From: Thermoleophilia bacterium
GTDB lineage: Bacteria; Actinomycetota; Thermoleophilia; RBG-16-64-13
DNA: 64,000 bases
NCBI GenBank assembly: GCA_040768135.1
Contig: JAXGNF010000001.1
Location: forward strand, 16,257 to 80,256
Direction: 5' to 3'
Positions 1-64,000 of this stretch are shown here, one piece after another. The number at the start of each line of letters is the position of its first letter. Positions within the stretch are counted from its first letter, which is position 1. Both the position numbers and the translations under genes were made by a program. The notes below the pieces were generated by a model. It had not been told where the DNA came from. It saw nothing but the letters and a program-made list of their open reading frames with translations, and made no database searches.

Positions 1-651
1 TCAACCCGGCTCATCCCGTACGACGAGTCTGCGTGTTCTTCGACGGCGTCGGGGCTGATGGGTTGCCAGAAGCTGGGCCAACCGGAGCCCGAATGGAATT
101 TCGTGGCGGAGTCGAAGAGCGGCAGATCGCAGGCGTAGCAGTGATAGACGCCGTCCTGCCAATGGTCATCGTATTCCCCTGAAGACGGGAACTCAGTCCC
201 TTTTTCGCGTAGGATCTTGTACCGGTCGGGCGGCAGAATGGTCTTCCACTCCTGCTCGGTATGTACCACCTTGTCGATCGATGTCACTATCGTCTCCTCC
301 ACGCCATCACGCCCATCACTTTCATCGGTGCATGCTCCTAGGCCGAAGGCCAAAGCGCAACCGGCCGCCGCTGCCACCAATACCATCAACACGGATCTCG
401 TATAGGTACTCAACGTCTCTTCCCCGCTCACTTCTCTCTTGACGTAGCCACCGGTCTACCCTTCTGTAGTTGCGACTATCCTCCGTGAATGGTGTAGAGG
501 GACCGGCACGTTCATTGGCTAGACACCAGTACCACGAATCGGCGGATTCCATTCCTCTTTGGAGCCGGACGGTGCCGCGTTTAGACTATCACCGGCCCTC
601 TCCCGTAGGCGGTTAGTTTAGTCGTGCTTATCTCCTGGTATCTTTCCCGGC

Positions 652-1446
652 ATGGAAGATGTCGTTCCTCGGAGGTTGTCGATGGCGATGGGGTTGTTTG
701 CGGGTGCGCTGGCAGTCGTGGCCGCTCTATTCGCGTTCATGAGCGGTTGTGGGGAGTCGGATGCCCTTGGTACCGGGGGCTCCGGAGAAGGCGACTCCAC
801 GAGCGTCGCGCTTCCCCCGATCGATCTGGCCGCTCCAAGTCACTTTCGTACTGCCTCTTTTGCTCTGGGCTGATTCTGGGGTTCGGAGGCCCAGTTCGGG
901 TGCCTCGAAGGAGTCATAAGGACTCGGGTCGGTTACACGGGAGGGACGAAAGAGGGGCCGACTTATTACAATCTCGGCGATCACTCCGAGACCGTGCAAC
1001 TTGATTTCGACCCCGACGTGATTACGTACGAGAGGCTTCTGGAGGTGTTCTTCGCGAGCCACGACGCTTCGCGTCGTAGTTCATCCCGTCAGTATATGTC
1101 GGCCATCTTCTTCCATAGTGTCGAGCAGGAACACGCTGCTCAGGCAGCCAAGGCGAAGGAGGAGCTGAAGCTGGGGAGGGCCGTGGAGACCCAGATCCTG
1201 AGGGCCGAGGTCTTCTATCCGGCCGAGGATTACCACCAGAAGTACGCGCTTCAAGCCGACTCGGCCCTTCTGGCCGAGTACCGAAGGATGTACCCGGATT
1301 TTGCCGGTCTAGTCGATTCCACCTCGGCCACTCGGGTCAACGCATACCTGTATGGGTGTGGAGACGCGGAGCAGTTGCGGCGTGAGCTGGACAGCCTGGG
1401 TTTGTCGGCGGAGGGCCGGAAGCGGCTGGTCGACAGGGTGGAGTAG
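652..1446 (+). CDS. msrA: Peptide methionine sulfoxide reductase MsrA, lipoprotein-type signal peptide, with an in-frame TGA (871-873) at the catalytic Cys position (candidate selenocysteine)
   Basis: ORFs 652..873 and 994..1446 are in the same frame and separated only by TGA. Read-through gives ...TASFALG-U-FWGSEAQF...GYTGG...PTYY...DFDP..ITYE.LLEVF...AEDYHQKY, matching the MsrA GCFWG/GYTGG/AEDYHQ motifs. The N-terminus has RR, a hydrophobic stretch and an FMSGC lipobox. Confidence 0.6.
886..906 (+). promoter_or_regulatory. SECIS-like stem-loop 12 nt downstream of the in-frame TGA (gaggc cc agttcg gg u gcctc)
   Basis: 5-bp GC-rich stem (886-890/902-906), bulged U at 901, 2 further bp, and an apical loop containing GUU. 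The position relative to the UGA is typical of bacterial SECIS elements. Confidence 0.4.
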
Positions 1447-1462
1447 GGACAGGGTTACTCTG

Positions 1463-1482
1463 CGGCCGGGTAGGACCCGGCA
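1463..1482 (+). terminator. GC-rich hairpin (gccggg-tagga-cccggc) just after the msrA stop, no U-tract
   Basis: 6-bp perfect inverted repeat 17 nt after the TAG stop. Confidence 0.25.
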
Positions 1483-1821
1483 GCCTGTCATCGCTGCAGT
1501 CCATTGGGATCACGCCAATCCAATCGGGAGAACTTAGATGATGAACCCGGCCGTCGTCGTTGCGCCTCGGGTTGAACTCCTTCGAGGCGTCGACTCCGGA
1601 TGACCGCCACTCCTCTGTTCATGCATATCGGTGTCGATCGCGAATGGTTGTAACGCCGCACGGTATCAGCTCGAGCGGAGTGGTTGCCCTCAGAGTGGCC
1701 GCGTTTCGAGTCAGGGCCGCCTGAGGCCCCGCGGTCTCGGGAGCCCCCAAAGGCCGTCCGGCAGGATAATTGCTAGTATGGCTCGGGGTGCGTCGGTTGG
1801 AGTTAAGACGCGGGATAGGTT

Positions 1822-3102
1822 TTGCTGAGAGATTATTATTTGGTCATCTATCTGGTGGTGGCCTTACGGCTCCTGCTGCCGCTACTCATCCCTCGCTGGC
1901 CCCTGTTCGGGATTCTCGTCTGCATGTTCGTGGACTCCGCCGACCAAAGTATCATGCAGGTCTTTGGGTTCGATCCGCCTTGGTATCAGGGTTACGACAA
2001 GGCTCTCGACATCTATTATCTGTCCATCGCCTATTTGGCCACCCTGCGAAACTGGGAGAATGTAGGGGCCTTTCAGATCAGCAGGGTTCTCTATTACCTC
2101 CGCCTCGTGGGAGTGCTTGCGTTCGAGTTGAGCGGAGCGCGCTGGCTGTTGTTCGCTTTTCCTAACGCCTTCGAGGCGTTTTTCGTCTATTACGAGATTG
2201 TTCGGCGTCGCGGGAGTCCGATGCTGCTTACCCGCAACGCTGCGGTGGTCGTGGTGGCTGTTATCTGGTTCCTATTCAAGTTGCCGCATGAGTGGTGGGT
2301 GCATATCGCCGGCCTCGACGCGACTGATTTCATCAAGACGAAGATCTTGGGTGCGACACTCAACACCCCGTTCTGGCGAGCGGTCGTTCAGGCTCCGGCA
2401 GTCACGGGAGCGCTCACCTTCATGGCGGCGCTAGCGGCTTTCAGCCTTTGGCAGTTCAAGAAGAGGAGAAGACGGAAGGCGGCCGAGGCCGAAGCTGCCG
2501 GTGAGGCTCCGAAGAGGCAGAGACGTAGACCGGCCCATTGGGCGCGGCCGGCTAGGGTGGCCGGGTTGCTTCACGCTGCGGATCCCTTGTATCAAGCGCA
2601 GCGGAGGCTTCGCATAGTCATTATGCGGGGCCATACCGCGACTACGGTGCGGCCGTGGGTACTTATAGAGAAGACCGTCTTGGTCAGCATCGTGTCGGTG
2701 GTATTTCAGCAAATTCTGCCCGGTCTGAAAGCCAACGGGATCCAGACCGCCCTGTTCATCGCACTCGCGATAATTGCCACCGACTTCCTGTTACGTTGGG
2801 TGCTTAGGCGCTTCGGAGTACCCAGCTCGCCGGGCGTGGACCTCCTCGTCACTGCGTTACTGAACTTCTCGTTTGTGCTGATCTTCCAGTTGGTCGTTCC
2901 GCTGATCCCACCGCAGTACACCCTGCGCTCGGCCCTCACGTTCGCAGGGTTGATCACCCTGTTCGTCACTCTATACGATCACTATAGGCCCATTTATGAC
3001 GTGCGGGCCCATGATCCAAGCAGGCAGCGAGACGATGTGGGTAGGCGTCTTCTGGAATCGCCGTTGAGCCGGAGCGGGGCCGGAGACCCGCAAGGGTCGT
3101 GA
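1822..3102 (+). CDS. Hypothetical polytopic membrane protein with a polybasic internal segment (KKRRRRKAAEAEAAGEAPKRQRRRP)
   Basis: Long ORF with multiple hydrophobic segments and no recognisable family motif. Confidence 0.45.
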   Translation: MLRDYYLVIYLVVALRLLLPLLIPRWPLFGILVCMFVDSADQSIMQVFGFDPPWYQGYDKALDIYYLSIAYLATLRNWENVGAFQISRVLYYLRLVGVLAFELSGARWLLFAFPNAFEAFFVYYEIVRRRGSPMLLTRNAAVVVVAVIWFLFKLPHEWWVHIAGLDATDFIKTKILGATLNTPFWRAVVQAPAVTGALTFMAALAAFSLWQFKKRRRRKAAEAEAAGEAPKRQRRRPAHWARPARVAGLLHAADPLYQAQRRLRIVIMRGHTATTVRPWVLIEKTVLVSIVSVVFQQILPGLKANGIQTALFIALAIIATDFLLRWVLRRFGVPSSPGVDLLVTALLNFSFVLIFQLVVPLIPPQYTLRSALTFAGLITLFVTLYDHYRPIYDVRAHDPSRQRDDVGRRLLESPLSRSGAGDPQGS

Positions 3103-3105
3103 GAG

Positions 3106-3753
3106 ATGGATCTCGTTCTGGATTATCTCGTCAATGCGAACGTGTATGTCGCCGACCTCGTCGAGACGCTCGGCCCGTGGGCCTATGTGGTGATCTTCAT
3201 GACCATATTCGCGGAGATCGGCCTGGTGGTGCTCACCATCCTGCCCGGAGAGTCGCTTCTGTTAGCAACCGGGACATTGGCCGGTCTCGGTATTCTTAAT
3301 ATCGGTGTTCTGGCCCCCCTACTGTTCGTTGCGGCCTTCGCCGGGATCCTCTCCAATTTCTTCATTGGACGTTTTGCAGGGCGTTGGTTTGTGAGCAGGC
3401 CTCGGCGTCTGCTGGATCCGGAGAACATAGCCCGAGTGCGACGCTTCTACGAAAGATACGGATCTCTTACCATTGCGGTGTCGCGCTTTTTGCCCGTCTT
3501 ACGGACTTTGGCGCCCTTCGTGGCCGGATTAGTTCGCATGGAGGTCCACCGCGTGGCCCCGTTTGCCGCTATTGCTGCCGGTGCTTGGATAGGGGTCTTC
3601 TTAGGCTCGGGCTATGGGTTGGGGACGGCCGACTGGGTGAGGAGGTATTTGGTCGTGGTGCTCGTCGGTATTGTCATCGTGTCCGGAATACCAGGTATCG
3701 GGGGCTACGTAGTGGAGCGCCGGCGGCGGAAGGGCGGGCGCGGGGGTAGTTGA
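3106..3753 (+). CDS. DedA/SNARE-associated family membrane protein
   Basis: Carries the ...VVLTILPGESLLLATG... signature and multiple TM segments; size ~215 aa. Confidence 0.7.
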   Translation: MDLVLDYLVNANVYVADLVETLGPWAYVVIFMTIFAEIGLVVLTILPGESLLLATGTLAGLGILNIGVLAPLLFVAAFAGILSNFFIGRFAGRWFVSRPRRLLDPENIARVRRFYERYGSLTIAVSRFLPVLRTLAPFVAGLVRMEVHRVAPFAAIAAGAWIGVFLGSGYGLGTADWVRRYLVVVLVGIVIVSGIPGIGGYVVERRRRKGGRGGS

Positions 3754-4115
3754 CAAGAGGTGCTGCGCTGATCGATGTAGGAGGCGCTTACCGATAGAGC
3801 GCCGGCGCCTCACTTGGTTCGCGTGTTGTTGCCTGAAGATGCGCTGTTACAGATCGATTGTGGAGAGCAGGTCCGTATCCCAAACCGGTTGCTGGTTTCT
3901 CGCTTTCGTGCATGTCTGGAGACGGACTCTATTCCAACCAGGAGTTTCGTCTAGTGACCGGTCTCGCAGGTCCTCGAAGCCGAACAGGGTAACCCCGCGT
4001 TCAGGGTCCTATTTGTTCCGCCTGCCGGCAGGGATCAAAGTGAAACCAACCTTGCTCCAATGGGGGTGGGGGCGTAGCCGGCAAGGAGGGGGCCAGGTCA
4101 AAGGCCCGGGAAAAG

Positions 4116-4610
4116 TCAGTGCGCGACGTCTTCCTTCTTGGCCGCAACCATATCCAGGGTCCGTTCTACGGCGAATCGAATGTAATTGTTGGTACATCTC
4201 TCTGGGCCGCCACTGGACTGGAACTCATTCCTGTTCGCATCGTCTCGCAGCAATGGATATCCGCTTAAGTCGGCACAGCGCACCGACCCATGTGCCTCTA
4301 CCCAGCCGTCGTAGTACGTCTGGACATCGTCAATGATGAGCTCGCTGATGCAACCTTCAGGCCCGTCTTGAGTTGCTCGGGCCGCACCTATTGCCATAAG
4401 CCCGGCGGCAAAAGCTCCACAGAGTGAACCGTTGCCACCTATCCCGCCTCCGAAGCCGGCGGCGACGAAGCGCAGGCTAGTCCCTTCCAACAGCAAGGCT
4501 TTGCTCAGTATTTCAGCGGTGATCTCGGCGCAGCTGCAATGGGGACCGACATCCAAAGCGGCAAGCGTGTCTGCCAGCACGGCGTTGAAGTCAATACTGT
4601 TGTTGCTCAC
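4116..4610 (-). CDS. C_GCAxxG_C_C family putative redox-active protein
   Basis: N-terminal HCSCAE and central CGAFAAG motifs with a Gly-rich FGGGIGG segment; ~164 aa. Confidence 0.5.
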   Translation of the reverse strand: MSNNSIDFNAVLADTLAALDVGPHCSCAEITAEILSKALLLEGTSLRFVAAGFGGGIGGNGSLCGAFAAGLMAIGAARATQDGPEGCISELIIDDVQTYYDGWVEAHGSVRCADLSGYPLLRDDANRNEFQSSGGPERCTNNYIRFAVERTLDMVAAKKEDVAH

Positions 4611-4709
4611 GCGTGTTCCTCTTCGCTTAGAACTGGTGCCCCTCGAAGAAGGGCATTCCCCACCGACCGGTCAACGTGGCCCGGCCGGTGGGGACTTTGG
4701 CGGTTGGGG

Positions 4710-5999
4710 TTAGCCGATTGGACGCACGGTCACAATCTTGTTGTCTTCTATCTGCATGAGATAGACGGCCGCCTGCAGTTGGCCATTGATCCAACTGAAG
4801 GGAGCTTGGAGTCCCTTGAACTCACGTGAGTTGTTAAGGGCCTCGGCGATTGCCTGTCGTTCTTCCGTTCTCTTGGCCGGATCGCCGGTGATCTTCAGAT
4901 CCTCCATGACACCTGCGATGGCATACATGGCGTTGTAATGGGTGACGGGGGTGTTGATGACGAGGGGCTGACCGTCGTGGGCGGCACTGAAGGCTTCTGC
5001 AAAAGCCACATACTCGGGGTTTGTGTTATTCGGGTCGAAGTTGTTGTAGCCGTAGGCTCCTTCCAGAGTGCCCTGGGCTAGATCCAGCAGGCCGGCACCC
5101 AAAGCGGCGAACGTCATGTATATGCGCCGAGCCTCGGTCATGCCGCGCTTGTTGAGTTCGATGCCGATTTTGGCCATCTCTTCCTGGCGGAGAATACATA
5201 CGTAGCCGTCGGCTTTGGCATCCAGCGCCTGGACCGCCGGAGTGGCTAGGTCGAGCTGGCCGGCCTTGACTTCTATTTCTTTGACGTAGGTCACGCCGGC
5301 TGCTTCAAGCGCCTGCTTGGCAAGTTTGTAGCCGTCGTAAGCGCCCGGGTCGGACGGGTCACCGAAGGCGACTACTTTAGTGATGTCAGGATTCTCCTCG
5401 ATCCAAGCCACCACGGCTAGGTGGTCGGCGTTGTCGGCCATATAGAAGCAGGTGTAGGGAGCCGAACTCTCCCGGATGGCTTTGTTGGACACTGCGCATA
5501 TGGCCGGCACTTTGTTTTCAAAATAGATGGGGGCGCACGCCTCACCGCTAGGTGCGTCCATTGGACCCAGTACCACCAAGGCATCACCGATCGCAGCTGT
5601 GGCGAGCGATACGGCCTTGGCAGTGTCGAAAGCGGTATCGGACAGCTTGAGTTTTACCGGCACACCCCTGATGCCGCCCGCCGCATTGATCTCGTCGACC
5701 GCGCGCTGAGCTCCCCAAGCGGCAGGTTCTCCCGCGAAGGCCACTGGGCCGCTCGTCACACTAAGCTGAGGGATAACCCATTCATTAACCGCCACGGGCG
5801 CCTCCGCAACGGTCGTTTCCGTGGGAGCCGCCGTGGTGTCAGTCGGGGCTGCCGTAGTATCGGTTGGAGCCGCTGTAGTTGCCGTGGGCGCAGCAGTTGT
5901 AGTTGTGGCTTTGTCGTCACCGCACCCCGCGAAGGCGAGCACCATGACGCCCAGCAACAGTGCTGCCAGCAACAGACGGCCATACGTCTTCATCTTCAT
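4710..5999 (-). CDS. Branched-chain amino acid (Liv-type) ABC transporter substrate-binding lipoprotein with a Thr/Ala/Pro-rich linker
   Basis: MKMKTYGRLLLAALLLGVMVLAFAGC lipoprotein signal, a (TTAAPTxT)n linker, and a periplasmic binding fold. GGGAGG RBS upstream of the ATG at 5999. Confidence 0.8.
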   Translation of the reverse strand: MKMKTYGRLLLAALLLGVMVLAFAGCGDDKATTTTAAPTATTAAPTDTTAAPTDTTAAPTETTVAEAPVAVNEWVIPQLSVTSGPVAFAGEPAAWGAQRAVDEINAAGGIRGVPVKLKLSDTAFDTAKAVSLATAAIGDALVVLGPMDAPSGEACAPIYFENKVPAICAVSNKAIRESSAPYTCFYMADNADHLAVVAWIEENPDITKVVAFGDPSDPGAYDGYKLAKQALEAAGVTYVKEIEVKAGQLDLATPAVQALDAKADGYVCILRQEEMAKIGIELNKRGMTEARRIYMTFAALGAGLLDLAQGTLEGAYGYNNFDPNNTNPEYVAFAEAFSAAHDGQPLVINTPVTHYNAMYAIAGVMEDLKITGDPAKRTEERQAIAEALNNSREFKGLQAPFSWINGQLQAAVYLMQIEDNKIVTVRPIG

Positions 6000-6113
6000 C
6001 GTCTTGTTCCTCCCATAACTCCCATAATCATCGTCATCTTGTCTCCTCCACAACCCACGCCCATGTCCAGTCCAAACACCTCCCCTTCCGGCTTTCTGCA
6101 GGCAAGTCTTCGC

Positions 6114-6992
6114 TCACTCCGTCTTGGCGACCCTGCCCCTGTCGTGTCCGAATCGAGCGAATAGACTCCGTACTCGACGCTCGATACCGCGCGTTATGAT
6201 CCCCTCTGGCCTGGAGACCAGGACGATAATAAGTACCGCCCCGTAGATGAAGTTCGTGTACGCCACTGCTTGAGAAGGAAGCCACTGCGGCAGCCCCCAC
6301 AGGATGGGGACCGAGATGAAGGCGCCCCACATCGTGTAACGACCCCCGAGGAAAAGCATGGCTGCCGTCGTCAGCATAACCGAGAAACCAAATGTCTCCG
6401 GCCGCAGAGTTCTCAGATTCACGGCGTATACGGCTCCTGCCAGGCCGCCGATGATTGATGACGCCGTTAAGGCAAATACAGTGAGCCGGCGGATATTCAC
6501 TCCCATCGATCGGGCGAGGTCGGGGTCGGTCCCGATTACCTCTATCGCCCGCCCGATTCGCGAATGATCAAGCCGGTAGATCAGCGCCCCGATGACTACC
6601 ACCAGTGCCCATGTGAAAGGCAGGAGGTAGGTGATCTTGGGTACTCCCCAGAAGCCTTTCGCGCCACCCACGAAGTCGACATTGCCGATGATGGCCTGGA
6701 TTATGAAAATCAGAGCCATGGACGCGACGGCTGTGACTACCCCGGTGGTGCGTGAGAACCCAAGGGCGGGGAAGAACCCGAAGATGCCACCTAGGATCGC
6801 AGAGCCGATGACTGCCACTATGAAGGGGAGGCCCAATTTGGTGACCGCATAGGCAGCGAAGTAGCCGCCTATCGCCATGCAGTAGACGGGACCGTTATAA
6901 AGCTGGCCTGCCCGAAACGGTATGTAGAACGCCCACACAAGCAGGATGTAGGCTCCCGTAAAAACTAGATAGAGGCTGAGGGATGCCGACAT
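6114..6992 (-). CDS. Branched-chain amino acid ABC transporter permease (LivM-like)
   Basis: Polytopic permease. Likely start is the ATG at 6992 with an AGGAGG RBS; the longer ORF extension is not supported. Confidence 0.8.
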   Translation of the reverse strand: MSASLSLYLVFTGAYILLVWAFYIPFRAGQLYNGPVYCMAIGGYFAAYAVTKLGLPFIVAVIGSAILGGIFGFFPALGFSRTTGVVTAVASMALIFIIQAIIGNVDFVGGAKGFWGVPKITYLLPFTWALVVVIGALIYRLDHSRIGRAIEVIGTDPDLARSMGVNIRRLTVFALTASSIIGGLAGAVYAVNLRTLRPETFGFSVMLTTAAMLFLGGRYTMWGAFISVPILWGLPQWLPSQAVAYTNFIYGAVLIIVLVSRPEGIITRGIERRVRSLFARFGHDRGRVAKTE

Positions 6993-7041
6993 GTCTCGTG
7001 ATCCTCCTAACCCGCCTCGTTTGTCTGGCCGAAATGGAGGC

Positions 7042-7917
7042 TCATGTCCGGCTCCCAAACAAGCCCTGAGGTCTCCATAGGATGACCAGCATCAAGACCC
7101 CGAAGAAGACCGCCTGCGACCAGCGGCCGGGCAGATGGAAGATAGCCATGGACTCGGCAATGCCCATAACAACGGCGCTGATCAAGCCTCCTTTGAGATT
7201 GCCCATGCCCGCGAAGAGCACGAGAATCATGCCCTTGACCGCGTACGAATCGCCCAATTCCGCGGAAACCGACCCAACACTCATGGCCATGAGCACTCCG
7301 ATCAGTCCTGCGAGAGCACCGGCTACTGCGAACCCATAAACCCCTGTTCTGCCGAAGGGGATTCCCAGGATCTTGGCAATTTCAGTGTTCTGGGCCATGG
7401 CTCGAACGGCTCGTCCCTGGCGTGTACGATAAAGGAAGTAGATCAGCAAGATCACGGCTACGATGCCGGCGGCGATAACGTAGATGTTCGCAAGGGTGAA
7501 GCTGACGAGACCCAGCTGGACCATGCCCCCTCCGCCGTACAGTGTCTGCGGGAAGCTCATGGGGACGCCCTTGTTGAAAAAGTGCGACACCACGTCTGTG
7601 AGGATGATGGCCACTCCCTGCGCCACTACGACCGTCTCGAGAAAGGATTTGCGGGCGACCAGCCGTCGGAATAGCGGCTCGGTGAGTAGGGTAATCGCGA
7701 TGCCGGCGATAAGAATCACGATGATGCCGGCAGCCAGGTTTCCACCCGTCTTAGTGAGCACAAGCCAGCCGATCGCCATAGAGACCATGACGATGTGTGC
7801 GTAGCCGAAGTGAACGACCTGTCGTACTACAATGAGCAGGTTTGTACCGAGTACTATGAGCGCGTAGACGCTTCCAATAACGATCCCGTTGATTACTTGG
7901 GCCGCGAAGACGCTCAC
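7042..7917 (-). CDS. Branched-chain amino acid ABC transporter permease (LivH-like)
   Basis: N-terminus MSVFAAQVINGIVIGSVYALI is typical of LivH. Confidence 0.85.
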   Translation of the reverse strand: MSVFAAQVINGIVIGSVYALIVLGTNLLIVVRQVVHFGYAHIVMVSMAIGWLVLTKTGGNLAAGIIVILIAGIAITLLTEPLFRRLVARKSFLETVVVAQGVAIILTDVVSHFFNKGVPMSFPQTLYGGGGMVQLGLVSFTLANIYVIAAGIVAVILLIYFLYRTRQGRAVRAMAQNTEIAKILGIPFGRTGVYGFAVAGALAGLIGVLMAMSVGSVSAELGDSYAVKGMILVLFAGMGNLKGGLISAVVMGIAESMAIFHLPGRWSQAVFFGVLMLVILWRPQGLFGSRT

Positions 7918-8699
7918 TGGGCATCTCCTCCCTCCGGCCGACCCTCAGCCGTTTCGTCTTCAACGCCGGCCTCAGTGCCTCCTAGATATGCTCGTTGTAC
8001 GTCCGGATCGCAACTAAGTTCAGCACAGGTGCCTTCGACTGCGTTGGTGCCCAGGTGGAGCACATACCCTCTGTCTGCGTACTGAAGTGCCTTTCTCGCG
8101 TTTTGCTCGGAGAGCAGAATTGTTTGCTTGTTCTGTTTCAGTTCAGCGAGGGTCTCCAGGATTTGGTTGATCACCAGCGGTGCGAGCCCGATGGAAGGCT
8201 CATCGACCAGAAGTAATCTCGGGGAGGAGACCAAAGCGCGGGCTATGGCTAGTAACTGCTGTTGACCGCCGCTTAGAGTGCCGGCGTTCTGGCCACGTCG
8301 CTCCATTAGAAGCGGAAACCGCTCGAGTACGTTGTTTATGTGGGCAGTGGCATTGCGTCTGACGTGGTAGGCGCCCAGCTGGAGGTTCTCCATGACCGTC
8401 ATCCCAGCCAGGATGCCTCTCCCTTCGGGCACCATCGATATGCCGGCAGCCACCAGGCGCTCTGTCTTCTCGCGAGTGATGTCTCGACCTAAATACTCCA
8501 CACGTCCTCTTTGAGCGGGCTGGACACCCAAGATGGCATTCAGAAGGGTCGACTTGCCTGCACCATTGCTCCCGAGCAGGACGACGAACTCGCCCTCGTG
8601 GACTTCGATGCTCACGCCTCGTAATGCCTGGATGTGACCATACGAGACCCAGAGATCGGCGACGCTTAATACCGTACCGGCACCGCTGGTGTCACTCAT
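7914..8699 (-). CDS. ABC transporter ATP-binding protein (LivF-like)
   Basis: Walker A GSNGAGKST, LSGGQQQ signature and Walker B LLLVDEP. Confidence 0.85.
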   Translation of the reverse strand: MSDTSGAGTVLSVADLWVSYGHIQALRGVSIEVHEGEFVVLLGSNGAGKSTLLNAILGVQPAQRGRVEYLGRDITREKTERLVAAGISMVPEGRGILAGMTVMENLQLGAYHVRRNATAHINNVLERFPLLMERRGQNAGTLSGGQQQLLAIARALVSSPRLLLVDEPSIGLAPLVINQILETLAELKQNKQTILLSEQNARKALQYADRGYVLHLGTNAVEGTCAELSCDPDVQRAYLGGTEAGVEDETAEGRPEGGDAQ

Positions 8700-9414
8700 T
8701 ATCAGCCCCCAGGTAGGCTTCGATAACTGCGGGATCCGTCTGGACGTCCGCCGGCCGACCGTCGGCGATTTTCTCGCCGAAGTTGATCACGGTGACGAAG
8801 TCGGCGATGCGATTGACGAGTTTCACATCGTGGGATACCAGCAGGATCGTGACCCCGGAGTCTCGGACCTGCTGGATGATGTTCTGAACAGCAAGAGACT
8901 CAGACTCTCCCATACCGGCCGTAGGCTCGTCTAAGAGGAGAAGCTTGGGCTCAGCGGCTAGAGCGCGGGCGATCTGCAACAGCTGTCGTTGTACCCACAC
9001 CAGATCAGAGGCCGGGCGATCGGCGAATGACGCCAGCCCGACGAATTCAAGCAACTCGTGAGACCGTCCCCGCATATCTCTCTCTTGCTTTGAACGGGTA
9101 AACGGCGGTCGGAAATACGTTCCCAGCAGGTCGGTCTTCGTCCGACAGTAGCGTCCGGCCATGACGTTCTCGAGGCAGGTCATGCGTTCCATGACTCTGG
9201 CCATCTGAAATGTACGAGCTATCCCTAGCTTGGTGATGTCTTTCGCGGGCAACCCTAAAATGTGTGACCCTTGAAAATAGATCTGCCCTGAGGTTGCAGG
9301 TAGAAGGCCTGACACAAGGTTGATGAAGGTCGTCTTGCCCGAGCCATTGGGGCCGATCAGTCCTCGGATGGTTCCTTCTTCAATGGACAGGTCAACACCA
9401 TCGAGAGCGTGCAC
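8692..9414 (-). CDS. ABC transporter ATP-binding protein (LivG-like); true start probably upstream of the annotated GTG
   Basis: Walker A GPNGSGKTT. A conserved LivG-like N-terminal strand (TLETLVTIGLSKHFEG) continues in frame upstream to ~9480 with no ATG/GTG/TTG. Confidence 0.8.
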   Translation of the reverse strand: MHALDGVDLSIEEGTIRGLIGPNGSGKTTFINLVSGLLPATSGQIYFQGSHILGLPAKDITKLGIARTFQMARVMERMTCLENVMAGRYCRTKTDLLGTYFRPPFTRSKQERDMRGRSHELLEFVGLASFADRPASDLVWVQRQLLQIARALAAEPKLLLLDEPTAGMGESESLAVQNIIQQVRDSGVTILLVSHDVKLVNRIADFVTVINFGEKIADGRPADVQTDPAVIEAYLGADNE

Positions 9415-9629
9415 CCCCTCAAAGTGCTTGCTAAGCCCGATTGTGACGAGTGTCTCCAGAGTCTTCCTCTGTGTCTTATGGTAGAATTATCAGGTAAATA
9501 AACCTTTGTTGGCCCAAAGAATAGAGGTCCAGCGGGTCGGTGTCAACTATCCATTGAGCCTGCGCGCGACATGATTCGTTCTTCACATATGCAAGAGGTT
9601 GCTACCTTGGGCTATCGCACCTTACCGCA

Positions 9630-10403
9630 GTGGGGGATGTTGCTTTGAACAGCGAGCTCCAGAATCCCACAGCCTTCATGGTAGATGGACCGATCGCACA
9701 TACCAGAGCCAGTGATACCGCCCGGCAGTTCATCCTGTCGCGCATCTTCACGGGCGAACTCGGCCCCGGCGATAGACTGCCGAACGAGAGAGAATTGTCC
9801 GCCCAGCTCGGCATTTCGCGTCTCACTTTGCGGGAGGCATTGAAGTCCCTCGAGACGGCCGGCTATCTGGTGACCAAAGTGGGGGCACAGGGCGGTACCA
9901 GAGTCAGTGATGCCCAAGCGCTCACTCGGTGTTTTGATGAGTGGTTGCGGGCACAGGGCGAGCGCCTCAAAGATCTGCTGGAAACGCATGGCATCATCGA
10001 GGTGGCGATAGCGTCTCTGGCTGCAGAGAGACGGACCGAGACTGATCTGAGGGCGATGGAGGCGGCGCAGGTCCCCCCCGATGCCCCCAGACGACTTATG
10101 CAAGAACGTCACAGGGCATTCCACGATGCGCTGGCGAAAGCCGCTCACAACGAATTGCTCCGGGCCATCGAAGTGGGAGTCCGAAATGAGATTTTCATCC
10201 CCCTCGACCATCTGTTGTCTGATGAGTTATCCGACCGCTTCAGCAGCGAGATGCACGACTATCATGCCCGGATCCTTGATGCAGTGCGCAATCGGGATCC
10301 GGCCCGGGCAGCAGCCGAAATGCGACGTCACTTGGTCGATCCGCACAATTGGGGCATCTCGCTGGCGGAAAACGTCCGGTGTCCTGACGCATTGATCCGC
10401 TGA
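9630..10403 (+). CDS. GntR family transcriptional regulator (FadR/FCD subfamily)
   Basis: N-terminal wHTH (ARQFILSRIF.GEL.PGDRLPNERELSAQLGISRLTLREALKSL) plus a C-terminal all-helical FCD-like domain. An alternative ATG start lies at 9678. Confidence 0.8.
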   Translation: MGDVALNSELQNPTAFMVDGPIAHTRASDTARQFILSRIFTGELGPGDRLPNERELSAQLGISRLTLREALKSLETAGYLVTKVGAQGGTRVSDAQALTRCFDEWLRAQGERLKDLLETHGIIEVAIASLAAERRTETDLRAMEAAQVPPDAPRRLMQERHRAFHDALAKAAHNELLRAIEVGVRNEIFIPLDHLLSDELSDRFSSEMHDYHARILDAVRNRDPARAAAEMRRHLVDPHNWGISLAENVRCPDALIR

Positions 10404-10577
10404 TCATAGTTGCCCGGTTTCCCGCGCCTTAGATCCTACACTCGCGGGAGTCGTTCATTGCTTTGTGTATCTCCAGGTGGGTTTGGATCTCTCGGCAGAT
10501 CCACTTGAGTAACCTGAGAAGTCCAAGAGCCTCGTGGAGTGGGCAAAGATCAACGACGACCCTCTTGAAGGCCTGCC

Positions 10578-11219
10578 CTACGCGAGTGGAGTGTTGTCAT
10601 CCCCACTGCCGCCGCGCCGGTACTGGGGTGGAAGGGCGCCCCGGCGGTAAGACTTGGTCTGAAACGGTTTGCACAGGACCTCGGTAATGTGCAGGTCATG
10701 GAGCGCCCTGGAAGTCGAAGCGAGGGCTACCACCGCAGTGTCGGCTCCGCGGTGGGTCCCTGATACGGCGATGATCTCCTCGCCTTTGGCCACTAGGCCA
10801 CCGTCGGCGGCCATGAGCACGATCTCCACGCACACCTTCATGCCTTGGCATATGGTCCGCAGTACTATGGCCATCGCTTCGGACGTTCCCGATCCATAGA
10901 GGTTGTCGGTGTGGAAGAGCATGGTGCCAAAATGCACCCGGTGTCCCTGTTGTTGCAGTTCGGCGACCAGATCCTGGGGGAAGCGCTGGCTTCGGGTGAA
11001 CCCGAACTGGTGAGGGATCACGATCAAGGTGATGCCGGTCCCCGCCACCCGTGCCGCCGCCATTTGGGCCGTCTCACCGGTCGTCGAGGCAAGCACGATC
11101 TTGGTGATGCCCCGCTTCTGAGCTTCGCCTACCGCGAGATCGAGCGTGACCTCGGTGTTTTCGTGACCCGGCTCACCGGTCTCGAAGTAGACGATCTTCT
11201 TCTCGATCTTCTTCTCCAT
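10578..11219 (-). CDS. Pyruvate kinase alpha/beta (PK_C)-like domain protein, uncharacterised
   Basis: MEKKIEKKIVYFETGEPGHENT... start with a GGAGG RBS and an alpha/beta-type sequence pattern. The longer upstream extension is rejected. Confidence 0.35.
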   Translation of the reverse strand: MEKKIEKKIVYFETGEPGHENTEVTLDLAVGEAQKRGITKIVLASTTGETAQMAAARVAGTGITLIVIPHQFGFTRSQRFPQDLVAELQQQGHRVHFGTMLFHTDNLYGSGTSEAMAIVLRTICQGMKVCVEIVLMAADGGLVAKGEEIIAVSGTHRGADTAVVALASTSRALHDLHITEVLCKPFQTKSYRRGALPPQYRRGGSGDDNTPLA

Positions 11220-11369
11220 TGAGGCCTCCTTGCCGTTGGAAGTTGGGAGGAAGGCGCGATGGTAGTGACATCGGTAGTCACCGCCGACGCCTTGGCACGG
11301 TCGGGGCCGTACACGGTGCCACAGAGCGGCCCGTATCACCATACCGCCTAGGTTATCGTGGCGCCCTCG

Positions 11370-13004
11370 TCAACGAGTGGTCTCTTCCTCTACCAAGCCC
11401 TCAACGTTATAGCGCCTTCGCAGCGCCGGCTTGTCTATCTTGCCCGTAGCGTTGCGTGGCACCGAGTCGAAGATGATCCGACGCGGACGCTTGTAGCGGG
11501 GGAGTTCGGCGCAGAACTCGAGGATCTCCTCATCCGTGCACTGGTGGTCCGGCTTCAACTGGATGATGGCCGCCGCGATCTCCCCAAGACGTTTGTCGGG
11601 CAGGCCGATTACCGCCACGTCTTTGATGGCCTCGTGACGGTGGAGGAAATCCTCCACCTGTACCGGATAGATGTTCTCACCGCCGCTGATGATCACGTCC
11701 TTCTTGCGGTCGACCAAGTAGATGAAGCCGTCCTCGTCTTCGCGGGCCATGTCGCCCGTGAGCAGCCAGCCGTCTTCGAGCACTTCGGCGGTGGCTTCGG
11801 CGTCGCGGTAGTAGCCTTTCATGACGCCGGGTCCCTTGACGGCCAACTCTCCGACCTCGCCAAAAGTGACCGGCTCTCCGGACTCCAGGACGATCTTCGT
11901 CTCCCACAAATAGCCTGCCTTGCCAATAGCGCCGACCTTGTGGACGTTCTCCACTCCCAAGTGCACGCACCCGGGTCCCACGGATTCGGTGAGTCCGTAG
12001 TCGGTATCGTACTGATGATGTGGGAAGTATTCCAGCCAGCGTCGCACCAGGCTTGGGGGGACGGGCTGGGCCCCGATGTGCATGAGACGCAGCTGACTCA
12101 GCTCGTAGTCCTCCAGCTTGATGTCGCCTCTGTCGAGAGCATCGAGGATGTCCTGCACCCACGGAACCAGCAACCAGACGATCGTGACCTTCTCGTCGGA
12201 GATGGTCTGAAGTATCCATTCAGGTTTGGTGCCTCGCAGGAGCACCCCTCGACTGCCCGAGAACAGGCTACCGAAGTAGTGCATCTTGCCGCCCGTGTGG
12301 TAGAGAGGCGCGATGCACAGGAAGTTGTCATCACGGTCCTGCCCATGATGGGCCTGCTCGACGACCGCCGACGACATGATGCTCCGATGGTCGTGCAGTA
12401 TGGCCTTGGGGAAGCCCGTAGTGCCTGAGGAGAAGTAGATGGCGGCGTCGTCCTCCTCGGAGATCTCGATTTTCGGAGCTCGATGCGAATACCCTTTGAC
12501 TGCTTGTGAAAAGCTCTCAGCAAACGTCGGACAGCTCCCATTTAGGAAGAAACGAGGCTCAACTTCTGGGATGCGGTTGATAATGGCCTCCACGCGACCG
12601 ATGAACTCGGGTCCGAAGACAACAGCATCGACTTCAGCGAGCTTGAGGCAGTACTCGATCTCCTCAGAGGTGTAGCGGTAGTTCATCGGGACCGCTACCG
12701 CACCGGTCTTGAGGATACCGAAGTATATGGGCAGCCACTCAAGGCAGTTCATGAGAAGGATGGCGACCTTGCTGCCCTTTCCGATACCACGACCAAGAAG
12801 AAGGTTGGCGAAGCGGTTGGCGTGTCTGTCGAACTGTCGCCAAGTCATCTCCCGGCGGGAGTGCGCGAAGGGGTTGGTCTCCATGAGCTCGTACTCGTGC
12901 CAGGTGATCTCGCGTCTTTCGGTAACCTCAGGATTGACCCCCACGAGACAAATCTCGTCTCCGTAGAGCGTAGCGTTGCGCGCGAGTACCTCAGTGATCA
13001 GCAT
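11370..13004 (-). CDS. AMP-dependent synthetase/ligase (acyl- or aryl-CoA ligase)
   Basis: AMP-binding motif YFSSGTTGFPKAI and a conserved C-terminal ...GEIAAAII...PRNATGKIDK; 544 aa. Confidence 0.85.
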   Translation of the reverse strand: MLITEVLARNATLYGDEICLVGVNPEVTERREITWHEYELMETNPFAHSRREMTWRQFDRHANRFANLLLGRGIGKGSKVAILLMNCLEWLPIYFGILKTGAVAVPMNYRYTSEEIEYCLKLAEVDAVVFGPEFIGRVEAIINRIPEVEPRFFLNGSCPTFAESFSQAVKGYSHRAPKIEISEEDDAAIYFSSGTTGFPKAILHDHRSIMSSAVVEQAHHGQDRDDNFLCIAPLYHTGGKMHYFGSLFSGSRGVLLRGTKPEWILQTISDEKVTIVWLLVPWVQDILDALDRGDIKLEDYELSQLRLMHIGAQPVPPSLVRRWLEYFPHHQYDTDYGLTESVGPGCVHLGVENVHKVGAIGKAGYLWETKIVLESGEPVTFGEVGELAVKGPGVMKGYYRDAEATAEVLEDGWLLTGDMAREDEDGFIYLVDRKKDVIISGGENIYPVQVEDFLHRHEAIKDVAVIGLPDKRLGEIAAAIIQLKPDHQCTDEEILEFCAELPRYKRPRRIIFDSVPRNATGKIDKPALRRRYNVEGLVEEETTR

Positions 13005-13105
13005 CGATCGAGCCCCTTCCTATCGTCCTGACGGCCGCGTCCATTTTACACGTCCGCTCTATCGCCACACAGGCCGGCCGTTTAGAATGGTATCTGCACA
13101 TCCTG

Positions 13106-14077
13106 GTGACCGGTGGGCGCACCCAGTCGAGGGAGGCCACGCTGAAATCGTCCCGCTATCTGGCGCCGGCGACGCTGGTAGTAATCGCCCTCATATGGGG
13201 ATACGGTTGGGTTCCCTTCAAGATCGGCGTTGGGCACAGCAGTCCGTTCGTGTTTGCCGCACTGCGGACATTCCCGGGTGGGATCCTGATGCTGATGCTG
13301 ATGGCGGCGCTCCGTCAACCGCTTAGGCCGAAGGCCCCCGCCCTTACTGCCCTTCTCGGTCTTCTGCAGACCAGCGGTTTCATGGGTCTGACTATGGGAG
13401 CACTCGTGAGTGGCGGTGCGGGTCGGACCAGTATTCTTGCGAATACGTGGCAGTTCTGGATCCTGTTGATGGCTTGGCCTATCCTCAAGGAGAGACTGCG
13501 CGGGCTGCAGTGGCTCTCCGTCGCTCTAGCGCTCGGAGGATTGGTTCTGATTATCGAGCCTTGGAACCTGCGTGGCGTTACCAGCAGTCTGTTGGCTCTC
13601 GGGGGAGCCGTATCCTGGGCCGGAGGTTCGATTGTCGCCAAGATCCTTCGTCGCCGTCATCAGGTTGACAACTTGTCACTCACTACCTGGCAGATGCTGT
13701 TTGGCTCTCTGCCCCTGGTCCTGCTGGCTGTGTTCCTGGAAGGCGATCTTCCGGATTGGTCGCTTGCCTTCGCATGGTCACTCGCCTTCAGCCTGGTCAT
13801 CATCACCTGCCTGGGATCGTTTCTCTGGCTCTACATCCTTCGAGAACTGCCGGCCGGCATCGCCGGCTTGGGGACTATGGGTACGCCTGTAGTGGGCGTG
13901 CTTTCCTCGTGGGCACAATTAGGGGAGACGCCTACCGTTCTTACAGTCGTGGGTATGGTCATGATCTTGGCTGGGATGGGGCTCTTGTTCGCCAGGGGGA
14001 TGAAAAACAGTGGACAGGCGATTGCGCCTGTAGCGCCGAAAGCAACGCGTTCGCCCAGACCCGTGCCGCTCGACTGA
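13106..14077 (+). CDS. EamA/DMT family transporter
   Basis: Ten hydrophobic segments and duplicated EamA-like halves. Confidence 0.65.
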   Translation: MTGGRTQSREATLKSSRYLAPATLVVIALIWGYGWVPFKIGVGHSSPFVFAALRTFPGGILMLMLMAALRQPLRPKAPALTALLGLLQTSGFMGLTMGALVSGGAGRTSILANTWQFWILLMAWPILKERLRGLQWLSVALALGGLVLIIEPWNLRGVTSSLLALGGAVSWAGGSIVAKILRRRHQVDNLSLTTWQMLFGSLPLVLLAVFLEGDLPDWSLAFAWSLAFSLVIITCLGSFLWLYILRELPAGIAGLGTMGTPVVGVLSSWAQLGETPTVLTVVGMVMILAGMGLLFARGMKNSGQAIAPVAPKATRSPRPVPLD

Positions 14078-14264
14078 GCCGGCGTGTCGAGCCCTCCCGT
14101 CTTATTGAATCGACCGGCGGGCAAGGGGAGTGGTTCCCAGTGCTGCCCTGGCGAAGGTTACCGTTGGTCCTCCACTCGTGGCGAGGAATGCGGGCGATCC
14201 GTTCCCACTTGGCCGATGAAACGTGCCATTATGATCATGGACACGAACTGACGGGGGGCTGCGT

Positions 14265-15470
14265 ATGTCAGGATCACCAGACGATGTCACTCCGGTAAAG
14301 GTCGAACCCCCTCCTCACTCGCTCGGCTATCTCTTCCCGGTGATGTTCTTCTCGGGGATCGTGCTCATCTCTCTGGGGCCGGTCCTAGACCCTATCATCC
14401 GAGACCTTGATGTACCGCTGTCGCAAGGCGGCATTCTGGCGATTGGGTTCGCGGCGGGGCGCGTGTTGGCGCTCTTGGTCTTAAACCTCTTCCTGGCAAG
14501 GGTCCCTTTGAAGTGGTTGGTCGTTGGTGCCGCCCTTATCCAGACGTTGGGATTCGCGGTGCCGGCCTTCTTCGCCAACGGGCTGGGGCTCGTGGTCGGC
14601 GGACTGGTGTTCGTTGGAGCAGCCGCGACCATTCCGATTGTCGTACCGGTGATCTGGATCAGGGCGTACGCGAAACAGACCACGGAACGAGCGATGCTTC
14701 TGACGCTGCTCTTCTTCGCACTTGGTGTGGTGGTGTCACCGATGGCCATCGGGGGAGCCCTCGCCCTCGGTGCCGGTTGGCGTTGGGTGTTCGTGGGTGA
14801 GGCGGCATTCTCCTTGTTCATGGCTGTGGTGCTGGCGATCCTCCCCTTGGCCGACGTGCCCGACAGACAAAACATCCGATTCAGACATCTCCGCGAGGCC
14901 GCGATGCACTCGCCTCGCCTCTTGGCTTTGATGCTTGTGGGAGTGTTCCTCTACATCGGAGCCGAGCATATCCTCAACATCTGGCTGCCGGAGTTTCAGG
15001 TGGAGACGTTTGGTGCGAGCCAAGGGGCCGCCGCAGTAGCCGTGGCCCTGTTCTTCGGAGGCATCATGGTGGGGCGCTTCTTCTCGGCTCGACTGACGCG
15101 CCGGCTGGTGGCCTCGAGGATTCTCGCGATGTCGTGTGCTCTCATGAGCGTCCTCATCGTGGTGACGGCGTTCGCACCATCTTTTGCGGTTTCGGAGTTT
15201 CTCATCTTCCTGGTTGGGCTCGGTGCGTCGGCTTCGTATCCGTTGCTCTCGAGCTACGTGGGCCGGTTCCCTGCTACGTATTCGGGGCTGCTCTTCTCGG
15301 CCGTCACCTTCGTCGCCATTGTGAGTGGAGCGGTGTTTGCTTACGTGGCGGGGCCGATAGCCGATGCTCTCGGCATGCGGACGGCGATCGGGCTTGCGGC
15401 TGTGCCGGCGGCAGCTGTGGTGGCCCTCACCTTCTTGATGCCTAAGAGGGCCTCGGAAGCGGCAGAATAG
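14265..15470 (+). CDS. MFS transporter
   Basis: ~400 aa with ~12 TM segments, Gly-rich loops and MFS-like G..GR motifs. Confidence 0.65.
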   Translation: MSGSPDDVTPVKVEPPPHSLGYLFPVMFFSGIVLISLGPVLDPIIRDLDVPLSQGGILAIGFAAGRVLALLVLNLFLARVPLKWLVVGAALIQTLGFAVPAFFANGLGLVVGGLVFVGAAATIPIVVPVIWIRAYAKQTTERAMLLTLLFFALGVVVSPMAIGGALALGAGWRWVFVGEAAFSLFMAVVLAILPLADVPDRQNIRFRHLREAAMHSPRLLALMLVGVFLYIGAEHILNIWLPEFQVETFGASQGAAAVAVALFFGGIMVGRFFSARLTRRLVASRILAMSCALMSVLIVVTAFAPSFAVSEFLIFLVGLGASASYPLLSSYVGRFPATYSGLLFSAVTFVAIVSGAVFAYVAGPIADALGMRTAIGLAAVPAAAVVALTFLMPKRASEAAE

Positions 15471-15572
15471 GAGTTATCCGCGGGGTCGAGACGGGTTTGG
15501 CCGCTGTCGGACGGGGTCTCGGTCTACCGGTCTATCCGCGCAACGCCAGAAAGACGAGCGCCCACATATCTT

Positions 15573-16094
15573 TTACGACCAGGTGGAAATGACGGCCTCG
15601 GCGTACTCATCATTGCGCGTGGCTGCGAAGGCAAGCACTGCGTCGTATAGCAGCACAATAGCGAAAATGAACATGGCGAGCGCCTCAACGTAATAGAACG
15701 GGACAAGGGGGATGTGCAGTACCGCGGTGACCGAGCCCCTCTGCATGGCCGACTGTGCCTGCAGGATGGCGGCATAGCCGACTGCTCCAGCCGTAGCGGC
15801 CGAGAAAACGCCGGTGAGGGCGTACAGAAACAGAGCGATAGGCCGGGGAAAACGTTTGAGTACCATGCCCATGTTGATATGGCCGTGGCGAGACTGCGTG
15901 TAGGCAAAAGAGGCCATGACTGTGCACAGGAGAAACACTTCAGTGATCTCATACGCGCCTTGGATTGGTTTGGTGAACGTTTTAGTCATTAAGACGTCTG
16001 CCACATTTAGCAGCATGATGGCCAGGACTCCGGCGTAGCTCACCAAACTCACAGCAAAGGTAGCCTTGCCGATTACTTGTCCATATCTCAACAC
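15573..16094 (-). CDS. TRAP transporter small permease (DctQ-like)
   Basis: 173-aa 4-TM protein immediately downstream of DctM. Confidence 0.7.
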   Translation of the reverse strand: MLRYGQVIGKATFAVSLVSYAGVLAIMLLNVADVLMTKTFTKPIQGAYEITEVFLLCTVMASFAYTQSRHGHINMGMVLKRFPRPIALFLYALTGVFSAATAGAVGYAAILQAQSAMQRGSVTAVLHIPLVPFYYVEALAMFIFAIVLLYDAVLAFAATRNDEYAEAVISTWS

Positions 16095-16109
16095 GGATAG
16101 CTCACCCCT

Positions 16110-17408
16110 TTATAGAAGGTTCGGAAGGACGAGGACTATCTGCGGAAAGAAATAAATAAGCACGATGCCGACGAGGATCGTAATGACGAACGGCAACGCT
16201 CCTAGATATATCCTAGCAAGGGGTATGTCCTTAGTGATGCCTTGGATGATGAAGCAGTTCAGACCAACCGGGGGAGCTATCGCGCCCAATTCCATCACCA
16301 GGATGATGTAGATTCCGAACCAAATGAAGTCTACCCCGTAGCTCCGGACGATCGGCAGAAATATGGGGACAGTCAACATGATCATGGGGAGCTCGTCCAT
16401 GAGCATGCCCAAGATGATGTAAATGACGGTCATAATAATGAGGACCACTCCAAACGACACGTCCATCGATTGAAGCGCGTCGGCGAGTGCCAGGGGCATC
16501 TTGGTGACTGCCAAGAAGTTGGCGAACACACTTGCGCCAATGACGATCAGGAACATCATCGAGAACGTGGTGACCGTGTCCCTCATTGCACCCCTGAAAG
16601 AACTCCAGGTGAGCCTCCTGTTGACGACCATGAGGATAAGCGCGAGGAAGGCGCCAACAGCAGCGGCCTGGTTAACAGAGAAAAAGCCCGAAAACATGCC
16701 TCCCAGCACAGCGCCGAACAACACGACGACTCCCCACAGACCTACCAAAGAGGAGAACTTCTCCTTCCAGGTAGAACCCACAGGGGTGGGTGCTATCGAC
16801 GGTTTGAGTTTGACCATGAGTACAATAGTCCCGATACCGAGTAGGGCCACCATTATGCCGGGCAGGATGCCGGCTATGAACTGCTTGCCTATGGACTCCT
16901 CCGCCATGATGCAGTAAATGATCATGGGCGTGCTGGGGGGGATGAGGATACCCAGGGTGCCGCCGAATGCGATGGCCCCCGTGGATAGTCTGTCGGCATA
17001 GCCGTACTTGCGCATCTCGGGGAGGGAGATCGTACCCATGGTTGCGCATGTAGCGGCGCATGACCCGCAGATAGCGCCGAAACCAGCGCTGGCTGCGACA
17101 GTGGCCGCGGCCAGACTCCCCGGCAGCCGGGCAAGCCACGCGTGGCCGGCTCGGTATAGGTTGCCGGACAGCCCCGCTTGGAAGGCGAAATTACCCATCA
17201 TGATGAAGAGGGGTATGACGATCAACGCGTAGGTGCTGGCCTGGGTCGCTGGTACCTTACGAAGCATCCCTATGGCGGCGGCCGGGTCGAGGATAACCGC
17301 GTAACCGACGGCGCCCACCACCAGCAGGGCAAGGCCGATGTTCATGCCCAAGAATATCAGTATCAAGAAAACAACGATGCCTATGATGCCTATGACCGCG
17401 GCCGACAC
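16110..17408 (-). CDS. TRAP transporter large permease (DctM-like)
   Basis: 432 aa with a typical DctM N-terminus MSAAVIGIIGIVVFLILIFLGMNIG. Confidence 0.85.
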   Translation of the reverse strand: MSAAVIGIIGIVVFLILIFLGMNIGLALLVVGAVGYAVILDPAAAIGMLRKVPATQASTYALIVIPLFIMMGNFAFQAGLSGNLYRAGHAWLARLPGSLAAATVAASAGFGAICGSCAATCATMGTISLPEMRKYGYADRLSTGAIAFGGTLGILIPPSTPMIIYCIMAEESIGKQFIAGILPGIMVALLGIGTIVLMVKLKPSIAPTPVGSTWKEKFSSLVGLWGVVVLFGAVLGGMFSGFFSVNQAAAVGAFLALILMVVNRRLTWSSFRGAMRDTVTTFSMMFLIVIGASVFANFLAVTKMPLALADALQSMDVSFGVVLIIMTVIYIILGMLMDELPMIMLTVPIFLPIVRSYGVDFIWFGIYIILVMELGAIAPPVGLNCFIIQGITKDIPLARIYLGALPFVITILVGIVLIYFFPQIVLVLPNLL

Positions 17409-17537
17409 GGAATACCGTTCCTCCCCTACTGCTTCGCGAATAAGTGGGTGATGGTCATATTCGAGGGTTTGCAGAGGGACGAACCCCGGCCGGGCGGGTT
17501 TGTGCCCGGCCGGGGTTCGTCCAAAGATCCCCGCAAC

Positions 17538-18698
17538 TTACTTCTTGTACGTCTGCAAGATCGAGAGTGCGTCCTCCAGGTAGGCGGCAGCGTCAAAGCC
17601 ACTCAGCTTCACAGTGGCGGACCACTTGGCGCCAACGCCTTTGGCTACTTCAGCAAACGCTGCCTTTGCCTCATCGGTCGGAGTGACCCACTCGGCTCCG
17701 GCATCGATGAAGATCTGGTAATTGGTATCCGCTGCGGCCTGCATGTCCGCTGAGGCCGCAAGAGAACCTTCTCGATAGGAGATACTCTCGATGGCGGCCT
17801 GGTACTTCGCCGGCAGCGCGTTCCACTTGTCCCAGTTCATGACGAGACCGAAGACACCGATGTAAATGGGCAGTTCAGTATAGTAATCGGTGACTTCTTC
17901 GAGTTTGAAGTTGTGGATCCCTGCGGGTTCGAAGATGTAACCACTAATGTTGCCCTTCCCCAAAGCTTCGTAGATGTCTCCCGGAGCCATCATGACCGGG
18001 CTTCCACCCATGGCAGCCATGAGGTCGGTGACCAGGCCGGCGGGGCAGCGGAGGGTACGGCCCTTCACGTCATCAGGTGTCAGGATGGGCTTCTTGATGG
18101 TACCGAAGATGGAAGCGGGAATTCCGTACATGTTAAGGAGCTTATAGCGACCCCATTCATTCTGCAGTTCGGGATACTTGTCGTAAAGATCCCAGAGGAC
18201 GTTTGTCGCGAGAGAGCCGTTGTCAAAACCTACCATCGGGATACTCGCGACCTCGGTCAGCGGGAACTGGGCCGGGTAAAACGGAGTGAACAGCCAGCCT
18301 ATGTCTACGCCGCCGGTCTCTACCATCTCACCCACGTCGGGGGCGGCCGCCAACTGGCTGCTCGGGTAGACGACTACTTTGACATGACCGTCGGTGAGTC
18401 TACCGACCTCTTCGGCCCAGCTAATCCAGTGCTTGGTGTTATTGGACTCCAAAGGATCGTGGACCGATAGCGAAAACTCAAAATCGCCCAGATCCGCCTC
18501 CGGCGCCGCTGTGGTTTCGGTTGGTGCCGCTGTGGTTTCGGTTGGTGCCGCTGTGGTTTCGGTTGGCGATGACGTGGTCTGAGTCTGTGCCGCTGTGCTG
18601 GTCGTTTGTGTCGCCGGACCGCCACAGGCAGCCACTACGAAGACCAGTGCCAAACATGCCAAACCAAGGATCACGAGCTGTAGTATCCGCCGTTTCAC
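17538..18698 (-). CDS. TRAP transporter substrate-binding lipoprotein (DctP-like) with a (TETTAAP)3 linker
   Basis: Signal peptide with an AAC lipobox, a T/A/P linker encoded by tandem 24-nt repeats, and a DctP-type binding domain. Confidence 0.8.
   Translation of the reverse strand: MKRRILQLVILGLACLALVFVVAACGGPATQTTSTAAQTQTTSSPTETTAAPTETTAAPTETTAAPEADLGDFEFSLSVHDPLESNNTKHWISWAEEVGRLTDGHVKVVVYPSSQLAAAPDVGEMVETGGVDIGWLFTPFYPAQFPLTEVASIPMVGFDNGSLATNVLWDLYDKYPELQNEWGRYKLLNMYGIPASIFGTIKKPILTPDDVKGRTLRCPAGLVTDLMAAMGGSPVMMAPGDIYEALGKGNISGYIFEPAGIHNFKLEEVTDYYTELPIYIGVFGLVMNWDKWNALPAKYQAAIESISYREGSLAASADMQAAADTNYQIFIDAGAEWVTPTDEAKAAFAEVAKGVGAKWSATVKLSGFDAAAYLEDALSILQTYKK
18502..18575. repeat. Three tandem ~24-nt repeats (gccgctgtggtttcggttggtg...) encoding the TETTAAP linker of DctP
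   Basis: Near-perfect direct repeats are visible in the sequence. Similar Thr/Ala/Pro-encoding imperfect repeats occur at ~5800-5900 and ~52370-52460 in the two Liv-type SBP genes. Confidence 0.8.
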
Positions 18699-18931
18699 AA
18701 CATCATCCTCCTAAACATGGCTTACCCTGCCGCCCCCTCCCCCCACAAGCAGGCGGATGTCCGGCGACATTTTCCAGGAAAGGTCGCTATAAGTCAATGA
18801 AGATCCCCGAGCACACTAACTGATTGACTCCTTTTGGGGGATCGGTGGCCGCTTCGTCAGCGGCCGCTTCCCCTACAGCCCGCAAGTGACCTCCGTGAGC
18901 TCCCCGCCTGGGAGCTCTTTCGATAACAGAC

Positions 18932-20968
18932 TCATAGGTCTCGGGCGATGGCGAACGCCATGCGCGTAGCCTGGTGCACGTTTGTCACACTCAGACAGTC
19001 GCCGATCTGATGGAACTCAGGCGCGCAGAAACGGAGGGTATCGGCCTCGGCGTTGAGTGACTGCATGCCTGTGGCACAGACGACGGTGTCGGCCTCGTAG
19101 AGCTTTCTGCTGCCTACCTCCGCATCGGCTCTGATCGCTTTGCTGAAGCTGCTGGATTGCAACACGGCTGCTTGGACGGTGGGACTGGGCGGGAGCGTAT
19201 ACGCATCGCCCACGTATTTACCAACGACCCCTGTCTGGGCGATCTCCACGGCTTCCGTTGCGGTCAGGACTCGTATCCCATACTTGTGAATCTCGTTCAT
19301 CAAAGCCAGTCCGTGGACAGGATTGCCGCCGTCGCTGAGGGTTTCCATCATCTCCATGATGGTCACCTCGCGTCCCAGGCCGGCCAAGTAGATAGCCAGT
19401 TCGATCCCCGCGGGCCCGCCCCCCAGAATGATCACTCTATGATCCGTCTTCTCCGGGTGGCGGTAGGCCTGCTCCACATCCAGGACATTGCCGTCTTCCA
19501 CTCCCGGAATCTTCGGCACGCGCGGTCGGGAGCCCAAGGCGGCGATTATCACATCGGCACCGGTTTCCGTCGCGTACTCGGGAGTCACTGCGAGGCCGAG
19601 CCGCACGTCGATCGGCGCACGCGAGACCATGCGTGATTGATAGTCTAGATAATTGGCGAGGAGTCTTTTGAAAGGTACTCTCTCCTCACAGCGAAGGATA
19701 CCGCCGAGTTGCCCTTGTCGCTCGCAGAGGATGACGTGGTGTCCGCGCTCCGCAGCGGTGAGTGCCGCCTGCATGCCGGCCACCCCGCCACCGACTACGA
19801 GGACTCTCTTGGGCCGCGCCGCCGGGAGTGCGTGTCTAGAGTCCTGCTCGAAGCCGATCTCAGGGTTCACGGCACATCGGTTCTGGCGTTTGGTGGTGAT
19901 ACCGGCGAAGCACTCGAAACAGCGGATACACGGCCTTATCTCCTCCGCTCTGCCGGCGCGCGCCTTCTTGGGCAGATCGGGGTCGGCGAACAAGGCTCGG
20001 GCCACCTGGACCACGTCGGCCCGGCCGGAGGCTATGATCTCCTCCATCATCTCGGGATCGTTCAGGGCGCCAACGGTCGCGACCGGGGTGTGCACATACT
20101 TCTTGATCTCGGCTGCGTAGACCACGTTCACTCCGTCGGGCAGGAACATGCTGGGGTGGGTCACCGTGAAAACCTCTGCGACCTCATGGCTCCCGGCCGA
20201 CACGTGGATCAGGTCGACTTTGCCGTCGAACTGCTTGGCAATGGCGACGCCCTCGTCTATGTCGTAGCCACCTTCGTAGCCCTCCGATCCACTGATGCGG
20301 ATCTCTATGGGGTATCCCCTGCCGCATTTCTTCCTGATCCGATCGACGATGGCCAGAGCGAAACGACAGCGGTTCTCGACGCTACCTCCCCACTGATCCT
20401 TACGGTTGTTAACCTTCGAAGACAGGAACTGGGCGAGAAGCCAGCCGTGCCCGGCGTGGATGGTCACCAGGCCAAAGCCGCAGAATTTGGCGAAGGCGGC
20501 GGCATTGCCGAAGGCCTCTATTGTCTCTTCGATGGCCTCGTCGGGCATCGCCGGGACGAATTGCCCAAGGGCGTTCTCACCGTCAACAGCGCCGTAGATC
20601 TGATTACCCCGGGCTGCTGAGATGTAGGCGTTCGCTCCGCAGTGTTGCAGTTCAATGGCCGGGATGGCTCCGTGCCGGCTTATTGCCGATGCTAGGCGGT
20701 ATATAGGGGGGAGCGCTGTGGGATCGTCGAGGTAGAGGTTGCTGAGGCCTATTGGGCCGCGTCTGCTGTCGGGGACGGCAGATCCTACACTCACCGTTGC
20801 CGGCCCTCCGATGGCCTTACGTTCATAGAAAGCGAGGGTCTCGTCGAGTGGATAGTTCTGCGACGAGAGGTACTCATAGCCCACCGGCGCGGCGAAGAGG
20901 CGATTCCGGAAGATCGTGTCCCCCAACTTGATGGGAGTGAAGAGGCGCGGGTATCTACACTTGTACAC
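18932..20968 (-). CDS. 2-enoate reductase / 2,4-dienoyl-CoA reductase family flavoprotein (OYE-like TIM barrel with 4Fe-4S, plus FAD/NAD(P)-binding domain)
   Basis: N-terminal OYE-like domain, Cys cluster RPCIRCFECFAG, and a C-terminal GGGVAG...dinucleotide-binding domain; 678 aa. Confidence 0.8.
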   Translation of the reverse strand: MYKCRYPRLFTPIKLGDTIFRNRLFAAPVGYEYLSSQNYPLDETLAFYERKAIGGPATVSVGSAVPDSRRGPIGLSNLYLDDPTALPPIYRLASAISRHGAIPAIELQHCGANAYISAARGNQIYGAVDGENALGQFVPAMPDEAIEETIEAFGNAAAFAKFCGFGLVTIHAGHGWLLAQFLSSKVNNRKDQWGGSVENRCRFALAIVDRIRKKCGRGYPIEIRISGSEGYEGGYDIDEGVAIAKQFDGKVDLIHVSAGSHEVAEVFTVTHPSMFLPDGVNVVYAAEIKKYVHTPVATVGALNDPEMMEEIIASGRADVVQVARALFADPDLPKKARAGRAEEIRPCIRCFECFAGITTKRQNRCAVNPEIGFEQDSRHALPAARPKRVLVVGGGVAGMQAALTAAERGHHVILCERQGQLGGILRCEERVPFKRLLANYLDYQSRMVSRAPIDVRLGLAVTPEYATETGADVIIAALGSRPRVPKIPGVEDGNVLDVEQAYRHPEKTDHRVIILGGGPAGIELAIYLAGLGREVTIMEMMETLSDGGNPVHGLALMNEIHKYGIRVLTATEAVEIAQTGVVGKYVGDAYTLPPSPTVQAAVLQSSSFSKAIRADAEVGSRKLYEADTVVCATGMQSLNAEADTLRFCAPEFHQIGDCLSVTNVHQATRMAFAIARDL

Positions 20969-20977
20969 CTTCAGGTC

Positions 20978-21253
20978 CTACCTCTCTCGCGATTGCGTTT
21001 GGTCCTTGATCCATCCGGCTGCCGACACTCCAGTGGCGGGATCGTACTCACGTTCCCGCTCGAACGCCTCGGGGTAATCCCGCTTCCAGCCGGCCATCTC
21101 TTCGTCGGTGACCTTCTGCACCTCCACCAGGAAGCCGCTCACCACCATCCCGGTGGCTCTTTTGGAGGAGCCGATGTGGGCTGTATGGCCACTTGATGTG
21201 GTGGGGCATGCTATCTGTAATCCCGTGGTTTGCCGCGAAGCAGTCGAGGTCAC
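20978..21253 (-). CDS. Small hypothetical protein (possibly shorter, from the ATG at 21148)
   Basis: ORF only; no convincing RBS. Weak call. Confidence 0.2.
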   Translation of the reverse strand: MTSTASRQTTGLQIACPTTSSGHTAHIGSSKRATGMVVSGFLVEVQKVTDEEMAGWKRDYPEAFEREREYDPATGVSAAGWIKDQTQSRER

Positions 21254-21383
21254 CTCTCAGACCTACTGGCGGTCGTTGGCTATCCTTTCGACCGGCTCAC
21301 ACTGATGAATCCTAGCCGGTGAGTCCCAACAGGCTATCTCTTTGTTTCTCGACCTCGTGACTTCTGGCCGCTTTTTCTATCAC

Positions 21384-22751
21384 TCAGGTCCTCCAAGCCC
21401 GGCCTGTCTCTATCATGGCTTTGAGCGTCTCCGGTTTGGCGTCGTCGACCACCGCGCCGCTCATGAGCATGAAGCCGCCGTCTCCGGCGCACGTATCAAG
21501 CAGCTTGGTTACATATTCCTCGACCTCTTGTGCAGTACCGAGGGCCAGTAGCGAGCTTGGTACGTTGCCGGCTATGCAGGCCCGACCCTCGAGGGCGCGC
21601 TTGGCAGCAGCCATATCTGTCTGATCGAACAGCCAGATGACGCTTCCCGCTGGTATCTCGTCGTCGGCGATCACGTCGAGGCGAGAGTTGTACCCGCCTT
21701 CGGCAAACATGACCGGAACCAGGCCCTGGTCTATCACCCCGTTCATCACGGCCTTCAGGGTCGGCCAGTAGAACGTGCGGAAATCGGCATCGGACATGAA
21801 GCCGTCGGCCCCCTTATGCAGGACGAAGATGATTAGGGGTGCGTCCCCAAGCGCGGCTTGACCGAGAGCCCAATCGATCATGAGTGGGGTGAGGCGCTCC
21901 ACCGCCGCGAGTATCTTCTCTGGTTGTCTAAAGCGGTCCATGGCGATGCCCCTGGTGCCCCGTAGGGTATCGGCAAGAACATCATAGGGGGCCTTTGCAA
22001 GGCCTGCCGCTATGGGTGGGATTCCCAGGCGTGCGGCTGCGTCGGTATTTGCCGCTCCTACTGTTGACAGATAGCGGATACTCTCCTCAGCAGCCTCGGC
22101 AAGCCGACGCACACCATCCAAAACAGCGGGGTCGGCGAACGGCAGGATGTTGACAGGGATCATCGACGCTTCCATGATATTTGCGAACGATTCGAGTCCT
22201 GCCAAGGCGGCGAAGGAAGAGCCGATACGTGGGAGAAATGTCCGTCGGAAATAGTCTGACGGATCGGCGATGAGCGCATCGTACTCATGGGGTTTCATGT
22301 ACTCAGCTTCGAGGTACTGCCACGGTGTGTTGTCATCGACTCCGCGGCCCGGCCACTGTATAAACTGTAGGCCCAGAAGGTCGAAGACGGGCGCGGGGGG
22401 CGCTGGCTGGGACTGGTAATCGGGCCGGAACTCCTCATAGAAGGCGATCTGAGCCGCTGCCAGTCTCTCATAGTCGTACATGGCTTCTCTGTGCGAGAGG
22501 CCGGCGTAACGCACCGGATAGAAGCCCATCATCGGGGACACGGGTACGCGGTCGGGCTTGAGAAGCCGCAGGGCATCGATGAGCAGCTGCACTCGTTCGG
22601 CATACGCTGAGCGGGCTGAGGTGGTTGCGAAGGGGACGTTCTTGGCGCCTATCCAGCGCCGGAGGCGGCGGGCCCGCCGTTCTCGCCACTTCAGCCGATC
22701 CCAACCAGGGATCAGCAGGTCGTTCGGTACCGGCTTGTCGACGTCATTCAT
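21384..22751 (-). CDS. Uroporphyrinogen decarboxylase (URO-D)/MtaA-like family protein (putative methyltransferase)
   Basis: C-terminal ...FAEGGYN...CIAGNVPSSLLALGTAQEVEEYVTKLLDTCAGDGGFMLMSGAVVDDAKPETLKAMIE resembles the URO-D/MtaA family core. Confidence 0.5.
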   Translation of the reverse strand: MNDVDKPVPNDLLIPGWDRLKWRERRARRLRRWIGAKNVPFATTSARSAYAERVQLLIDALRLLKPDRVPVSPMMGFYPVRYAGLSHREAMYDYERLAAAQIAFYEEFRPDYQSQPAPPAPVFDLLGLQFIQWPGRGVDDNTPWQYLEAEYMKPHEYDALIADPSDYFRRTFLPRIGSSFAALAGLESFANIMEASMIPVNILPFADPAVLDGVRRLAEAAEESIRYLSTVGAANTDAAARLGIPPIAAGLAKAPYDVLADTLRGTRGIAMDRFRQPEKILAAVERLTPLMIDWALGQAALGDAPLIIFVLHKGADGFMSDADFRTFYWPTLKAVMNGVIDQGLVPVMFAEGGYNSRLDVIADDEIPAGSVIWLFDQTDMAAAKRALEGRACIAGNVPSSLLALGTAQEVEEYVTKLLDTCAGDGGFMLMSGAVVDDAKPETLKAMIETGRAWRT

Positions 22752-22883
22752 CAGAGCCTCCAGGTTAGACTCCTACGTTCCTCATAGGCCGGGCAGACGC
22801 GCCCCGGTTCTGACCCTTCCAACCTACGCCTCGCCATCTCATTCGGTAAACTCCTCCATAGTCACGAAGCGATTCTGAGGGAG

Positions 22884-23123
22884 TTGTTCTTGGGGAGCGA
22901 AAGCAGACCGACGGTGACGGTAGAGACACTCCCCCCGCGCAGGGGATATCCGGCAAAAGACGTATGCTTGATCCCCGGCATGACACTGGGGGAGCTTATG
23001 GAGATCCTCCAGTTGCCCGGCAACACCGAGGCCGTGATCGTAAACGACGTGTATGTACGGCCCGACTACCGGTTGCAGGCTGGCGACCGAATAAAGGTCA
23101 TCCCGTTCATGTCGGGTGGTTGA
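22884..23123 (+). CDS. MoaD/ThiS-like beta-grasp sulfur-carrier-type protein ending in Gly-Gly
   Basis: 79 aa ending ...DRIKVIPFMSGG. Lies divergent from the AOR operon end. Confidence 0.5.
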   Translation: MFLGSESRPTVTVETLPPRRGYPAKDVCLIPGMTLGELMEILQLPGNTEAVIVNDVYVRPDYRLQAGDRIKVIPFMSGG

Positions 23124-23139
23124 ACGCACGCTTAGCAGG

Positions 23140-24984
23140 TTAGACCAGAAGCTCTGCGACCAGGTCATCCAGGCCGTACTTCTTCAGGGTGTCGGGTAGC
23201 GGTATGCCGGTCTCGACATCCCAGCCCATCTGCTCGTAGTAGTTGTCGCGAATCGTATCCCAGTGCTCTCGTATACCAATGCCCGCAGCGGGTCCGTCGA
23301 GTGGGGTGGAGCTGTAGCGGACCGACGGCGCCTCCATCTCCTTGTTGAGGCCGTGACGGAAGTTGAACATCCGCATCAGGTTGACGATGCGAAGGCCCAT
23401 CTCTTTCGCGCTCTCTATGTCCCAATCCCAGCCGGTAACGGCGTTGATGATCTCCAAGGTGAGAGCCAGACTGGGCGTGCAAAGGCGGCAGATACCTAGA
23501 GAATCCTCGACATTGCGGCCTCCGTTGAGCCAGGCGTTCATGGTTGACATAGCAATTGGGTCGAACCGGTCTTTCACTCGTTCCAAGCCTAGGTTGGGCG
23601 GGGTGAACAAATGACCGCCGGTTTCGATGGTGCCGGTATTGGAAAGGCAGGTATCGATGAATTCCGACCAGTGGCCCCGGTGGTCGTGACCGCGGGGAGT
23701 GGCTCCCTTCATGGTGTAGACGCAACAGTCCTGGGCTTCGCCCCCGACCCTCTCGGCCGACCGCTTGGTGCCCTCGGCAAAGAGATCACCGCAGCCTTCC
23801 CGGTGGGCGATCTTTCTCAAGATGGAGGCGACCGCTTCAGAGTCACCCCAGTTCATCTCGATCCCGTCAAAGTCGTCTGTGGTCAAGTAGCCTTTTTCGT
23901 AGCACTCCATGAACCAGGCGATCATGTAGCCTGATTCGTTGATGTCGAGCCCCAGCCGGTCGACGAGATTGCAGAGATAGAACGTGTCGGCCGGATCAGT
24001 CATGCCGATCAGGGGTCCCATCTCGGCCGTTCCCTCGTATTCGGGTTCTTCGCCGACGAAACCGGCGTACCGCCCCTCCGGCAACTGCGAGATACGGCAA
24101 TGGGCGATAGAGCACATCCAACAGGCAGAGGGTTTGTTCGGAAAATGCTCGCGCATGTATTCTGGTGTGTACTTGTTGCCCTCGGGCCAGACATTGGTTG
24201 TGTAATTGCGCATGGGGACTGCGCCCATGGCGGCGAGCGGGACCAATCCAGCGTTGGTGCCGAACTTGACCAGACCGGGGTCGACTTCCTCGGTGAACTT
24301 GGCCAGCTCCTTCGCCTTGGCCACCAGGAGCTCGGGATTCTCCACCCGGGGCTTCACATTGCCTTTGACTGCCGAGAAGCACTTGAGCTTCTTCGAACCC
24401 ATGACCGCGCCTACCCCGTTATGAGCGGCCACGTGGCCACGGTCGCCTACGATCGCTGAAAAACGAACGAGATGTTCGCCTGCGGGACCAATACTGTAGA
24501 CGCTGCACCTACCTTTGGTCTCAGCTTTGACGGCATCTTCGGTCTCCCAGGTGTCCAGTCCTACCAGATGCTCGGCGTCAAGCAGATGGACCGTGCCGTC
24601 CTGGATGTGAAGGCGCGTCCACTTGTCTGCAGCTCCCTGGACGATGACGCCGTCAATGCCGTTCGTCCGCATGAAAGCGCCCATGAACCCGTTGGCCTGA
24701 GCCGTCCCGGCCATGCCGGTGCAGGCCCCGAGAGTGGTGACGGAGAAGGTCCCCGATCCACAAACCCTTGTCCCTGCCAGAGGGCCGGTGAAGAAGGTCA
24801 GCCGGTTTTCAGGATCCGACCACTTCACGCCGGCGGGAACCTCGTCCCAGAGATATTTGGTGGCGAGGCCGGTGCCGCCTACGTACTTAGCGGTAGTCTC
24901 TCCATCGATGATTTCTTCGGTGATCTCGCCGCTTCCGAGGTCGACCCGCAGAATGCGTAATGTGTATGGTCCTTCTCCTGACAT
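23140..24984 (-). CDS. Aldehyde:ferredoxin oxidoreductase family tungsten enzyme (AOR paralog 1)
   Basis: N-terminal ...ILRVDLGSGEI... AOR domain with conserved AOR core motifs. The ATG at 24984 has an AAGGAG RBS. Confidence 0.85.
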   Translation of the reverse strand: MSGEGPYTLRILRVDLGSGEITEEIIDGETTAKYVGGTGLATKYLWDEVPAGVKWSDPENRLTFFTGPLAGTRVCGSGTFSVTTLGACTGMAGTAQANGFMGAFMRTNGIDGVIVQGAADKWTRLHIQDGTVHLLDAEHLVGLDTWETEDAVKAETKGRCSVYSIGPAGEHLVRFSAIVGDRGHVAAHNGVGAVMGSKKLKCFSAVKGNVKPRVENPELLVAKAKELAKFTEEVDPGLVKFGTNAGLVPLAAMGAVPMRNYTTNVWPEGNKYTPEYMREHFPNKPSACWMCSIAHCRISQLPEGRYAGFVGEEPEYEGTAEMGPLIGMTDPADTFYLCNLVDRLGLDINESGYMIAWFMECYEKGYLTTDDFDGIEMNWGDSEAVASILRKIAHREGCGDLFAEGTKRSAERVGGEAQDCCVYTMKGATPRGHDHRGHWSEFIDTCLSNTGTIETGGHLFTPPNLGLERVKDRFDPIAMSTMNAWLNGGRNVEDSLGICRLCTPSLALTLEIINAVTGWDWDIESAKEMGLRIVNLMRMFNFRHGLNKEMEAPSVRYSSTPLDGPAAGIGIREHWDTIRDNYYEQMGWDVETGIPLPDTLKKYGLDDLVAELLV

Positions 24985-25037
24985 GGGAACGTTCTCCTTC
25001 TGTAGTCCCACAGTAGTCCGACACAGGCAGCCTTTCG

Positions 25038-25889
25038 TCAGCCGGCGCCTCCCGACAGGTTGATGTCTTCTCCAGTGATGTACTTTGCCCGGTCGGACAC
25101 CAAGAACGACACTAGGTCGGCGATGTCCTGTGGGGTGCCCAGGCGGCCTAGAGGGATGGGAGGAGGGCCGGCCTGACCCGTGGGGCCTGTCGTACCGGCC
25201 TTCAGCGATTCCTCGACACTGACGCCTCGTTCCGCCGCCTGTCTGGCAACGCTATCGTCGCGGAAATTGGTGTCGAACCCGCCGGGATTGATGGCGTTGA
25301 CGTTAATCTTGTAGGGGGCGAGCTCCATGGCAAGGGTTTTCATGAGACCCAGCAGGCCGTGTTTTGAGGCGGCATAACCGGCTCCTCCCGGGTAGGGCCC
25401 GACGCCGGCCATGGAGGAGACCAAGACGATCTTCTTGCCTTCGGGGTTGGGGATCATGGTCTTGGCCACCTCTTTGCAGACCAAGAAGGCGCCGGTGAGG
25501 TTGATGTCGAGGAGCATCCCCCAGGTCTCCTCATCAAGATCGACTACCGGCACAGGGACCGGGCCGCGTATCCCCACGCAGTGCACCAAGATGTCGATCT
25601 TACCGCACTCTTCGAGGGCCCAGGCCACTAGGGCCTCGACGTCGGCGCTCTTGCTGACGTCGCAGGTCAAGGGAACGCCCTTGCGACCCAGGGCTCGTAT
25701 TTCGGCTACGACGTCGTCCAAGCCCTGCCACCCCTGGTCCTCGGCCCAGATAGTCTTCGGCACGGCGAACTTGTCGGCTACCACCACATCGGCGCCATCT
25801 TTGGCCAATTGCACCGCGATGGCACGGCCCATACTCCGCTTGGCCGCTGCTCCGGTCACCAGGGCGACTTTGCCGGTCAACCCGCTCAT
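25038..25889 (-). CDS. SDR family oxidoreductase
   Basis: TGAAAKRSMG Rossmann motif with a catalytic Y...K. Confidence 0.8.
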   Translation of the reverse strand: MSGLTGKVALVTGAAAKRSMGRAIAVQLAKDGADVVVADKFAVPKTIWAEDQGWQGLDDVVAEIRALGRKGVPLTCDVSKSADVEALVAWALEECGKIDILVHCVGIRGPVPVPVVDLDEETWGMLLDINLTGAFLVCKEVAKTMIPNPEGKKIVLVSSMAGVGPYPGGAGYAASKHGLLGLMKTLAMELAPYKINVNAINPGGFDTNFRDDSVARQAAERGVSVEESLKAGTTGPTGQAGPPPIPLGRLGTPQDIADLVSFLVSDRAKYITGEDINLSGGAG

Positions 25890-26728
25890 AGTAGACCTCG
25901 CTCTCTCAGGTACCCTTCGATGTTGAAGGTGGCCTGTTGGGACAGGACGGGCTGGCCTCCTGCGACGCAGAGAGTCTGCCCGGTCACGAAGTCGGACAGT
26001 TCGGACGCGAAGAATAGGGCAGCCCCCGCGATGTCTTTGGGGGTCCCCATCCTGCCCAGCGGCACCTCGTGTTTTGACACGGCTGCGAAGAACGCGTCTC
26101 TTTCCGGTCCGGGCGGCATCAGGGAATCCCAGAAGGGGGTCTCGATCGGGCCAGGGACGATGGTGTTGACGCAGATATTGAAGGGAGCAAGCTCGAAGGC
26201 GAGGTTCAGGGCGAGCCCCAACACTCCCGCCTTGGCCGCATGGTAGTGGAGGACCGAGACCACCGGAGACACGGCTCCCATTGACGAGACGAAGACGACC
26301 TTACCGGACTGCTTCTGTTTCATGGTGGGAAGGACGCGTTCAGTGACCAGCCAGGGGCCTTTGAGGTTAATGGCAAGTATCCGATCCCACTCGACTTCGT
26401 CAAAGGTGCCGGTCGCTCCGCTTGCGTGGGTGCCGGGGACGCCGCCTGCGTTGTTAATGAGGATGTCGATGGTCCCGAACTCCTCGAGGGTCGTCGCCAC
26501 CATCGTCGCCACCTCGGCACTATTGGTGATGTCGGCTTTGACGGCGAGGGCCTTGCCACCTTGGGCCGCCACCTCAGCGGCCACGTTCTGGGCGCCGTCG
26601 AGGTCAAGGTCGCACAACACTACTCCTGCTCCCTCTTCAGCGAACTTCAAGGCTATGCCTTTGCCCATGCCTTTTGCTCCGCCGGTCACGATTGCCACTT
26701 TGTCTTTGAGCAACATGTTCTGCTCCAT
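25886..26728 (-). CDS. SDR family oxidoreductase
   Basis: VTGGAKGMGKGIA motif; 4-nt overlap with the downstream SDR gene. Confidence 0.8.
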   Translation of the reverse strand: MEQNMLLKDKVAIVTGGAKGMGKGIALKFAEEGAGVVLCDLDLDGAQNVAAEVAAQGGKALAVKADITNSAEVATMVATTLEEFGTIDILINNAGGVPGTHASGATGTFDEVEWDRILAINLKGPWLVTERVLPTMKQKQSGKVVFVSSMGAVSPVVSVLHYHAAKAGVLGLALNLAFELAPFNICVNTIVPGPIETPFWDSLMPPGPERDAFFAAVSKHEVPLGRMGTPKDIAGAALFFASELSDFVTGQTLCVAGGQPVLSQQATFNIEGYLRERGLL

Positions 26729-26753
26729 GTCCGAGGGAGCCGTATAGCGCTCC

Positions 26754-28649
26754 CTATTCTGTTGATAGGACGTCTTCTAGACCGAGGGCGGTGATGCGCT
26801 CTTTCGCTATGGCCCCCGTCTCAAAATCGAAACCCATGGCTTCATAGAACTGTCGTTTGAGACCCTCGGAGTCGATAGTCACGCCCTTGAGGGTTCCTGT
26901 TTGCAATGGAGGGTTGCCCCTAGCGCGTTCGGGCAGCTTGAAGTCGCCGGGTGTGAAGCCCTCGCGTAAGTTGAAGGCGTGGAGGAGGGTGGTGATCCTG
27001 TAGCCCGTCTCCACTATCTCGTCGTAGTCGAGGCCCCAGCCGGTAATCGCGTTCATGCATCCCAGAAAATCCAGGGGCATGCTGTCGATGCCGAAGAGGC
27101 AGGCGCCCGATGTATTGACCCAGTGCTGCCACCCTGCCAGTATGGCATGGTACTTGCCCTTGTCGGTGGGATCATACGGGTCCATTTGGAAGGGGACTCC
27201 CATGCCCGCATACGCCCTTTCGTTGACTCCGCCGTGCTCCGCGAAGGCCGTGCCGCCCCGGGTATGTCTGCCGGGCGTCGAGTCAGAGATATAGGTGGCC
27301 CCCCAACCGGGGAAACAGCGGGGATCATGCATGGCAAGCATCTCGCCTCCCGCGTGCATGGCGAACTGTTCCGCACCCCCACCGATCTTCTCGGCCGCCC
27401 ACTTGGCGCCGTCGGCAAGGATATCGCCGATGCCCTCACGTCGACACATCTTTTCGAGCACTCCCACATGGGCGTCGCTGTTGCCCCAAGTGAGCTCCAG
27501 ACCGTCGGTATCGGCCCTGGTGATGATGCCGTTCTCGTAGCATTCGATGGCGAACGCCACGGTGGCGCCTGCCGAGATGGTGTCGAGCCCGTAGAGGTTG
27601 CAAAGCTCGTTCGCCCAGATGAGCGACTCCATGTCATCGTTGAGACACATGGGCCCAAAGGCAGCCAGCGTCTCGTATTCAGGCTTATGTGTGTCGCTCA
27701 CCGGATATCGACCGTCTTCGACGGTGAGGACTGAGCCACAGGCCACCGGACAGGTCGCACACGCATACTTCTTTTTTACATACTTGGCCATGCCGTTCCA
27801 GGCCACCGAGTCCCACCTGGGCTCGGGGAAGTCTTCGATGTTGTTGCCGCTCCAGTTCTTAATAGGAACGTCGTGATCGTGCATGTGCATGATCATGGCT
27901 CCCGGAGTGCCACCGTGAGTGAGACCGAAGAACATCCCCGAAGGGTTCTCCTTAGTCTCTCGGATCATCTCCTTCATCATGGCTTTGATGGCCGGTCTAT
28001 CGAGGACTTCAGGACGCATGCTTCCTGTGCAGGCGACCGCTTTGAGATTCTTGGAGCCCATGACCGCGCCCAGGCCGGACCGGGCTGCCGCTCTACCCCG
28101 GTCGTTCATCACGGCGGCGATCCGAGCCAGGCGCTCCCCGCCCGGACCGATGACCGCCACCTTCAAGCTCCTATCGCCGTTCTCCTCCCGGATCATCTCC
28201 TCGGCGACGGCGGTGTCCTTACCCCAGAGGTGGCGGGCGTCTTTGAGCTCCGCGGTGCCATCTCGAATAAGCAAGTAGACCGGCTGCTCGGCCTTTCCTT
28301 CGAAGAAGACCAAGTCATAGCCGCCCGCTTTGAAGGCGTTGGCGAAATCGCCCCCGCAGTTCGCGTCGCCCCAGTAGCCGGTCAGGGGCGACTTACCCAT
28401 GGTGGCAAAGCGGCAGGTAGAGTAGACGCCGGAAAGGGTCAATGGGCCTGTGCCTATGCCAAAGATGTTGTCTGGTCCGAGGGGGTCTACACCGGGCCTC
28501 ATGCGCTCCATGATGACCCGGGCGCCGATGCCGTAGCCGCCGACGAACCGCCGGGCGGTCTCCTCCGAGAGCTCCTCTTCGTGGAAGGTCCTGTTTGTCA
28601 GGTCGACGAAAAGGAGCCTCCCCATATATCCGTATCCAGCTCGTGCCAT
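26754..28649 (-). CDS. Aldehyde:ferredoxin oxidoreductase family tungsten enzyme (AOR paralog 2)
   Basis: 631 aa with an AOR N- and C-domain pattern paralogous to 23140..24984. Confidence 0.85.
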   Translation of the reverse strand: MARAGYGYMGRLLFVDLTNRTFHEEELSEETARRFVGGYGIGARVIMERMRPGVDPLGPDNIFGIGTGPLTLSGVYSTCRFATMGKSPLTGYWGDANCGGDFANAFKAGGYDLVFFEGKAEQPVYLLIRDGTAELKDARHLWGKDTAVAEEMIREENGDRSLKVAVIGPGGERLARIAAVMNDRGRAAARSGLGAVMGSKNLKAVACTGSMRPEVLDRPAIKAMMKEMIRETKENPSGMFFGLTHGGTPGAMIMHMHDHDVPIKNWSGNNIEDFPEPRWDSVAWNGMAKYVKKKYACATCPVACGSVLTVEDGRYPVSDTHKPEYETLAAFGPMCLNDDMESLIWANELCNLYGLDTISAGATVAFAIECYENGIITRADTDGLELTWGNSDAHVGVLEKMCRREGIGDILADGAKWAAEKIGGGAEQFAMHAGGEMLAMHDPRCFPGWGATYISDSTPGRHTRGGTAFAEHGGVNERAYAGMGVPFQMDPYDPTDKGKYHAILAGWQHWVNTSGACLFGIDSMPLDFLGCMNAITGWGLDYDEIVETGYRITTLLHAFNLREGFTPGDFKLPERARGNPPLQTGTLKGVTIDSEGLKRQFYEAMGFDFETGAIAKERITALGLEDVLSTE

Positions 28650-28658
28650 GCCGACCTC

Positions 28659-30761
28659 CTACACGTTCATGGCAGTCCGGAGCCCTGTGCCCACCGCGTC
28701 GGCTATGAGTCCGGGTTGAGCGCAGTCGCCTACCGTGTAAATCTCGGGAACTCGGCCCTCGAGCTTGGCTCTGAGGTCTTCTTTGGCGGTCAAGGGCAGC
28801 GCTGAGACGAAGGTGTCGGCCTGGAGGGTTCTCATCTGGCCTTCCTTGGTGATGATGGTGAGGCCCTCGTCGGTGATTTCTACGTACTCCTTCACTCCCG
28901 AGATCATCTCGACGCCCTTCTTCTTGAACCAGATGGTGAGGTAGCCGAGAAGGGCGGGGACCATGCCCTCACCCAACGTTTCCGCGGTGTCGACGATGGT
29001 CACCTTCCTGCCTCGCTTGACCAAGAACTCGGCCAGCTCACAGCCTTGGAGCGCACCGCCGATCACCACCACGTTTTTGCCTATGCCCGGCATATAGAAT
29101 CGAGTCAGTGATCGTAGGGTGTAGGGCGTAAAGAAGCGTGAGTAGAACTTGAGCTGTTTGTGGAGGTCACCTCCGCTCACTACATTCGGTCCATCGATCC
29201 CTTTGATGGCAGGGACGGTCGGCGAAGCGCCCGTGGCAAGAAAGACCACGTCGGGCTTGAGTTCTTCCACAGTCGAGACATCGGCTTCTTTGCCCAAAAC
29301 CACTTTGACGCCGAGTTTCTTCATCTGCCCTCGCAGGTACTTGACGATCAAAGGCACATCCTCAGGATGCGGTCCTTTGACCATGGCTGCGATCGGAAGC
29401 AGCCCGCCCAGTATGGGGGCTTTTTCATAGAGGGTCACGTCATGGCCTCGCAGAGCCGAGACCCGGGCGGCCTCCATGCCGGCAGGGCCGCCTCCGATAA
29501 CAAGCACCTTCTTCTTGATCTCCGCGTCACGGATGGTGTTGACGGGCAGCCCCATGAGCGCATTGATACGACAGCGCCTGCTGCCGAGGCAGTTGTCGCA
29601 GCCGGTACACGGAGCTATATCGTCCAGCCGGCCCTCTTTGATCTTGTTGACATACTCGGGATCGGCGTGGAGCCGTCTGGTCATACCGATGAAGTCGGCC
29701 ATACCCTGCTCTAGGATCTTCTCACCTAGGTCGCAATCCAGCCTACCCACCACAATGACGGGGATGGAGACCTTTTCTTTGATCCCTGCGGCGAGGAGCA
29801 TGTTGGCACCCGCTCCCTTGCCCTTCGTGTAGTACTCCTTGGGGAAGTTCTTCAGGGGGATAGGTGCATCGGGATAGAAGAGTGCGTCGCACAGGTAGGC
29901 GGCTTCATGGTATCCGATCCAATGGCTGCGCACCATGATGCCATCGGCGCCCGCCTTTTCTATGTACCGAGCGTGTTCCTGGGCCACTTCTGCTGGGATG
30001 CAGGAGCCGTCATCGATGTCGCAGATCTGGCCGACCTCGAGGCCGTTTATGCAGACCGTGACTGGGAAGTCTGAGCCGCACAGCCTCTTGATCTCAGTGA
30101 CGACCTGACAGACGAAGCGGCTACGGTTCTCGGCGTTACCCCCGTATTCGTCCGTGCGTCTGTTCCAGAATGGCGAGAGGAAGTTGTGGAGGAGGTGGCT
30201 GCTCGAAGCATTGATGTCCACCCCGTCGAAGCCCGCCTTCTTTGCCCGAAGGGCACACTGGGCGAACTTCTCCACAACGGCTTCGATTTCGGGGATGGTC
30301 AGCGGGTGGGGGACCTCGTTGTGGAAGTCGGTCTCGCAGGGTACTGTCACGGTTGAGGCGGCGTAGGGCAGGCCGGAGTACGGCGGGTTTGGTACGAAGG
30401 GTAGGTGTACCTGCCAAGTACCGTCATGGTTCATCTGCATGAAGGTCGGGCAACCGTGTTTGTGGATCACGTCAGCGATCTGCGCCATTCCCGGGATGTA
30501 CTTATCGTCATCGAGCCGGTAACGGTCGCGCCAGCGACAGCCTGCCGGGTAGTCGACGGTGGGGGATTCGACGATTATCAGTCCAGTGCCACCTCGCGCC
30601 ATCGCCTCGTAGAAGGCTAGGACCTCGTCTCTCATGACCACGTCGTCTTCATGCCACATCATCACTCCGGCCCCGGTCTTGATGATGCGGTTACGGGTGG
30701 TGACGGGCCCGATGCGGCCCGGTTCGAGCAGCTTCACGTACTTATGGTTACTGTTGGTCAA
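28659..30761 (-). CDS. 2-enoate reductase family flavoprotein (OYE-like + 4Fe-4S + FAD/NAD(P) domain), paralog 2
   Basis: 700 aa; Cys motif CTGCDNCLGSRRC; C-terminal GGGPAG dinucleotide-binding domain. Confidence 0.8.
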   Translation of the reverse strand: MTNSNHKYVKLLEPGRIGPVTTRNRIIKTGAGVMMWHEDDVVMRDEVLAFYEAMARGGTGLIIVESPTVDYPAGCRWRDRYRLDDDKYIPGMAQIADVIHKHGCPTFMQMNHDGTWQVHLPFVPNPPYSGLPYAASTVTVPCETDFHNEVPHPLTIPEIEAVVEKFAQCALRAKKAGFDGVDINASSSHLLHNFLSPFWNRRTDEYGGNAENRSRFVCQVVTEIKRLCGSDFPVTVCINGLEVGQICDIDDGSCIPAEVAQEHARYIEKAGADGIMVRSHWIGYHEAAYLCDALFYPDAPIPLKNFPKEYYTKGKGAGANMLLAAGIKEKVSIPVIVVGRLDCDLGEKILEQGMADFIGMTRRLHADPEYVNKIKEGRLDDIAPCTGCDNCLGSRRCRINALMGLPVNTIRDAEIKKKVLVIGGGPAGMEAARVSALRGHDVTLYEKAPILGGLLPIAAMVKGPHPEDVPLIVKYLRGQMKKLGVKVVLGKEADVSTVEELKPDVVFLATGASPTVPAIKGIDGPNVVSGGDLHKQLKFYSRFFTPYTLRSLTRFYMPGIGKNVVVIGGALQGCELAEFLVKRGRKVTIVDTAETLGEGMVPALLGYLTIWFKKKGVEMISGVKEYVEITDEGLTIITKEGQMRTLQADTFVSALPLTAKEDLRAKLEGRVPEIYTVGDCAQPGLIADAVGTGLRTAMNV

Positions 30762-30794
30762 CGAACGCCTCCCTTGCGTCTCCTAGGGCCCCTG

Positions 30795-31274
30795 TCACTT
30801 GTTCCACCGCGACTTGTCCACTGTATAGGCCTCGGCCTCCACTTCGGGGGGCGAGGCTTCCCAGAAGAAGCGGATCGTATCTATTTTGAGCGCGCCGCTA
30901 TCATCGAGCGAGAGCTCGTATAACGGCAGATAGTCTTTCTCCACCTTCACCAGATCGGTGGACGTCTCATAGATCGTGGCCCGAACGAAGGCCACCGCCA
31001 CCATCCGTTTCTCGTCGACGAAGATGTCGTGGACCACGAATCGCTCGTAGTCCTCTGGGTGGCCCGTCAGCATGTTATAGAAATCCTCGCGGCTCTTGAT
31101 GGCGTTTTGAGGCCCGCCGAACAAGTACATGTAGGGGATGAAGGTGAGGTTGGGTGCAAAATACTTGTCCATGGCGTGGACGGTCTTGGCGTCTTGGGCG
31201 CTGGCGTTGTATTCAGCGAAGTAGTCCTTCATCCACTGAACGATCTCGTCATATGTCGGCTTCATGCTCTTCAT
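30795..31274 (-). CDS. NTF2-like (SnoaL/ketosteroid-isomerase-like fold) small protein, paralog B
   Basis: 159 aa, PTYDEIVQWMKDYF...; clear paralog of the adjacent 31320..31832 gene. Confidence 0.45.
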   Translation of the reverse strand: MKSMKPTYDEIVQWMKDYFAEYNASAQDAKTVHAMDKYFAPNLTFIPYMYLFGGPQNAIKSREDFYNMLTGHPEDYERFVVHDIFVDEKRMVAVAFVRATIYETSTDLVKVEKDYLPLYELSLDDSGALKIDTIRFFWEASPPEVEAEAYTVDKSRWNK

Positions 31275-31319
31275 CCTCTGATGATTTGCCGGGCCTCTCG
31301 TCCGAGGTCCGGGGGCGGG

Positions 31320-31832
31320 TTATGCGTACTTACGTTGAGGTCCCTCCGGGTTGTTCTTCCAATCGCGTTCAAACACGTCGTCGATCTCGAGTGCTCCGGC
31401 CGGCAGGATCTCCCAGAAAAAGTCGAGACGCTCGATCTTGATGGTCCCGTCTTCCTCCACCAGTGGATAGCGGCACAGATAGCGCTTGGTAAGCAGCAAC
31501 TCCTGGGTGTCGCGGTCGATGATGTCGGTCCTTATTTGGGCTACGAAGACCAGCCGCCGCTCGTCGATGACCAGATGTTCGGGTGTCAACCGCTCAATTC
31601 CCGAGGGATGCGAGGTCAGCACCTTGTACCAGTTGTCTCGACCCTCTACCTTGCCCACGTAGGCGATGAAAGGGTTGTACACGACATCTTTCGAGAAATA
31701 CTTGTCCATACGGTGGATCTCGGCTGGGTCCTGGCCGTATTTGTTGAACTCGTCGAAGTATTCGTCGATCCAGGCGGCAAGTTCGTCATAAGTCGGTTGC
31801 ACGGTTGCGTCCTCCCGGTTGCGGGATGCCAT
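31320..31832 (-). CDS. NTF2-like small protein, paralog A
   Basis: 170 aa, PTYDELAAWIDEYF...; start overlaps the stop of the upstream cupin gene by 1 nt. Confidence 0.45.
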   Translation of the reverse strand: MASRNREDATVQPTYDELAAWIDEYFDEFNKYGQDPAEIHRMDKYFSKDVVYNPFIAYVGKVEGRDNWYKVLTSHPSGIERLTPEHLVIDERRLVFVAQIRTDIIDRDTQELLLTKRYLCRYPLVEEDGTIKIERLDFFWEILPAGALEIDDVFERDWKNNPEGPQRKYA

Positions 31833-32311
31833 CAGAAGTTCTTTACGTAGTTCGGATCGTTGGCCGCTTCGAACATGAAGATAGGGGTGTCGATCCTCTT
31901 GATCGTGATGGGACAGTGCTCCACTCCTTTGGGGACGAAGATGAGGCAGGTCTTGGTGACCGTGTGTTTCTCTCCGCCTATGTTGACCTCGATCTCTCCG
32001 CCCAGATCGCGTGGATAATTGCGGTTGGTACCCCCGAAGCCGATGACTTCATCGAAGTCGTGGGTGTGCGGTATTTCGATGTCGACCGGCTTGCCTCCAG
32101 GCAGCCCCCACAGTATCTCGCACCCCACGAAGAGCGGACATCCGGGAACGATGGAGTCCATGATCCCCAAGAGCATCGTCCTGTCGAGGATCTTTCCCTC
32201 CTTGGCCTGGTCTTCCATGGCCTTGACCATGGCCTCAGGCATGGGAGGCATCCGGTCCTCGGTAAGGAAGTACTTTCCGTACTTGGATTCGGTCCTCTCC
32301 GGTTCGGTCAT
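31832..32311 (-). CDS. Cupin-fold metal-binding protein, paralog B
   Basis: Cupin motif 1 PHTHDFDEVIGFGG and motif 2 PKGVEHCP. Confidence 0.55.
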   Translation of the reverse strand: MTEPERTESKYGKYFLTEDRMPPMPEAMVKAMEDQAKEGKILDRTMLLGIMDSIVPGCPLFVGCEILWGLPGGKPVDIEIPHTHDFDEVIGFGGTNRNYPRDLGGEIEVNIGGEKHTVTKTCLIFVPKGVEHCPITIKRIDTPIFMFEAANDPNYVKNF

Positions 32312-32775
32312 CTTGTTTCTCCTTGTTCCATTTTTTCCCGATGGCCACCCGGGTCGGCTTCGGCAAGGCTGCCGGCTCCGATCATCACCGTCATCTCCAG
32401 ATGGGGTCTCGTGAACCTTTTCCAGGTTAGCGGCCCGTGTTTCACTCCTTTGGGGACAAAGACCGAGGAGGTCTTGTTGATGATGAGGGCCTTGCCGTCG
32501 ACCATGAATTCGATCTCCGCTCCCAAGTCTTCTTGATCTTCGGGGTCGATGCCCACATGCATCACGATCTCGTCGTAGTCATGGACGTGTTCCCCGATGT
32601 GTGGATTGGGATCCGGCATCGCTTTTATCCAGCCGACCTCCACGTACATGTTCGTTCCGGGGACGAGGTTGTTGCTCATAAGGGTCATTGCCGGTATACG
32701 TCCTGCCACCTCGAAGGCTGGGATCACCTCATAGGCCGGGCTGCGCACGAAATATCTCTCAGCGTCGAGTGCCAT
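32308..32775 (-). CDS. Cupin-fold metal-binding protein, paralog A
   Basis: EHVHDYDEIVMHVG and PKGVKHGP; 4-nt overlap with paralog B. Confidence 0.55.
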   Translation of the reverse strand: MALDAERYFVRSPAYEVIPAFEVAGRIPAMTLMSNNLVPGTNMYVEVGWIKAMPDPNPHIGEHVHDYDEIVMHVGIDPEDQEDLGAEIEFMVDGKALIINKTSSVFVPKGVKHGPLTWKRFTRPHLEMTVMIGAGSLAEADPGGHREKMEQGETR

Positions 32776-34204
32776 AGTGCTCCGTCCTTTCTAGTAGCTC
32801 GCCCGTCTTCCCGGGGTGGTTCAGTTGCTGCCCGTCACAGGCGACTACATATTTCTGCATGAGTCGCAGCGCTTTTGCCGGTTCACTCTGGGCCAAGAGG
32901 CCCAAGGCGAAAAGCACGTAATCAGCGTCGAGCATGAACTGGGGTGCCTTGGGCTTGAGTAGCAGGGGGTACGCTGTATCGAACACCGCCCCTGCCAACA
33001 CCTCGGCCGGGTCGGCCGAAAACGACACCGGTCCACCGGCCCCCACCACCCATCGTAACTGGGTGAGGTCTTTGCCTCTTTGTACAACGACCTCCCCGTC
33101 GGGGGTCACGATGTGTTTCAGCGAACCTACGTGTCTATCGACCGCGGAGCGTACGGCCACCTTGGCAAGGAGTAGATGGCAGGCGGTCTGCTCATCCCCG
33201 CTGGGGACGCTGTTTTCCCGACACATGACGGCCACCAAGTCGTCGAAGTTGTCGGGTAATTGCTCCATCTCCGCTATCGTCTGCAGGGTATCGAGGTTAT
33301 GGAACAGACCCAAGTCGCCCTCCACAGTGCGCTTGGCGTACGGCTCGGCCAAGCCGAGGAAACGTACGGTACCGGAGGTGGGTGCCCCCGTGGCGACGGA
33401 GTAGACATCAGTTGTGGCCCCACCAACATCGACCAGAAGCAGTTCACCTATGCCCTGGTGGCCGTCGGTGCCGTCGGCCAGAAGCTTCGCGGCTTCGAGC
33501 ACTGCGGCCGGGGTAGGCATGATGACATCGGCTATGAGGCTCCGGGCCCGGCTGATGCCCTTCGCTTCAGTGATCCGGGCGATGAAGAGATCTCTGATCT
33601 TATGGTTGGCCGCGTCAACTTCCAAGATGCCGATCTCAGGCATGACGTTGGTAGTGAAGAGGACGTTTTTGCCCGAGCCGGCGAATAAGGCCTCGACGTC
33701 GTCATAGGCCGACTTGTTGCCGGCGACGATGATGTTGGTGATGCGGGAGCCCGCTCGAGCCAGCAACGTTGCGTTGTGAGTAATGACTTTCTTATTGCCG
33801 CCGTCGGTGCCCCCCGTAAGGAGGACTATGTCGGGAGCGATCTCTTCGATCTCTCGCAGTTCGCGTTCTGACAATTCGAAAGAGTACGAAGCCACTATCT
33901 TGGCCCCGGCTCCTAGAGCGGCTCTGCGACCGGCCTCGGTGGTGTAATCAGGCACCAAACCTACGCACACGACCCGGAGTCCGCCGGCCGCGCTACTGCA
34001 AGCCACGGTCTGTCGTCGTTCGGTCTCTCCGAAAGGAACTTTCTCGGCGAGGAGCGCGAAAGCCTCTTCGAGGGCGATCGTCACATCTCGGTCGACACTG
34101 GAAGGCACCTGCACCCGACCGATGAGCTCCTCGGCCTCCAGGTCGAATGCCACCAATTTGGTGAAAGTACTGCCGAAATCGACGAAGAGCCGTGTGCTTG
34201 TCAC
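32759..34204 (-). CDS. glmL: MutL/GlmL family protein (glutamate mutase accessory ASKHA-type ATPase, putative reactivase/chaperone)
   Basis: N-terminal VDFGSTFTKLVAFD signature; ~480 aa; sits immediately downstream of glmS. Confidence 0.65.
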   Translation of the reverse strand: MTSTRLFVDFGSTFTKLVAFDLEAEELIGRVQVPSSVDRDVTIALEEAFALLAEKVPFGETERRQTVACSSAAGGLRVVCVGLVPDYTTEAGRRAALGAGAKIVASYSFELSERELREIEEIAPDIVLLTGGTDGGNKKVITHNATLLARAGSRITNIIVAGNKSAYDDVEALFAGSGKNVLFTTNVMPEIGILEVDAANHKIRDLFIARITEAKGISRARSLIADVIMPTPAAVLEAAKLLADGTDGHQGIGELLLVDVGGATTDVYSVATGAPTSGTVRFLGLAEPYAKRTVEGDLGLFHNLDTLQTIAEMEQLPDNFDDLVAVMCRENSVPSGDEQTACHLLLAKVAVRSAVDRHVGSLKHIVTPDGEVVVQRGKDLTQLRWVVGAGGPVSFSADPAEVLAGAVFDTAYPLLLKPKAPQFMLDADYVLFALGLLAQSEPAKALRLMQKYVVACDGQQLNHPGKTGELLERTEHYGTRR

Positions 34205-34235
34205 TACGGTCTACCTGTCGACGAGGGCCATCAGT

Positions 34236-34673
34236 CTATAGTTCACGGACGCCGGTCCGTCTACGACCGAGGTCGGCTTTCAGGTCTTCGATGGCCAACC
34301 TCACATCGGTCTCAGGGGGATAAACACGGTCGAAACCCATCCGCCTGAATTTGGCCTCGTCTTCGGGAAAGTTGCGTCTGGACACACCCAGAATGCCCCC
34401 GATATAAAGGATGATGTCCTCCAGGCCGGCCTCGGTGCATTTATCGCGGAAACCCTCGAGGTCCAACTCGGCCATGCCGTAGAGCGAACTGATCATCATG
34501 GCGTCGGCCGCCGTCTCTTGGGCAGCCATGATGAACTCTTCCGGCGGAGTCTGAGCACCTAACTCCACCACCTTGAACCCTGCCTCCCGGAGGGCTCGGG
34601 AGACGATCTTAGTCCCGATGACGTGGGCATCGACTCCGACGGTCCCTGTGATGACGCAGCCTATATGGTCCAT
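34236..34673 (-). CDS. glmS: Glutamate mutase sigma subunit (methylaspartate mutase S chain), cobalamin-binding Rossmann domain
   Basis: DxHxxG motif (GVDAHVIG) and ...SSLYGMAELDLEGFRDKCTEAGL...GG...FRRMGFDRVYPPET... closely match clostridial GlmS/MutS (recalled from memory). Confidence 0.8.
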   Translation of the reverse strand: MDHIGCVITGTVGVDAHVIGTKIVSRALREAGFKVVELGAQTPPEEFIMAAQETAADAMMISSLYGMAELDLEGFRDKCTEAGLEDIILYIGGILGVSRRNFPEDEAKFRRMGFDRVYPPETDVRLAIEDLKADLGRRRTGVREL

Positions 34674-34707
34674 CGTTCTTTCGTCCTCGCTCTCGGACTA
34701 GGATTTG

Positions 34708-35619
34708 TCAAACCGCGACCTCACAGGGGAGACCGCGGGCTTCTACGATATTGCAGGCGGCCTGCATGAATGCCGGTGACGGCGTTTCGGCGGTCGCCAG
34801 TTCATAGTCGAGTCCCAGCATGTCGTACTTCTGCTGACCATAACGGTGGTAGGGGAGGAGGTGTACCGTCGCTCGGGGAGCGTGGGTGGCCACCATCTCG
34901 GTGATATCGGAAATGGCATCGCTTGTGTCGTTGAAACCCGGGACTACCGGTATGCGCACTACCAGGGATACGTCGCTCGCTGCCACCTCGTCAAAATTAC
35001 GTAGGATGGCTTCGTTTGAGCAGCCGGCTTGGATCCGGTGGATTTTTGGATCGATGTGTTTGATGTCGAAGTAGAAGAGATCAGTGTAGGGGATGATCCG
35101 CCGCAGTGCTTCAAGGCTACCTTGTCCCGAGGTGTCGACGCATGTGTGGAAACCCGCCTCGCGACACCTCTTGAGGAGAGCCACGGCGAATTCGGGCTGC
35201 ATAAGGACCTCTCCACCCGACAAGGTGATACCTCCACCTGAGTCCTCATAGAAGTCGGCGTCGCGTTCGAGGACGGCGAACACCTCGGCATCCGTCATCT
35301 CCTTGCCTGTGATACGCATGGCGTCATGAGGACAGGCATCGACGCAATCCCCGCATACAGTGCAGGCGTCGCGGTCGATCACAATACCGTCTGAGCCTAC
35401 CGTGATGGCGCCCCCGGGACAGGCGGTCACACACCGATAGCACCGTTTACAGAGGGAGTCGCGGTGCATGAGTTCGGGAATGATACTCTGGGACTCTGGG
35501 TTCGAACACCACACGCAACTCAGAGGGCAGCCCTTGAAAAAAACCGTAGTCCGGATACCCGGACCATCGTCGATGCTGTACCTCTGGATGTTAAACACGA
35601 TCCCCGTCACCGTTGCCAC
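34708..35619 (-). CDS. Glycyl radical enzyme activating enzyme (radical SAM) with a two-[4Fe-4S] ferredoxin-like insert
   Basis: CPLSCVWC radical-SAM motif (CxxxCxxC variant) plus CKRCYRCVTACP and CTVCGDCVDACP clusters, the glycerol-dehydratase/BSS-type activase architecture. Confidence 0.85.
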   Translation of the reverse strand: MATVTGIVFNIQRYSIDDGPGIRTTVFFKGCPLSCVWCSNPESQSIIPELMHRDSLCKRCYRCVTACPGGAITVGSDGIVIDRDACTVCGDCVDACPHDAMRITGKEMTDAEVFAVLERDADFYEDSGGGITLSGGEVLMQPEFAVALLKRCREAGFHTCVDTSGQGSLEALRRIIPYTDLFYFDIKHIDPKIHRIQAGCSNEAILRNFDEVAASDVSLVVRIPVVPGFNDTSDAISDITEMVATHAPRATVHLLPYHRYGQQKYDMLGLDYELATAETPSPAFMQAACNIVEARGLPCEVAV

Positions 35620-35702
35620 TGCTGCTCACTCCTCGACGTCATCATGGGGGAAGCGGACGCGCCGCCCATGCGGGCGGCGCGTCCGCGTAGAATAATCCCG
35701 TA

Positions 35703-38258
35703 CTAACCTACCTCATGCATGGTCCGCTCAACGATCTCGTCCTGCAGCTCGGGCGGTAGGTCGACGAAGTAAGCGCTGTAGCCCCCTACACGGACCAGTA
35801 GGTCCTTATGGGCTGCCGGTTCTTTGCGCGCCTCCACGAGTTCTTCGACACTGTGGATGTTGAACTGGATGTGCCAGCCCCCACGTTTGGTAAAAGTCTT
35901 GATGAGAGAAGACACTTTGCTCAACTTCTCCGGACTGTTAAGCACGGCCTTGGAGAACTTCATGTTGTGGGCTACTCCGGCGCACTCGTACGGGGTCGGG
36001 TACTTGGTGGCCGAGAGGATCAGGGCGGTTGGGCCGTTGACGTCGCCGCCCGGCATGGCTGAGGTGCCGCCATCGTAGATGGGGGTACCGGCATAGCGCC
36101 CGTTGGGCATCGCACCCACGGCTTTTCCCTGTGTCACATGGCCGGCCGCCGCACCCTTGAACAACATGGGTTTCTCGCCGGTGATGGGGTCGGGACGGCT
36201 TTGCAGGATCCCCTGAGTATCCCGGGATAGCCGGACGTACCAGTCGTCCACATAGTCGTCATCGTTGCCGTATTTGGGGGCTTTGAGGCACATCTGACGG
36301 ATATCCTCATGGCCCTCCCAGTTGGCGTCCATGGCGTCCAACAACTGGGCCATGGTGATCTTTTTCTCGTCGAACACCAGGTATTGGACGGCCGCCATGT
36401 AGTCGGCGCAGTCGCAAATGCCTTTGTCGCCCACCCAGGAGGCCTTGCCGATAGGGTAGCGGCAGCCGCCTTCGCGTGAGGCCAACCCGGCCGGGATACA
36501 GTCACGGAAGAGCATGCCGGCGCGTAACCCGCTCATCGGGCTGTTGGCGATCTCGCTGGTCCACCAGATGAAGTAGTGGTCACGCATCTTTTCCGCGAAG
36601 TAATCCTCCTGCTTGAGAAAGGCTTCGTAGAGCTGTTCGATGGATGTGAACGTTCTCGGGTCGCCGGTGTGCAGGCCCACTTGCTTGCCCGTGCGGGGGT
36701 CGAAACCGTCGTGGAGCGTGACTTCCATGACTTTGGCCTGAACAAGGTTGAAGGCTCCAGCCATGTGTTCGGCGCATTCCAAATGGTAGCCGAGGCACCC
36801 GCTTGCACTCCAGTTGCAGGCATCCTCTATGGGCACACCTCGGTCAAGGTAGCGGCGGGTCCCCAACTCGTCGTTCAAGAAGGCAGGATTACCCCCACCG
36901 AACTCGCGGTTGCATTCGAGCGCATGGATGATGAAGTTCTCGTCCTGCTCGTCGTGATAGCGGACGTAAACGGCCGGCTCCGATAGGTGGACCTGAGCCA
37001 TAACCTCGAGGATCATCCAAGAGAGCTCATTGGTGAGATCGTTGCCGTCTTTGTCTCGGCCGCATAGAGTGACGTTGGGCAGTTGGCTACCGGGAGCGGC
37101 GCGGTGCTCGCGCTTGATGGTGACCAAGTTCTCGACTTCGCGGATCTTCAGCCACATGGCGCCTATCAGCTCAGCTGCCTGCTGGCGGGTAAGGTTCCCG
37201 CTCTCGATATCGGCCTTGTAGTACGGGTACCAGAATTGGTCGATCCGTCCGATCCCCACCTCAGCTCTTTCGGGGCTCTCTTTCCAGGCGGCCAGATGCA
37301 TGAAGCGCACCGATTGGACGGCTTCCCAGAAGTTGCGAGGCGGCTCAGCGGGTACATGTTCACATACGTCCGCGATCTTCTCGAGCTCGGCCTTGCGGAC
37401 CGGGTCAGTCGTTGTGGCGGCCATCTCACGGGCCAGAGCGGCATGTCGCTTGGCAAAATTGATTACGGCCTCGAACATGATGACGATGGACTTGAGTAGG
37501 TACCACTTGCGGAGGGCGTTGACGCTCGAGCGGTCCTCCAACGCGCCTTCAGCCTTCATCTTCTCCATCTCGGCCTTGGCCAGACCGATGACGTGCCTGA
37601 AGCCGAGCCTCAACACCTCGCCGGAAAGCATGATCACGCCGCCGCCCATAGCGCCGTAACCCTGGAAGAGGCCCCGGTCGGGGTTCTCACGCACGCCGCG
37701 GCCCTCGAGGATCATCGCGTGGTCGAAGAGGAGGTCGAAGTGCTCTTTGCCGAGCTCTTCTTCAAGGGCCACGTTCACATAGTTGACCGGGTTCATGTGT
37801 TCGACCCAGTATTCGGCGTCGGCTGTAAGCTTCTCCAGATCTTCGGGGTCGATGACCGTCGAGGAGATATCACTCAGCTTGCGGTCGAAACGGCCACTTT
37901 TGCACATGGCCAAGATCTCACGGGGCTTCACAGCGCAAAGGGTGTTGTTGCCGCGGATGAACTTCGTTGACGAGCCTACGATGATCTCGTCGTCGCGAAT
38001 CAGGATGGGACAGTTCTCCATCCTCTTCTCGAACGCCTTGGCCCAGCGGAAGTCGACCGGCATCTGCTCGGTCTCTTTCCAGGATTCGGTGAACAGCAGT
38101 GTGTCGTCTACATAAACCTGTGGAGCGGCGTCTTCCCACTCCTTCTTCAGCTTATTGAGACGATCGGTCATGACGACTACCGATTTGATCTCTTTTGCGG
38201 CGTCCGGGTGGATGGTGCCTTGGATCACGGGGGTGATGTTCGAGGATTCCACTGCCAT
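35703..38258 (-). CDS. Glycyl radical enzyme (pyruvate formate-lyase superfamily) of unknown specificity
   Basis: 851 aa with a C-terminal glycyl-radical motif RVGGYSAYFVDL...Q.EIVERT and a Cys loop ...EDACNWSASGCLGY.... Confidence 0.9.
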   Translation of the reverse strand: MAVESSNITPVIQGTIHPDAAKEIKSVVVMTDRLNKLKKEWEDAAPQVYVDDTLLFTESWKETEQMPVDFRWAKAFEKRMENCPILIRDDEIIVGSSTKFIRGNNTLCAVKPREILAMCKSGRFDRKLSDISSTVIDPEDLEKLTADAEYWVEHMNPVNYVNVALEEELGKEHFDLLFDHAMILEGRGVRENPDRGLFQGYGAMGGGVIMLSGEVLRLGFRHVIGLAKAEMEKMKAEGALEDRSSVNALRKWYLLKSIVIMFEAVINFAKRHAALAREMAATTTDPVRKAELEKIADVCEHVPAEPPRNFWEAVQSVRFMHLAAWKESPERAEVGIGRIDQFWYPYYKADIESGNLTRQQAAELIGAMWLKIREVENLVTIKREHRAAPGSQLPNVTLCGRDKDGNDLTNELSWMILEVMAQVHLSEPAVYVRYHDEQDENFIIHALECNREFGGGNPAFLNDELGTRRYLDRGVPIEDACNWSASGCLGYHLECAEHMAGAFNLVQAKVMEVTLHDGFDPRTGKQVGLHTGDPRTFTSIEQLYEAFLKQEDYFAEKMRDHYFIWWTSEIANSPMSGLRAGMLFRDCIPAGLASREGGCRYPIGKASWVGDKGICDCADYMAAVQYLVFDEKKITMAQLLDAMDANWEGHEDIRQMCLKAPKYGNDDDYVDDWYVRLSRDTQGILQSRPDPITGEKPMLFKGAAAGHVTQGKAVGAMPNGRYAGTPIYDGGTSAMPGGDVNGPTALILSATKYPTPYECAGVAHNMKFSKAVLNSPEKLSKVSSLIKTFTKRGGWHIQFNIHSVEELVEARKEPAAHKDLLVRVGGYSAYFVDLPPELQDEIVERTMHEVG

Positions 38259-38310
38259 TCTGTCTCCCTTCCCGACTGCGGCCCCGAGTGGCTTGGATAT
38301 ATTACCTAAT

Positions 38311-38326
38311 GTTCCGTATACGGAAC
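38311..38326. promoter_or_regulatory. 16-bp perfect palindrome GTTCCGTATACGGAAC in the GRE operon promoter region (candidate operator)
   Basis: Perfect inverted repeat ~55 nt upstream of the GRE start codon, flanked by an AT-rich TAATAT -10-like element and a partial repeat (gttctgtat). Confidence 0.45.
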
Positions 38327-38492
38327 AGTGTTCTGTATTCTGCCGTAACTATTCTTGCGGATTCCCAGAAGGTTGTCAAGCCAAACCCGCACAGCAGCAG
38401 CCTGAACGGCTTGGTGGGGGCCTCCGCCGTCCCCATCATCCTTTGTGCGAAAGGGAGACGCCAGTCGGCTATGAAGTGTGTGATTGATTGGG

Positions 38493-38771
38493 CTAGCCGC
38501 TACTGTGAAAGCGCGTCAGCAGCAACTCCCCGCCATTCTCTATCAGCCTCTCTTCGTCGTCGGGCCATTGGAGGCGATGGCCGTTCGTCATGAGCACCAC
38601 TGCGTAGTGCATCCTTCCCTGCTGATCAAAAAGCTCTTTGCCAAGGCGGGGATGGAGCCGGGCAAGTTCTCTAAGAGTTGAGGAGAGGGTCTGGCTGCCG
38701 CCCTCGATGTTGACGAGTTCGGAATCGACGAACCGGCGGAGATCGCCAATAAGCCTGACTCGTATAGCCAC
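38493..38771 (-). CDS. MoaD/ThiS-like beta-grasp family small protein
   Basis: 92 aa, MAIRVRLIGDLRRF...VVLMTNGHRL..., matching the MoaD-like pattern. It does not end in GG. Confidence 0.4.
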   Translation of the reverse strand: MAIRVRLIGDLRRFVDSELVNIEGGSQTLSSTLRELARLHPRLGKELFDQQGRMHYAVVLMTNGHRLQWPDDEERLIENGGELLLTRFHSSG

Positions 38772-38780
38772 CCGTGCCTC

Positions 38781-39620
38781 CTACGGCTGCCCTTCCGGGG
38801 GGCAGAGGCGTTCGTCGGCAAGCCGGTTGATTGCGGCCGCAGAGACATCAACTACTGCGGCTCCGCCATCGACGGGAATGCAGGCCGCCGTCAGAAAGCC
38901 CGCGTCGTCACCGGCGAGGAAGCTGCAGAGGCCCGCCATCTCCCGGGGACTAGACACTCGGCGCAGGGGAATATCGTGTGAGAAGGCTCGGAAAACCTCC
39001 TCCACGTCGATGTTACAGGCTTCCGCGAACGGTGTCATGCCGCTGACAAACATCTCGGTCTTGGTGGCGCCCGGGCACACCACATTGCAGCGTATGTTGT
39101 TCAATCCGAAATCGACGGCCACTTGTTTCGTGAGGCTTATAAGTCCGCCCTTCGACGCACAGTAGGCCGGCAGACCGGGGACTCCTAGCAGCCCGGCCAA
39201 CGAGGAGATATTGATGATGGAGCCTCCCCCAGCTTCGATCATGTGAGGGATGACCGCTTTCATCATCAGGAAGGGCCCGGTGAGGTTTGCGGCCATGACC
39301 CGGTCCCACACAACGGGGTCGAGGTCGACCACGGTGTTCATGGGTTGTTCCATCCCGGCGTTGTTGACAAGGATGTGGAGGCCCTCTCCGAACGACAGAG
39401 CGGTCTCAACCACACGGTCTACGCCACCTGGGTCGGTCACGTCGGCCGCACAGGTCTTAATCTGTTCGACCGGAAGGGCGCCTGCCGTCGCCGCCAGCAT
39501 CTCGGGTCTACGACCTGTGATGCAGACTCTGGCTCCGTCTGATACAAAACGAGCGGCGATGGCTCTCCCGATACCGGTGCCCCCTCCGGTGATGATCGCC
39601 ACCTTGCCGCTCAGACCCAC
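38781..39620 (-). CDS. SDR family oxidoreductase
   Basis: ITGGGTGIGRAIA motif with YxxxK. Confidence 0.8.
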   Translation of the reverse strand: MGLSGKVAIITGGGTGIGRAIAARFVSDGARVCITGRRPEMLAATAGALPVEQIKTCAADVTDPGGVDRVVETALSFGEGLHILVNNAGMEQPMNTVVDLDPVVWDRVMAANLTGPFLMMKAVIPHMIEAGGGSIINISSLAGLLGVPGLPAYCASKGGLISLTKQVAVDFGLNNIRCNVVCPGATKTEMFVSGMTPFAEACNIDVEEVFRAFSHDIPLRRVSSPREMAGLCSFLAGDDAGFLTAACIPVDGGAAVVDVSAAAINRLADERLCPPEGQP

Positions 39621-39708
39621 GCCTTTGCCTCCCGGTTCTCGACCGGTCGAGTCTTCATTGGGTAGCGGGCTTCACGTCTAGACCGGACGGTAATGGTTGT
39701 GGACGGTC

Positions 39709-39984
39709 TCACGAACGCCGTTCGACATGCTCTATATACAAGTCTCCGCCGCGTTGCACTACACGTAGGGTGTCGGGATATAACTTACGCACAGTATTGC
39801 GAAAGCTTGTAAGAGCCGACTTCAGGCTCACGTCTCCCAGTTCGATCTTCACTGCTTTGGTATCCTTATGTTCTTGCAGGAAGAGGTATATCGCCTCAAC
39901 GGTGGCCGTATATTTACTCTTCTTGAGACCCCGTGTTGCCTCCGGAACAATTGCCGGTACGAAGTCAAATGGCTCAGCTGCCAT
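39709..39984 (-). CDS. Hypothetical small protein in a locally lower-GC segment
   Basis: 91-aa ORF; GC is visibly lower across ~39700-40210. Confidence 0.3.
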   Translation of the reverse strand: MAAEPFDFVPAIVPEATRGLKKSKYTATVEAIYLFLQEHKDTKAVKIELGDVSLKSALTSFRNTVRKLYPDTLRVVQRGGDLYIEHVERRS

Positions 39985-40216
39985 TCCTCTCAGCTCCTTT
40001 CGATTGGTCTCCGAGGATCAACTAGATATTCACCTTATTCTATCACTCAGCATGTATCGATATCCGGTCTTAACGACCTACCACCGTGTACGCGACCAGA
40101 TTCTATGATTGCTCTGAGCCATCGGTGAACAGAGGTTAGCCTAGGCTAGACCCAGGCTTACAAACCCCTCGTGCTAAGAGGGCAGGGTAGGGGTGTCGCG
40201 CGGGGGAGACGTTATG

Positions 40217-41668
40217 CTACTTACCCATGTATGCGAGCGCGCTCCTACCGGCGATCCGCCCGGAGTTGAGGGCGAAAGCCGAAGCCAGACCCGAAGAACC
40301 TTTGATCGGATAGCTGTCACCGTACATGCCCCCGACATCGAATCCTCCTGCGTACAAACCGGGGATGACGTCGTCCTTTTTGTCGAGTACTTCCAGCCTA
40401 CCGGTGACTCTTAGGCCGCCCATAGTGCCTAGGAAAACGGTGCGGGCCCGAGTTGCGTAGAACTGGGGGCCGGTCAATGGTCGCAGGTATCGGGGATCCT
40501 TCGCGAAAAGCTCGTCATACCCTTGAGCGCAGTACCGGTTGTATTCGTCCACTGTGGCTGTGAGTGTAGCCGGGTCGATCTCCAGCTGTGAGGCGAGTTC
40601 CGCGAGCGAGTCGGCTGCAAACACCTCGGTGCTCTTGTTGTCTAGCGCCGCCTGTATCTCTCGGCGCAGCTCTGTCAACTTGAAGCCCGGAGGGAAGTCC
40701 ATCCCCACCCCTCTGTCCAAACCTCGCTCCTCCAGACGGTCTATGATCGAATCGTCGAAGATACTGTAGGTGTAGCCGTCGCTCTTGTAACGGCCCTGCG
40801 CGTTGCCGACGGGGGTGTCCCAGAAGGTGATGGCCTCGTCGCAAAACCTTTTGCCGCGGGATGTGACCCACAGGTCGGGTTGCGCTGAGGCCTGCTCCAG
40901 TTGGCAGCCCATGGCGAACTCATCCCCGACCGGAGCAACCCGGAACATTTCGATGGTGCCGACTCCCTCTTCGGCTGCCCCAAGTTCCCAGGCCATCCGC
41001 AGGCCGTCACCGGTCTTGCCGGTGTTACCGACCGGGAAAAGATTGACTCCGAGCTCGTAACCCGTGTAGCGCTTCACCCACTCTTTGTTGTTCGCATATC
41101 CGCCGCTGGCGATCACCACGGCCTTGACGGCCACGTCCATCTCTTCGTCATCGGAGTTGACGATGACGCCGGAGATACGCCCGCCTTCTCTTAAGAGGGC
41201 GACGACCGGCGTCCCCGGCATGAATACCACGCCCTTACTCTTAGCCTTGTCGACCAAAGCCTTCACGACCGCCTCGCCTTTGCCCTTGATGACATGGTAG
41301 GTGAGCGGTGAGTCGGGCATGTTGATCGTGGCGTCGGTGAAGACCACCCCTTGATCCTGCAGCCAGCGGATAGTGGGACCGGACTCGTTGATGATCGCTC
41401 TTACCAAATGAGGGTTAGCCCGCCAGTGGCTGGAGTCCATCGTGGCCTTGAAGCATTGGTCACGGGTATAGTCGACGTAGCGTGCGCGTTGCATGTCGCT
41501 CTCGACGGCGAAGGTACCCTGGAAGAAATTGGAGGTGCCTCCCAGAGATCGCTGTTTCTCAAATACAACGACTTTCGCTCCGCCTTCGGCCAAAGTGAGG
41601 GCGGCCGCCAGACCGGTAGCGCCGGAACCGACGACAGCAACATCGGCGTCTGCAGGTACTTCGCTCAT
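40217..41668 (-). CDS. FAD-dependent oxidoreductase, fumarate reductase/KstD-like flavoprotein family (FAD_binding_2)
   Basis: N-terminal VAVVGSGATGLAAALTLAEGG...E dinucleotide fold and a C-terminal flavoprotein domain; 483 aa. Confidence 0.7.
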   Translation of the reverse strand: MSEVPADADVAVVGSGATGLAAALTLAEGGAKVVVFEKQRSLGGTSNFFQGTFAVESDMQRARYVDYTRDQCFKATMDSSHWRANPHLVRAIINESGPTIRWLQDQGVVFTDATINMPDSPLTYHVIKGKGEAVVKALVDKAKSKGVVFMPGTPVVALLREGGRISGVIVNSDDEEMDVAVKAVVIASGGYANNKEWVKRYTGYELGVNLFPVGNTGKTGDGLRMAWELGAAEEGVGTIEMFRVAPVGDEFAMGCQLEQASAQPDLWVTSRGKRFCDEAITFWDTPVGNAQGRYKSDGYTYSIFDDSIIDRLEERGLDRGVGMDFPPGFKLTELRREIQAALDNKSTEVFAADSLAELASQLEIDPATLTATVDEYNRYCAQGYDELFAKDPRYLRPLTGPQFYATRARTVFLGTMGGLRVTGRLEVLDKKDDVIPGLYAGGFDVGGMYGDSYPIKGSSGLASAFALNSGRIAGRSALAYMGK

Positions 41669-41681
41669 CTAGGCCCCTTTC

Positions 41682-43796
41682 TCAGTAGCTGCCCCAGAAC
41701 TTGACGGTCTTGATTTTGAGCCGTAGGTCGCATTGTAGACAGCGGGCCGACTCGTAGACCGCAGTTTCTTCATCCATACCCAAGACGACCTCGCAGAAGC
41801 CGCCCAAACGCTCTTCGGGCGGTACGCATGTCTCCTGAGCCCGTCTCAAAGCGGCAAAATCCTCATCCGGCCCGAGCCAGGGGTCTGGCTCCGCCTGCGG
41901 GGTCGGCCGCCTGTCGATGCGGCCGCTGCCTCCCAAGAATTTGTCCACCGCTATCGCCGCCTGTCTTCCCGAAGCGATCGCCTTGATCGCCGACGCGGTG
42001 CCCGACACCGCGTCTCCCGCGGCGAACACTCCCTCTCGGCTCGTTGACCCGGTGAAGGGGTCCACCTCGAGAAGACCGCCGTCCGTCTTGTCCAGGTCGA
42101 AGTCAACGGGTGCATCCGGTCGCTGGCCCACGGCGAAGATGACGGTGTCGGCGGCAACGACATGGGTCGAATCCTCGACCGTAGTGATCTGCGGCAGGCC
42201 ATCGTCGTCGAAGCAGAAGTTCTCCACATTGAGGAACTCCACGCCGGAGACCCTGCCGTCGTTGGTCAGGATGCGCGTAGAGGTATGCGATGGCGCAATG
42301 GATATTCCCTCGTCTTCACCTTGCTCGATCTCGTCGGCGCCGGCGGGCATGTCAGGCCTGCATTCGAGACAAGCAATGAGCACTTCTTTCGCTCCCAAGC
42401 GGCGGGCTACACGGGCGCAATCGAAGGCCACGTTGCCACCGCCAAGAACGACGACCCGCTCTCCCACATCAGGATGGTCGCCCATGTTCACCGCTCGCAG
42501 GAGGTCTACACCGACGAGGGTTCCCTTGCTGTTCGCACCGGGGATGCGCAGCTTCTGACCTTTGTGTGCTCCGATGGCGACAACTACTGCGTCGTAGCCG
42601 TCCCGGAAAAGCCCGTCGATCGAGTCCACCGGAGTCCCGGTTCTTATGATTACCCCGGCGGCCTCGATGTCATCGATCTCAGTCTCGAGCACGGCTCGTG
42701 GAAGCCGGTACTCAGGAACACCGTAGCGTAGCATCCCTCCCGCTTCGGGGAGAGGCTCGAAAACGGTCACGGCGTGGCCTTGGAGACAGAGGTAATAGGC
42801 GGCGCTGAGCCCCGCCGGTCCAGAGCCGAGCACGGCCACCTTCTTCTCCGAAGGAGGTGCGGGGGTTGCGCTCTCTCTCCATGTGCCGGTTGAATCGTGC
42901 TCAGCAGCGAAGCGTTTGAGTTCTCGGATAGATATCGGATCATTTATTTCGCCTCGGCGGCACACCGTTTCACAGGGATGGTCGCAGATATAGCCGAGCA
43001 CTCCGGGGAAGGGGACCTTCTCGCGGATTACGGCGACGGCCCTGGCGTAATCGCCCTCCTTGACGGCGCGGATGTATCGAGGGACGTCGATTTCGGCTGG
43101 GCAGGTGCTCCTGCAGGGCACGAGAACGGCTTTGCGGTTCTGGTTCTGTAGCAACTCCTCTTTGTCTTGGATGGCGCCGGTGGGGCACACTTCGGCGCAG
43201 GCCCCGCAAAAACGGCATCCTGAGTCGGCCAGCGCTTCATTCTCAGGCGTCGAGATATACATCTCGCCTTGTCGTTTCTTGTAATAGAGGACACCCACCC
43301 CGCGCAGGTCAGAGCAGGCTCGGACGCAACGCCCGCAGAGTACGCACTTGTTAGGGTCATAGACAAAGAGCGGATCACTGCTCCTTAAGGGAAGGAGCCT
43401 CGGGTGTCGCTTGACGCGCAGCTCTTCTACGCCGAGGTACTGCTTCAGCGACTGGAGTTCGCAGTTGAGATACTTCTGGCAACTCCCGCACTCGGGCGGG
43501 TGTCCGACAAGGAGCAGTTCCATGGCGAGCCGCCGCAGCCGCGTGATTTGGTCCGATTGGGTGCGAACCACCATCCCCTCGGCTACCAGTGTGGCGCACG
43601 ACGCGGTCACGCCTTTGACGCCGTCGACCTCCACTATGCACAACCGGCAGCCACCCCCGGGAGGCAGATCCGGATGGTGGCAGAGGTGGGGCACGTAGAT
43701 CCCGGCTTCCAGGGCCGCGTCGAGGATGCTCGTGCCGGCCGGGACGGTCAGGTCATTGCCGTCGATGGCGAAGGTGATGGTGCTCGAGTCGGTCAT
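41682..43796 (-). CDS. Fe-S flavoprotein: [2Fe-2S]/[4Fe-4S] HydA/NuoG-N-terminus-like domains fused to a GltD-like (glutamate synthase small chain/NfnB-like) FAD/NAD(P)H oxidoreductase
   Basis: Has CHHPDLPPGGGCRLC and the 4Fe-4S motifs CVLCGRCVRAC and CRFCGACAEVCP. The GltD-like Fe-S region is followed by a VAVLGSGPAG...AAGD Rossmann domain. Confidence 0.75.
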   Translation of the reverse strand: MTDSSTITFAIDGNDLTVPAGTSILDAALEAGIYVPHLCHHPDLPPGGGCRLCIVEVDGVKGVTASCATLVAEGMVVRTQSDQITRLRRLAMELLLVGHPPECGSCQKYLNCELQSLKQYLGVEELRVKRHPRLLPLRSSDPLFVYDPNKCVLCGRCVRACSDLRGVGVLYYKKRQGEMYISTPENEALADSGCRFCGACAEVCPTGAIQDKEELLQNQNRKAVLVPCRSTCPAEIDVPRYIRAVKEGDYARAVAVIREKVPFPGVLGYICDHPCETVCRRGEINDPISIRELKRFAAEHDSTGTWRESATPAPPSEKKVAVLGSGPAGLSAAYYLCLQGHAVTVFEPLPEAGGMLRYGVPEYRLPRAVLETEIDDIEAAGVIIRTGTPVDSIDGLFRDGYDAVVVAIGAHKGQKLRIPGANSKGTLVGVDLLRAVNMGDHPDVGERVVVLGGGNVAFDCARVARRLGAKEVLIACLECRPDMPAGADEIEQGEDEGISIAPSHTSTRILTNDGRVSGVEFLNVENFCFDDDGLPQITTVEDSTHVVAADTVIFAVGQRPDAPVDFDLDKTDGGLLEVDPFTGSTSREGVFAAGDAVSGTASAIKAIASGRQAAIAVDKFLGGSGRIDRRPTPQAEPDPWLGPDEDFAALRRAQETCVPPEERLGGFCEVVLGMDEETAVYESARCLQCDLRLKIKTVKFWGSY

Positions 43797-44962
43797 GCGC
43801 CTCCCTCCGCATGTGGTCCACCCTCGACATCAGGGCGGAAGTCCTCTGGGAACAGCTTGAGAGCGCTCAACACCGGGATGGAGGCATTCCGTCCTATACC
43901 ACAGATACTGCTCATCAGCATGGCTTCGGCAAGCTCTTGCAGCAATTCGAATTGTTCGTCGGTCGCGTCTCTTTCGGCCAAGTCCTTCAAAACCTCAAGC
44001 AGTTGCCTGGATCCTTCGCGACAGAAAACACACACACCGCACGACTGGTCGTGTAAGTACGCGGTTGCGCGCATAGCCATGTCGAGGGCAGATCGGTGCC
44101 CCCGAAAGACTTGAAGACCCCAGGAGCCGACGGCAGGTGCTCCTTGGTCGTGGTCCTCGTAGGAGATGGGGAGATGGAGGTCCTCTCCGCTCAAGAAGGG
44201 ACCTGAGGCACCGCCGGATTGCACCGCTTTGAGGTCTAAGTCGCCCACCGGCCGGCCTTCTGCCTGCTCGAGTACGGAGGCGATGGTAGTTCCCAATGGC
44301 ACTTCTAGGATGCACGGGTGGGCTACGTCCCCGTGGACCGCGACGATCCTGGTCATCCCGCGTGTGGTGGATTCTCCTGAGGGATGGTCTCCAAAGATCT
44401 CCCCTAAAGCGGCTACCGTCTCGATGCTCACAACGAGAGTAGGTGCTCCATGGACTCCTCGCACGTCTGCGTCGTCGCGGAGGTAGGGGAGTGGTTGTCT
44501 GTTCTCCAGCGAGCGGATGAGGGCGGTGTCTTCGGCGGCCACGAGGGAAGTAGGAACCCTCTGCGTCGAGAGGCTGCAGTCGAACCGTGCCTCGTTTCCT
44601 TCACTCCAAGAAAAGCCGTGTCGCCGCCTCTGTTCAAACGCGCGGTCAAGAGCCGCTATCTCGTCCGTATACTCGGTGTTCACGCACACGGAGCACTGGG
44701 TGGCACCCATCGCGTAGGCGGCAAGGAACAATCCGTCCAACACCATCTCGGGTCGACTGTTGAGCAGGAATTTAGCGATGGGTACCCGCCTGTCACCATC
44801 CACTGCGTTGCAGACGAGATGCTTGGTTTGTCCTTCGGCCTCGCGGCAGCTCTGCAATCGGGATACGAGTGAGCGACCGGCGCCTCTCCCTGCTAATGGC
44901 TCAACCTCACGCAATCGTATGATGATGTCCTCTGGACTCAGCTTCAAAGCACGTCCGTTCAC
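43793..44962 (-). CDS. NuoF-like (complex I 51 kDa family) protein with divergent nucleotide/FMN motifs
   Basis: Conserved C-terminal [4Fe-4S] motif SCGVCVFCREG....SICGIG. The N-terminal GRGAGRS loop is diverged from the canonical Gly-rich NADH motif (canonical sequence recalled from memory). Confidence 0.65.
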   Translation of the reverse strand: MNGRALKLSPEDIIIRLREVEPLAGRGAGRSLVSRLQSCREAEGQTKHLVCNAVDGDRRVPIAKFLLNSRPEMVLDGLFLAAYAMGATQCSVCVNTEYTDEIAALDRAFEQRRRHGFSWSEGNEARFDCSLSTQRVPTSLVAAEDTALIRSLENRQPLPYLRDDADVRGVHGAPTLVVSIETVAALGEIFGDHPSGESTTRGMTRIVAVHGDVAHPCILEVPLGTTIASVLEQAEGRPVGDLDLKAVQSGGASGPFLSGEDLHLPISYEDHDQGAPAVGSWGLQVFRGHRSALDMAMRATAYLHDQSCGVCVFCREGSRQLLEVLKDLAERDATDEQFELLQELAEAMLMSSICGIGRNASIPVLSALKLFPEDFRPDVEGGPHAEGGA

Positions 44963-46350
44963 AACTGCGGCTTAGGGGCCAAGCGGGGTATCTTCTCTAC
45001 GTCGACTTGGTCGTTGCGTTCGACTTGAAGGTAGGGGAAGCGGGCTACTGTTGCACGGATCTCCTTTTGCCGCCACCCGGGAGTACCCCAGACTACGACA
45101 ATCTCGGTGCCGATTCGGGCCAGATCCCTCTCAACGAAACCAAGGGAGATCATGCGCCGGTAGGTCTGACTCACGGCGCGGCCCGACGAGAAGCCTACCT
45201 CGCGGTCGTTCTTCATCACCTTGTCCGCATGGTAGGTGAAGGCGCGGATCTCGCCGGTCTTCTGATCAAGAGTGCCCGGGTCGTAGCGGATGTCGTTGGG
45301 CCGGTCGGAGATAGGCTCATACGGTTCCTCGTCACGGAACTGCGAAGCGTATACGTCGGCTACGTCTTCGGTGTTCCATTCGAGGGTGACGACCGTGCGC
45401 CGCGGTGCCTTAGCCATCTCTTGGAGGGCCTCTTTGCCGACGAAATCATGGTCCCATTTGATGCGGTTCTCCCAGCCCGTATCGAACGGGGTGACGTATC
45501 GTGCCTGGATGTCGTCACCCATGCTCCCAAAGAGACGCGGCCGGTAATGCATCCAGCCGGCACCAGGGCGGGCGTCTAAGTACGCTGCGAAGCCGGCGTC
45601 TTCGTACCAGGGATACGGGAAGTGGTAGTTGGCCTGGGGGAAGCCGTCTTCCGTGTGGTTGAGCATATACGCGATTTGGCCCAGCTTCTGCAAACCGTAG
45701 CTCCGGCCCGCATCCCAGATGGCGTTGTAGACGCTTTGGCCGTCGGCGACGTCACCGTGCACCTCGTAGGCGAGCGACCCGGCCATACCTAAACGGAAGA
45801 TTCGCACCGTGGCGCTTCCGATCCTCGCCGGGCGGTGGCGTCCGAACGCGATGTCGTGAAGATCGGCGTCTGCCGCCCGCTCCAAGATCTCCAAAGAACG
45901 GGGTCCCGCTACCTGGAATAGAAAACGTTTGCCTGTCAGGTCTTCGCCCGCCGCGTCGTAGGAGCCCATAGAGAGTGCATAGTCAACGTATTGTCCGAGC
46001 CAGCAAGTGTAGAACTCGTCCTCGGCAAACCGCATTATCACACCGTCGATCATGATTCGGCCCAGCGTATCGCAGGCAATACCATGCCGGAACCCGCCCA
46101 CCGGCATGTTGGAGAAGTCATTGACGAAGTGCTCGCTGAAGAAGCGTTCAGCGTCGGGGCCTCTCACCACGTACATGGGGCCCCACGTTATTGCCGCTCC
46201 GAGATAGGCGCTGTTCTTCCACGATTGTGACTCAACGCGCCAGCCATCGAACTCCATGGGTCCCAGCAAAGGTCCCAGCATAGCGAAGCCGGTGACGTCA
46301 CCGTGGTAGGGGATGGCCGGGTTGAAGGGGAGCAGAGTGGGCTCATTCAT
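44959..46350 (-). CDS. Aminomethyltransferase (GcvT) family folate-binding protein (LigM/DmdA-like tetrahydrofolate-dependent demethylase family)
   Basis: 463 aa with a GcvT-like domain pattern; 4-nt overlap with the NuoF-like gene. Confidence 0.55.
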   Translation of the reverse strand: MNEPTLLPFNPAIPYHGDVTGFAMLGPLLGPMEFDGWRVESQSWKNSAYLGAAITWGPMYVVRGPDAERFFSEHFVNDFSNMPVGGFRHGIACDTLGRIMIDGVIMRFAEDEFYTCWLGQYVDYALSMGSYDAAGEDLTGKRFLFQVAGPRSLEILERAADADLHDIAFGRHRPARIGSATVRIFRLGMAGSLAYEVHGDVADGQSVYNAIWDAGRSYGLQKLGQIAYMLNHTEDGFPQANYHFPYPWYEDAGFAAYLDARPGAGWMHYRPRLFGSMGDDIQARYVTPFDTGWENRIKWDHDFVGKEALQEMAKAPRRTVVTLEWNTEDVADVYASQFRDEEPYEPISDRPNDIRYDPGTLDQKTGEIRAFTYHADKVMKNDREVGFSSGRAVSQTYRRMISLGFVERDLARIGTEIVVVWGTPGWRQKEIRATVARFPYLQVERNDQVDVEKIPRLAPKPQL

Positions 46351-46399
46351 GGCGCGCCTCCTTGTTCGTTCTCGTCTCCATCATCACGACGCTCCCACC

Positions 46400-46687
46400 C
46401 TACAGGGCCTGCACCCATTTGCCGATGTCCCCCGGCACGGCCATCAGAGGGTCGATCGCCGCTTCGAGAGTGCGGAAGTGGTCGGTTGAGAGGTGGTAGT
46501 CGAAAGCTTTCTCATCTTCGTAGCGCTCATAGAAGATGAACGTGTCGGGATCGTCTATTGACCGATGCAGGCTATACTCGATCGCCCCCGGGTCCCGCAT
46601 GACCTGAGGTTTCATGACTCGTACGGCCTCAAGAAACTCCTCGACCTTGTCGGCCTGTATTTTGACCTTAGCTGTGACTATCACCAT
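46400..46687 (-). CDS. Antibiotic biosynthesis monooxygenase (ABM) fold protein
   Basis: 95 aa ferredoxin-like ABM pattern (VIVTAKVKIQADKVEEFLEA...FIFYERYEDEKAFDYHLSTDHF). Confidence 0.55.
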   Translation of the reverse strand: MVIVTAKVKIQADKVEEFLEAVRVMKPQVMRDPGAIEYSLHRSIDDPDTFIFYERYEDEKAFDYHLSTDHFRTLEAAIDPLMAVPGDIGKWVQAL

Positions 46688-46755
46688 GGTGCTTCATACT
46701 CCTTGGGTAATGCGCGCCGTCTTCCCATAGGCCCGGATGGTGCGCGCTGGCGGAA

Positions 46756-47757
46756 CTACTTAAAATCGATACCGTAGCCCCTTGCATAGAACATGGTGGG
46801 GGCGGGCGTGAGCATCCGCCATACCTCGTCGCATGCTTCTAGGTCCCCAGCGCTTAGGGTCATATCAAGGGAACCGAGGTTCTCTTCCAGTTGGGCGACC
46901 GAGGAGACTCCACAGACGATAGAACTCACCAAAGGATTGGCCAGCATCCAGGCCAGCGAAAACTGAGAGAGACTTCTCTTACCGGCTATCTCTTGCAAGC
47001 GGCTTACTGCCTGGAAGTATCGGGGCTGCCACGTGGACGGATATGGCCTTACCCCCTCTGGCGGCGGTTCGCCTGGGTCGTACGCCAGGTATCGGCCCGA
47101 CAGCATCCCGCCCGCCAACGCTCCCCATACGTTGATGCCGACCCCCTCGGCCTCGCATAGCCTAGTCATCTCTAACTCGGCGTCGCGGGCTACGAGGTTG
47201 TAGACTATCTGGACGCAGTCGATACCCGCTAGGCCCTTTTTGTCTGCATACCACAAAGCTTTGCAGACCTGCCAGGCGTAGTAGTTGGAGAGACCGACAT
47301 AGAGGACCTTGCCCTGCCGGACCAGGTCATCGAGAGCCTCCAACGATTCTTCGAGCGGTGTCTCATAGTCGGGCTCGTGGAGGTAGTAGATGTCTATGTA
47401 GTCGGTCTGCAGACGACGCAGACTCTCATGGATTCCCTCGAAGATATGCTTGCGGCTCAAGCCGCGGTCGTTGGCGCCCGGTCCGGTAATGGCTGCCACT
47501 TTGCTCGCTAGGACGACCGAGGAGCGCCGTCCCCGGAGAGACCGTCCCACTATCTCCTCGGCGGGTCCTCTTTCTGGAGTGTCCCAGCGTTCTTTGCCGT
47601 AGATGTCGGCGGTGTCAATGCAGTTGATGCCGGCAGCAAGGGCTCTGTCGATGATCTTGGCGGCCGTGGGTTCATCCACCTTGTTGCCAAACCACAAGGT
47701 GCCGAGTGTGAGCGCCGACACTTTGAGACCCGACCTGCCCATCCTTCTGTACTGCAT
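46756..47757 (-). CDS. Aldo/keto reductase
   Basis: Starts MQYRRMGRSGLKVSALTLGTLWFG...DTADIYG. Confidence 0.85.
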   Translation of the reverse strand: MQYRRMGRSGLKVSALTLGTLWFGNKVDEPTAAKIIDRALAAGINCIDTADIYGKERWDTPERGPAEEIVGRSLRGRRSSVVLASKVAAITGPGANDRGLSRKHIFEGIHESLRRLQTDYIDIYYLHEPDYETPLEESLEALDDLVRQGKVLYVGLSNYYAWQVCKALWYADKKGLAGIDCVQIVYNLVARDAELEMTRLCEAEGVGINVWGALAGGMLSGRYLAYDPGEPPPEGVRPYPSTWQPRYFQAVSRLQEIAGKRSLSQFSLAWMLANPLVSSIVCGVSSVAQLEENLGSLDMTLSAGDLEACDEVWRMLTPAPTMFYARGYGIDFK

Positions 47758-47813
47758 CTTCTACCTCACCATGTCCCATGCACGCGGCGACGTTGGTCCC
47801 GGCACCGCTTCCC

Positions 47814-48533
47814 TCACCCTCCCAGATATGCTTTTTTGACGATCTCACTGCATCGCAGGGTCTCCACATCTCCGGCCTGCACTACTCGGCCTACCTCGAG
47901 CACGTAGCCGTGGTCGGCGACACCCAAAGCCAGGTGGGCGTTCTGCTCCACCAAGAGGACACTTATGCCCTCTTTGTTGATCTCGCGGATGACTTCGCCC
48001 ACCTGCTCCACTACGATGGGAGCCAATCCCACTGATGGCTCATCCAGACACAGGATCCGAGGGCGGGCCATCAGTCCTCGTCCGATGGCCACCATCTGTT
48101 GCTCTCCACCCGAGAGGGTGCCGGCGTTCTGCTTCTGGCGCTCTTTGAGACGGGGGAAGAGGGTGTACACGTATTCAAGAGATTGGGCGATTCCCGCTTT
48201 GTCGTTTCGGACAGTGGCCCCCAACTTGAGGTTGGTAAGCACGGAGAGATAAGGGAAGAGTTGACGGCCCTCGGGGACCAATACGATGCCCCTGCGCACG
48301 CGGGCGTAGGTCTCCAGGTGGTCGACGGATTCTCCTTGAAAACGGATCGTACCCGCCTGGATAGGGATCAGACCGGCCAGGGCCCTCAGCACCGTACTCT
48401 TGCCCGCGCCGTTGGCCCCGATCATAGTGACGATTCCGCCCTCGGGCACCTGCAAGGAGACCTCGCTGATCGCCAGCGACTTGCCGTAGTAAACGGTGAT
48501 GTTATCGATCTCAACAAACATAGTCGGTCCCAA
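47814..48533 (-). CDS. ABC transporter ATP-binding protein (LivF-like)
   Basis: Walker A GANGAGKST and LSGGEQQ. Confidence 0.85.
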   Translation of the reverse strand: MGPTMFVEIDNITVYYGKSLAISEVSLQVPEGGIVTMIGANGAGKSTVLRALAGLIPIQAGTIRFQGESVDHLETYARVRRGIVLVPEGRQLFPYLSVLTNLKLGATVRNDKAGIAQSLEYVYTLFPRLKERQKQNAGTLSGGEQQMVAIGRGLMARPRILCLDEPSVGLAPIVVEQVGEVIREINKEGISVLLVEQNAHLALGVADHGYVLEVGRVVQAGDVETLRCSEIVKKAYLGG

Positions 48534-49272
48534 AGTAAGCCGAGATGACCTCAGTATTGGCTCGTACCTCCTCCGGAGGGCCTTCTGTGATTTTCTTGCC
48601 GAAGCTGATCACTACCACCCGGTCGCAGAGGCTGAGAATCTGCATGTTGTGCTCTACGATAAGCACTGTGATGCCGTTGTCCCGCATGCCTCGGATGGCA
48701 TCCAAACTGTATTGGATCTCTCCGGGGTTCATCCCCGCCAGGGGCTCATCCAGGAGCAGCAGGCGGGGTTTGGTGGCCAGAGCCCGAGCGACACCCAGCA
48801 TCTTCTGGTGGCCGTGGGCTAGGTTCTTGGCCAGTTCGGCGGCCTCGTTCGACAGCCCTACCATCGCAAGTATCTCGCGCGCCCTTTCCAGTATGAAGGC
48901 CTCGTTGTGGCGGTACCTCCGGGTGTTGAAGAAGACATCAAAGAAACTAGAGTGTGGATGGAGCTCAAATGATGAGGTCACGTTCTCGAGCACAGTGAAC
49001 TCGTGAAACAAAGGGTTGAGCTGGAAGGTGCGGCCGATACCTAATCTCGCCACTTGGTCGGGCACCTTGCGTGTGATGTCATGACCATCGAACACAACCT
49101 TGCCCTGGGAGGCCGGAAGGACCCCTGTAATAAGGTTGAAGACTGTGCTTTTGCCGGCGCCATTTGGCCCGATGAGGCCTACGATCTCACCCTCAGCCAC
49201 CTGGAGGTCAAAATCGTTCACGGCGGTGAGGCCGCCGAAGTTCTTGGTGAGATGCTCAATCTCCAGAAGCAC
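48511..49272 (-). CDS. ABC transporter ATP-binding protein (LivG-like)
   Basis: N-terminus LLEIEHLTKNFGGLTAVNDFDLQV and Walker A GPNGAGKST. Confidence 0.85.
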   Translation of the reverse strand: MLLEIEHLTKNFGGLTAVNDFDLQVAEGEIVGLIGPNGAGKSTVFNLITGVLPASQGKVVFDGHDITRKVPDQVARLGIGRTFQLNPLFHEFTVLENVTSSFELHPHSSFFDVFFNTRRYRHNEAFILERAREILAMVGLSNEAAELAKNLAHGHQKMLGVARALATKPRLLLLDEPLAGMNPGEIQYSLDAIRGMRDNGITVLIVEHNMQILSLCDRVVVISFGKKITEGPPEEVRANTEVISAYFGTDYVC

Positions 49273-50293
49273 CGGGACTCACCCCTCTCCTACTCAGACC
49301 CGCAATGGCCCGATCTCGGATGAGCTTCACCAAACCCACTATGCCCTCAGGCATGGTGAACGCGATTATCAGCAATATGGCGGCAGTGACATACGGGAGG
49401 TCACCCTTCAAATCCCGGAAGAAGAACTCCGGGATGACGAAAAGAATCCCAACACCCACAGTGGGTCCCCAGAATCCGTTGATCCCTCCCACAAGGACGT
49501 ACATGATTATCCAGAGAGTCGCGCCCAGGCCGTAACTACTCGGAGACGCGACTCCTTGGTAGTGGCAGTAGACGGCGCCCATGAGCCCCGCGAAGAAGCT
49601 CCCGAACGCTACCGCCAGGATGCGGTTGCGTCTTTCTCCGATACCGACACTGGCGGCCACCTCGTGTGATTGTGCCACCGCCTTCATTCTGACGCCTATC
49701 CTACTGAACTCGAACCTGTGCATGCAGATCATGCTGATGATTGTCAGGCCGAGAGCCAGGTAGTAGTAGTACTTGCGATCGCTGAACAGCGGTTCTACTC
49801 CACCAAGCCCTGTACTCATGCCGGTTGTCTTCCCGCCCGCCGTAATAAGATTGATGACCACATAGCCCAGGAAAAGTGTCCCCATCGCATAGTAGATCGT
49901 CCGCAAACGTGCGAATGGGAAAGCCAACGCGGCACCCAGAACCGTTGCGGCAACGGCACCCAGTGGGATGGTCACCCACGGCGACCAATGTAGCCAAACA
50001 GAGGGTATCGCAGCTGTGTAGGCGCCAATACCCATGAAGGCGCCAATGGCTATGTTGAATTGCCCCGATATCGAAACTACCCGCCACGAGCTTGAGATGG
50101 TGACGTAAACGAACGTGAGGATCAAGACGTGCATGTAGTACGAACCAGATATGCCCAACGGGAGCAGTGCGAGCACGATGACCAAGGCTCCCAATACGCT
50201 CAGGCCTGGCCAGTTGCGGGACTTCGCCCGGGGTGTCTCTTCGGCCGTCACGTGTGCCTCGGACGCCGGCCGGGTTTTGATAACCTCATTCAT
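49256..50293 (-). CDS. Branched-chain amino acid ABC transporter permease (LivM-like)
   Basis: Polytopic permease with a LivM-like pattern. Confidence 0.8.
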   Translation of the reverse strand: MNEVIKTRPASEAHVTAEETPRAKSRNWPGLSVLGALVIVLALLPLGISGSYYMHVLILTFVYVTISSSWRVVSISGQFNIAIGAFMGIGAYTAAIPSVWLHWSPWVTIPLGAVAATVLGAALAFPFARLRTIYYAMGTLFLGYVVINLITAGGKTTGMSTGLGGVEPLFSDRKYYYYLALGLTIISMICMHRFEFSRIGVRMKAVAQSHEVAASVGIGERRNRILAVAFGSFFAGLMGAVYCHYQGVASPSSYGLGATLWIIMYVLVGGINGFWGPTVGVGILFVIPEFFFRDLKGDLPYVTAAILLIIAFTMPEGIVGLVKLIRDRAIAGLSRRGVSPGASGD

Positions 50294-51152
50294 GGCCGAA
50301 GAACCCCTGGGGCCGGATAATCAGTAGAGCGAGGACCATGATCGAGGCCAAAGCGTCGACTACCGCTCCATTGAGGACGACCGGTAGTGCCCCATAGAGC
50401 ACGCCCAGCAGACCTCCCACATAGAAGATGCCGTTGAAACTACCCAGTCCTGCCAGAATCACCAACATCAACACCTTGATGAGCGTAACGTCGCCAACGA
50501 ACGGTGTCAGGTTATACAGCGTGCCCATGAACACCCCGCCAATAGCGGCCAGCCCAAAACCGACGGCAACGGCGACGGCCGCGATCTGGCCGAAGCGTAT
50601 GCCCTGCAGGGCCGCGCCCTCCCTATTCTGAGTGACCGCCTGCATCCTGGCTCCCCATCGGGAGCGGTCGACGAACAAAATGATCGCGATGAGAATTACT
50701 ATGCCTATACAGAAGGCCAGGATTCGGTCGGTCTCGACTTTGTAGGGACCGATACCGGTTGTCCCCGGGATAAAGGGTGGTATGGAGAGCGCTCGGGTGC
50801 CCATGAATCGGTTGAAGGTGGTCACCAAGATGGTCGAGAGGGCGATACAGATCATGATGGTGCGATTGAAATCGGCCTTCATAGGTCTGAACAGGAACCT
50901 TTCCACGAGGACTCCGAACGCAGCGGCTGCTAGGACGGTCAGGGGAAAGGCTACGAAACCAGGTAGGCCGAGCTTGACCACCATTAGGTAGCAGCCATAA
51001 GCGGCTGATACGAAAATGGCGCCGTGGGCCAGGTTGAATATGCCCAGCAAGTTGAGGATGAACGCGAATCCCATGCCCATGAGGATGTAGACCACCCCTA
51101 GCAGGACCACGTTGATCACTGTCTGAACTGCAGTTTCCACACTTCCAACCAA
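50286..51152 (-). CDS. Branched-chain amino acid ABC transporter permease (LivH-like)
   Basis: Starts MVGSVETAVQTVINVVLLGVVYIL.... Confidence 0.85.
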   Translation of the reverse strand: MVGSVETAVQTVINVVLLGVVYILMGMGFAFILNLLGIFNLAHGAIFVSAAYGCYLMVVKLGLPGFVAFPLTVLAAAAFGVLVERFLFRPMKADFNRTIMICIALSTILVTTFNRFMGTRALSIPPFIPGTTGIGPYKVETDRILAFCIGIVILIAIILFVDRSRWGARMQAVTQNREGAALQGIRFGQIAAVAVAVGFGLAAIGGVFMGTLYNLTPFVGDVTLIKVLMLVILAGLGSFNGIFYVGGLLGVLYGALPVVLNGAVVDALASIMVLALLIIRPQGFFGHE

Positions 51153-51271
51153 TCAGCTCGATTGTTATTTAATTGAGAGCAAGGAGCCGGCCGGCGTGGT
51201 GCGGGAGCATCCTGCCCCCCCCAGCCGGCTCCTTATGCGTTGTCAAGCGGCCATCGATCGATTGCTCGCGA

Positions 51272-52567
51272 TCACGGGGTTACATCTGGAACGATCCAGG
51301 GCTTGTACTCAACCTGTCCGTCGTTGACTAGGGCGACTGGGATCGGATGACCCCACGCATGGTTTGTCAGGCCGAACAGCTCACTGCCACTTGGGAACCC
51401 TTCGCCATAGAGCGTCGGGATGCTGGTCATCGTCTCCCAATGGTCTCTGACTTCGGTCGGATCTAGACTGTCGGCAGCCTGGATGGCGTGCACCAGAATG
51501 TAGAAGGCATTCGAAGCCAGGCCGAACACGTGTCGGTTGACGTCGCCCATCTCCAGCAGCCTCTTCATCGTGGCAGGCATGTGCGGGTCAGTGACCTGCT
51601 TACTGAGCACTCCAACGATGCCGGTAGCTGAATCACCGAGAGCCCCTGTCAGCGAGGGAGCGTCAATCGGGAAGCTGAGGGGGCCTTCGTACCCCAGTGT
51701 TCGTAGGCCCTTGGTAATGCCGAAATACGAGGGGTCGATGGCAACAGGCATCCAGACGGCATCCGGGTTCTGGGCCTTGATTTTGGAGGCCACCGGGTTG
51801 TAGTCCTCAGCATTGGTGGCGAATAGAACCGGGGGGCCGGAGAGGGTGAGGCCAAGCCTGTCGATGAGGGCCTTGAAATGTGGCTCGAAGGCCGGGTAGG
51901 TTGCATCCTCGGTCGCCAAGCAGATAGTCTTGACATCCGGGTAGTAGAGCATAAGGGACTTCAGTTCGGCATTGCCCTGCGTGATAGGGTCGAGACCCAG
52001 GAACGCGTATCTCGTGTCTTTATTCATTTCGGCAGGGTTGAGGCCGTTGTAGTTCGCTACGTGAAGGACTTTGTTCTGCTCGAAAATCGGAGTAGTGGCT
52101 AGGTTGAAGAAGGCCCCAGGGCCGACGACAAACGAGAGCTTCTCGTCCAATACGAGTTTAGTGGCGGCTGCGGTGTTGCCATCGAGAGAGCTCTTGCCAT
52201 CCTCTATGACCAGTTCGATTTTGTAGTTCTTGCCTTGGACCTTGATGCCGCCATCATCGTTGATCATCTGCACTGTGTACTCGAGATCGACTTTGTCGGC
52301 TGCATCTACGACCGAGTACCAATCGGACAACGACAGAATCGCACCTATTTTGAGCGTTTCTGTTGGAGCCGGACCCTCGGTGGTGGCCGGACCCTCGGTG
52401 GTGGCCGGTCCGGCAGTTGGAGCCGGACCCTCGGTGGTGGCCGGACCCTCGGTGGCCGGAGGGGCAGTAGTAGTGGTCTCCTTCTCAGCGCATGCTGCCA
52501 GCAACGGCAGCAGGCCGAGCGCCAGCACCAGCAGCGCGAGACCAATGATCGTCTTGGTTTTTCTCAT
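51272..52567 (-). CDS. Liv-type ABC transporter substrate-binding lipoprotein with a TEGPA-repeat linker
   Basis: Start MRKTKTIIGLALLVLALGLLPLLAAC (ATG at 52567, GGGAGA RBS) followed by a (PATTEGPA)n linker. Confidence 0.8.
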   Translation of the reverse strand: MRKTKTIIGLALLVLALGLLPLLAACAEKETTTTAPPATEGPATTEGPAPTAGPATTEGPATTEGPAPTETLKIGAILSLSDWYSVVDAADKVDLEYTVQMINDDGGIKVQGKNYKIELVIEDGKSSLDGNTAAATKLVLDEKLSFVVGPGAFFNLATTPIFEQNKVLHVANYNGLNPAEMNKDTRYAFLGLDPITQGNAELKSLMLYYPDVKTICLATEDATYPAFEPHFKALIDRLGLTLSGPPVLFATNAEDYNPVASKIKAQNPDAVWMPVAIDPSYFGITKGLRTLGYEGPLSFPIDAPSLTGALGDSATGIVGVLSKQVTDPHMPATMKRLLEMGDVNRHVFGLASNAFYILVHAIQAADSLDPTEVRDHWETMTSIPTLYGEGFPSGSELFGLTNHAWGHPIPVALVNDGQVEYKPWIVPDVTP

Positions 52568-52764
52568 CTCTCTCCCTTTCTTTGAAAAACTCTCGTGGTG
52601 AATTTCGGCCGTCACAACGTTGCTGATCATAACGTCCACTTTCCCCGCTCCCTGATACCCCCTTTCACCTGTCCATACGGGGTGACTTGTCCGGTTCCCC
52701 TGTCTATTGTGCGAGGTCCATATCTATGTGCGAACATCCACATGCCGGGCAAGAGCATCTCGTC

Positions 52765-54225
52765 CTAATCCGGTAGGCCCTTCAACCGCCCCCGACTGAT
52801 ACCCCAGAAGTCTTCGATGGAGGCGTAGTAATCGAGCGTACGCCCCTCGGCCTTCTCCCTTTCGGCCACCTTCTGCCGATGGAAGTCCTTGATCTCTTCA
52901 GGAATGGGCAGGTTCCCGAAATCGAGGTAGCGGCAGGCTCCTGTGTTGTCGCGGATGCCGAGCACTTTGTCCTGAGCATGGATATTGATCGACATGGGCG
53001 AGTCGAGTACGCCTGCTTCCACCGCCTTGACGGTGCCGACGGCGAGATCCCCATCGCCGAGCTCCAAGACTCTGTCAAGGATGGCGTTCACTTCGGCTGT
53101 GGTCACCGCCTCTTCCTCGTCGATGATGGCGTTGTCGATGTCGAGCTGCTGCCCTTCCATCACCCCGAGGATCCACTTGGCCGCCAGATAGCTCTGGCGG
53201 TGAGAGTCCTGCGTGGGTACGCCCGCGGCCTCATCCACAGTCTTGACTGAGACGGCGTCACAGCCTCCAAGGGCAGCCGTTACCGCCGTATAACCGATGT
53301 AACCGAAAGCGCTCCCCATCTCTTGCGGGAAGGGGAACAGGGGGGACTGGCTTCCAAAGACGCCGGGGATGATGACGTCGGTGTGGCCGAACTTATCGAG
53401 GTACTCCCGCATCAGCTTGGGCAGCGTGCGCATATCGGCAAGGTCTTGGAATAGGTTCCCCTGCATGTTCACCTGCGGGAAGACGCTTTTCACCCCTTGT
53501 GTGGCCGAAACCAGCGCTTCGATGATCTGAGTGGCCATGTTGACGCTCATGGGGATTACGAAGTTGGGCAACCAACCGTGGCAATCGGTGGTGATGATGA
53601 CTCCGTGGTCGGCGTAGTAGCCGATAAGCCGCCCCGTGTACTGGGCCGTCTCAATGCACTCTTCGACGGTGGCCTTCTTGTCGTAGCCCGCGATCCATCC
53701 GAAGAAACTGTTGGGGAACGCGTTCATGCCTGAGGCGAAGGCGATCTCGGCTACCATGCTCTGCCCGATACGGGAGGAGCGTGGGTCGAGGGCTCCGTCG
53801 CACGCTTCGACCACTCTTCGGTTGGTCTTGACCCCATGATTGATGATCGGGTAACCATTGAGAGCAGGTTTGCCGGTCCTGATGCTCTCCTGGAGGCCCT
53901 TCTCGACCTTGTCCAGCTGTAGGTTGCGGGTGTAGCTATCGGTTGTGAACGGGAGCAAATGGATGTCGAGCTCGTTCAAAGAGCGGATGAGCGCGATCTC
54001 GTCCTCGACCAGAGGAGTGCCCTGCCGGGGGAAGAGCGAGATACGGCCCTCGTCATGGTACTTCTGCAGGATCTTGTGGAAACGTTTGCTGTCGGGCAGA
54101 GCCTTCTGATACGCGACGGCCTCTTCGAGGTCCACCTCTTTGCCGGTCGGCCAGACGGCAAGCACTTCTTTGCGCTTCTCCATGAACACATCTTCGTCGA
54201 TGCGTTGCTGCTTGACCTTGATCAA
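52765..54225 (-). CDS. glmE: Glutamate mutase epsilon subunit (methylaspartate mutase E chain)
   Basis: EVLAVWPTGKEVDLEEAV... and a C-terminal FGNLPIPEEIKDFHRQKVAEREKAEGR... closely parallel clostridial GlmE (recalled from memory); 486 aa. Confidence 0.7.
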   Translation of the reverse strand: MIKVKQQRIDEDVFMEKRKEVLAVWPTGKEVDLEEAVAYQKALPDSKRFHKILQKYHDEGRISLFPRQGTPLVEDEIALIRSLNELDIHLLPFTTDSYTRNLQLDKVEKGLQESIRTGKPALNGYPIINHGVKTNRRVVEACDGALDPRSSRIGQSMVAEIAFASGMNAFPNSFFGWIAGYDKKATVEECIETAQYTGRLIGYYADHGVIITTDCHGWLPNFVIPMSVNMATQIIEALVSATQGVKSVFPQVNMQGNLFQDLADMRTLPKLMREYLDKFGHTDVIIPGVFGSQSPLFPFPQEMGSAFGYIGYTAVTAALGGCDAVSVKTVDEAAGVPTQDSHRQSYLAAKWILGVMEGQQLDIDNAIIDEEEAVTTAEVNAILDRVLELGDGDLAVGTVKAVEAGVLDSPMSINIHAQDKVLGIRDNTGACRYLDFGNLPIPEEIKDFHRQKVAEREKAEGRTLDYYASIEDFWGISRGRLKGLPD

Positions 54226-54379
54226 CGTTCTTCCTCCAGTCTTACGCCGGCCTATCTGCCCGCCGTCTGGGCCATGTTGTTATTAGTCTCGGCGCTGCCG
54301 TCTTCGGCCTTCGCGCTCTACCATATTTGTGTGTCGTACTCTGCTGGCGTGTGCCACTCTCGCTTGCCCTGGACCATTT

Positions 54380-56272
54380 TCAGTCGTAGATGTAGAGTTC
54401 TTCGACCCGTTCGGGGGTCGGTATTCCTTCGTGATCCCAGCCCATCAACGTGTAGTAGTACCTCTTGGCTTTCTCCATCTTGTCTCGATCGAGTCCGGCA
54501 ACGAACGGCCCGTCGGTCTTGTCTTCGTAGAATCGGGGAGGGAGCCGGTCGTCATCGGCGGTCAGACCCTGTTTGAGGTTAAACAGCCGGGCGGCGGTCA
54601 GGATGCGTTCGGCGGTACGGATAAGCTCGGCCGAACCAACGTCCCAGCCGGCGACTGCGTTCAATATCTCGGCAGGTTGCTTATAGGTGACACCCACATA
54701 CGCCAGGTGACAGGTGAGTAGCACGTCGTTTAGAAACTCTCGGATATGACCTACCTTGAACAAGGCGACCTTACGGGGGCCGATGTCGAGGGCCGGAACC
54801 GTGTCGTAGAAGCCGAGTTGGTGGAAGTCCTTGATACCATGCTCGGCGGCTAGGATGTCGTCGTGGACATTCGCGCAGTGGTCGGCTCCATTGGGGTTGA
54901 CCATGAATCCGAGGGCGAACGCAGGGTTGAGACGCGGCTCGTGCATGCCCGGATGGACGCCTTTGACCTCGATGGAGATTCTGTCGGATCCGCGGCCGAT
55001 CTTCTTGGCTGCCTCGGCTGAACCAAGGGATAGGAGGGCGCCGACACCTTCTCGTCGTCCGATGAGTTCCACGCATTTGACGAGGGCTGCTCCATTGCCG
55101 AAGCGGAGTTCTAGGCCCTCCGTGTCCTCGAGGGTAAGAAGGCCCTTTTCAAAACACTCCATGGCGAACGAGATAGTGTTGCCGGTCGAAATCACGTCGA
55201 GAGAATAGGCATTACACATCTCGTTGGCTTTGACCATAGCCTCCGGGTCGTCTACCTCTACGTTGGTCCCCAATGCGCACATCGCCTCGTACTCGGGGCC
55301 CCCATAATCGGGGTCGACGAAGAAAGGAGCGCCGGATTGCAGCCGTTTCTTGCAACGTAGCGGACATCCGAAGCAGCCCTCCTGAGGAAGGCCCATCCTC
55401 TCCTTGAGGGCCCCGCCGTGGACGTTCTTGACCCCGTCGGCGAACGGAGCCCCTCTCCAGTTGTGCACGGGCAGGTGCCCGACGGCTTCCATGCCCTCCA
55501 TCTCGGGCCCCCCGGTGCCGAACTCAGGGAGGACCTGCTGTATCCAAAAATGACTCCAGTGTTCTTTGGTCAGCCAGTTGTTGAAGGCTCTGACGGCTTC
55601 CCGGTCGAACACACGGGCCCGGCCGGTGCCACGCACGCCGACGGCTTTGAGATTCTTTGATCCCATGACTGCGCCTAGGCCGCCCCGCCCCGCAGCATCG
55701 AAGGGCCCATGCATGATGCAGGCGAAGGGCACGAGGTTTTCTCCGCCCGGCCCGATCATGGCCACGCGTACCCGGGGGTCGCTCAGTTCTTCACGTATGG
55801 CCGCTTGGGTGTCCTTCGTAAGTAGGCCCCACAAAGCGGCTGCGTCGCGGATGGTGACATCGCCGTCCTTGATAGAGAGATATACGGGTCTCTCCGCCCT
55901 GCCTTCCACGATGAGAACGTCGTAGCCGGCCTTTTTGAGCTCCACTCCCCAGTGTTCACCGGCCTGGCAGAGGGCGATTCCGCCGCTTAATGGTGACTTG
56001 GCGCCCACCCCATGACGTCCGGTGGCGTAGACTGCCGTCCCGGTGACCGGGCTGAGTGCGAACACCAGTTTGTTTTCAGGACCCAGTGCGTCCGCCCCGG
56101 CCGGCACCTCGGTGAGCAGTATTTGGGTGATCAGCCCCGAGCCGCCCAGCCATTTGCGGTAGTAGCGCTCGTCTCTTTCTTCAGTGGTAATCGAGCCGGT
56201 GGTTAGATCCACCCGCAGGATCCTACAGGTCATGCCGCCCCAGGGCTGTTCGCCTGCTTTGTTGTCACTCAT
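54380..56272 (-). CDS. Aldehyde:ferredoxin oxidoreductase family tungsten enzyme (AOR paralog 3)
   Basis: 630 aa with ...CRILRVDLTTGSITTEE... and the conserved AOR core. Confidence 0.85.
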   Translation of the reverse strand: MSDNKAGEQPWGGMTCRILRVDLTTGSITTEERDERYYRKWLGGSGLITQILLTEVPAGADALGPENKLVFALSPVTGTAVYATGRHGVGAKSPLSGGIALCQAGEHWGVELKKAGYDVLIVEGRAERPVYLSIKDGDVTIRDAAALWGLLTKDTQAAIREELSDPRVRVAMIGPGGENLVPFACIMHGPFDAAGRGGLGAVMGSKNLKAVGVRGTGRARVFDREAVRAFNNWLTKEHWSHFWIQQVLPEFGTGGPEMEGMEAVGHLPVHNWRGAPFADGVKNVHGGALKERMGLPQEGCFGCPLRCKKRLQSGAPFFVDPDYGGPEYEAMCALGTNVEVDDPEAMVKANEMCNAYSLDVISTGNTISFAMECFEKGLLTLEDTEGLELRFGNGAALVKCVELIGRREGVGALLSLGSAEAAKKIGRGSDRISIEVKGVHPGMHEPRLNPAFALGFMVNPNGADHCANVHDDILAAEHGIKDFHQLGFYDTVPALDIGPRKVALFKVGHIREFLNDVLLTCHLAYVGVTYKQPAEILNAVAGWDVGSAELIRTAERILTAARLFNLKQGLTADDDRLPPRFYEDKTDGPFVAGLDRDKMEKAKRYYYTLMGWDHEGIPTPERVEELYIYD

Positions 56273-56371
56273 GCCGCCGCACCCTTCGCGTATGTCTATC
56301 TTTCACAATGTGTACCCCGACCTGTTTTGGGATGTCCGCGCCCACGAAAGCTCATTTGTCATATCCGACGG

Positions 56372-57163
56372 CTAGCGTTGTACAGGCAGCGGGAGGCCGC
56401 CGGTGACCGGCAGCACTATTCCGGTGACATAAGACGACATCTCCGAAGCCAGGAAGAGGGCCGGACCGGCCATCTCTTCGGGCCGTCCCATGCGTCCCAG
56501 GGGCGCGTTGCCACCAACCATGGTGAAGAAGGCCTCCGCCTCCTCGTCGGTCTTGTCCTCCACGATCTCGCCAAAGAATGGCGTGCGGAAGGGCCCCGGC
56601 ATGATCGCGTTGACGTAGATGTTGTCTTTGGCCAGTTCGGCGGCCATGTCATACGTCAAACCGAGCACACCGGCCTTGGCTGCGTGGTAGTGCGGATGCG
56701 GCGAAGGAGGGCTGATCGCGCCGAGCGATGACATGTTGACGATCTTGCCGTAACCGTTGGCCTTCATGTAGGGCACCGCCTCCCGGCTGCATAGAAAGAC
56801 CCCTTTGAGATTCAGGTCGATGACCCGGTTCCAAGCATCCTCGTCGAGGGCAGTGAGGTTGGTTGGTTTGCCGTGAGCGCCGACAACCGCACCGGCGTTG
56901 TTCACCAAGATGTCGAGCTTGCCGAAGGCGGCGACCGTAGTCTCCACCATCTCTTTTGCCTGAACCCCGTCGGTGACGTCACACCTGACGGCCAGACCTT
57001 CGCCGCCGCCCGCTCGAATGGCTTCCACCGTCGCTTCCGCCTCCGCCATGTCGATGTCGGCCACAGTGACCTTGGCCCCCTCAATGGCGAATCGTTCTGC
57101 GATAGCCCGACCCATCCCTTTGGCCCCGCCCGTGACGATGGCCACCCGGTCTTTCAGAAGCAT
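56372..57163 (-). CDS. SDR family oxidoreductase
   Basis: MLLKDRVAIVTGGAKGMGRAIAERF. The ATG at 57163 has an AGGAGA RBS; the 127-codon upstream extension of the ORF is rejected. Confidence 0.8.
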   Translation of the reverse strand: MLLKDRVAIVTGGAKGMGRAIAERFAIEGAKVTVADIDMAEAEATVEAIRAGGGEGLAVRCDVTDGVQAKEMVETTVAAFGKLDILVNNAGAVVGAHGKPTNLTALDEDAWNRVIDLNLKGVFLCSREAVPYMKANGYGKIVNMSSLGAISPPSPHPHYHAAKAGVLGLTYDMAAELAKDNIYVNAIMPGPFRTPFFGEIVEDKTDEEAEAFFTMVGGNAPLGRMGRPEEMAGPALFLASEMSSYVTGIVLPVTGGLPLPVQR

Positions 57164-57231
57164 CCCATTCTCCTTCTCTCTGGCGGACATGTGGTGATCG
57201 GCAGCATTCCTTTGCGTGCGCTCACTTCTTG

Positions 57232-59556
57232 TCACAGTCTGAGTTCGATGTCCCATAGATAGTCGTGGTCTACGCGGGCGATCTCCGTCGCCAGACGGGC
57301 TCCGCAACGAGGACAGAAGAACTCTCTGAAGCACATCCTCATCATCATCTCCTCGTCGAAAGACGCATATCCAGGACCGAGGGAGTCGACGGAGTCTTGA
57401 TTCACCGTGCAGGAATCCTTGAAATTGGCGCTCCCCGGCCCGAGATCCTGGCCGCATCTGCACAGATAGCGGCTCCCGGCGGTTGTCCGAGCCAGACTCA
57501 AATTGTCGTTGATGCTTATGAGGGTGCGCCCGTTGGCACATGGGGAGTCGGTTATGGTGGCTACGTCGTCCCGTGCGGAGCGTCCGCCGATGCGTGCGAG
57601 CCTACGTGTGGCTCGTTCGGCGTGGGTCGCCTGTTCATCCACCGTACCGGCATCGTCAACGAGGGCTCCATAGACGGTGAAGGCCTGTTCTGCTGTGAGG
57701 GTGCCTTCGAAGAGATCGCGGTTGACAAGCACGGGGTCCCGGTCCAGCGGATCGCCGTAACCTGCGAAGTTAGGCAGGTTGAGCGTCCACACGGAGGTCT
57801 GGTCAAGCCGGACAGGCGTTCCCTTCCAGAAGAGCGGGATCTCTTCGCCCGATATCGCATCAAAGTCCTGCGGGATGGTCCCCGCCGACATTTGCGCGGC
57901 GACATCAGTGTCTCGCTTGAGTCGAAAGAAAGCTCGTCCTCCGGGATTGCCCCCCAGCAGCCCCTGGCATTTGGCAAAACTCTCGTTGTTGTAGACCTGC
58001 GTATCGAGGGTATCGGTGCCGTGGATTAGCCAGGCCTCTTCGGCTGCGACCCCACTCCGGTACTTACCGGCACCGGCTGCGTCTGCGCGGTTCTGCCGCC
58101 GGTACAGGGTGAGGATTGGCCATGAAGTTTCGTTGTCTTCGACATTCGACGCTTCCATGCCCGGCACCCAGTAGATGCCCCCAGTATCGATACCGTCACG
58201 ATTCGGTGAAGCGGGGACGGCTCCCGGAGCCATCCCGGAGTGCATGGCCATGAAGAACTGCCCGTGCTGGTTGATGCCGTTGAAGATCCAACCTCCGTAG
58301 GCGTGCACGTCTGCGATACCGATGGCTTTGTCCCGCAAGGGAGGGTCGGCGCACGCGACCATCTTGGCTGTCGCTCCGGTGGCGGTCGCAACCACCATGG
58401 GCATGTTGCAGACGCCTGCGCCGCTCACGGGCGCCGGATAGTCGGCACAGGTTATGGTCCCGGGGACTGGACGGAACTTGACCCGGCGGGCCACTCCACC
58501 GCAAACGCCTCCTAGATCGTAGGCGAGCATGAGGGTGAGTGGAGCAAGGACCGCCCCTACGAAGCCGGCGTAGGTGTTGTTGATCGCACCTATCTGGGGC
58601 GAGGTCCCTTCGTTATCCACATAGAGGTAGTCACCGTCTTTGACGATGTTCACCTGGCTGACGTAAATGCCTCGGTCGCCCGGCACGGCCGCTTCGGTGT
58701 AGATGCGCTCCGACCAGCGTCCATCTGGGATCATCCGGAGCTTCTCCAGAAACGCACGCTCACTGGCGTCAAGGGTTCTCTTCATGACCGCCTTCACCGT
58801 TCTTGCCCCATAACGCTCGAGGAGTCTGAGGATACGTTGCCGGGAGACGGCGAGGCCGGCAAGAGCTGCATGGAGGTCCATTGCCACCGTCGCAGGTACC
58901 CGAGATTGACGTAGGTAGAGTTGCTCCATGTCTGCCCGCAGGGTGCCGCGCTCGACAAGCTTCATGGGAGGGAAGAGCGGTGGATCTTCCCAGATGGTCC
59001 ACGAACCCAGGCAGAAGCTCCCGGGGGCCGGCCCCCCTACGTCGCTGTAGTGGACCGAGTTGGCCACCCAGCAGAAAAGCTCGTCTTCCCAGAACACGGG
59101 CGAAGTCAGTTCCGTGTCCTGCTGATGGGAGGTTCCCACATACGGATCGCTACACAGGAAGACGTCCCCATCGTCGATACCGGGATTGTCGCTGCGGTTC
59201 TCGAGGACCCACTTGGTCATGATGCCGAGCGTGTTCGCTAGGTACATGAGATAGGGCCCCATGAACATGACGTCCCCCGTCTCCGTGAGGATCGCGCACT
59301 GGAAGTCGCGGTTGATCATGGTAATGGGGGAGATGCTCAGCTTCTGAATGGTATGGCCGTTCTCCAGGTTGATGTTCTGTAGGCTGTTGCGGATTACTTC
59401 GTACGAGACGGGATCCACCACGGGCTCCTCCGCAGTCTGGAGCCGTAGCCGCGGGCTTATAGAGAGCACCTCGGGCGGGGCATAGCCACGGAGTCGTCCG
59501 TCCCAGAGGATGTCGGCTTCGCCGTGAGTGGTGTGGGATGGATCCGGGGCGCTCAT
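57232..59556 (-). CDS. Hydantoinase B/oxoprolinase family protein (acetone-carboxylase alpha-like) with a C-terminal Cys-rich (Zn-ribbon-like) tail
   Basis: 774 aa with a HyuB-type core and a C-terminal CxxC...CxxC motif. Confidence 0.75.
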   Translation of the reverse strand: MSAPDPSHTTHGEADILWDGRLRGYAPPEVLSISPRLRLQTAEEPVVDPVSYEVIRNSLQNINLENGHTIQKLSISPITMINRDFQCAILTETGDVMFMGPYLMYLANTLGIMTKWVLENRSDNPGIDDGDVFLCSDPYVGTSHQQDTELTSPVFWEDELFCWVANSVHYSDVGGPAPGSFCLGSWTIWEDPPLFPPMKLVERGTLRADMEQLYLRQSRVPATVAMDLHAALAGLAVSRQRILRLLERYGARTVKAVMKRTLDASERAFLEKLRMIPDGRWSERIYTEAAVPGDRGIYVSQVNIVKDGDYLYVDNEGTSPQIGAINNTYAGFVGAVLAPLTLMLAYDLGGVCGGVARRVKFRPVPGTITCADYPAPVSGAGVCNMPMVVATATGATAKMVACADPPLRDKAIGIADVHAYGGWIFNGINQHGQFFMAMHSGMAPGAVPASPNRDGIDTGGIYWVPGMEASNVEDNETSWPILTLYRRQNRADAAGAGKYRSGVAAEEAWLIHGTDTLDTQVYNNESFAKCQGLLGGNPGGRAFFRLKRDTDVAAQMSAGTIPQDFDAISGEEIPLFWKGTPVRLDQTSVWTLNLPNFAGYGDPLDRDPVLVNRDLFEGTLTAEQAFTVYGALVDDAGTVDEQATHAERATRRLARIGGRSARDDVATITDSPCANGRTLISINDNLSLARTTAGSRYLCRCGQDLGPGSANFKDSCTVNQDSVDSLGPGYASFDEEMMMRMCFREFFCPRCGARLATEIARVDHDYLWDIELRL

Positions 59557-61730
59557 CGGATGTACTCGCGCTGTCGAGAGTGTGTCGGTTCATGAACTGC
59601 CGCTGATTGCGCTGCGTACTTTCCCGGCTCTTCGAGTCGGAGCACGAAATTCCCGAAGGCGTCGCAGTCAAGAGTCTGTCCACCTCCTACCGCAATTGAA
59701 GTGTAGGGGAGCTCGATCACTGCGGGGCCCACGATACGATTGCCGTGACGGAGTTTCCGTCCGTCGAAGATGTCACTCGGCAGACGCTCCATTCGGTCGG
59801 GCCAGAAGATCGTGCGGGTCCCCAGATATCCGGCGGCGGCCACCGGTGTTGTCGACGCCCTCTCCAGCGCTTGTCGCGGACGTTCTAGTCTAACGAAGGC
59901 GTGGATGCGCAAGGTAATGAGTTCGACGCCCTGGGAGACCACTCCGGCTCCCTGTCCGTACAGACCGTCATATCTCTCGCGAAAGTCGTCGACAACCCGA
60001 TTGAGCTCGGCTTGAGTGAGTGTCCCGGAGGGGATGCGTACCAACAGGCTGTGCAACCACTGCCCGCTGTAACGCATGAGGCCGTAACGTTCGATCTCCA
60101 CGTTTTCGGCCCGCTCACCCATGACGCGCATCGACTCCAGCGCCTGCTCCTCGAGACCGGCAATCAGGTCGTTAAGTCCTTTCACCGGGAACGGGGCGAA
60201 GAAAAGCTGTTCCTGTTCAAGGTTGAGCACGAGGTTCGAGGTCGAGCAGCCGTAGGCTGAGAGTGTGGAGGCTCCATTGCCCAACGGGATCACAACGCTT
60301 CTGACCCCCAACTCTTGGGCGAAGGCGAACGCATGGAGCGGACCGGCCCCTCCGTAGGCGTAGACCACAAAGTCCCGCGGATCGTATCCGCGGACCACGG
60401 TCTGTTGTCGGATGAGCTCCGCCGCCCGGGCGTTGTTGATGCGGATGATACCGGCGGCTGTTTCTTCTGGCCCCAAGCCGACCTGGTTGCCGAGGTGAGC
60501 GATTGCGGCCAGGGCTGCTTCCCGGTCAAGGGGCATGCGGCCTCCCAGAAAACCTTCTGCCGAAAGCAGTCCAAGTACCAGGTCGGCGTCAGTCACAGTA
60601 GGTTCGGTACCGCCCCGCCCGTAGCAAACCGGTCCGGGAGACGCCCCCGCACTCTCCGGCCCCACTCGGATAGACCGGCTGAAGGGGTCGAGTCGAGCGA
60701 TGGTGCCTCCCCCGCACGCGATGGAGTTGGTCTCGATTCGAGGGAGTTTGTATCGGTACTGGTCGATAATGTTCTCATCGCCCACCAGGGGCTCGCCGTC
60801 AATGAGAAGGCCCACTTCAAAGGATGTGCCCCCCATGTCGGTGGCAATGATGTTCTTGTGTCCGAGCTGTCCAGCCAGTGAGAGCGACCCTATCAGTCCG
60901 CCGACTGGGCCGGAGCCCAGGGAGGTCAGTGGGATCTCGACGGCTTTGGCGGCCGGCAGCACTCCACCCGACACCTGCATGATGAGAAGAGGGTTCTTCA
61001 AACCCGAATCGCGCAAGGTGGAGGAGGCGCGACGGAAGTAGGACCGTACAGACGGGGCTATGTAACTGTTGATGACCGTTGCGACCGTGCGTTCGTATTC
61101 GCCCATCCGCGGTGCCACCCGGTGCGAGCAGCACACGTAAACGTCTGGAGCGACTCGGCGGATTATGTCCTCGGCCTGCAGTTCGTGAGCGGGGTTCTTG
61201 AACGAGAAAAGGAAGGCAACGGCGATAGCCTTCACCCCCGCTGCAACCAGGTCTTCGGCGGCCGCTTCGACTGCTGCCTCGTCAAGAGGAACGATCTCAT
61301 CCCCGCAAAAGTCGATACGCTCGTCGATCTCCCTTATGAGTGCTCGAGGGACTAAAGGACGAGGTTTTTGGGTGGCCTGCGGGTGGAACAGCATGTCCAA
61401 CTCAAGCCCTGCCGTGCGACCCGTGCCTCGCATGATGAGAATTGAGTCGCCATGACCGGCGGTGGCAAGTAGGCCGGTCTTAGCACCGTGCCGCTCGACC
61501 AAGAGGTTCGTACCAACGGTGGTCCCCAGACTGAAGCGCTCCGTGGACGCGATGAGTTCGGGGACGGTCGTGTCGCAATCCTCGGCCAGGGCGGAGAGAG
61601 CATTGAACATGCCGACTGCAAAATCATCCTTGGTGGTGGCGGCTTTGGCGTAGTATAGGTGGCCGCCCTCATCCATGGCCGTGCAGTCGGTGAAGGTACC
61701 TCCTCCGTCGACTCCGATGTAGTAACGCAA
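59553..61730 (-). CDS. Hydantoinase A/oxoprolinase family protein (acetone-carboxylase beta-like)
   Basis: 725 aa; N-terminus YIGVDGGGTFTDC typical of the HyuA/ASKHA fold; 4-nt overlap with the HyuB gene. Confidence 0.8.
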   Translation of the reverse strand: MRYYIGVDGGGTFTDCTAMDEGGHLYYAKAATTKDDFAVGMFNALSALAEDCDTTVPELIASTERFSLGTTVGTNLLVERHGAKTGLLATAGHGDSILIMRGTGRTAGLELDMLFHPQATQKPRPLVPRALIREIDERIDFCGDEIVPLDEAAVEAAAEDLVAAGVKAIAVAFLFSFKNPAHELQAEDIIRRVAPDVYVCCSHRVAPRMGEYERTVATVINSYIAPSVRSYFRRASSTLRDSGLKNPLLIMQVSGGVLPAAKAVEIPLTSLGSGPVGGLIGSLSLAGQLGHKNIIATDMGGTSFEVGLLIDGEPLVGDENIIDQYRYKLPRIETNSIACGGGTIARLDPFSRSIRVGPESAGASPGPVCYGRGGTEPTVTDADLVLGLLSAEGFLGGRMPLDREAALAAIAHLGNQVGLGPEETAAGIIRINNARAAELIRQQTVVRGYDPRDFVVYAYGGAGPLHAFAFAQELGVRSVVIPLGNGASTLSAYGCSTSNLVLNLEQEQLFFAPFPVKGLNDLIAGLEEQALESMRVMGERAENVEIERYGLMRYSGQWLHSLLVRIPSGTLTQAELNRVVDDFRERYDGLYGQGAGVVSQGVELITLRIHAFVRLERPRQALERASTTPVAAAGYLGTRTIFWPDRMERLPSDIFDGRKLRHGNRIVGPAVIELPYTSIAVGGGQTLDCDAFGNFVLRLEEPGKYAAQSAAVHEPTHSRQREYIR

Positions 61731-61750
61731 CCGCCCGGCTCCTTCGCGCG

Positions 61751-63169
61751 TCAGCTCGCGAGACTTGTTAGGTCGCGTACGTCATCCAGCGTTTCGAGCT
61801 GAGCGATGGCATCGACTAGGCGTCGGGCGTTGGCCGGAGAGATCGGGTGGCCCGCGTGGGCCAGGCAATCGTCATACTTACGTTCGATATCTGCGAACGA
61901 GAGGGGCCGCGACGGCGTACCGGTGGGTAGGTCGACCTGCTCCGTGAAGGTGATGCCGCCGGTGGTGGTAACGCTCACCCTAGCCGGTTCGATGCCCACG
62001 TCACCACGATTGAGCGTCGGGTCGATTCGCACTGTGGTCTTGGCTGTCAGCCCCAGGACATCAGGATTTTTGATGGCTTCCTCGCTGAAGTCGTCGAGGG
62101 TCGCACGACGTCGAACCAGCGCCGTCGCTACCCCCCAAATGATGCTGAACTGAGCGTCAACATAGGTTTGAGGACGGGCTTTGGTCTCAAACGGGGTGGC
62201 AAGGAGAAAATTGGTCCCCTCGCCGCATTCGATGAGGATGCTCTCGATATCGTCCGGACGGAGGTCGTTGTTGGAGGCCAGCGCGAGGCCTGCATCGATG
62301 AACGGATGAACGCCCCGGCAGCACGGGTAGGGTTTGATGGAGACATTGACGCCTTCGAACCGAGTGCCCAGCTCTCCGACCAGGATGTCGCGGGAGTACG
62401 AGCCTCCATGATAGACCTGGTACATGCCCGACCTGCCCTCGAAGGTGTTCCGTGCACCGGTGATGCCGCGTTTTGCCATGAGGGCGGAAGCTATGCCTCC
62501 CCTAACGGCCATTCCCGGGCCCATGCGTTTGGTCAGTGCTCCGTCCTTCACACACTGGCCGTTCCCCGACGACTGGTGGTAGCCAATGCCGATGGCGTTG
62601 CTGATGCCATCCTCATCCAGGCCCATAAGACGGGCGGCTACTGCACCGGCGGTCATATAGCCGAAGAGGGTGGTGAGGTGCCAGCCGTATTGGTGGATGT
62701 TTTCCCCCGGTCTGGTGGCCAGGCCCAGACGGCAGATGAAGTCGGTACCGAGGGCGATAGACGCGATGAACTCCTGACCACTCAGCCCACCTCTATAGTC
62801 GGCCATGGCCAGAGCAGTAGGGATGGTGATCACCCCTGGATGCATGATGGCGTCCTCATGAACGTCGTCAAAATCAAGAGAATGAGCCATGATGGCATTC
62901 ACTTGGGCTGCGTTTGGCGCGGGAAGCGCATCTCCCCAGCGGAGCGTACGGCTTTGCTTGGCTCCGCCCCATTCCAGCATCAGATCCCGCATCTCATCCA
63001 CCCCGGTCTCGGCGGACCCGCCGAGGGCGACCCCGAAGAAGTCCAAGACTTGGTCTTTTGTAATCTTGACTACTTCGGGAGGCAAGTCGTCATACCTGAT
63101 CCTCCAGAAGTTGGTCACGAACAACGCCGCTGCGTCGGTACCCGCGTCAGGGAGGCTGGATTGGGTCAT
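61751..63169 (-). CDS. MmgE/PrpD family protein
   Basis: 472 aa with a PrpD-like pattern. Confidence 0.7.
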   Translation of the reverse strand: MTQSSLPDAGTDAAALFVTNFWRIRYDDLPPEVVKITKDQVLDFFGVALGGSAETGVDEMRDLMLEWGGAKQSRTLRWGDALPAPNAAQVNAIMAHSLDFDDVHEDAIMHPGVITIPTALAMADYRGGLSGQEFIASIALGTDFICRLGLATRPGENIHQYGWHLTTLFGYMTAGAVAARLMGLDEDGISNAIGIGYHQSSGNGQCVKDGALTKRMGPGMAVRGGIASALMAKRGITGARNTFEGRSGMYQVYHGGSYSRDILVGELGTRFEGVNVSIKPYPCCRGVHPFIDAGLALASNNDLRPDDIESILIECGEGTNFLLATPFETKARPQTYVDAQFSIIWGVATALVRRRATLDDFSEEAIKNPDVLGLTAKTTVRIDPTLNRGDVGIEPARVSVTTTGGITFTEQVDLPTGTPSRPLSFADIERKYDDCLAHAGHPISPANARRLVDAIAQLETLDDVRDLTSLAS

Positions 63170-63204
63170 GTCCGAGGTCCTTTCTGCCCAAGAGGTAGCG
63201 TTCG

Positions 63205-64000
63205 TTAGGTCAGCAGAGGCCGCGTAGTGGAGAAATGTAGGTTGACAGCGCGTAGGAGAGGACCGAGGTCTTGGCTCATCTTGGTAGCTACTTGGACCAT
63301 CTCGAGACCGATCTCATGAGCTCGTTCGGGAGTGAACGAACCCACAGTGACCAGGCATCCGGCAACGTGTTGACCGTCAGGGATATCTACAGACTCCACA
63401 GTGAGCACGGTGCTGACGGCATTCAGCCCCGACCAGGTCGTGCCGAGGCTCACGCCGTATCCCAGCCGCCGGGCGTCTTCGACCTGTGCCCGCAAAACGT
63501 CCCGCTCGATGTGGTCACGGTCAGTCTCACCGGCCTGAAGTAACGTACTCTGAGTCAAACGCCGCTCGAACTCCTCGGGAGGGAGGGCTGCAAGATAAGC
63601 TCGCCCGTGAGCGCCCCAGGTCACGGGGTAGCGGTGCCCTACGTCGATGGCGATGTAGGAGCCACCCGGAGCGTGTCGCCGGGCGACGACAAAAAGCGTT
63701 TCCCCGGACACTGCCCCTAGATGAACACTACACCCTGTGAATGCGGCCAGTTCCTCCAGATAAGGGATCGCCGCCCTGGCTATATCTGTGGTGTTCATGA
63801 ACGCACGGCTCAGCAGGAGAATGTTTGGCCCCAGTGAGTAGTTCTTGGTGCGTTCGTCGCGGGTGACCAACCCGGCGCTGCGAAGCGTGTTCAAGATGGC
63901 AAGACCCTTGCTCTTGCTGATACCTACCTGTTTGGAAAGGTCGGTCAGCGAGGCCTCCCCACCTACGGTGTTGGCCAGTGAGAAGAGGAGGCGGATGGAC
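63205..64000 (-). CDS. IclR family transcriptional regulator (5' end runs off the window)
   Basis: HTH ...LSKQVGISKSKGLAILNTLRSAGLV... plus an IclR effector domain. The reading frame stays open to the window edge. Confidence 0.8.
   Translation of the reverse strand, partial: SIRLLFSLANTVGGEASLTDLSKQVGISKSKGLAILNTLRSAGLVTRDERTKNYSLGPNILLLSRAFMNTTDIARAAIPYLEELAAFTGCSVHLGAVSGETLFVVARRHAPGGSYIAIDVGHRYPVTWGAHGRAYLAALPPEEFERRLTQSTLLQAGETDRDHIERDVLRAQVEDARRLGYGVSLGTTWSGLNAVSTVLTVESVDIPDGQHVAGCLVTVGSFTPERAHEIGLEMVQVATKMSQDLGPLLRAVNLHFSTTRPLLT

Follow-up and report, generated by a model that had tools for sequence, protein, structure and literature searches.

The window analysed here, a stretch of 64,000 nucleotides (64 kb) from a Thermoleophilia contig, carries near its left end two divergently oriented genes for methionine sulfoxide reductases, msrB and msrA. 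A single TGA codon crosses the msrA frame and very probably specifies selenocysteine (Sec). The following features were identified:

1..413, minus strand: msrB, 5' part, running off the window; divergent from msrA (TIGR00357, E 9.5e-28)
652..1446, plus strand: msrA coding sequence, 264 codons including one predicted Sec codon; stop TAG 1444-1446
652..750, plus strand: predicted signal peptide with lipobox; RR n-region, h-region MAMGLFAGALAVVAALFAF, lipobox FMSG-C33 (Cys codon 748-750)
751..852, plus strand: Gly/Ser/Asp-rich linker, then, immediately ahead of the catalytic domain, a PPID..AP motif (814-825) that is kept in homologues
853..1257, plus strand: PMSR catalytic domain, residues 68-202, with active-site residues kept
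871..873, plus strand: TGA, predicted Sec codon (U74), standing for the catalytic Cys of GCFWG
886..906, plus strand: SECIS-type hairpin within the coding sequence; stem GAGGCCC/GG(U)GCCUC, loop AGUUCG at 893-898
1258..1428, plus strand: C-terminal helical domain of the Clostridium oremlandii MsrA type, residues 203-259, aligned without gaps

Read directly from the sequence, frame 1 runs from ATG 652 to TAG 1444-1446 with the TGA at 871-873 as its sole interruption (...HFRTASFALG-(TGA)-FWGSEAQFGCLEGVIRTRVGY...). The first-pass annotation described two same-frame ORFs split only by this codon, and this holds: the frame is already open from 874, and 994 is the first GTG past the TGA. Its placement of the TGA at the catalytic Cys codon of an MsrA is likewise borne out, as the Pfam PMSR match (PF01625) covers residues 68-202 across the TGA (E 5.9e-39, 134 bits vs a cut-off of 23.7) and the codon pairs with Cys16 of the C. 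oremlandii GCFWG motif; TIGR00401 (msrA) scores 114.7 bits against a cut-off of 108.1. The best PDB match is the MsrA of C. oremlandii (CoMsrA), an experimentally proven selenoprotein (E 3e-49), with residues 67-259 aligning to 9-201 of 4LWJ/4U66. This alignment to a known Sec-MsrA is gapless over 193 residues and spans both domains, residues 203-259 pairing with CoMsrA 145-201 in the sequence alignment. The active-site motif G73-U74-F75-W76-G77 and residues Y105, E113, Q147, Y148, H195 and Y198 all align with the CoMsrA residues that were checked. The mature domain contains two Cys residues, C84 and C236, neither of which is conserved across the family; 46 of 79 family members have no Cys in this domain.

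Among 80 homologous loci from many phyla, 77 have TGA at the same codon, with coding sequence kept on both sides, and two have TGC or TGT. The TGA loci belong to Actinomycetota, Chloroflexota, Desulfobacterota, Nitrospirota, Bacillota, Synergistota and others, and include the complete genomes of Desulfosarcina alkanivorans and D. widdelii and the assembly of Desulforamulus aeronauticus DSM 10349. Upstream of the TGA the homologues share an in-frame conserved IPPIDxxAPxxxETATFALG. That so many loci have a TGA at precisely this codon is far beyond chance. In SRR22941224, an independent sample, a contig with 96% identity retains the TGA; its coding sequence differs from the window gene at 14 synonymous and 6 non-synonymous codons, a ratio that shows purifying selection on the window msrA. 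The nearest database proteins (62-73% identity among the matches listed) all begin just past the TGA codon and lack the active site; these entries are gene-caller truncations, typical of selenoprotein genes.

Translation probably starts at ATG 652, which has no Shine-Dalgarno sequence before it. An alternative start, ATG 682, has GGAGG ahead of it at 671-675 and would drop the positively charged n-region. From ATG 652 the N-terminus, MEDVVPRRLSMAMGLFAGALAVVAALFAFMSGC, matches the regex for Gram-positive lipoprotein signals, with MEDVVPRR as n-region, LSMAMGLFAGALAVVAALFA as h-region and the lipobox FMSG-C33; the regex is reportedly that of Sutcliffe and Harrington from 2002. The best 14-residue Kyte-Doolittle window of the N-terminus scores 2.56. 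The regex match and the hydrophobic segment agree with the lipoprotein-type signal proposed in the first-pass annotation, and export of the window MsrA is predicted on these sequence grounds. Direct reading found no in-frame ATG, GTG or TTG between 742 and 870, so the product either includes the hydrophobic N-terminus or begins at M30 (ATG 739), the sole internal start that would skip the signal. A hydrophobic segment is found at the same place in 65 of 78 family members from unrelated phyla, a lipobox-like motif in 35 of 78, and a clear twin-arginine motif in some homologues. Export had at first been taken for an uncommon location, a view that does not hold within this family, where the segment makes it typical.

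The gene could instead encode a Sec-MsrA that stays in the cytoplasm, through a start at M30 or through a hydrophobic N-terminus that is not an export signal, and we consider this unlikely. The missing Shine-Dalgarno sequence at ATG 652 would suit the internal start, but start codons and an open frame lie upstream of the hydrophobic segment, and the segment with its lipobox fits the lipoprotein pattern. Even if it were not cleaved, a hydrophobic helix preceded by a positive n-region would put the C-terminal domain outside. CoMsrA, the member that has been characterised, lacks a signal peptide and works with cytoplasmic glutaredoxin (PMC4479559), and a few family members have no hydrophobic N-terminus (L009, L022, L035, L057, L072); the large majority of homologues nevertheless share the segment, several of them with classical lipoboxes or twin-arginine motifs. 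A cytoplasmic enzyme would also suit the lack of any envelope reductant gene in the vicinity, yet the adjoining MsrB bears a like lipoprotein-type signal of its own (AFGLGAC, then TDESD).

With the exported form preferred for the window gene, we tentatively extend it to the family, with a probability a little short of even: most Sec-MsrA proteins of the C. oremlandii type, the window copy included, would be extracytoplasmic by way of lipoprotein, Sec-pathway or Tat signals, and the cytoplasmic CoMsrA would be the exception. If so, selenium-dependent repair of methionine sulfoxide would be a widespread activity of the anaerobe cell envelope; in the window it would be partnered by an exported MsrB, and its electron donor outside the membrane would not be encoded near msrA. 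The reviews and papers on Sec-MsrA that were consulted, the original 2009 description of CoMsrA (reportedly by Kim et al.) aside, make no mention of export.

A hairpin had been noted 12 nt past the TGA, and its start position matches the structure that we find at 886-906, with 7 bp, U901 bulged on the 3' side and the hexaloop AGUUCG at 893-898 (-11.6 kcal/mol for 884-908). The GUU apical loop and bulged U described in the first-pass annotation are both present; the loop is better described as AGUUCG and the bulge as lying on the 3' strand. The bulged U is specific to the clade and is not a family feature: most relatives form the perfect hairpin GACUCCC-GGUUC-GGGAGUC, with the apical loop GGUUC. 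The bacterial SECIS consensus model of Zhang and Gladyshev (2005), as summarised in PMC13188914, sets four constraints: an apical loop of 3-9 nt with an upper stem of 4-16 bp; a G at loop position 1 or 2 with G or U after it; 16-37 nt from UGA to the apical loop; and a free energy of -7.5 kcal/mol or lower. The window hairpin agrees with all four: it has a 6-nt loop (893-898) on a 7-bp stem with one bulge (886-906), the loop order A-G-U-U-C-G, a loop that begins 19 nt after the UGA (874-892 intervening), and the energy of -11.6 kcal/mol. A scan of the whole window at Rfam gathering thresholds gave no match.

Taken alone, the window hairpin is not exceptional for DNA of 59% GC: dinucleotide shuffles give z -1.0 to -1.8, and its stability is reached by 7.5% of synonymous resamples. 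Its significance comes from the comparison with homologues and not from its own stability. In a gapless 60-nt alignment of the 77 TGA forms, the family helix (columns 16-23/27-34), which keeps a constant spacing from the TGA, is 80% paired, and three helix pairs show compensatory changes (CG/AU/UA; UA/GC; GC/AU). The covariation score was matched by 0 of 500 shuffles and exceeds that of all slid registers. When each gene was resampled with synonymous codons, the mean hairpin energy was -12.0 kcal/mol observed vs -7.1 kcal/mol resampled (mean z -2.16), and 49 of the 77 loci were individually at or below 0.05. In the loop, all 77 TGA forms have G24, U25 and U26. The first of these occupies a synonymous third-codon position, and 8/8 Cys-form homologues lack it. 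The window sequence makes only about 4 pairs in the family register; the 7-bp hairpin arises in a shifted register common to L001 and L002, the latter with a bulged A, and related shifted solutions occur in L007, L054 and L071.

It is very unlikely that the UGA is recoded other than as Sec, whether by near-cognate Trp, Cys or Arg, by a reassigned code, or with the hairpin as a relic SECIS left after loss of the Sec trait. Reassignment is ruled out because TGA ends 25 of the 41 other Pfam-supported genes in the window, where it is the commonest stop and thus a normal one. A relic is suggested by Cys-form relatives that keep a hairpin no longer serving Sec insertion, such as L083; the hairpin alone is therefore no proof of current function, and Cys-form hairpins of this type are possibly fossil SECIS elements. 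We dropped hairpin stability as a discriminator between Sec and Cys forms for the same reason, the hairpin of L083 being very stable, whereas G24 does discriminate. The window gene keeps the loop G-U-U that is invariant in TGA forms and lost in the Cys forms. When a lineage loses the Sec trait, moreover, a change of the codon to Cys is expected (Zhang et al. 2006, PMC1794560); the window gene retains TGA under purifying selection.

The searches for Sec machinery, whose lack in the window would also suit such recoding, yielded no selA, selB, selD or tRNA-Sec gene (selC) within the 64 kb (ARAGORN, Rfam, Pfam/NCBIfam), no SelA, SelB, SelD or formate dehydrogenase among about 48 window ORFs (Pfam and NCBIfam), and no tRNA-Sec by ARAGORN in the window or in 60 related loci. 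No second selenoprotein candidate was found in the window; a scan for ORFs split by TGA in the same frame gave only adjacent genes and off-frame noise. By tblastn of the window neighbours, msrB is present at the same locus in about 10 of 81 loci, and the 426-aa membrane protein and DedA of the window were found in none of the 81. Pfam searches of 143 flanking ORFs revealed no recurrent flanking family (maximum Oxidored_molyb, 5/143). We found no gene for an extracytoplasmic reductant (CcdA/DsbD or a thioredoxin-like lipoprotein) beside msrA, and none recurrent in the 80 loci. A promoter and terminator consensus scan of 280-1900 gave nothing.

A nonsense pseudogene, or an ordinary Cys-MsrA gene given a false TGA by sequencing or assembly, is the least probable reading and effectively refuted: an in-frame stop at codon 74 would indeed shorten the protein, and no Sec machinery was seen within the window, but the same codon is TGA across phyla and in the independent contig, both halves are in frame and conserved, most of the differences being synonymous, the stop coincides exactly with the redox-active Cys and has a covarying hairpin downstream of it, and close relatives with TGC or TGT in an otherwise identical gene, named in the first-pass annotation as the sign of such an error, were not found, the closest (68-96% identity) all having TGA.

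We therefore read 652-1446, with high confidence, as a two-domain Sec-MsrA of the C. oremlandii type, synthesised as a precursor that has a lipoprotein signal at its N-terminus, and we infer that the host organism decodes Sec. By the established bacterial mechanism, the hairpin would recruit SelB·GTP·Sec-tRNA(Sec) to a ribosome stalled at the UGA, and Sec74 would be inserted in place of termination. As the sequence and the family pattern suggest, the signal peptide would direct export, Cys33 would be lipid-modified, and signal peptidase II would cleave before Cys33. The enzyme would then be anchored on the outside of the cytoplasmic membrane in a host that is probably monoderm, anaerobic and Thermoleophilia/Gaiellales-like. 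There, MsrA and the divergently encoded exported MsrB would reduce methionine sulfoxide in envelope proteins. Following the MsrA mechanism, Sec74 would attack the sulfoxide to give a selenenic acid. This acid may be recycled via a selenylsulfide with C84 or C236; alternatively, an external thiol reductant may act on it directly.

The first consequence is for annotation. Gene callers split or shorten msrA, and a single selenoprotein reading gives back a functional enzyme and implies that the host, probably an anaerobic actinobacterium of Thermoleophilia/Gaiellales-like type, has the Sec-decoding trait. The N-terminal export signals found across the family suggest a mostly extracytoplasmic role for Sec-dependent MsrA in anaerobes, which raises the question of what reduces its selenenic acid or selenylsulfide in that compartment. 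A further product of the alignment is a clean natural SECIS dataset of 77 sequences, with compensatory pairs, an invariant G-U-U, and Cys forms that carry possible fossil hairpins. The current view of Sec decoding and MsrA chemistry is unchanged.

The window gene adds one member to an established selenoprotein family, and enzymes of its type are already known; the one feature that has been less described is the export signal, which the window copy shares with most relatives. The nearest characterised system is CoMsrA, the selenoprotein MsrA of Clostridium (Alkaliphilus) oremlandii OhILAs (PDB 4LWJ-4LWM and 4U66; PMC4479559; PMC4333827). Both proteins have the FALG-U-FWG site, the Y/E/Q/Y/H/Y residues, a Sec from an in-frame UGA, and a two-domain build with an unusual C-terminal helical domain (PMC4333827), which in CoMsrA is needed for activity; the GUFWG/H motif has been described for selenoprotein MsrA (PMC13188914). 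CoMsrA has 209 residues with Sec at position 16, no signal peptide, a cytoplasmic location and recycling by (seleno)glutaredoxin, whereas the window MsrA has a 66-residue N-terminal extension with signal, lipobox, linker and PPID motif. CoMsrA is of the 1-Cys/Sec type without any Cys; the window MsrA, with C84 and C236, departs from the absence of a resolving Cys, a difference that affects the recycling step and not membership in the MsrA family.

Like the prototype bacterial SECIS of E. coli fdhF, the window hairpin lies within the gene just 3' of the UGA and has a small loop with G then U. Its sequence is unrelated, and its bulged U is on the 3' strand and specific to the clade. Exported bacterial selenoproteins include periplasmic formate dehydrogenase and [NiFeSe] hydrogenase, the respiratory ones being exported folded via Tat. 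Predicted thiol:disulfide oxidoreductase selenoproteins of the DsbA/DsbG-like and Prx-like kinds also appear in family lists (PMC1794560). These belong to different enzyme families from the window MsrA, and they show that Sec proteins can cross the cytoplasmic membrane. In location, the window enzyme would resemble the Cys-type Msr proteins of the surface and periplasm, such as the S. pneumoniae lipoprotein MsrAB2, which acts with Etrx1/2 and CcdA (PMC3914529), and the periplasmic MsrAB of Neisseria and Haemophilus (PMC9404787). In both cases a signal or lipoprotein sequence leads outside the cytoplasmic membrane, and MsrA and MsrB are encoded together. The surface and periplasmic enzymes are Cys-based, usually MsrA-MsrB fusions, and encoded with thioredoxin-like and CcdA/DsbD partners; the window, in which no electron-supply genes were found nearby, has separate divergent msrA and msrB genes and a predicted catalytic Sec.

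The gene for methionine sulfoxide reductase A (msrA) and the hairpin that follows its in-frame TGA lie in the window as follows.

652-1446, + strand: msrA, ATG 652 to TAG 1444-1446 in a single frame, with one TGA at 871-873
886-906, + strand: hairpin GAGGC-CC / GG-U-GCCUC, hexaloop AGUUCG at 893-898, -11.6 kcal/mol

The msrA translation is MEDVVPRRLSMAMGLFAGALAVVAALFAFMSGCGESD…PPIDLAAPSHFRTASFALG-(TGA)-FWGSEAQFGCLEGVIRTRVGYTGG…. The first-pass annotation held that one frame is split only by TGA 871-873 and that this codon replaces the Cys of the MsrA GCFWG motif. Translation of 652-1446 bears out the first point, and the second agrees with the PMSR profile (PF01625), which spans the TGA once the stop is replaced (residues 68-202, E 5.9e-39, Pfam), and with the NCBIfam MsrA model TIGR00401, whose cut-off is exceeded by the read-through protein. 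The TGA thus occupies the Cys codon of GCFWG. The second ORF that had been placed at 994 is merely the first GTG past the TGA, the frame being open already from 874. Residues 63-171 also partly match NF041383 ("VPGUxxT family thioredoxin-like (seleno)protein, type 2"; E 2.5e-10, profile positions 143-228 of 287), which hints that this selenoprotein family may contain an MsrA-like module.

Homologues were sought among 5.8 billion predicted proteins. The closest proteins among the matches listed (62-73% identity, plus one at 96%; 150-190 residues) begin MIRTRVGY… or MGCL.GVIRTRVGY…, right past the TGA position, and are missing the active site, which is what gene callers halting at that same in-frame TGA would produce. 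Remoter matches (45-54% identity) are full length, with hydrophobic N-termini and FALG-C-FWG. In the DNA of 80 homologous loci, one genome per species, the codon preceding FWG is TGA in 77, TGC in one and TGT in one, and one locus is frameshifted; upstream of the TGA the frame runs into a conserved …(I)PPIDxxAPxxxETATFALG in all 77 TGA loci. The nearest genomes of this set (60-68%) are Gaiellales/Thermoleophilia and other Actinomycetota. Chloroflexota, Desulfobacterota, Nitrospirota, Bacillota, Synergistota, Acidobacteriota, Spirochaetota and Planctomycetota are also represented, and the set includes complete chromosomes of Desulfosarcina alkanivorans and D. widdelii and the Desulforamulus aeronauticus DSM 10349 assembly. 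The (I)PPIDxxAP motif (PPID at window 814-825, with homologous positions in the 80 loci) stands about 19 codons before the Sec/Cys codon and is present in exported Sec and Cys forms; in the Clostridium oremlandii enzyme, with Sec at residue 16, there is no room for it.

A change of genetic code is rejected, since TGA terminates 25 of the 41 Pfam-supported window genes; the code is standard and the recoding site-specific. A sequencing error or recent nonsense mutation is ruled out by a 979-nt contig from an unrelated sequencing run (SRR22941224), which is 96% identical to the window and retains the TGA, with coding differences at 14 synonymous and 6 non-synonymous codons.

The GC-rich hairpin with a bulged U that had been described 12 nt downstream of the TGA was found at 886-906. 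By itself it is unremarkable in 59% GC DNA (z -1.0 to -1.8), so the case depends on the comparison of homologues. Since no indels occur in the peptide beyond Sec, the 60 nt starting at the TGA align without gaps across 77 sequences, and RNAalifold finds a single helix in this alignment (columns 16-23/27-34), with 80% of cells paired among the 77 TGA forms. Three pairs show compensatory changes: 18-32 (CG/AU/UA/UG/GC), 19-31 (UA/GC/GU) and 23-27 (GC/AU). The covariation score of 0.246 compares with 0.107±0.012 in shuffles, was reached by 0/500 of them and lies above every slid register. Compensation crosses codon boundaries and even alters amino acids, as in GAC-UCC…AGU (Asp-Ser…Ser), GAU-GCC…CAU (Asp-Ala…His) and GAA-UCC…AUU (Glu-Ser…Ile). 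In the loop, G24, U25 and U26 are the same in 77/77 TGA forms. G24 is a synonymous third position: the codon is always CGG or CAG, never CGC, CGU or CAA. When codons were resampled synonymously from the same gene, mean hairpin energy over the 77 loci was -12.0 kcal/mol observed versus -7.1 after resampling (mean z -2.16; 49/77 loci individually <=0.05), and for the window hairpin -12.2 versus -7.3 (z -1.78). By this alignment the hairpin counts as an RNA element that is both conserved and covarying.

The window gene and two of the loci (L001 and L002) share a variant pairing: GAGGC finds its partner GCCUC two positions further 3', and U901 is bulged (A in L002); related shifted solutions occur in L007, L054 and L071. 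As judged from these loci, the bulge is a clade peculiarity and not a family feature. A published bacterial SECIS model (PMC13188914) allows stems of 4-16 bp with loops of 3-9 nt, asks for a G within the first two loop positions and then G or U, sets the loop 16-37 nt behind the UGA and limits the energy to <= -7.5 kcal/mol. The window element agrees with it on all four counts: a loop of 6 nt on 7 bp, beginning A-G-U, lies 19 nt behind the UGA, and the energy is -11.6 kcal/mol.

Stability by itself fails to separate Sec from Cys forms; G stands at column 24 in 0/8 Cys-form homologues (L017, L042 and six further ones). Three Cys forms (TGC/TGT) have C in place of the loop G24 (CGC, not CGG).

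L083:301-1095: Cys-form homologue, stable hairpin kept at the SECIS position (-22.6 kcal/mol, z -7.5 versus synonymous resampling)
L085:301-1080: Cys-form homologue, hairpin likewise stable (z -3.6)
L086:301-1083: Cys-form homologue, weaker hairpin (z -1.9)

These hairpins may be fossil SECIS elements that remained after recent Sec-to-Cys conversions.

At the N-terminus of the window protein a charged n-region (…PRR) precedes a hydrophobic stretch of 20 residues, FMSG-C33 and a linker rich in Gly, Ser and Asp. This arrangement fits by pattern match the Gram-positive lipoprotein pattern, reportedly that of Sutcliffe & Harrington 2002, in line with the lipoprotein-type signal proposed earlier. 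From 742 to 870 there is no in-frame ATG, GTG or TTG; the mature domain therefore requires the hydrophobic N-terminus except if it is made from M30 (ATG 739). It is uncertain whether translation starts at ATG 652 or at ATG 682 (M11): the former lacks a Shine-Dalgarno sequence, whereas the latter follows GGAGG (671-675) at a distance of 6 nt, and a start there would give a signal peptide without the charged RR n-region. The location had been thought uncommon for a selenoprotein; within this family it is not, since a strongly hydrophobic N-terminal segment is present in 65 of 78 read-through proteins (with a lipobox-like motif in 35), so export is predicted to be the common condition and not an oddity of the window gene. 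C. oremlandii MsrA, a cytoplasmic enzyme, seems to be of the minority type. Two N-termini (L065, L066) carry a textbook twin-arginine motif (NRRSFMKLLG), and some members may use the Tat pathway. In one locus (L031:3266-4543) MsrB and MsrA are fused, the product being membrane-anchored or exported, and the MsrA catalytic codon is TGA.

Genes near msrA and elsewhere in the window include the following.

1-413, - strand: msrB, 5' part only (TIGR00357, E 9.5e-28), the catalytic C-terminal part lying past the window edge
23140-25011, 26754-28649 and 54380-56272: three aldehyde:ferredoxin oxidoreductase paralogues (tungsten-type)
34708-38258: glycyl-radical enzyme and activase
32759-34204; 52765-54225: MutL-like and methylaspartate mutase E-like genes (MutE/MutL pair, methylaspartate-mutase-type)

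The msrB product carries its own lipoprotein-type signal, TRSVLMVLVAAAAGCALAFGLGAC followed by TDESD (…AFGLGAC, then TDESD), and the window would contain a divergent pair of exported Msr enzymes, msrA and msrB, export being predicted. An msrB is found on the same locus in ~10/80 loci and directly upstream in several Cys-form relatives. Together with enoate-reductase-like flavoproteins, the gene content points circumstantially to an anaerobe, and selenoproteins are common among anaerobes. Neither selA, selB, selD or tRNA-Sec nor a further selenoprotein candidate was found within the 64-kb window. Four consecutive ORFs of 155-170 aa on the minus strand (30795-31274, 31320-31832, 31832-32311 and 32308-32775), directly 3' of the MutL-like gene, have no Pfam match at E<=1e-5. 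At 1822-3753 two ORFs share a frame, one for a 426-aa membrane protein outside any Pfam family and then one of the DedA family, with only TGA 3100-3102 and one codon between them; recoding there is rejected, as the DedA profile match begins at residue 3 of the second ORF, and the two look like ordinary adjacent genes.

Genes for extracytoplasmic electron supply (CcdA/DsbD, thioredoxin-like lipoproteins) were found neither beside msrA nor as recurrent neighbours in the 80 loci. Among the flanking ORFs of these loci, Oxidored_molyb/Mo-co_dimer proteins (sulfite-oxidase/MsrP-like fold) are the commonest family, at 5/143 ORFs, which may be chance. Two Cys in the mature part, C84 and C236, either of which might serve as a resolving Cys, recur within the window gene's own clade and not family-wide; 46 of 79 family members have no Cys in the mature part.

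The gene has a UGA at the catalytic codon and, at SECIS distance from it, a conserved covarying hairpin whose G-U-U loop is invariant; its MsrA active site is intact, and its N-terminus has the features of a lipoprotein-type signal. By analogy with established bacterial Sec decoding, SelB·GTP·Sec-tRNA(Sec) would bind the hairpin and deliver Sec at the UGA. The precursor would be exported, lipidated at C33 and then cleaved, and Sec74 would, from MsrA chemistry, reduce Met-(S)-sulfoxide in envelope proteins via a selenenic acid intermediate, with a thiol system presumably recycling the enzyme. The original observation is confirmed and its interpretation as a recoded Sec-MsrA supported; the gene is a mis-annotatable selenoprotein, correctly identified, of a known and experimentally validated family. 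Less described is the predominance of export signals in the Sec-MsrA family, which raises the question of the external reductant.

MsrA, with a GUFWG/H motif, belongs to the bacterial selenoprotein families that have been verified by experiment (PMC13188914; PMC9312934), and Sec-MsrA was counted in Syntrophobacter fumaroxidans already in 2006 (PMC1794560). The enzyme type is therefore known, and the window gene is a predicted further member from a lineage close to Gaiellales/Thermoleophilia MAGs. Its best solved-structure match is C. oremlandii MsrA (4LWJ-4LWM, 4U66, 7C13; E 3e-49), to residues 9-201 of which the read-through protein aligns without gap over 67-259. That enzyme is a natural selenoprotein (Sec16), 20-fold more active than its Cys mutant, recycled by glutaredoxin and not thioredoxin; its activity depends on an unusual C-terminal helical domain, described as "conserved in some selenoprotein MsrAs" (PMC4479559, PMC4333827). 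The two proteins are identical at the checked active-site residues G73, U74, F75, W76, G77, Y105, E113, Q147, Y148, H195 and Y198.

Follow-up and report, generated by a model that had tools for sequence, protein, structure and literature searches.

A glycyl radical enzyme paired with a B12-dependent mutase in a catabolic island of an uncultured Actinomycetota bacterium

Thirteen co-directional genes of an uncultured Actinomycetota bacterium (Thermoleophilia/Gaiellales-like) form a real operon and lie at the centre of a minus-strand catabolic island of 45-48 kb. They encode a glycyl radical enzyme (GRE), its activase and parts of a B12-dependent mutase. The core pairing of GRE and mutase is found in anaerobes of at least seven phyla and points to an undescribed radical pathway. 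The best reading, drawn from sequence and given about even chances, is an undescribed anaerobic pathway in which two successive radical enzymes would act on a plant-derived carboxylic acid.

Organisation of the island

The window is the whole stretch of 64,000 nucleotides that was analysed; a single public contig is 99.7% identical to it. All thirteen minus-strand ORFs between 23140 and 38258 were recovered by an ORF check (Table 1), with intergenic spacing of -17 to +83 nt, and their order was found again in at least nine related Actinomycetota MAG or metagenome contigs. The tight packing described in an earlier note is confirmed; the gene identities given there are upheld by profile matches and motifs and, for the cupin and NTF2 folds, by modelling. 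Its observation thus stands, and its interpretation is partly supported. The fifteen-kb unit is not self-contained: the co-directional block covers about 15.5-63.9 kb, the tight run extends upstream to 63894 and downstream to the second ene-reductase, and partners that adjoin the GRE elsewhere are encoded here outside the operon (PrpD-like, hydantoinase A/B, GlmE, OYE2, FAD_binding_2 and GltD/NuoF-like proteins).

The four small cupin and NTF2 ORFs have a GC3 of 0.69-0.80, versus 0.58 in the rival plus-strand antisense ORFs, and substitutions relative to close relatives are concentrated at codon position 3 (252/366; 200/291). The longer antisense ORFs were rejected as genes on both grounds. 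A 109-aa ORF overlapping AOR2 (22839-23168) is probably not a gene.

Table 1. Features of the island, sorted by position in the window. NCBIfam scores are in bits.
Feature	Position	Strand	Characteristics
TRAP transporter DctP, DctM, DctQ (candidate carboxylate uptake)	15573..18698	-	
OYE2, second Fe-S ene-reductase	18932..20968	-	Classic CX2CX2CX11C motif
AOR2, AOR family	23140..25011	-	Cluster cysteines atypically spaced, CX2CX4C
SDR2	25038..25889	-	
SDR1	25886..26728	-	Homologs 41-61% identical near GRE in many phyla
AOR1, aldehyde:ferredoxin oxidoreductase family	26754..28649	-	Closest to P. furiosus AOR
OYE1, FMN (OYE) and FAD/NAD(P) Fe-S ene-reductase, FadH/BaiCD/enoate-reductase type	28659..30761	-	C385x2C388x2C391x5C397
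NTF2-like protein B, 159 aa	30795..31274	-	SnoaL_2 / ketosteroid-isomerase-like fold
NTF2-like protein A, 170 aa	31320..31832	-	
Cupin B, 159 aa	31832..32311	-	Family 65-100% identical across phyla
Cupin A, 155 aa	32308..32775	-	H63-V-H-D-Y-D-E; P108-K-G-V-K-H
GlmL/MutL-type mutase accessory protein (putative reactivase/chaperone)	32759..34204	-	NF040745 517, cutoff 475
GlmS-like B12-binding mutase S subunit	34236..34673	-	NF002612 183, cutoff 110; D15-x-H17-x-x-G20
GRE-activating radical SAM enzyme (activase), 303 aa	34708..35619	-	TIGR02494 354, cutoff 174; C31x3C35x2C38 and two ferredoxin-like Cys clusters
GRE, 851 aa, uncharacterised clade	35703..38258	-	Pfam PFL-like 4.8e-162, Gly_radical 8.7e-26
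Sigma-70-like promoter match	38351..38379	-	TTGACA-17-AAGAAT, consensus match only, about 95 nt upstream of GRE start
SDR0	38781..39620	-	Between flavoprotein and GRE
FAD_binding_2 flavoprotein	40217..41668	-	Best NCBIfam match VprA (vinyl phenol reductase), below cutoff
GltD-like 2Fe-2S/4Fe-4S/FAD protein and NuoF-like protein (candidate electron-input module)	41682..44962	-	
GlmE-like mutase large subunit, 486 aa	52765..54225	-	Subtype of the GlmE beside GRE homologs elsewhere
AOR3, third AOR-family gene	54380..56272	-	Directly upstream of GlmE
Hydantoinase A/B pair	57232..61730	-	Caprolactamase / acetophenone-carboxylase-like, with acetone-carboxylase gamma domain
MmgE/PrpD-family protein	61751..63169	-	Closest solved structures: iminodisuccinate epimerase, IRG1, cis-aconitate decarboxylase

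Active site of the glycyl radical enzyme

The Cys loop of the GRE is S486-G-C488-L-G490-Y-H492 and the radical glycine is G826 in R823-V-G-G-Y. The CXE glutamate is absent; C488-L-G490 aligns onto the C-V-E of HpzG, HypD, HplG and HpyG. Among 17 family members (58-89% identity), the C, L and Y of the loop are invariant and the G and H are at least 90% conserved; the aligned sequences place a glycine at the catalytic Glu site of eliminases and isomerases, a family-wide change of the predicted active site. CXE is kept by all eliminases and isomerases, and its Glu is catalytically essential where tested (2026 GRE review). The enzyme is therefore not a standard C-X cleaving eliminase. The earlier note knew of no characterised pathway with this gene combination, and none was found: the GRE reaches no NCBIfam GRE equivalog (best 481 bits, cutoff 1000), no paper joins a GRE to a glutamate or methylaspartate mutase, no curated family covers the pairing, and the 2026 review has no class matching a CLGYH-type GRE with a mutase.

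The GRE could still be a 1,2-eliminase or isomerase using another base (Tyr491, His492 or a substrate carboxylate). An ADH, SDR or AOR would supply a hydroxy substrate, the GRE would remove a vicinal group, the aldehyde or ketone so formed being oxidised by AOR or ALDH, and the dicarboxylate that results would be the substrate of the mutase, acting upstream or downstream. Overall similarity is highest to eliminases (HpzG 384 bits, CutC 384, HpsG 380, IslA 374, HypD 368, GD 361; best PDB match 8iof, 384) and lower to AAD (313), MasD (287), TutD (260) and HPAD (201), which counts against the best reading, and the Cys-loop region is closest to HypD and HplG. In Oscillospiraceae the GRE has two Fe-ADHs immediately upstream, and AOR, ALDH or Zn-ADH are near it elsewhere. 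An elimination is nevertheless rather unlikely, given the family-wide glycine at a position where every characterised eliminase and isomerase has Glu, and scores below half of the cutoff of every NCBIfam eliminase equivalog. The sulfonate-binding Arg678/Val680 of IslA correspond to Leu699/Gly702, within the invariant stretch KPMLFKGAAAGH. Two points count against the best reading: Tyr491/His492 could stand in as base for the missing Glu, and alcohol/aldehyde enzymes are the usual partners of the GRE in known eliminase clusters.

A C-C step instead of an elimination is tentatively proposed by analogy, because GRE arylacetate decarboxylases likewise lack the Glu. The Cys loop of the decarboxylase AAD is C-V-L-H, and Gln484 of PAD is reported to be essential.

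Substrate pocket of the mutase

The B12-mutase small subunit and chaperone of the earlier note are present as GlmS and GlmL, but they are not orphans: a GlmE-like large subunit is encoded 14.5 kb upstream of the operon. With their accessory protein GlmL, the E and S subunits make up an adenosylcobalamin carbon-skeleton mutase of the glutamate-mutase family. GlmE keeps Arg66, Arg100 and Arg149 and carries Pro and Trp in place of Glu171 and Tyr177. GRE-linked GlmE homologs have the same three arginines and P171/W177 (29/29), whereas every canonical-type representative (32/113) has E171/Y177. By residue correspondence, the predicted pocket has lost one Tyr and the Glu that contacts glutamate's amino group, and the three arginines binding the two carboxylates are retained; the substrate is therefore probably not glutamate. 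GlmE narrowly exceeds the NCBI methylaspartate-mutase equivalog cutoff (406 vs 390) and GlmS and GlmL exceed theirs, which counts against the best reading.

Linkage of the two radical enzymes

A mutase part is encoded within 10 kb of the GRE in 24 of 33 well-flanked, dereplicated loci, with labels of Actinomycetota, Bacillota, Desulfobacterota, Spirochaetes, Bacteroides, Synergistaceae and Acidobacteriota in the records of linked loci. S subunits or S domains beside GRE homologs are 64-92% identical to GlmS, and GlmE::GlmS fusions immediately follow the activase in distant phyla. A reciprocal scan from GlmE found the P171/W177 type in 56 of 80 metagenome loci; among the well-flanked loci of this type (n=10), a CLGYH-type GRE is present in seven, and one more is laid out as in Actinomycetota. 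Three findings count against the best reading: nine of the 33 GRE loci have no mutase, a Thermoleophilia MAG has the GRE (83% identity) and activase alone, and two P171/W177-type GlmE loci have no GRE within 8-10 kb.

The first two of these would fit an island of anaerobic genes in which GRE and activase are independent, the redox genes act on other substrates, and GlmS, GlmL and GlmE are a conventional glutamate mutase. The equivalog cutoffs passed by the three mutase proteins, the 18 kb of other genes between GlmE and GlmS and the variation of accessory genes among lineages also agree with it. It is made quite improbable by P171/W177, which every GRE-linked GlmE has and no canonical-type cluster shows, by the reciprocal linkage and the fusion genes, by Pfam scans that matched no window protein to the methylaspartate ammonia-lyase family, and by an accessory set common to two phyla. 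Gene neighbourhoods in MAGs may arise by co-transfer of separate modules, a consideration that counts against the best reading.

The GRE-mutase pair is repeatedly accompanied by a bicupin, an SDR, an Fe-S ene-reductase, an AOR or alcohol dehydrogenase, a PrpD-like protein and transporters for organic acids. The Oscillospiraceae set is two Fe-ADHs, GRE, AE, GlmE::S, GlmL, bicupin, SDR and OYE2; GRE, activase, GlmE/S, GlmL, bicupin, SDR, Fe-S ene-reductase and AOR/alcohol dehydrogenase are common to it and Actinomycetota. This argues that the parts act together; the module probably operates as a single pathway. The earlier reading as a cluster of anaerobic redox and radical genes is supported. 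The GRE-activase-mutase trio is the conserved core, and the other genes are lineage-dependent.

Accessory proteins and feedstock

Cupins A and B (37% identity; HxHx3E and PxGx2H motifs) are related to bicupins, in which cupin B is fused to a cupin A-like half. An AF2 model (pLDDT 82) supports the cupin fold, MarH and KdgF being among the cupins matched (probability 1.0). NTF2-like proteins A and B are 36% identical and have homologs with PF12680; the model (pLDDT 87) matches NsrQ, ketosteroid isomerase and BaiE.

In many loci of Bacillota, Desulfobacterota and Synergistaceae, an ene-reductase of the OYE2 subtype comes after the GRE or after a bicupin-SDR pair. AOR1 copies 66-67% identical adjoin the GRE in the Bacteroides sp. 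SM23_62 MAG and a Deltaproteobacteria MAG, and the FAD_binding_2 family adjoins it in Actinomycetota, Bathyarchaeia and Dehalococcoidales loci. The earlier note saw no electron-transfer subunit next to the AORs; no ferredoxin is indeed encoded beside them, but GltD-like and NuoF-like proteins are encoded upstream, and this pair also adjoins the GRE in a Spirochaetes locus. PrpD-family homologs adjoin GRE and mutase in other genomes, and PrpD, HydA and HydB adjoin the GRE cluster in two loci.

The GRE could alternatively be an X-succinate-synthase-like hydroalkylase that couples fumarate with a C-H compound (e.g. ethyl- or methyl-phenol from the VprA-like reductase); epimerisation of the substituted succinate by the PrpD/IDS-epimerase-like protein would follow, and the GlmE-like mutase would then straighten the free-acid skeleton. 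A pairing of GRE and carbon-skeleton mutase, with parallel epimerase and mutase steps, has been proposed for anaerobic alkane and ethylbenzene degradation. Such chemistry requires no catalytic Glu, the dicarboxylate claw of the mutase is retained with its amino-group pocket replaced, a substituted-succinate epimerase is among the structures closest to the PrpD-like protein, the VprA-like reductase is encoded upstream in the window, and Family III CoA-transferase and acyl-CoA dehydrogenases are near some loci. It is very improbable considering that MasD and TutD score below the eliminases, that the Cys-loop match to them is poor (15-19 bits) over a longer chain stretch, that no small Fe-S beta/gamma subunit genes lie beside the GRE in the window or the related loci inspected, and that the hosts are mainly gut and digester fermenters.

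TRAP genes are also near the GRE in three other loci, MFS transporters occur too, and an aromatic-acid:H+ symporter is encoded within the operon in two. VprA-like and LigM/DesA-like proteins are encoded upstream in the window. The GRE-mutase module is carried by Sporobacter termitidis DSM 10068, which grows on methoxylated aromatics only, with ring cleavage (PMC4585845). The aromatic link is based on sub-threshold family matches and the physiology of one isolate, which counts against the best reading.

Proposed pathway

In the preferred reading, GRE and mutase would act in succession on one carboxylic-acid skeleton. A 2-substituted glutarate would be in exchange with a 2-substituted 3-methylsuccinate through the mutase, the substituent not being amino and probably being apolar. 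The GRE would perform a radical step needing no Glu base; the candidate C-C step is a decarboxylation or a beta-scission of a branched or alpha-substituted acid. The partner enzymes may make or use up the shared intermediate: Fe-S ene-reductases and the FAD_binding_2 flavoprotein by C=C reduction, SDRs by interconversion of ketone and alcohol, cupin and NTF2 proteins by epimerisation or tautomerisation, AOR (Fe-ADH/ALDH in other lineages) in an aldehyde step, and the PrpD/IDS-epimerase-like protein by epimerisation or decarboxylation of a polycarboxylate. The leading candidate for the feedstock, put forward with some reserve, would be a plant-derived aromatic or hydroaromatic acid.

Gene content of the operon

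All thirteen minus-strand genes described in the earlier note are present, and their domains and families agree with the labels given there. The spacing between them ranges from -17 to +83 nt, the value of 83 nt separating the gene of the glycyl radical enzyme (GRE) from that of its activase (AE). The GRE carries PFL-like and Gly_radical domains (Pfam) and is followed by the activase, a B12-binding S subunit (GlmS), a MutL/GlmL protein, four small ORFs and then an FMN/FAD ene-reductase (OYE1), two AOR-family proteins (AOR1 and AOR2) and two SDRs. A sigma-70-like promoter match (consensus match only) lies about 95 nt upstream of the GRE; consensus matching alone found no terminator-like site between genes on the coding strand. 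Rfam gave no riboswitch or other RNA family, and no tRNA gene was found. Positions of the features are collected in the table.

Features of the window by position
Feature	Position	Strand	Remarks
IclR regulator, PrpD/MmgE-like protein, hydantoinase A/B, AOR3 (upstream block)	54380-63894	minus	
Gene-free gap	56273-57231		959 nt
GlmE homolog	52765-54225	minus	Met_asp_mut_E (PF06368), 1e-145
Liv-type ABC transporter set	47814-52639		
LigM/DesA-like, NuoF-like, GltD-like, vinyl-phenol-reductase-like flavoprotein	40217-46350	minus	single tight run upstream of the GRE
Gene-free gap	39621-40216		596 nt
Gene-free gap	38259-38780		522 nt
Thirteen-gene operon	23140-38258	minus	
GRE	35703-38258	minus	851 aa
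Cupin	31832-32311	minus	159 aa
ORF	31805-32536	plus	antisense artefact
ORF	31029-31850	plus	antisense artefact
AOR2	23140-25011	minus	
ORF	22839-23168		probable non-gene
URO-D-like protein	21384-22751		455 aa
ORF	20978-21253		probable non-gene
TRAP system	15573-18698		gene order DctP-DctM-DctQ
GntR regulator, AMP-forming ligase, EamA transporter, MFS transporter	9.6-15.5 kb		
Liv-type ABC transporter set	4710-9414		

The four small ORFs were tested further because they have only sub-threshold Pfam matches. They fall into two pairs of paralogs (37% and 36% identical), their GC3 of 0.69-0.80 resembles that of flanking genes, and substitutions relative to homologs fall mostly at third codon positions of their minus frames. 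The two longer plus-strand ORFs that overlap this region show an antisense pattern and were rejected. The two ORFs listed as probable non-genes belong to no family, are of odd composition and have absent or partial homologs.

The cupin fold is predicted by an AlphaFold model built on the homolog alignment (pLDDT 82; Foldseek probability 1.0 to MarH, KdgF and EutQ), and both cupin metal motifs, HxHx3E and PxGx2H, are present in the window cupins. The NTF2 fold, an alpha+beta cone, is likewise predicted (pLDDT 87; Foldseek probability 1.0 to NsrQ, ketosteroid isomerase, BaiE and SnoaL2); homologs of the NTF2-like proteins are annotated with PF12680. Identity of the 159-aa cupin is 65-84% among homologs labelled Actinomycetota, Acidobacteria, Spirochaetes and Dehalococcoidales (protein set P0283-P0402). 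Such values, unusually high for a small protein, suggest that the protein is strongly constrained and/or that the module has recently spread by horizontal transfer.

AOR1, AOR2 and the third, upstream-encoded AOR3 all have AFOR_N and AFOR_C domains and cluster cysteines. The spacing is CX2CX3C in AOR1 and AOR3 and CX2CX4C in AOR2 (presumed 4Fe-4S cysteines). The nearest structure to AOR1 is 1aor. A BamB-type ring reductase was considered for the AORs and ruled out for AOR1 (352 bits to P. furiosus AOR versus 194 to BamB). The AORs had been described as having no electron-transfer gene beside them; this stands, no small ferredoxin having been found, but the NuoF-like and GltD-like Fe-S flavoproteins encoded upstream are a possible electron module.

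Surroundings of the operon

The run of minus-strand genes extends from about 63.9 kb to about 15.6 kb. The hydantoinase A/B pair of the upstream block is caprolactamase/acetophenone-carboxylase-like and includes an acetone-carboxylase gamma domain. Among solved structures, the PrpD-like protein is closest to iminodisuccinate epimerase, IRG1 and cis-aconitate decarboxylase. From GlmE to the GRE, the order is: Liv-type ABC transporter, aldo-keto reductase, ABM protein, LigM/DesA-like protein, NuoF-like protein, GltD-like protein, FAD_binding_2 flavoprotein and SDR. The LigM/DesA-like protein has an aminomethyltransferase fold and is a homolog of tetrahydrofolate-type O-demethylases (172 bits, below cutoff); the best named relative of the FAD_binding_2 flavoprotein is vinyl phenol reductase. 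The tight run from the LigM/DesA-like protein to this flavoprotein hints at metabolism of methoxylated phenylpropanoids.

Three gene-free gaps are unusually long for a tightly packed strand. The small ORFs called in them (including ones of 92 and 91 aa) have no family matches and Rfam was also negative there; the gaps may have a regulatory role or may hide small genes or RNAs that escaped recognition. A URO-D-like protein, a second Fe-S ene-reductase (OYE2) and a TRAP transporter are encoded 3′ of the thirteen genes. In the first of these, the URO-D-like domain is restricted to the C-terminal half; the protein has no NCBIfam match, and its N-terminal 200 residues are covered by no family. It could be corrinoid-dependent methyltransferase-like. 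The gene order of the TRAP system is unusual. The window also carries two distinct Liv-type ABC transporter sets and a group of regulator, ligase and transporter genes (9.6-15.5 kb).

The mutase

A GlmE homolog is encoded upstream in the window, so the B12-binding small subunit is not an orphan. GlmS is recognised by NF002612 (183 bits versus 110), and its DxHxxG motif reads D15-A-H17-V-I-G20. GlmE passes the NCBI methylaspartate-mutase E model TIGR01503 by little (406 bits versus a cutoff of 390), and for this reason automatic annotation would probably mislabel it. Compared with the E subunit of Clostridium cochlearium, whose numbering is used here, the carboxylate claw (Arg66, Arg100, Arg149) and Glu330 are kept, Glu171 is replaced by Pro and Tyr177 by Trp; the motif round these two positions is rewritten from WTSNEGGGISYNVPY to MNAFPNSFFGWIAGY. 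In the C. cochlearium enzyme, it is Glu171 that contacts the amino group of the substrate.

The three arginines together with P171/W177 are common to 29/29 GRE-adjacent GlmE homologs. An HMMER search with GlmE in 1.84 billion cluster representatives gave 185 GlmE-like clusters (E<=1e-30). The window subtype forms a tight clade, outside which the score falls from 513 to 351 bits. The canonical combination R66/R100/R149/E171/Y177/Y181 is found in 32 of the 113 full-length 50%-identity cluster representatives. The remaining ones have many other residue combinations, and some also lack Arg66 or Arg149, so that the diversity of the GlmE-like family goes far beyond glutamate mutase.

The methylaspartate ammonia-lyase family is absent from the Pfam matches of the scanned window ORFs. 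Canonical glutamate fermentation was ruled out because of the active-site signature of GlmE and of this absence of methylaspartase. Judged by its residues, the window mutase does not appear to be an ordinary glutamate mutase.

The glycyl radical enzyme

Membership of the GRE superfamily is clear (PF02901, 4.8e-162; PF01228, 8.7e-26; radical motif R823-V-G-G826-Y), and the product of the next gene, 83 nt downstream, is a cognate radical SAM activase (TIGR02494, 354 bits versus a cutoff of 174). The catalytic cysteine is C488; it aligns with the Cys of HpzG, HypD, HplG, HpyG and AAD and is invariant in the family. The Cys-X-Glu (CXE) motif of 1,2-eliminases and isomerases is absent, the Glu position being occupied by Gly490 in S-G-C-L-G-Y-H. 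This loop, referred to as CLGYH, shows little or no variation among 17 homologs (lowest identity 58%), with Gly490 conserved in at least 90%. CXE is common to all C-O, C-N and C-S eliminases and to new isomerases; its Glu hydrogen-bonds the substrate and is essential where tested (Imrich et al. 2026, review, PMC13450708). An essential Gln484 is reported for the decarboxylase PAD (same review, PMC13450708). On our reading, it would occupy the position of the Cys-loop Glu. The arylacetate decarboxylase AAD, a solved GRE, also lacks this Glu (G-G-C-V-L-H); the comparison with AAD is limited to the Cys loop (C-V-L-H versus C-L-G-Y-H in the window GRE).

Every best NCBIfam score of the GRE is below half of the corresponding equivalog cutoff. 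This applies to the eliminases HypD, CutC, HpsG and HpfG (481, 454, 397 and 377 bits versus cutoffs of 1000-1100) and to the decarboxylases IAD (405 versus 1100) and HPAD (305 versus 1150). The best solved relatives are eliminases (361-384 bits). The strand that bears the sulfonate-binding Arg678/Val680 in IslA reads K-P-M-L-F-K-G-A-A-A-G-H in the window GRE and is invariant in the family, which suggests a roomy, apolar wall. Several invariant arginines lie in the region corresponding to anionic-group binding in IslA. An Arg187/190/195 cluster and the GAAAG strand of the GRE might together shape a pocket for a diacid with an apolar part. An exact-sequence look-up of the window GRE gave no match. 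On these comparisons, the enzyme appears to lie outside every characterised class.

In the main rival to a C-C chemistry, the GRE would be an eliminase in which another base takes the place of the Glu. This rival fits the overall similarity of the protein and the alcohol and aldehyde enzymes encoded nearby. A C-C step is favoured because the GRE has no eliminase Glu, a small-residue apolar wall and invariant arginines. Another rival is that the GRE adds fumarate and that a free-acid skeleton rearrangement follows. This would be chemically neat and would echo the alkane pathway, but sequence support for it is weak: the scores against BssA/MasD-type X-succinate synthases (XSS; 260-287 bits, and 15-19 bits in the loop region) are below those of the eliminases. 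No gene of a small Fe-S accessory subunit was found beside the GRE, the space before the activase being only 83 nt and the small upstream ORFs having no family match.

Linkage of the GRE and the mutase

The closest GRE homologs (87-93% identical) are found in MAGs labelled Actinomycetota, Gaiellales or Thermoleophilia. Gene order, whose conservation the earlier note proposed to check, is indeed conserved: GRE-AE-GlmS-GlmL-small genes-OYE1-AOR1-SDR-SDR is found again in nine or more related contigs. An NCBI MAG contig (GCA_040770985.1, contig JAXGIE010000004.1) is 99.7% identical to positions 21823-42312 of the window, with 12 gap positions and with fragmented AOR1 and SDR1 genes. The breaks are probably assembly indels and not pseudogenes, since the window has intact copies of the two genes.

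Scanning one genome per species gave 80 loci with a GRE of the window clade. Linkage was counted in 33 dereplicated loci flanked on each side by 6 kb or more, a mutase being scored within 10 kb; as the window itself illustrates, such a limit undercounts genomes that have both enzymes. The activase is present in 27/33 and at least one mutase component in 24/33 (GlmS 22, GlmL 21, GlmE 15, the GlmE of the Actinomycetota layout lying beyond the fetched flank). In many loci of Bacillota, Desulfobacterota, Spirochaetes, Bacteroides and Acidobacteriota, a fused GlmE::GlmS gene (about 640 aa) lies directly 3′ of the activase. Several mutase-less loci are the second copy of a genome whose other copy bears the mutase (L053/L062, L075/L085, L074/L076). 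One Thermoleophilia MAG has the GRE and its activase alone (83% identity).

Second GRE copies of this clade in Oscillospiraceae, Sporobacter and Papillibacter (L053, L075, L084) have other surroundings, being preceded by genes for a PrpD-like protein, a Zn-ADH and a metallo-beta-lactamase-fold protein; no activase or mutase was found near them. In L075, three aldehyde dehydrogenase genes follow the GRE.

When the scan was reversed, starting from GlmE in metagenome contigs, the P171/W177 type was found in 56/80 loci. Among the 10 well-flanked loci of this type, seven encode a CLGYH-type GRE and a further one shows the Actinomycetota layout; in two termite-gut contigs no GRE was found. From the GRE-anchored and GlmE-anchored counts, linkage is therefore strong both ways and not absolute. 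That the cluster is a mosaic of unrelated modules, each with its own role, is unlikely because of the active-site signatures and this reciprocal linkage.

Recurring partner genes

In Oscillospiraceae (including Sporobacter and Papillibacter MAGs), the order is: regulator of a putative PucR/CdaR type (assigned by sequence reading only), nitroreductase, family III CoA-transferase, two Fe-ADHs, GRE, AE, GlmE::S and GlmL. Some of these loci continue with a fused bicupin, each half of which resembles one window cupin, an SDR and an OYE2-type ene-reductase. The functional set is that of the window, here in another phylum. AOR1 orthologs (66-67% identical) adjoin GlmL and the GRE in a Bacteroides sp. 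SM23_62 MAG (L034) and a Deltaproteobacteria MAG (L047), and a Bathyarchaeia contig has the order GRE-AE-SDR-AOR.

In nine well-flanked loci, a PrpD-like gene comes after the mutase or after the activase. Two Actinomycetes contigs (L018, L019) have the order AE-GlmE-GlmS-GRE-GlmL-PrpD-HydA-HydB-SDR, which ties the far-upstream block of the window to the GRE. Conservation of this block together with GlmE is also seen in metagenome loci (L094-L100). FAD_binding_2 flavoproteins, GltD/NuoF-like proteins and TRAP or MFS transporters recur as well. Two loci (L024, L025) have an aromatic-acid:H+ symporter within the operon, with a CoA-transferase or acyl-CoA dehydrogenases after it. The module is found in termite gut, rumen, digesters, tar biofilm and soil. 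It is carried by Sporobacter termitidis (DSM 10068), which grows only on methoxylated aromatics, with ring cleavage (PMC4585845); its Fe-ADH-GRE-AE-GlmE::S-GlmL genes are at about 63.6-73.6 kb of NZ_FQXV01000016.1.

Comparison with known systems

Glutamate mutase of C. cochlearium and C. tetanomorphum (1cb7, 1i9c, 6h9e) shares with the window an E subunit that aligns end to end (357 bits), an S subunit with the DxHxxG His-on motif, a GlmL accessory gene and Arg66, Arg100, Arg149 and Glu330. It differs by Glu171 and Tyr177 (Pro and Trp in the window) and by its methylaspartase, whose gene is lacking in the window; in the module, E and S are often fused and the neighbour is a GRE instead of a glutamate-fermentation operon.

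GRE eliminases and isomerases (HypD, HpzG/HpyG, CutC, IslA/IseG, HpsG, glycerol dehydratase, HplG) are the best matches of the window GRE and have the same domain layout, radical Gly motif, catalytic Cys position and two-ferredoxin-domain activase, with alcohol/aldehyde enzymes nearby in some lineages. In the window GRE, however, the CXE Glu is a Gly, the mappable sulfonate-, amine- or diol-binding residues are not kept and no equivalog threshold is reached. Arylacetate decarboxylases (AAD, 7e7l; PAD) act on carboxylates, AAD lacks the Cys-loop Glu and needs no accessory subunit, and an aromatic-acid transporter is found in some loci of the window GRE clade; overall similarity is lower (313 bits), and the known decarboxylases are not linked to mutase or redox genes.

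In anaerobic activation of alkanes and ethylbenzene, an XSS is followed by an epimerase and then by a B12 carbon-skeleton mutase. That mutase resembles methylmalonyl-CoA mutase and has CoA esters as substrates, and small Fe-S subunits accompany the GRE. The likeness lies in a GRE followed by B12 rearrangement of a substituted dicarboxylate, with an epimerase in between; the window differs in that its mutase is GlmE-like (free-acid type) and its GRE is single-subunit and distant from XSS. A paper on a limonene GRE was considered as precedent and discarded, as it describes an unrelated BssA-like XSS; a paper on uric acid names GREs in its reference list only.

The bai toolkit (BaiA SDR, BaiCD/BaiH Fe-S flavoenzymes, BaiE/BaiI NTF2 proteins) uses the same accessory families; OYE1 and OYE2 score 307-371 bits to BaiCD, and the predicted NTF2 model matches BaiE (4l8p) and ketosteroid isomerase. 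Scores are nevertheless far below equivalog cutoffs, no CoA ligase is encoded in the thirteen genes, and bai has neither radical enzymes nor AORs. Nicotinate fermentation by Eubacterium barkeri involves the GlmL-like MgmL and 2-methyleneglutarate mutase, which converts a 2-substituted non-amino glutarate into a 3-methyl-branched C4-diacid. It thus resembles the window in having a B12 mutase on such a glutarate with a GlmL-type helper. To our knowledge, this mutase is not GlmE-like in its substrate domain; the E. barkeri route has no GRE, and the window has no nicotinate dehydrogenase or enamidase genes.

Proposed pathway

From gene content, active-site signatures and linkage, which alone are observed, we infer the following chemistry. 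The mutase would interconvert a 2-substituted glutarate and a 3-methylsuccinate, the substituent not being an amino group; this is proposed because the arginine claw is kept and the amino-group ligand is lost. The GRE would catalyse a radical C-C step on a carboxylate, by decarboxylation or beta-scission, for which the mutase would supply or remove branching. Formation of that diacid from a cyclic or unsaturated precursor would fall to ene-reductases, SDRs, cupin and NTF2 isomerases and AOR/ADH. The substrates considered, none of which is claimed, were glutarate/methylsuccinate, 2-hydroxyglutarate, 2-methyleneglutarate, tricarballylate, alpha-aryl diacids, truxillic acids, isoflavone-derived 2-arylpropionate and quinate. 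Circumstantial evidence, namely the transporters, the VprA-like and LigM/DesA-like neighbours, the habitats and the presence in S. termitidis, points to a plant aromatic or hydroaromatic acid as feedstock.

An unlikely, more ambitious version would be that a new GRE class (Cys-Leu-Gly, no Glu) and a new GlmE substrate class act in series on one skeleton as key steps of an unrecognised fermentation of lignin- or polyphenol-derived acids in termite guts, rumen, digesters, soils and sediments, for example in the unexplained ring cleavage of vanillate-derived catechols by S. termitidis.

Novelty and significance

In curated family libraries and the searchable literature we found no non-CXE GRE clade, no P171/W177 GlmE clade, no GlmL-accompanied pairing of the two and no bicupin/NTF2/ene-reductase/AOR set; nor was a known pathway with this gene combination found in them, as the earlier note had stated. 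Searches of the literature for a GRE together with glutamate or methylaspartate mutase, adenosylcobalamin, termite or Sporobacter returned nothing relevant. The cluster, an anaerobic catabolic one centred on a GRE, does not amount to a new kind of molecular system, since each protein belongs to a known superfamily; there is a real chance that it includes a GRE reaction of a new class and a mutase for a new class of substrate.

For difficult radical chemistry, anaerobes rely mainly on GREs and B12 mutases, and we know of no earlier description of a conserved pairing of the two. The signatures CLGYH and P171/W177 can serve for mining and mutagenesis, and the proposal is directly testable because a cultured carrier exists (S. 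termitidis DSM 10068). The non-canonical members, which make up most of the GlmE-like clusters and lack the glutamate-mutase signature, may be mis-annotated. If the pair acts on one substrate, the GRE would stand for a new reaction class and the mutase would be the first of GlmE type whose substrate is not an amino acid; the pair could also fill a gap in the degradation of plant aromatic and hydroaromatic acids by strict fermenters.

Follow-up and report, generated by a model that had tools for sequence, protein, structure and literature searches.

In a Thermoleophilia bacterium, four small ORFs lie side by side between genes for radical and flavin enzymes, and the question that they raise is what their products do there. 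The stretch analysed (64,000 nt of contig JAXGNF010000001.1) is called the window below. A first-pass annotation of this DNA had read the four ORFs as two tandem pairs of paralogs, two cupins (here cupA and cupB) and two NTF2-like proteins (ntfA and ntfB), and had supposed that each pair forms a heteromeric enzyme acting on small acids.

Layout of the locus

The four ORFs were found where they had been placed, all on the minus strand (Table 1). Their location between mutase and reductase genes was correctly described as regards GlmS and GlmL upstream and the OYE-type gene downstream, but the gene for the catalytic, GlmE-like subunit of the mutase is far from both. The genes of the array overlap or are tightly spaced, and no terminator-like site was found between them on the coding strand: glmL overlaps the start of cupA by 17 nt, cupA and cupB share a 4-nt ATGA overlap, cupB and ntfA a 1-nt overlap (TGATG), and a gap of 45 nt separates ntfA from ntfB. 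Translational coupling had been proposed within both pairs. An overlap does exist between cupA and cupB, but the 1-nt one is formed by cupB with ntfA, and therefore links the two pairs instead of lying within the NTF2 pair. In some other genomes (e.g. loci L101 and L104) the tblastn matches of ntfA and ntfB overlap by 4 nt. The true start of ntfB is probably the second ATG, at 31265, which gives a protein of 156 aa as called in the source record. No further copy of a cupin or NTF2 gene of these families was found within the 64 kb. The window also encodes a VprA-like reductase (358 bits), a LigM/DesA-like O-demethylase, an aryl-type CoA ligase and LIV-type binding proteins.

Table 1. Position of the four small genes and of associated genes in the window
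Feature	Position	Strand	Remarks
URO-D-like protein, 455 aa	21384..22751	-	recurs beside these cupins in other cluster types
AOR - SDR - SDR - AOR	23140..28649	-	gaps <=26 nt; completes the operon-like array
OYE/FadH-type Fe-S flavoenzyme, 700 aa	28659..30761	-	immediately 3' of ntfB
ntfB	30795..31274	-	NTF2-like; paralog of ntfA
ntfA	31320..31832	-	170-aa NTF2-like/SnoaL-like protein
cupB	31832..32311	-	159-aa monocupin; family anchor
cupA	32308..32775	-	155-aa monocupin; paralog of cupB
GlmL-type mutase accessory protein	32759..34204	-	NF040745, 517 bits versus cutoff of 475
GlmS-type B12-binding subunit	34236..34673	-	above NCBIfam equivalog cutoff
Glycyl-radical-enzyme activase	34708..35619	-	
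Glycyl radical enzyme (GRE), unassigned clade	35703..38258	-	Cys loop SGCLGY, without CxE motif
GlmE-like catalytic mutase subunit	52765..54225	-	20 kb from GlmS and GlmL

Two pairs of paralogs

The paralogy within both pairs was confirmed: cupA and cupB are 37% identical over 92 aa (E 2e-18), and ntfA and ntfB 36% over 140 aa (E 3e-34). The motifs from which it had been recognized are all present: the cupins have HxHDxDE and PKGV(E/K)H, and the NTF2-like proteins have PTYDE(L/I)..W..(E/D)YF. Structure prediction bore out both of the proposed folds. The AF2 model of cupB (pLDDT 92.3) is all-beta beyond an N-terminal helix; Foldseek gave 169 PDB matches at E<=0.001, with cupins top-ranked at a probability of 1.0. 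The cupin fold of cupA is predicted through its homology to cupB. Neither protein attains the gathering threshold (27.2 bits) of Pfam Cupin_2 (PF07883), the scores being 15.2 for cupA and 21.1 for cupB, and no NCBIfam model matches either of them.

The putative metal ligands His-x-His-x3-Glu ... His are kept in cupA (EHVHDYDE ... PKGVKHGP). In cupB numbering, H82, H84, E88 and H132 are invariant across our alignments A1 and A3, cupA included, and this HHEH quartet is present in 42 of 44 cupA orthologs, in 85 of 86 cupB orthologs and in most other members of the family. Together with several further invariant acidic residues, the full quartet is retained in each paralog line and, in most bicupins, by either half; such a pattern is typical of catalytic cupins. 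In Actinomycetota, Dehalococcoidia and Acidobacteriota, cupA has orthologs at 70-86% identity, and these carry the label 'hypothetical' throughout, as does every homolog of both the cupin and the NTF2 families. For cupB, identity across phyla is higher than that of the neighbouring genes (79-83% versus 54-67%), and its N-terminal helix extension is conserved; rather than pointing to catalysis, conservation this high might be due to a role in structure or in the binding of a partner.

The proposal that cupA and cupB form a heteromer gained support at the level of the family, in the shape of bicupins and of the ligands present in both paralogs. Among the 150 best representative homologs, 67 are 260-400 aa long, and those inspected consist of two cupin domains; in the related loci, 20 ORFs contain two cupin-domain matches, and most are full bicupins. 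The frequency of these fused forms supports a cupin-cupin unit. Two of the double-cupin cases (L050 and L019) may be partial or assembly artefacts, and the loci with such ORFs include three short-read assemblies (L063, L072 and L078); the cupA+cupB fusion of L019 may stem from an assembly indel, and reliance is therefore placed on the fusions in the short-read assemblies. A cupA-cupB heteromer is, however, probably not obligatory, since otherwise intact cassettes carry cupB only (L005, L038, L040 and L042) or cupA only (L101, L104 and L105).

The AF2 model of ntfA (pLDDT 84) shows three helices followed by a curved sheet. Foldseek returned 351 PDB matches at E<=0.001; the listed top matches are NTF2-like, and SdnG, AusH, ketosteroid isomerase, limonene epoxide hydrolase and LinA are among the fold matches. 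ntfB is assigned the same predicted fold through its homology to ntfA. No Pfam or NCBIfam match of this family reaches threshold (for SnoaL_2, PF12680, with a gathering threshold of 27 bits, ntfB scores 23.5 and ntfA gives no match). Sequence and profile searches against the PDB yielded chance-level matches only, and hhalign comparison of the NTF2 alignment with approximate BaiE and LinA sequences gave a probability below 1%. Any chemistry ascribed to the pair is therefore drawn solely from analogy of fold. With the NTF2 enzymes (ketosteroid isomerase, the SnoaL, AusH and SdnG cyclases, limonene epoxide hydrolase, LinA and BaiE) the pair has in common the alpha+beta cone fold, at a TM of up to 0.61/0.76, and a polar set of the His/Asp/Tyr type within a hydrophobic pocket: H75, E80 and D90 are 100% invariant in the family, and Y25, Q34, Y45, K116, Y118 and Y122 reach a conservation of at least 95% in each of the two paralog lines. 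H75 is a candidate counterpart of the catalytic His of BaiE, LinA or scytalone dehydratase. Unlike those enzymes, these proteins are paired as A and B and are nearly always found beside cupins. Wherever this part of a main cassette is readable, it contains both ntfA and ntfB, and a single NTF2 gene is found in other cluster types; in 11 of 14 loci anchored on the NTF2 gene, a member of this cupin family lies within 1 kb. One 242-aa protein (P0220) that looked like an NTF2-NTF2 fusion was discarded as an artefact because its locus has many frameshift-broken genes, and no reliable fusion of this type was found.

We conclude that the cupin and NTF2 families are new variants of known folds.

Gene linkage and the associated radical enzymes

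The cassette is an uncharacterised radical-enzyme gene cluster common to uncultured anaerobic soil and sediment bacteria. Our literature searches (GRE with glutamate mutase and AOR; dihydrophloroglucinol cyclohydrolase with cupin; limonene GRE) returned no description of it, the limonene GRE being an ordinary fumarate-adding enzyme. In Actinomycetota and Acidobacteriota, cupB is linked to both the mutase and the GRE; in Dehalococcoidia its linkage is to the mutase only. A compact operon of Acidobacteria has the order Aldedh-FeADH-GRE-AE-fused GlmE/GlmS-cupB, without OYE or SDR. In the Dehalococcoidia the dominant order is OYE-cupB(-cupA-third cupin), and OYE and cupB are adjacent in 9 of 13 loci, as they also are in L006. 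Another arrangement, the type-2 cluster, reads UROD-like-cupA-cupB-ntfA-SDR-bicupin-cupin-SDR-FAD_binding_2. Finally, about 10 loci of Acidobacteriota have cupB by itself, beside genes that are not conserved (as judged by crude ORF clustering), and once it lies among H4MPT/methanofuran genes, which indicates that its function is not strictly tied to the mutase, the GRE or the OYE. The first-pass annotation held that the occurrence of the pairs away from the cluster would speak against its reading. Cupins, and combinations of cupin and NTF2 genes, do occur outside; the complete set of four genes was found only inside.

The mutase resembles the glutamate mutase GlmES/GlmL in that the scores of GlmS and GlmL exceed the NCBIfam equivalog cutoffs and the GlmE-like protein keeps Arg66, Arg100, Arg149 and Tyr181. 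It differs at Glu171, which we take to be the residue of glutamate mutase that binds the amino group of the substrate: Pro takes its place in the window and in Acidobacteria, as it does in part of the Dehalococcoidia, and its loop is now hydrophobic. The gene arrangement differs as well, with the E gene separated from S and L in the window and fused to S in Acidobacteria. The loss of Glu171 makes methylaspartate unlikely as an intermediate, and no methylaspartase-like lyase was found among the annotated genes of the mutase-containing clusters; on these two grounds, canonical glutamate fermentation was rejected. As to the GRE, its Cys loop reads SGCLGYH(L/M)(E/D) in all orthologs recovered. Because this loop has a single Cys, a keto-acid formate-lyase role of the PFL/TdcE type was rejected; the loop is also without the CxE motif required in GRE 1,2-eliminases and isomerases (PMC13450708).

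A possible function for the small proteins

By sequence, the only detectable solved relatives of the two cupins are MarH (6j4b) and the proteins of the PDB 7eqk/7eu6 series, which we take to be StnK3; they are also the top Foldseek matches of cupB. The similarity is remote, with a phmmer E of 1.6e-5 over 67 residues for a single sequence, a profile E of 0.004 and 17-22% identity. The substrate of MarH and StnK3 is (R)-beta-methyl-indolepyruvate, in which these cupins epimerise the carbon beside the 2-oxo acid via enolisation (PMC4742848). Like cupA and cupB they are small monocupins, with PHxHxxDE and PxGxEHC motifs in common. Besides the low identity, the differences are that an extension of about 60 residues is conserved at the N-terminus of cupA and cupB and that their family has tandem, multi-copy and fused bicupin forms, unlike MarH and StnK3. 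The latter come from Streptomyces secondary metabolism (maremycin and streptonigrin), whereas cupA and cupB belong to anaerobic catabolic clusters of uncultured bacteria; the partners of the MarI/MarG type, a SAM C-methyltransferase and a PLP aminotransferase, are absent from the cassette and the related loci. A second point of comparison is offered by the cupins KdgF and KduI, which go with the SDR KduD in uronate catabolism, and by cupin sugar isomerases: here a metal-dependent carbonyl isomerisation comes just ahead of the step of an SDR. The Foldseek neighbours of cupB include KdgF, PGI and PMI, but at a TM of only 0.4-0.6 and with no similarity at the sequence level, and uronate pathways are unrelated to the GRE, B12 mutase, OYE and AOR genes that surround the cupins here. 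SDR2 of the window gave a weak KduD-type match. The bai operon, for its part, combines NTF2-like dehydratases, OYE-type Fe-S flavoenzymes, SDRs and CoA transferases, a set which resembles that of this cluster.

From the paralogy, the folds, the ligand conservation, the fusions and the gene linkage we infer a reading that extends to the composition of the dimer, the identity of the metal, the type of reaction and the substrate, and to which, as a whole, we give a probability of about 0.4. In it, cupA and cupB are anciently diverged members of an unnamed metal-binding cupin family with a predicted 3-His/1-Glu site; they would act on a carbonyl acid as a two-barrel enolising unit, followed by the NTF2 proteins as an acid-base module. 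Where cupA and cupB occur together, the two-barrel unit would be their heterodimer; with only one of them it would be a homodimer, and in other lineages it would be a fused bicupin. Its bound divalent metal would polarise the carbonyl or 2-oxo-acid group of a pathway intermediate and so lead to enolisation; the outcome would be a redox-neutral proton transfer, that is, an epimerisation or a keto-enol/double-bond isomerisation, and perhaps also a beta-elimination or decarboxylation. A branched carbonyl-carboxylic acid would be the most likely substrate, supplied by the non-glutamate GlmES-type B12 mutase and/or passed to the adjacent OYE-type ene-reductase and SDRs. ntfA and ntfB would form a second, cupin-dependent module, probably a heterodimer, whose invariant His/Glu/Asp/Tyr set might carry out a follow-up step, either double-bond isomerisation or (de)hydration beside the carbonyl. 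Non-redox isomerisation steps are what the four small proteins probably carry out. The isomerase, dehydratase, lyase or decarboxylase chemistry on small acids suggested by the first-pass annotation fits, by analogy, with the nearest relatives being the MarH and StnK3 epimerases.

Other roles can be envisaged. The cupins could serve the ene-reductase by racemising or epimerising an OYE-made stereocentre alpha to a ketone, for the next SDR or FAD reductase, within a reductive polyphenol or aromatic pathway. The model is equol formation, where the dihydrodaidzein racemase operates between the OYE-type daidzein reductase, an SDR and a FAD_binding_2-type reductase; the equol cluster comprises daidzein reductase, dihydrodaidzein racemase, dihydrodaidzein reductase and tetrahydrodaidzein reductase (PMC6566806). 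The same classes of enzyme, an OYE-type Fe-S flavoenzyme, a small epimerase, an SDR and a FAD_binding_2-type reductase, can be recognized here, by class and not by sequence, and the GRE, B12 mutase, tungsten-type AORs and NTF2 proteins come in addition. The OYE-cupB adjacency in Dehalococcoidia and L006, the make-up of the type-2 cluster (UROD-like, cupins, ntfA, bicupin, SDRs and FAD_binding_2), and the VprA-like reductase, O-demethylase, CoA ligase and LIV-type binding proteins of the window all point in this direction; yet no protein of the window matches a polyphenol enzyme at equivalog score, and the compact operon of Acidobacteria associates cupB with GRE and mutase without any OYE or SDR. 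We regard this role as unlikely.

Lyase or decarboxylase activity, which we hold to be quite improbable, would mean either a beta-elimination, as in the cupin DMSP lyases, giving an enoate for the OYE, or the decarboxylation of a mutase-derived beta-keto acid of the 3-methyl-oxaloacetate type. An enoate reductase-type enzyme does adjoin the cupins, the clusters with mutase show no methylaspartase-like lyase among their annotated genes, the PDB title of the 7eqk/7eu6 series is 'non-heme iron epimerase/lyase', and the DMSP lyases DddK and DddQ, KdgF and oxalate oxidase are Foldseek neighbours. These lyases and oxidases score no better, however, than many unrelated cupins (TM 0.4-0.5), whereas the sole relatives at the sequence level are epimerases; in addition, methylaspartate is an unlikely intermediate for a GlmE-like protein without its amino-binding Glu171. 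Still more doubtful, in our opinion, is that the small proteins assist the large radical or tungsten enzymes as accessory subunits, as modules for ligand binding or sensing, or as metal handlers, the NTF2 proteins being structural like the beta subunits of ring-hydroxylating oxygenases. The unusual conservation of cupB across phyla and of its N-terminal extension, the tight translational coupling of the genes to GlmL and the near-constant presence of a cupin beside the NTF2 gene would agree with such a role. Against it stand the complete HHEH site and the additional invariant acidic residues in both paralog lines and most bicupin halves, the invariant His, Asp, Glu and Tyr of the NTF2 family, and the many genomes in which cupB is alone with no large partner nearby.

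Coming back to the enolising two-barrel cupin, a more specific version of it can be put forward, which as it stands is a long shot. In it, cupB, joined in particular lineages by cupA and the NTF2 pair, would be the third catalytic component of an undescribed anaerobic pathway, next to two unusual radical enzymes (the GRE without CxE and the non-glutamate GlmES-type B12 mutase), and the cupin would epimerise or tautomerise a 3-methyl-branched 2-oxo- or carbonyl-dicarboxylate made by the mutase. If so, the reaction class of MarH and StnK3 would be applied to an intermediate of primary catabolism, in a route widespread among uncultured Actinomycetota, Acidobacteriota and Dehalococcoidia from samples that are apparently soil, wetland, sediment and bioreactor.

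To conclude, two strongly conserved families of small proteins, with neither a name nor a family model, mark in abundant uncultured anaerobes a cassette in which a GRE and a B12 mutase are found together with tungsten-type aldehyde oxidoreductases and Fe-S flavin reductases. The 'glutamate mutase' without its amino-binding glutamate and the GRE without CxE may outweigh the paralog pairs in importance. Assigning the cupin and NTF2 steps would help to decode a route of carbon degradation in anoxic environments, and could extend what is known of the cupin superfamily by new epimerase or isomerase chemistry that depends on a metal.

Two tandem pairs and their folds

The first-pass annotation had the positions right: the cupin genes cupA and cupB and the NTF2-like genes ntfA and ntfB all lie on the minus strand at the coordinates it gave. 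Paralogy within each pair was confirmed by BLASTP (cupA versus cupB, 37% identity over 92 residues, E 2e-18; ntfA versus ntfB, 36% over 140 residues, E 3e-34); the quoted sequence motifs are real, and no further copy of either gene type occurs elsewhere in the 64-kb window. As to the translational coupling claimed inside both pairs, the 4-nt ATGA overlap of cupA and cupB stands, but the 1-nt overlap (TGATG) is that of the cupB/ntfA junction, ntfA and ntfB being 45 nt apart; apart from this detail, the earlier observation was correct. Elsewhere the two NTF2 genes can be closer: their tblastn matches overlap by 4 nt in some other genomes. The overlap between cupA and the gene for GlmL, the accessory protein of a B12 mutase, is 17 nt. 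Thirteen consecutive genes, from a glycyl radical enzyme (GRE, start 38258) to the second tungsten-type aldehyde oxidoreductase (AOR, end 23140), are separated by gaps of at most 83 nt. The best promoter-like match lies immediately upstream of the GRE gene. On the coding strand, terminator-like matches occur within genes, none being intergenic. A small ORF directly precedes the GRE gene.

Coordinates of the genes discussed
Feature	Position	Strand
URO-D-like protein, 455 aa	21384-22751	minus
ntfB	30795-31274	minus
ntfA	31320-31832	minus
cupB	31832-32311	minus
cupA	32308-32775	minus
GlmL	32759-34204	
GlmS (B12-binding subunit)	34236-34673	
GRE	35703-38258	minus
Small ORF	38493-38771	minus
FAD_binding_2 reductase, NuoG/GltD-like, NuoF-like and GCV_T proteins	40217-46350	minus
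GlmE-like protein (mutase catalytic subunit)	52765-54225	minus
Third AOR, SDR with N-terminal extension, hydantoinase A/B pair and PrpD/MmgE protein, beside GlmE	54380-63169	minus

Profile scores were low: 15.2 (cupA) and 21.1 bits (cupB) for Pfam Cupin_2 (cutoff 27.2), 23.5 bits for ntfB with SnoaL_2 (cutoff 27), no Pfam match for ntfA and no NCBIfam match for either pair. Foldseek searches with confident AlphaFold2 models computed from homolog alignments (pLDDT 92.3 for cupB, 84 for ntfA) placed the proteins firmly in the two folds that had been proposed. In sequence and fold alike, cupB is best matched by MarH (6j4b) and by the 7eqk/7eu6 structures, taken here as StnK3; all share PHxHxxDE and PxGxEHC. 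The structural neighbours of ntfA, namely SdnG, AusH, ketosteroid isomerase, limonene epoxide hydrolase and LinA, include no standout and have no detectable sequence-level similarity to it. Each protein set represents a new family, as yet unnamed, of a well-known fold.

Conservation and the heteromer question

An exhaustive search over 1.84 billion representatives returned 864 cupB relatives. CupB orthologs, 64-94% identical, were found solely in MAGs and metagenomes, i.e. in Actinomycetota (Thermoleophilia, Gaiellales), Acidobacteriota, Dehalococcoidia and a few deltaproteobacterial or spirochaete bins, labelled 'hypothetical' almost throughout and occasionally as a generic 'cupin domain-containing protein'. 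The 632 cupA matches are similarly distributed and labelled. In the alignments H82, H84, E88 and H132, the putative metal ligands, do not vary; this HHEH quartet is present in 42 of 44 cupA orthologs, 85 of 86 cupB orthologs and most other members. Because the ligands are kept in both lines, both cupins look catalytically competent. Identity across phyla is 65-90% within cupA and within cupB orthologs versus about 37% between the two, and therefore the duplication is ancient, with strong constraint acting on both lines. Between phyla, cupB is more conserved than adjacent genes (L022, L023, L145; L numbers denote loci fetched from other genomes or metagenomes), which is unusual for a small enzyme: in Acidobacteria it is 79-83% identical, against 62% for the GRE, 54-55% for its activase, 61-62% for GlmE and 66-67% for GlmS. 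This high conservation may reflect additional constraints, partner surfaces for example. The NTF2 family has a narrower range (113 word-index matches), with H75, E80 and D90 invariant and Y25, Q34, Y45, K116, Y118 and Y122 at least 95% conserved across the A, B and remoter members.

The first-pass annotation had also suggested that each pair forms a heteromer. Among the best 150 of the cupB relatives, 67 are 260-400 aa long, those inspected having two domains of the cupB family, and 20 ORFs in the fetched loci gave a double cupin-domain match. Most are full bicupins, among them short-read-assembly cases (L063, L072, L078) and a Dehalococcoidia subfamily; the L019 ORF, a fusion of cupA and cupB orthologs, is a possible assembly indel artefact, and L050 has only a short fragment as its second match. 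Such fusions give Rosetta-stone support to a two-barrel functional unit, but three findings argue against an obligate cupA-cupB heterodimer: otherwise complete cassettes carry cupB only (L005, L038, L040, L042) or cupA only (L101, L104, L105), cupB is alone in many Acidobacteria, and Dehalococcoidia have two to four cupin-domain matches per locus. Their separate fused subfamily (307-313 aa, L081-L090, e.g. L084 10004-10930) is about 42-45% identical to cupB in the N-terminal domain and about 30% in the C-terminal one; in the alignment, a few first-domain sequences lack the HHEH quartet.

Both NTF2 genes are present in every main cassette with a readable region. A second cluster type (URO-D-like - cupA - cupB - ntfA - SDR - bicupin - cupin - SDR - FAD_binding_2) and a third (cupB plus an NTF2 gene) have a single one. 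Among NTF2-anchored metagenome loci with sufficient flank, 11 of 14 have a cupB-family cupin within 1 kb, and of 60 cupin-anchored loci only 18 have an NTF2 gene close by. The dependence is one-sided, that of NTF2 genes on cupins and not the reverse.

Cluster context and atypical radical enzymes

The full cassette (GRE - activase - GlmS - GlmL - cupA - cupB - ntfA - ntfB - OYE/FadH-type Fe-S flavoenzyme (OYE) - AOR - SDR - SDR - AOR) recurs in about 15 Actinomycetota loci, usually with NuoF-like, NuoG/GltD-like and FAD_binding_2 reductase genes upstream. Acidobacteria have a compact operon, aldehyde dehydrogenase - Fe-ADH - GRE - activase - fused GlmE/GlmS - cupB, the fusion being a 637-aa protein (L145 6051-7964) with no GlmL nearby. 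The arrangement common in Dehalococcoidia is OYE - cupB - cupA - third cupin, to which some loci add SDR - GlmE - GlmS - GlmL - CoA transferases - enoyl-CoA hydratase. Thus, a link between cupB and the B12 mutase exists in three phyla, and one between cupB and OYE in Actinomycetota, Dehalococcoidia, L006 and the spirochaete bin L047.

Three side observations concern neighbours. One cupB ortholog (L143 8001-8480, about 80% identical, from an Acidobacteriota MAG) lies among methanofuran/H4MPT-type genes (MfnB-like, FTR, FwdA/C-like, ATP-grasp) with no cassette genes nearby. A long URO-D-like protein (447-455 aa; in the window, L092 7523-8866, L057, L058 and L061) adjoins these cupins in three cluster types and at least two phyla; a decarboxylase or corrinoid methyltransferase-like role is possible for it. 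At the far cassette end of related loci (L005, L008, L093), a ThiS/MoaD-family gene (Pfam ThiS match) stands beside a molybdopterin oxidoreductase.

In the window the GlmE-like gene is 20 kb from GlmS and GlmL. Compared with the Clostridium enzyme, its product keeps Arg66, Arg100, Arg149 and Tyr181, but Glu171, the amino-group ligand of that enzyme, is replaced by Pro, and the substrate loop is rebuilt and hydrophobic (MNAFPNSFFGW). The same pattern is found in Acidobacteria and part of Dehalococcoidia (L010, L022, L023 and L145 were the loci noted). The score of the window protein (406 bits) exceeds the NCBIfam 'methylaspartate mutase E' cutoff (390) by a small margin. The protein probably belongs to a non-glutamate B12 mutase clade. 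The GRE has its Cys at residue 488, in a loop, SGCLGYH(L/M)(E/D), found in all recovered orthologs (Actinomycetota, Acidobacteria). It lacks the CC of PFL and the CxE motif, which GRE eliminases and isomerases retain (PMC13450708), and reached no NCBIfam equivalog (best HpsG, 481 bits, cutoff 1000).

Candidate chemistry

Small-acid isomerase, (de)hydratase, lyase or decarboxylase activities had been proposed, and this interpretation is partly supported. The evidence best supports the cupins as metal-dependent enolising catalysts, i.e. epimerase, tautomerase or isomerase; a lyase or decarboxylase is less likely. MarH and StnK3 are epimerases of the cupin fold and invert beta-methyl-indolepyruvate at its beta-carbon (PMC4742848). 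Their substrate is a beta-methyl 2-oxo acid, and a Glm-type rearrangement of a 2-oxo- or 2-hydroxy-dicarboxylate would give exactly its functional pattern; this is an analogy, not evidence of membership. The same holds for the likeness to the equol pathway, where a small racemase acts between an OYE-type reductase, an SDR and a FAD_binding_2-type reductase (PMC6566806). The cupins, as a two-barrel dimer of lineage-dependent composition, would take as substrate a carboxylic acid that bears a carbonyl and lies between the mutase step and those of the ene-reductase and SDR, and the NTF2 pair would be an acid-base module added in the Actinomycetota version, either double-bond isomerase or (de)hydratase.

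Weak hints of aromatic or phenolic substrates come from other genes: the FAD_binding_2 reductase (best match vinylphenol reductase VprA, 358 bits, cutoff 600), whose position upstream of the cassette, like that of the NuoG/GltD-like and NuoF-like genes, is conserved among other Actinomycetota; the GCV_T protein, which resembles the aryl O-demethylases LigM/DesA; the hydantoinase A/B pair, similar to caprolactamase or acetophenone carboxylase and with an acetone-carboxylase gamma domain; and the AMP-ligase and LIV-type binding proteins also encoded in the window. None of these reached an equivalog score. The triad of GRE, putative non-glutamate mutase and cupin is a more novel lead than the paralog pairs.
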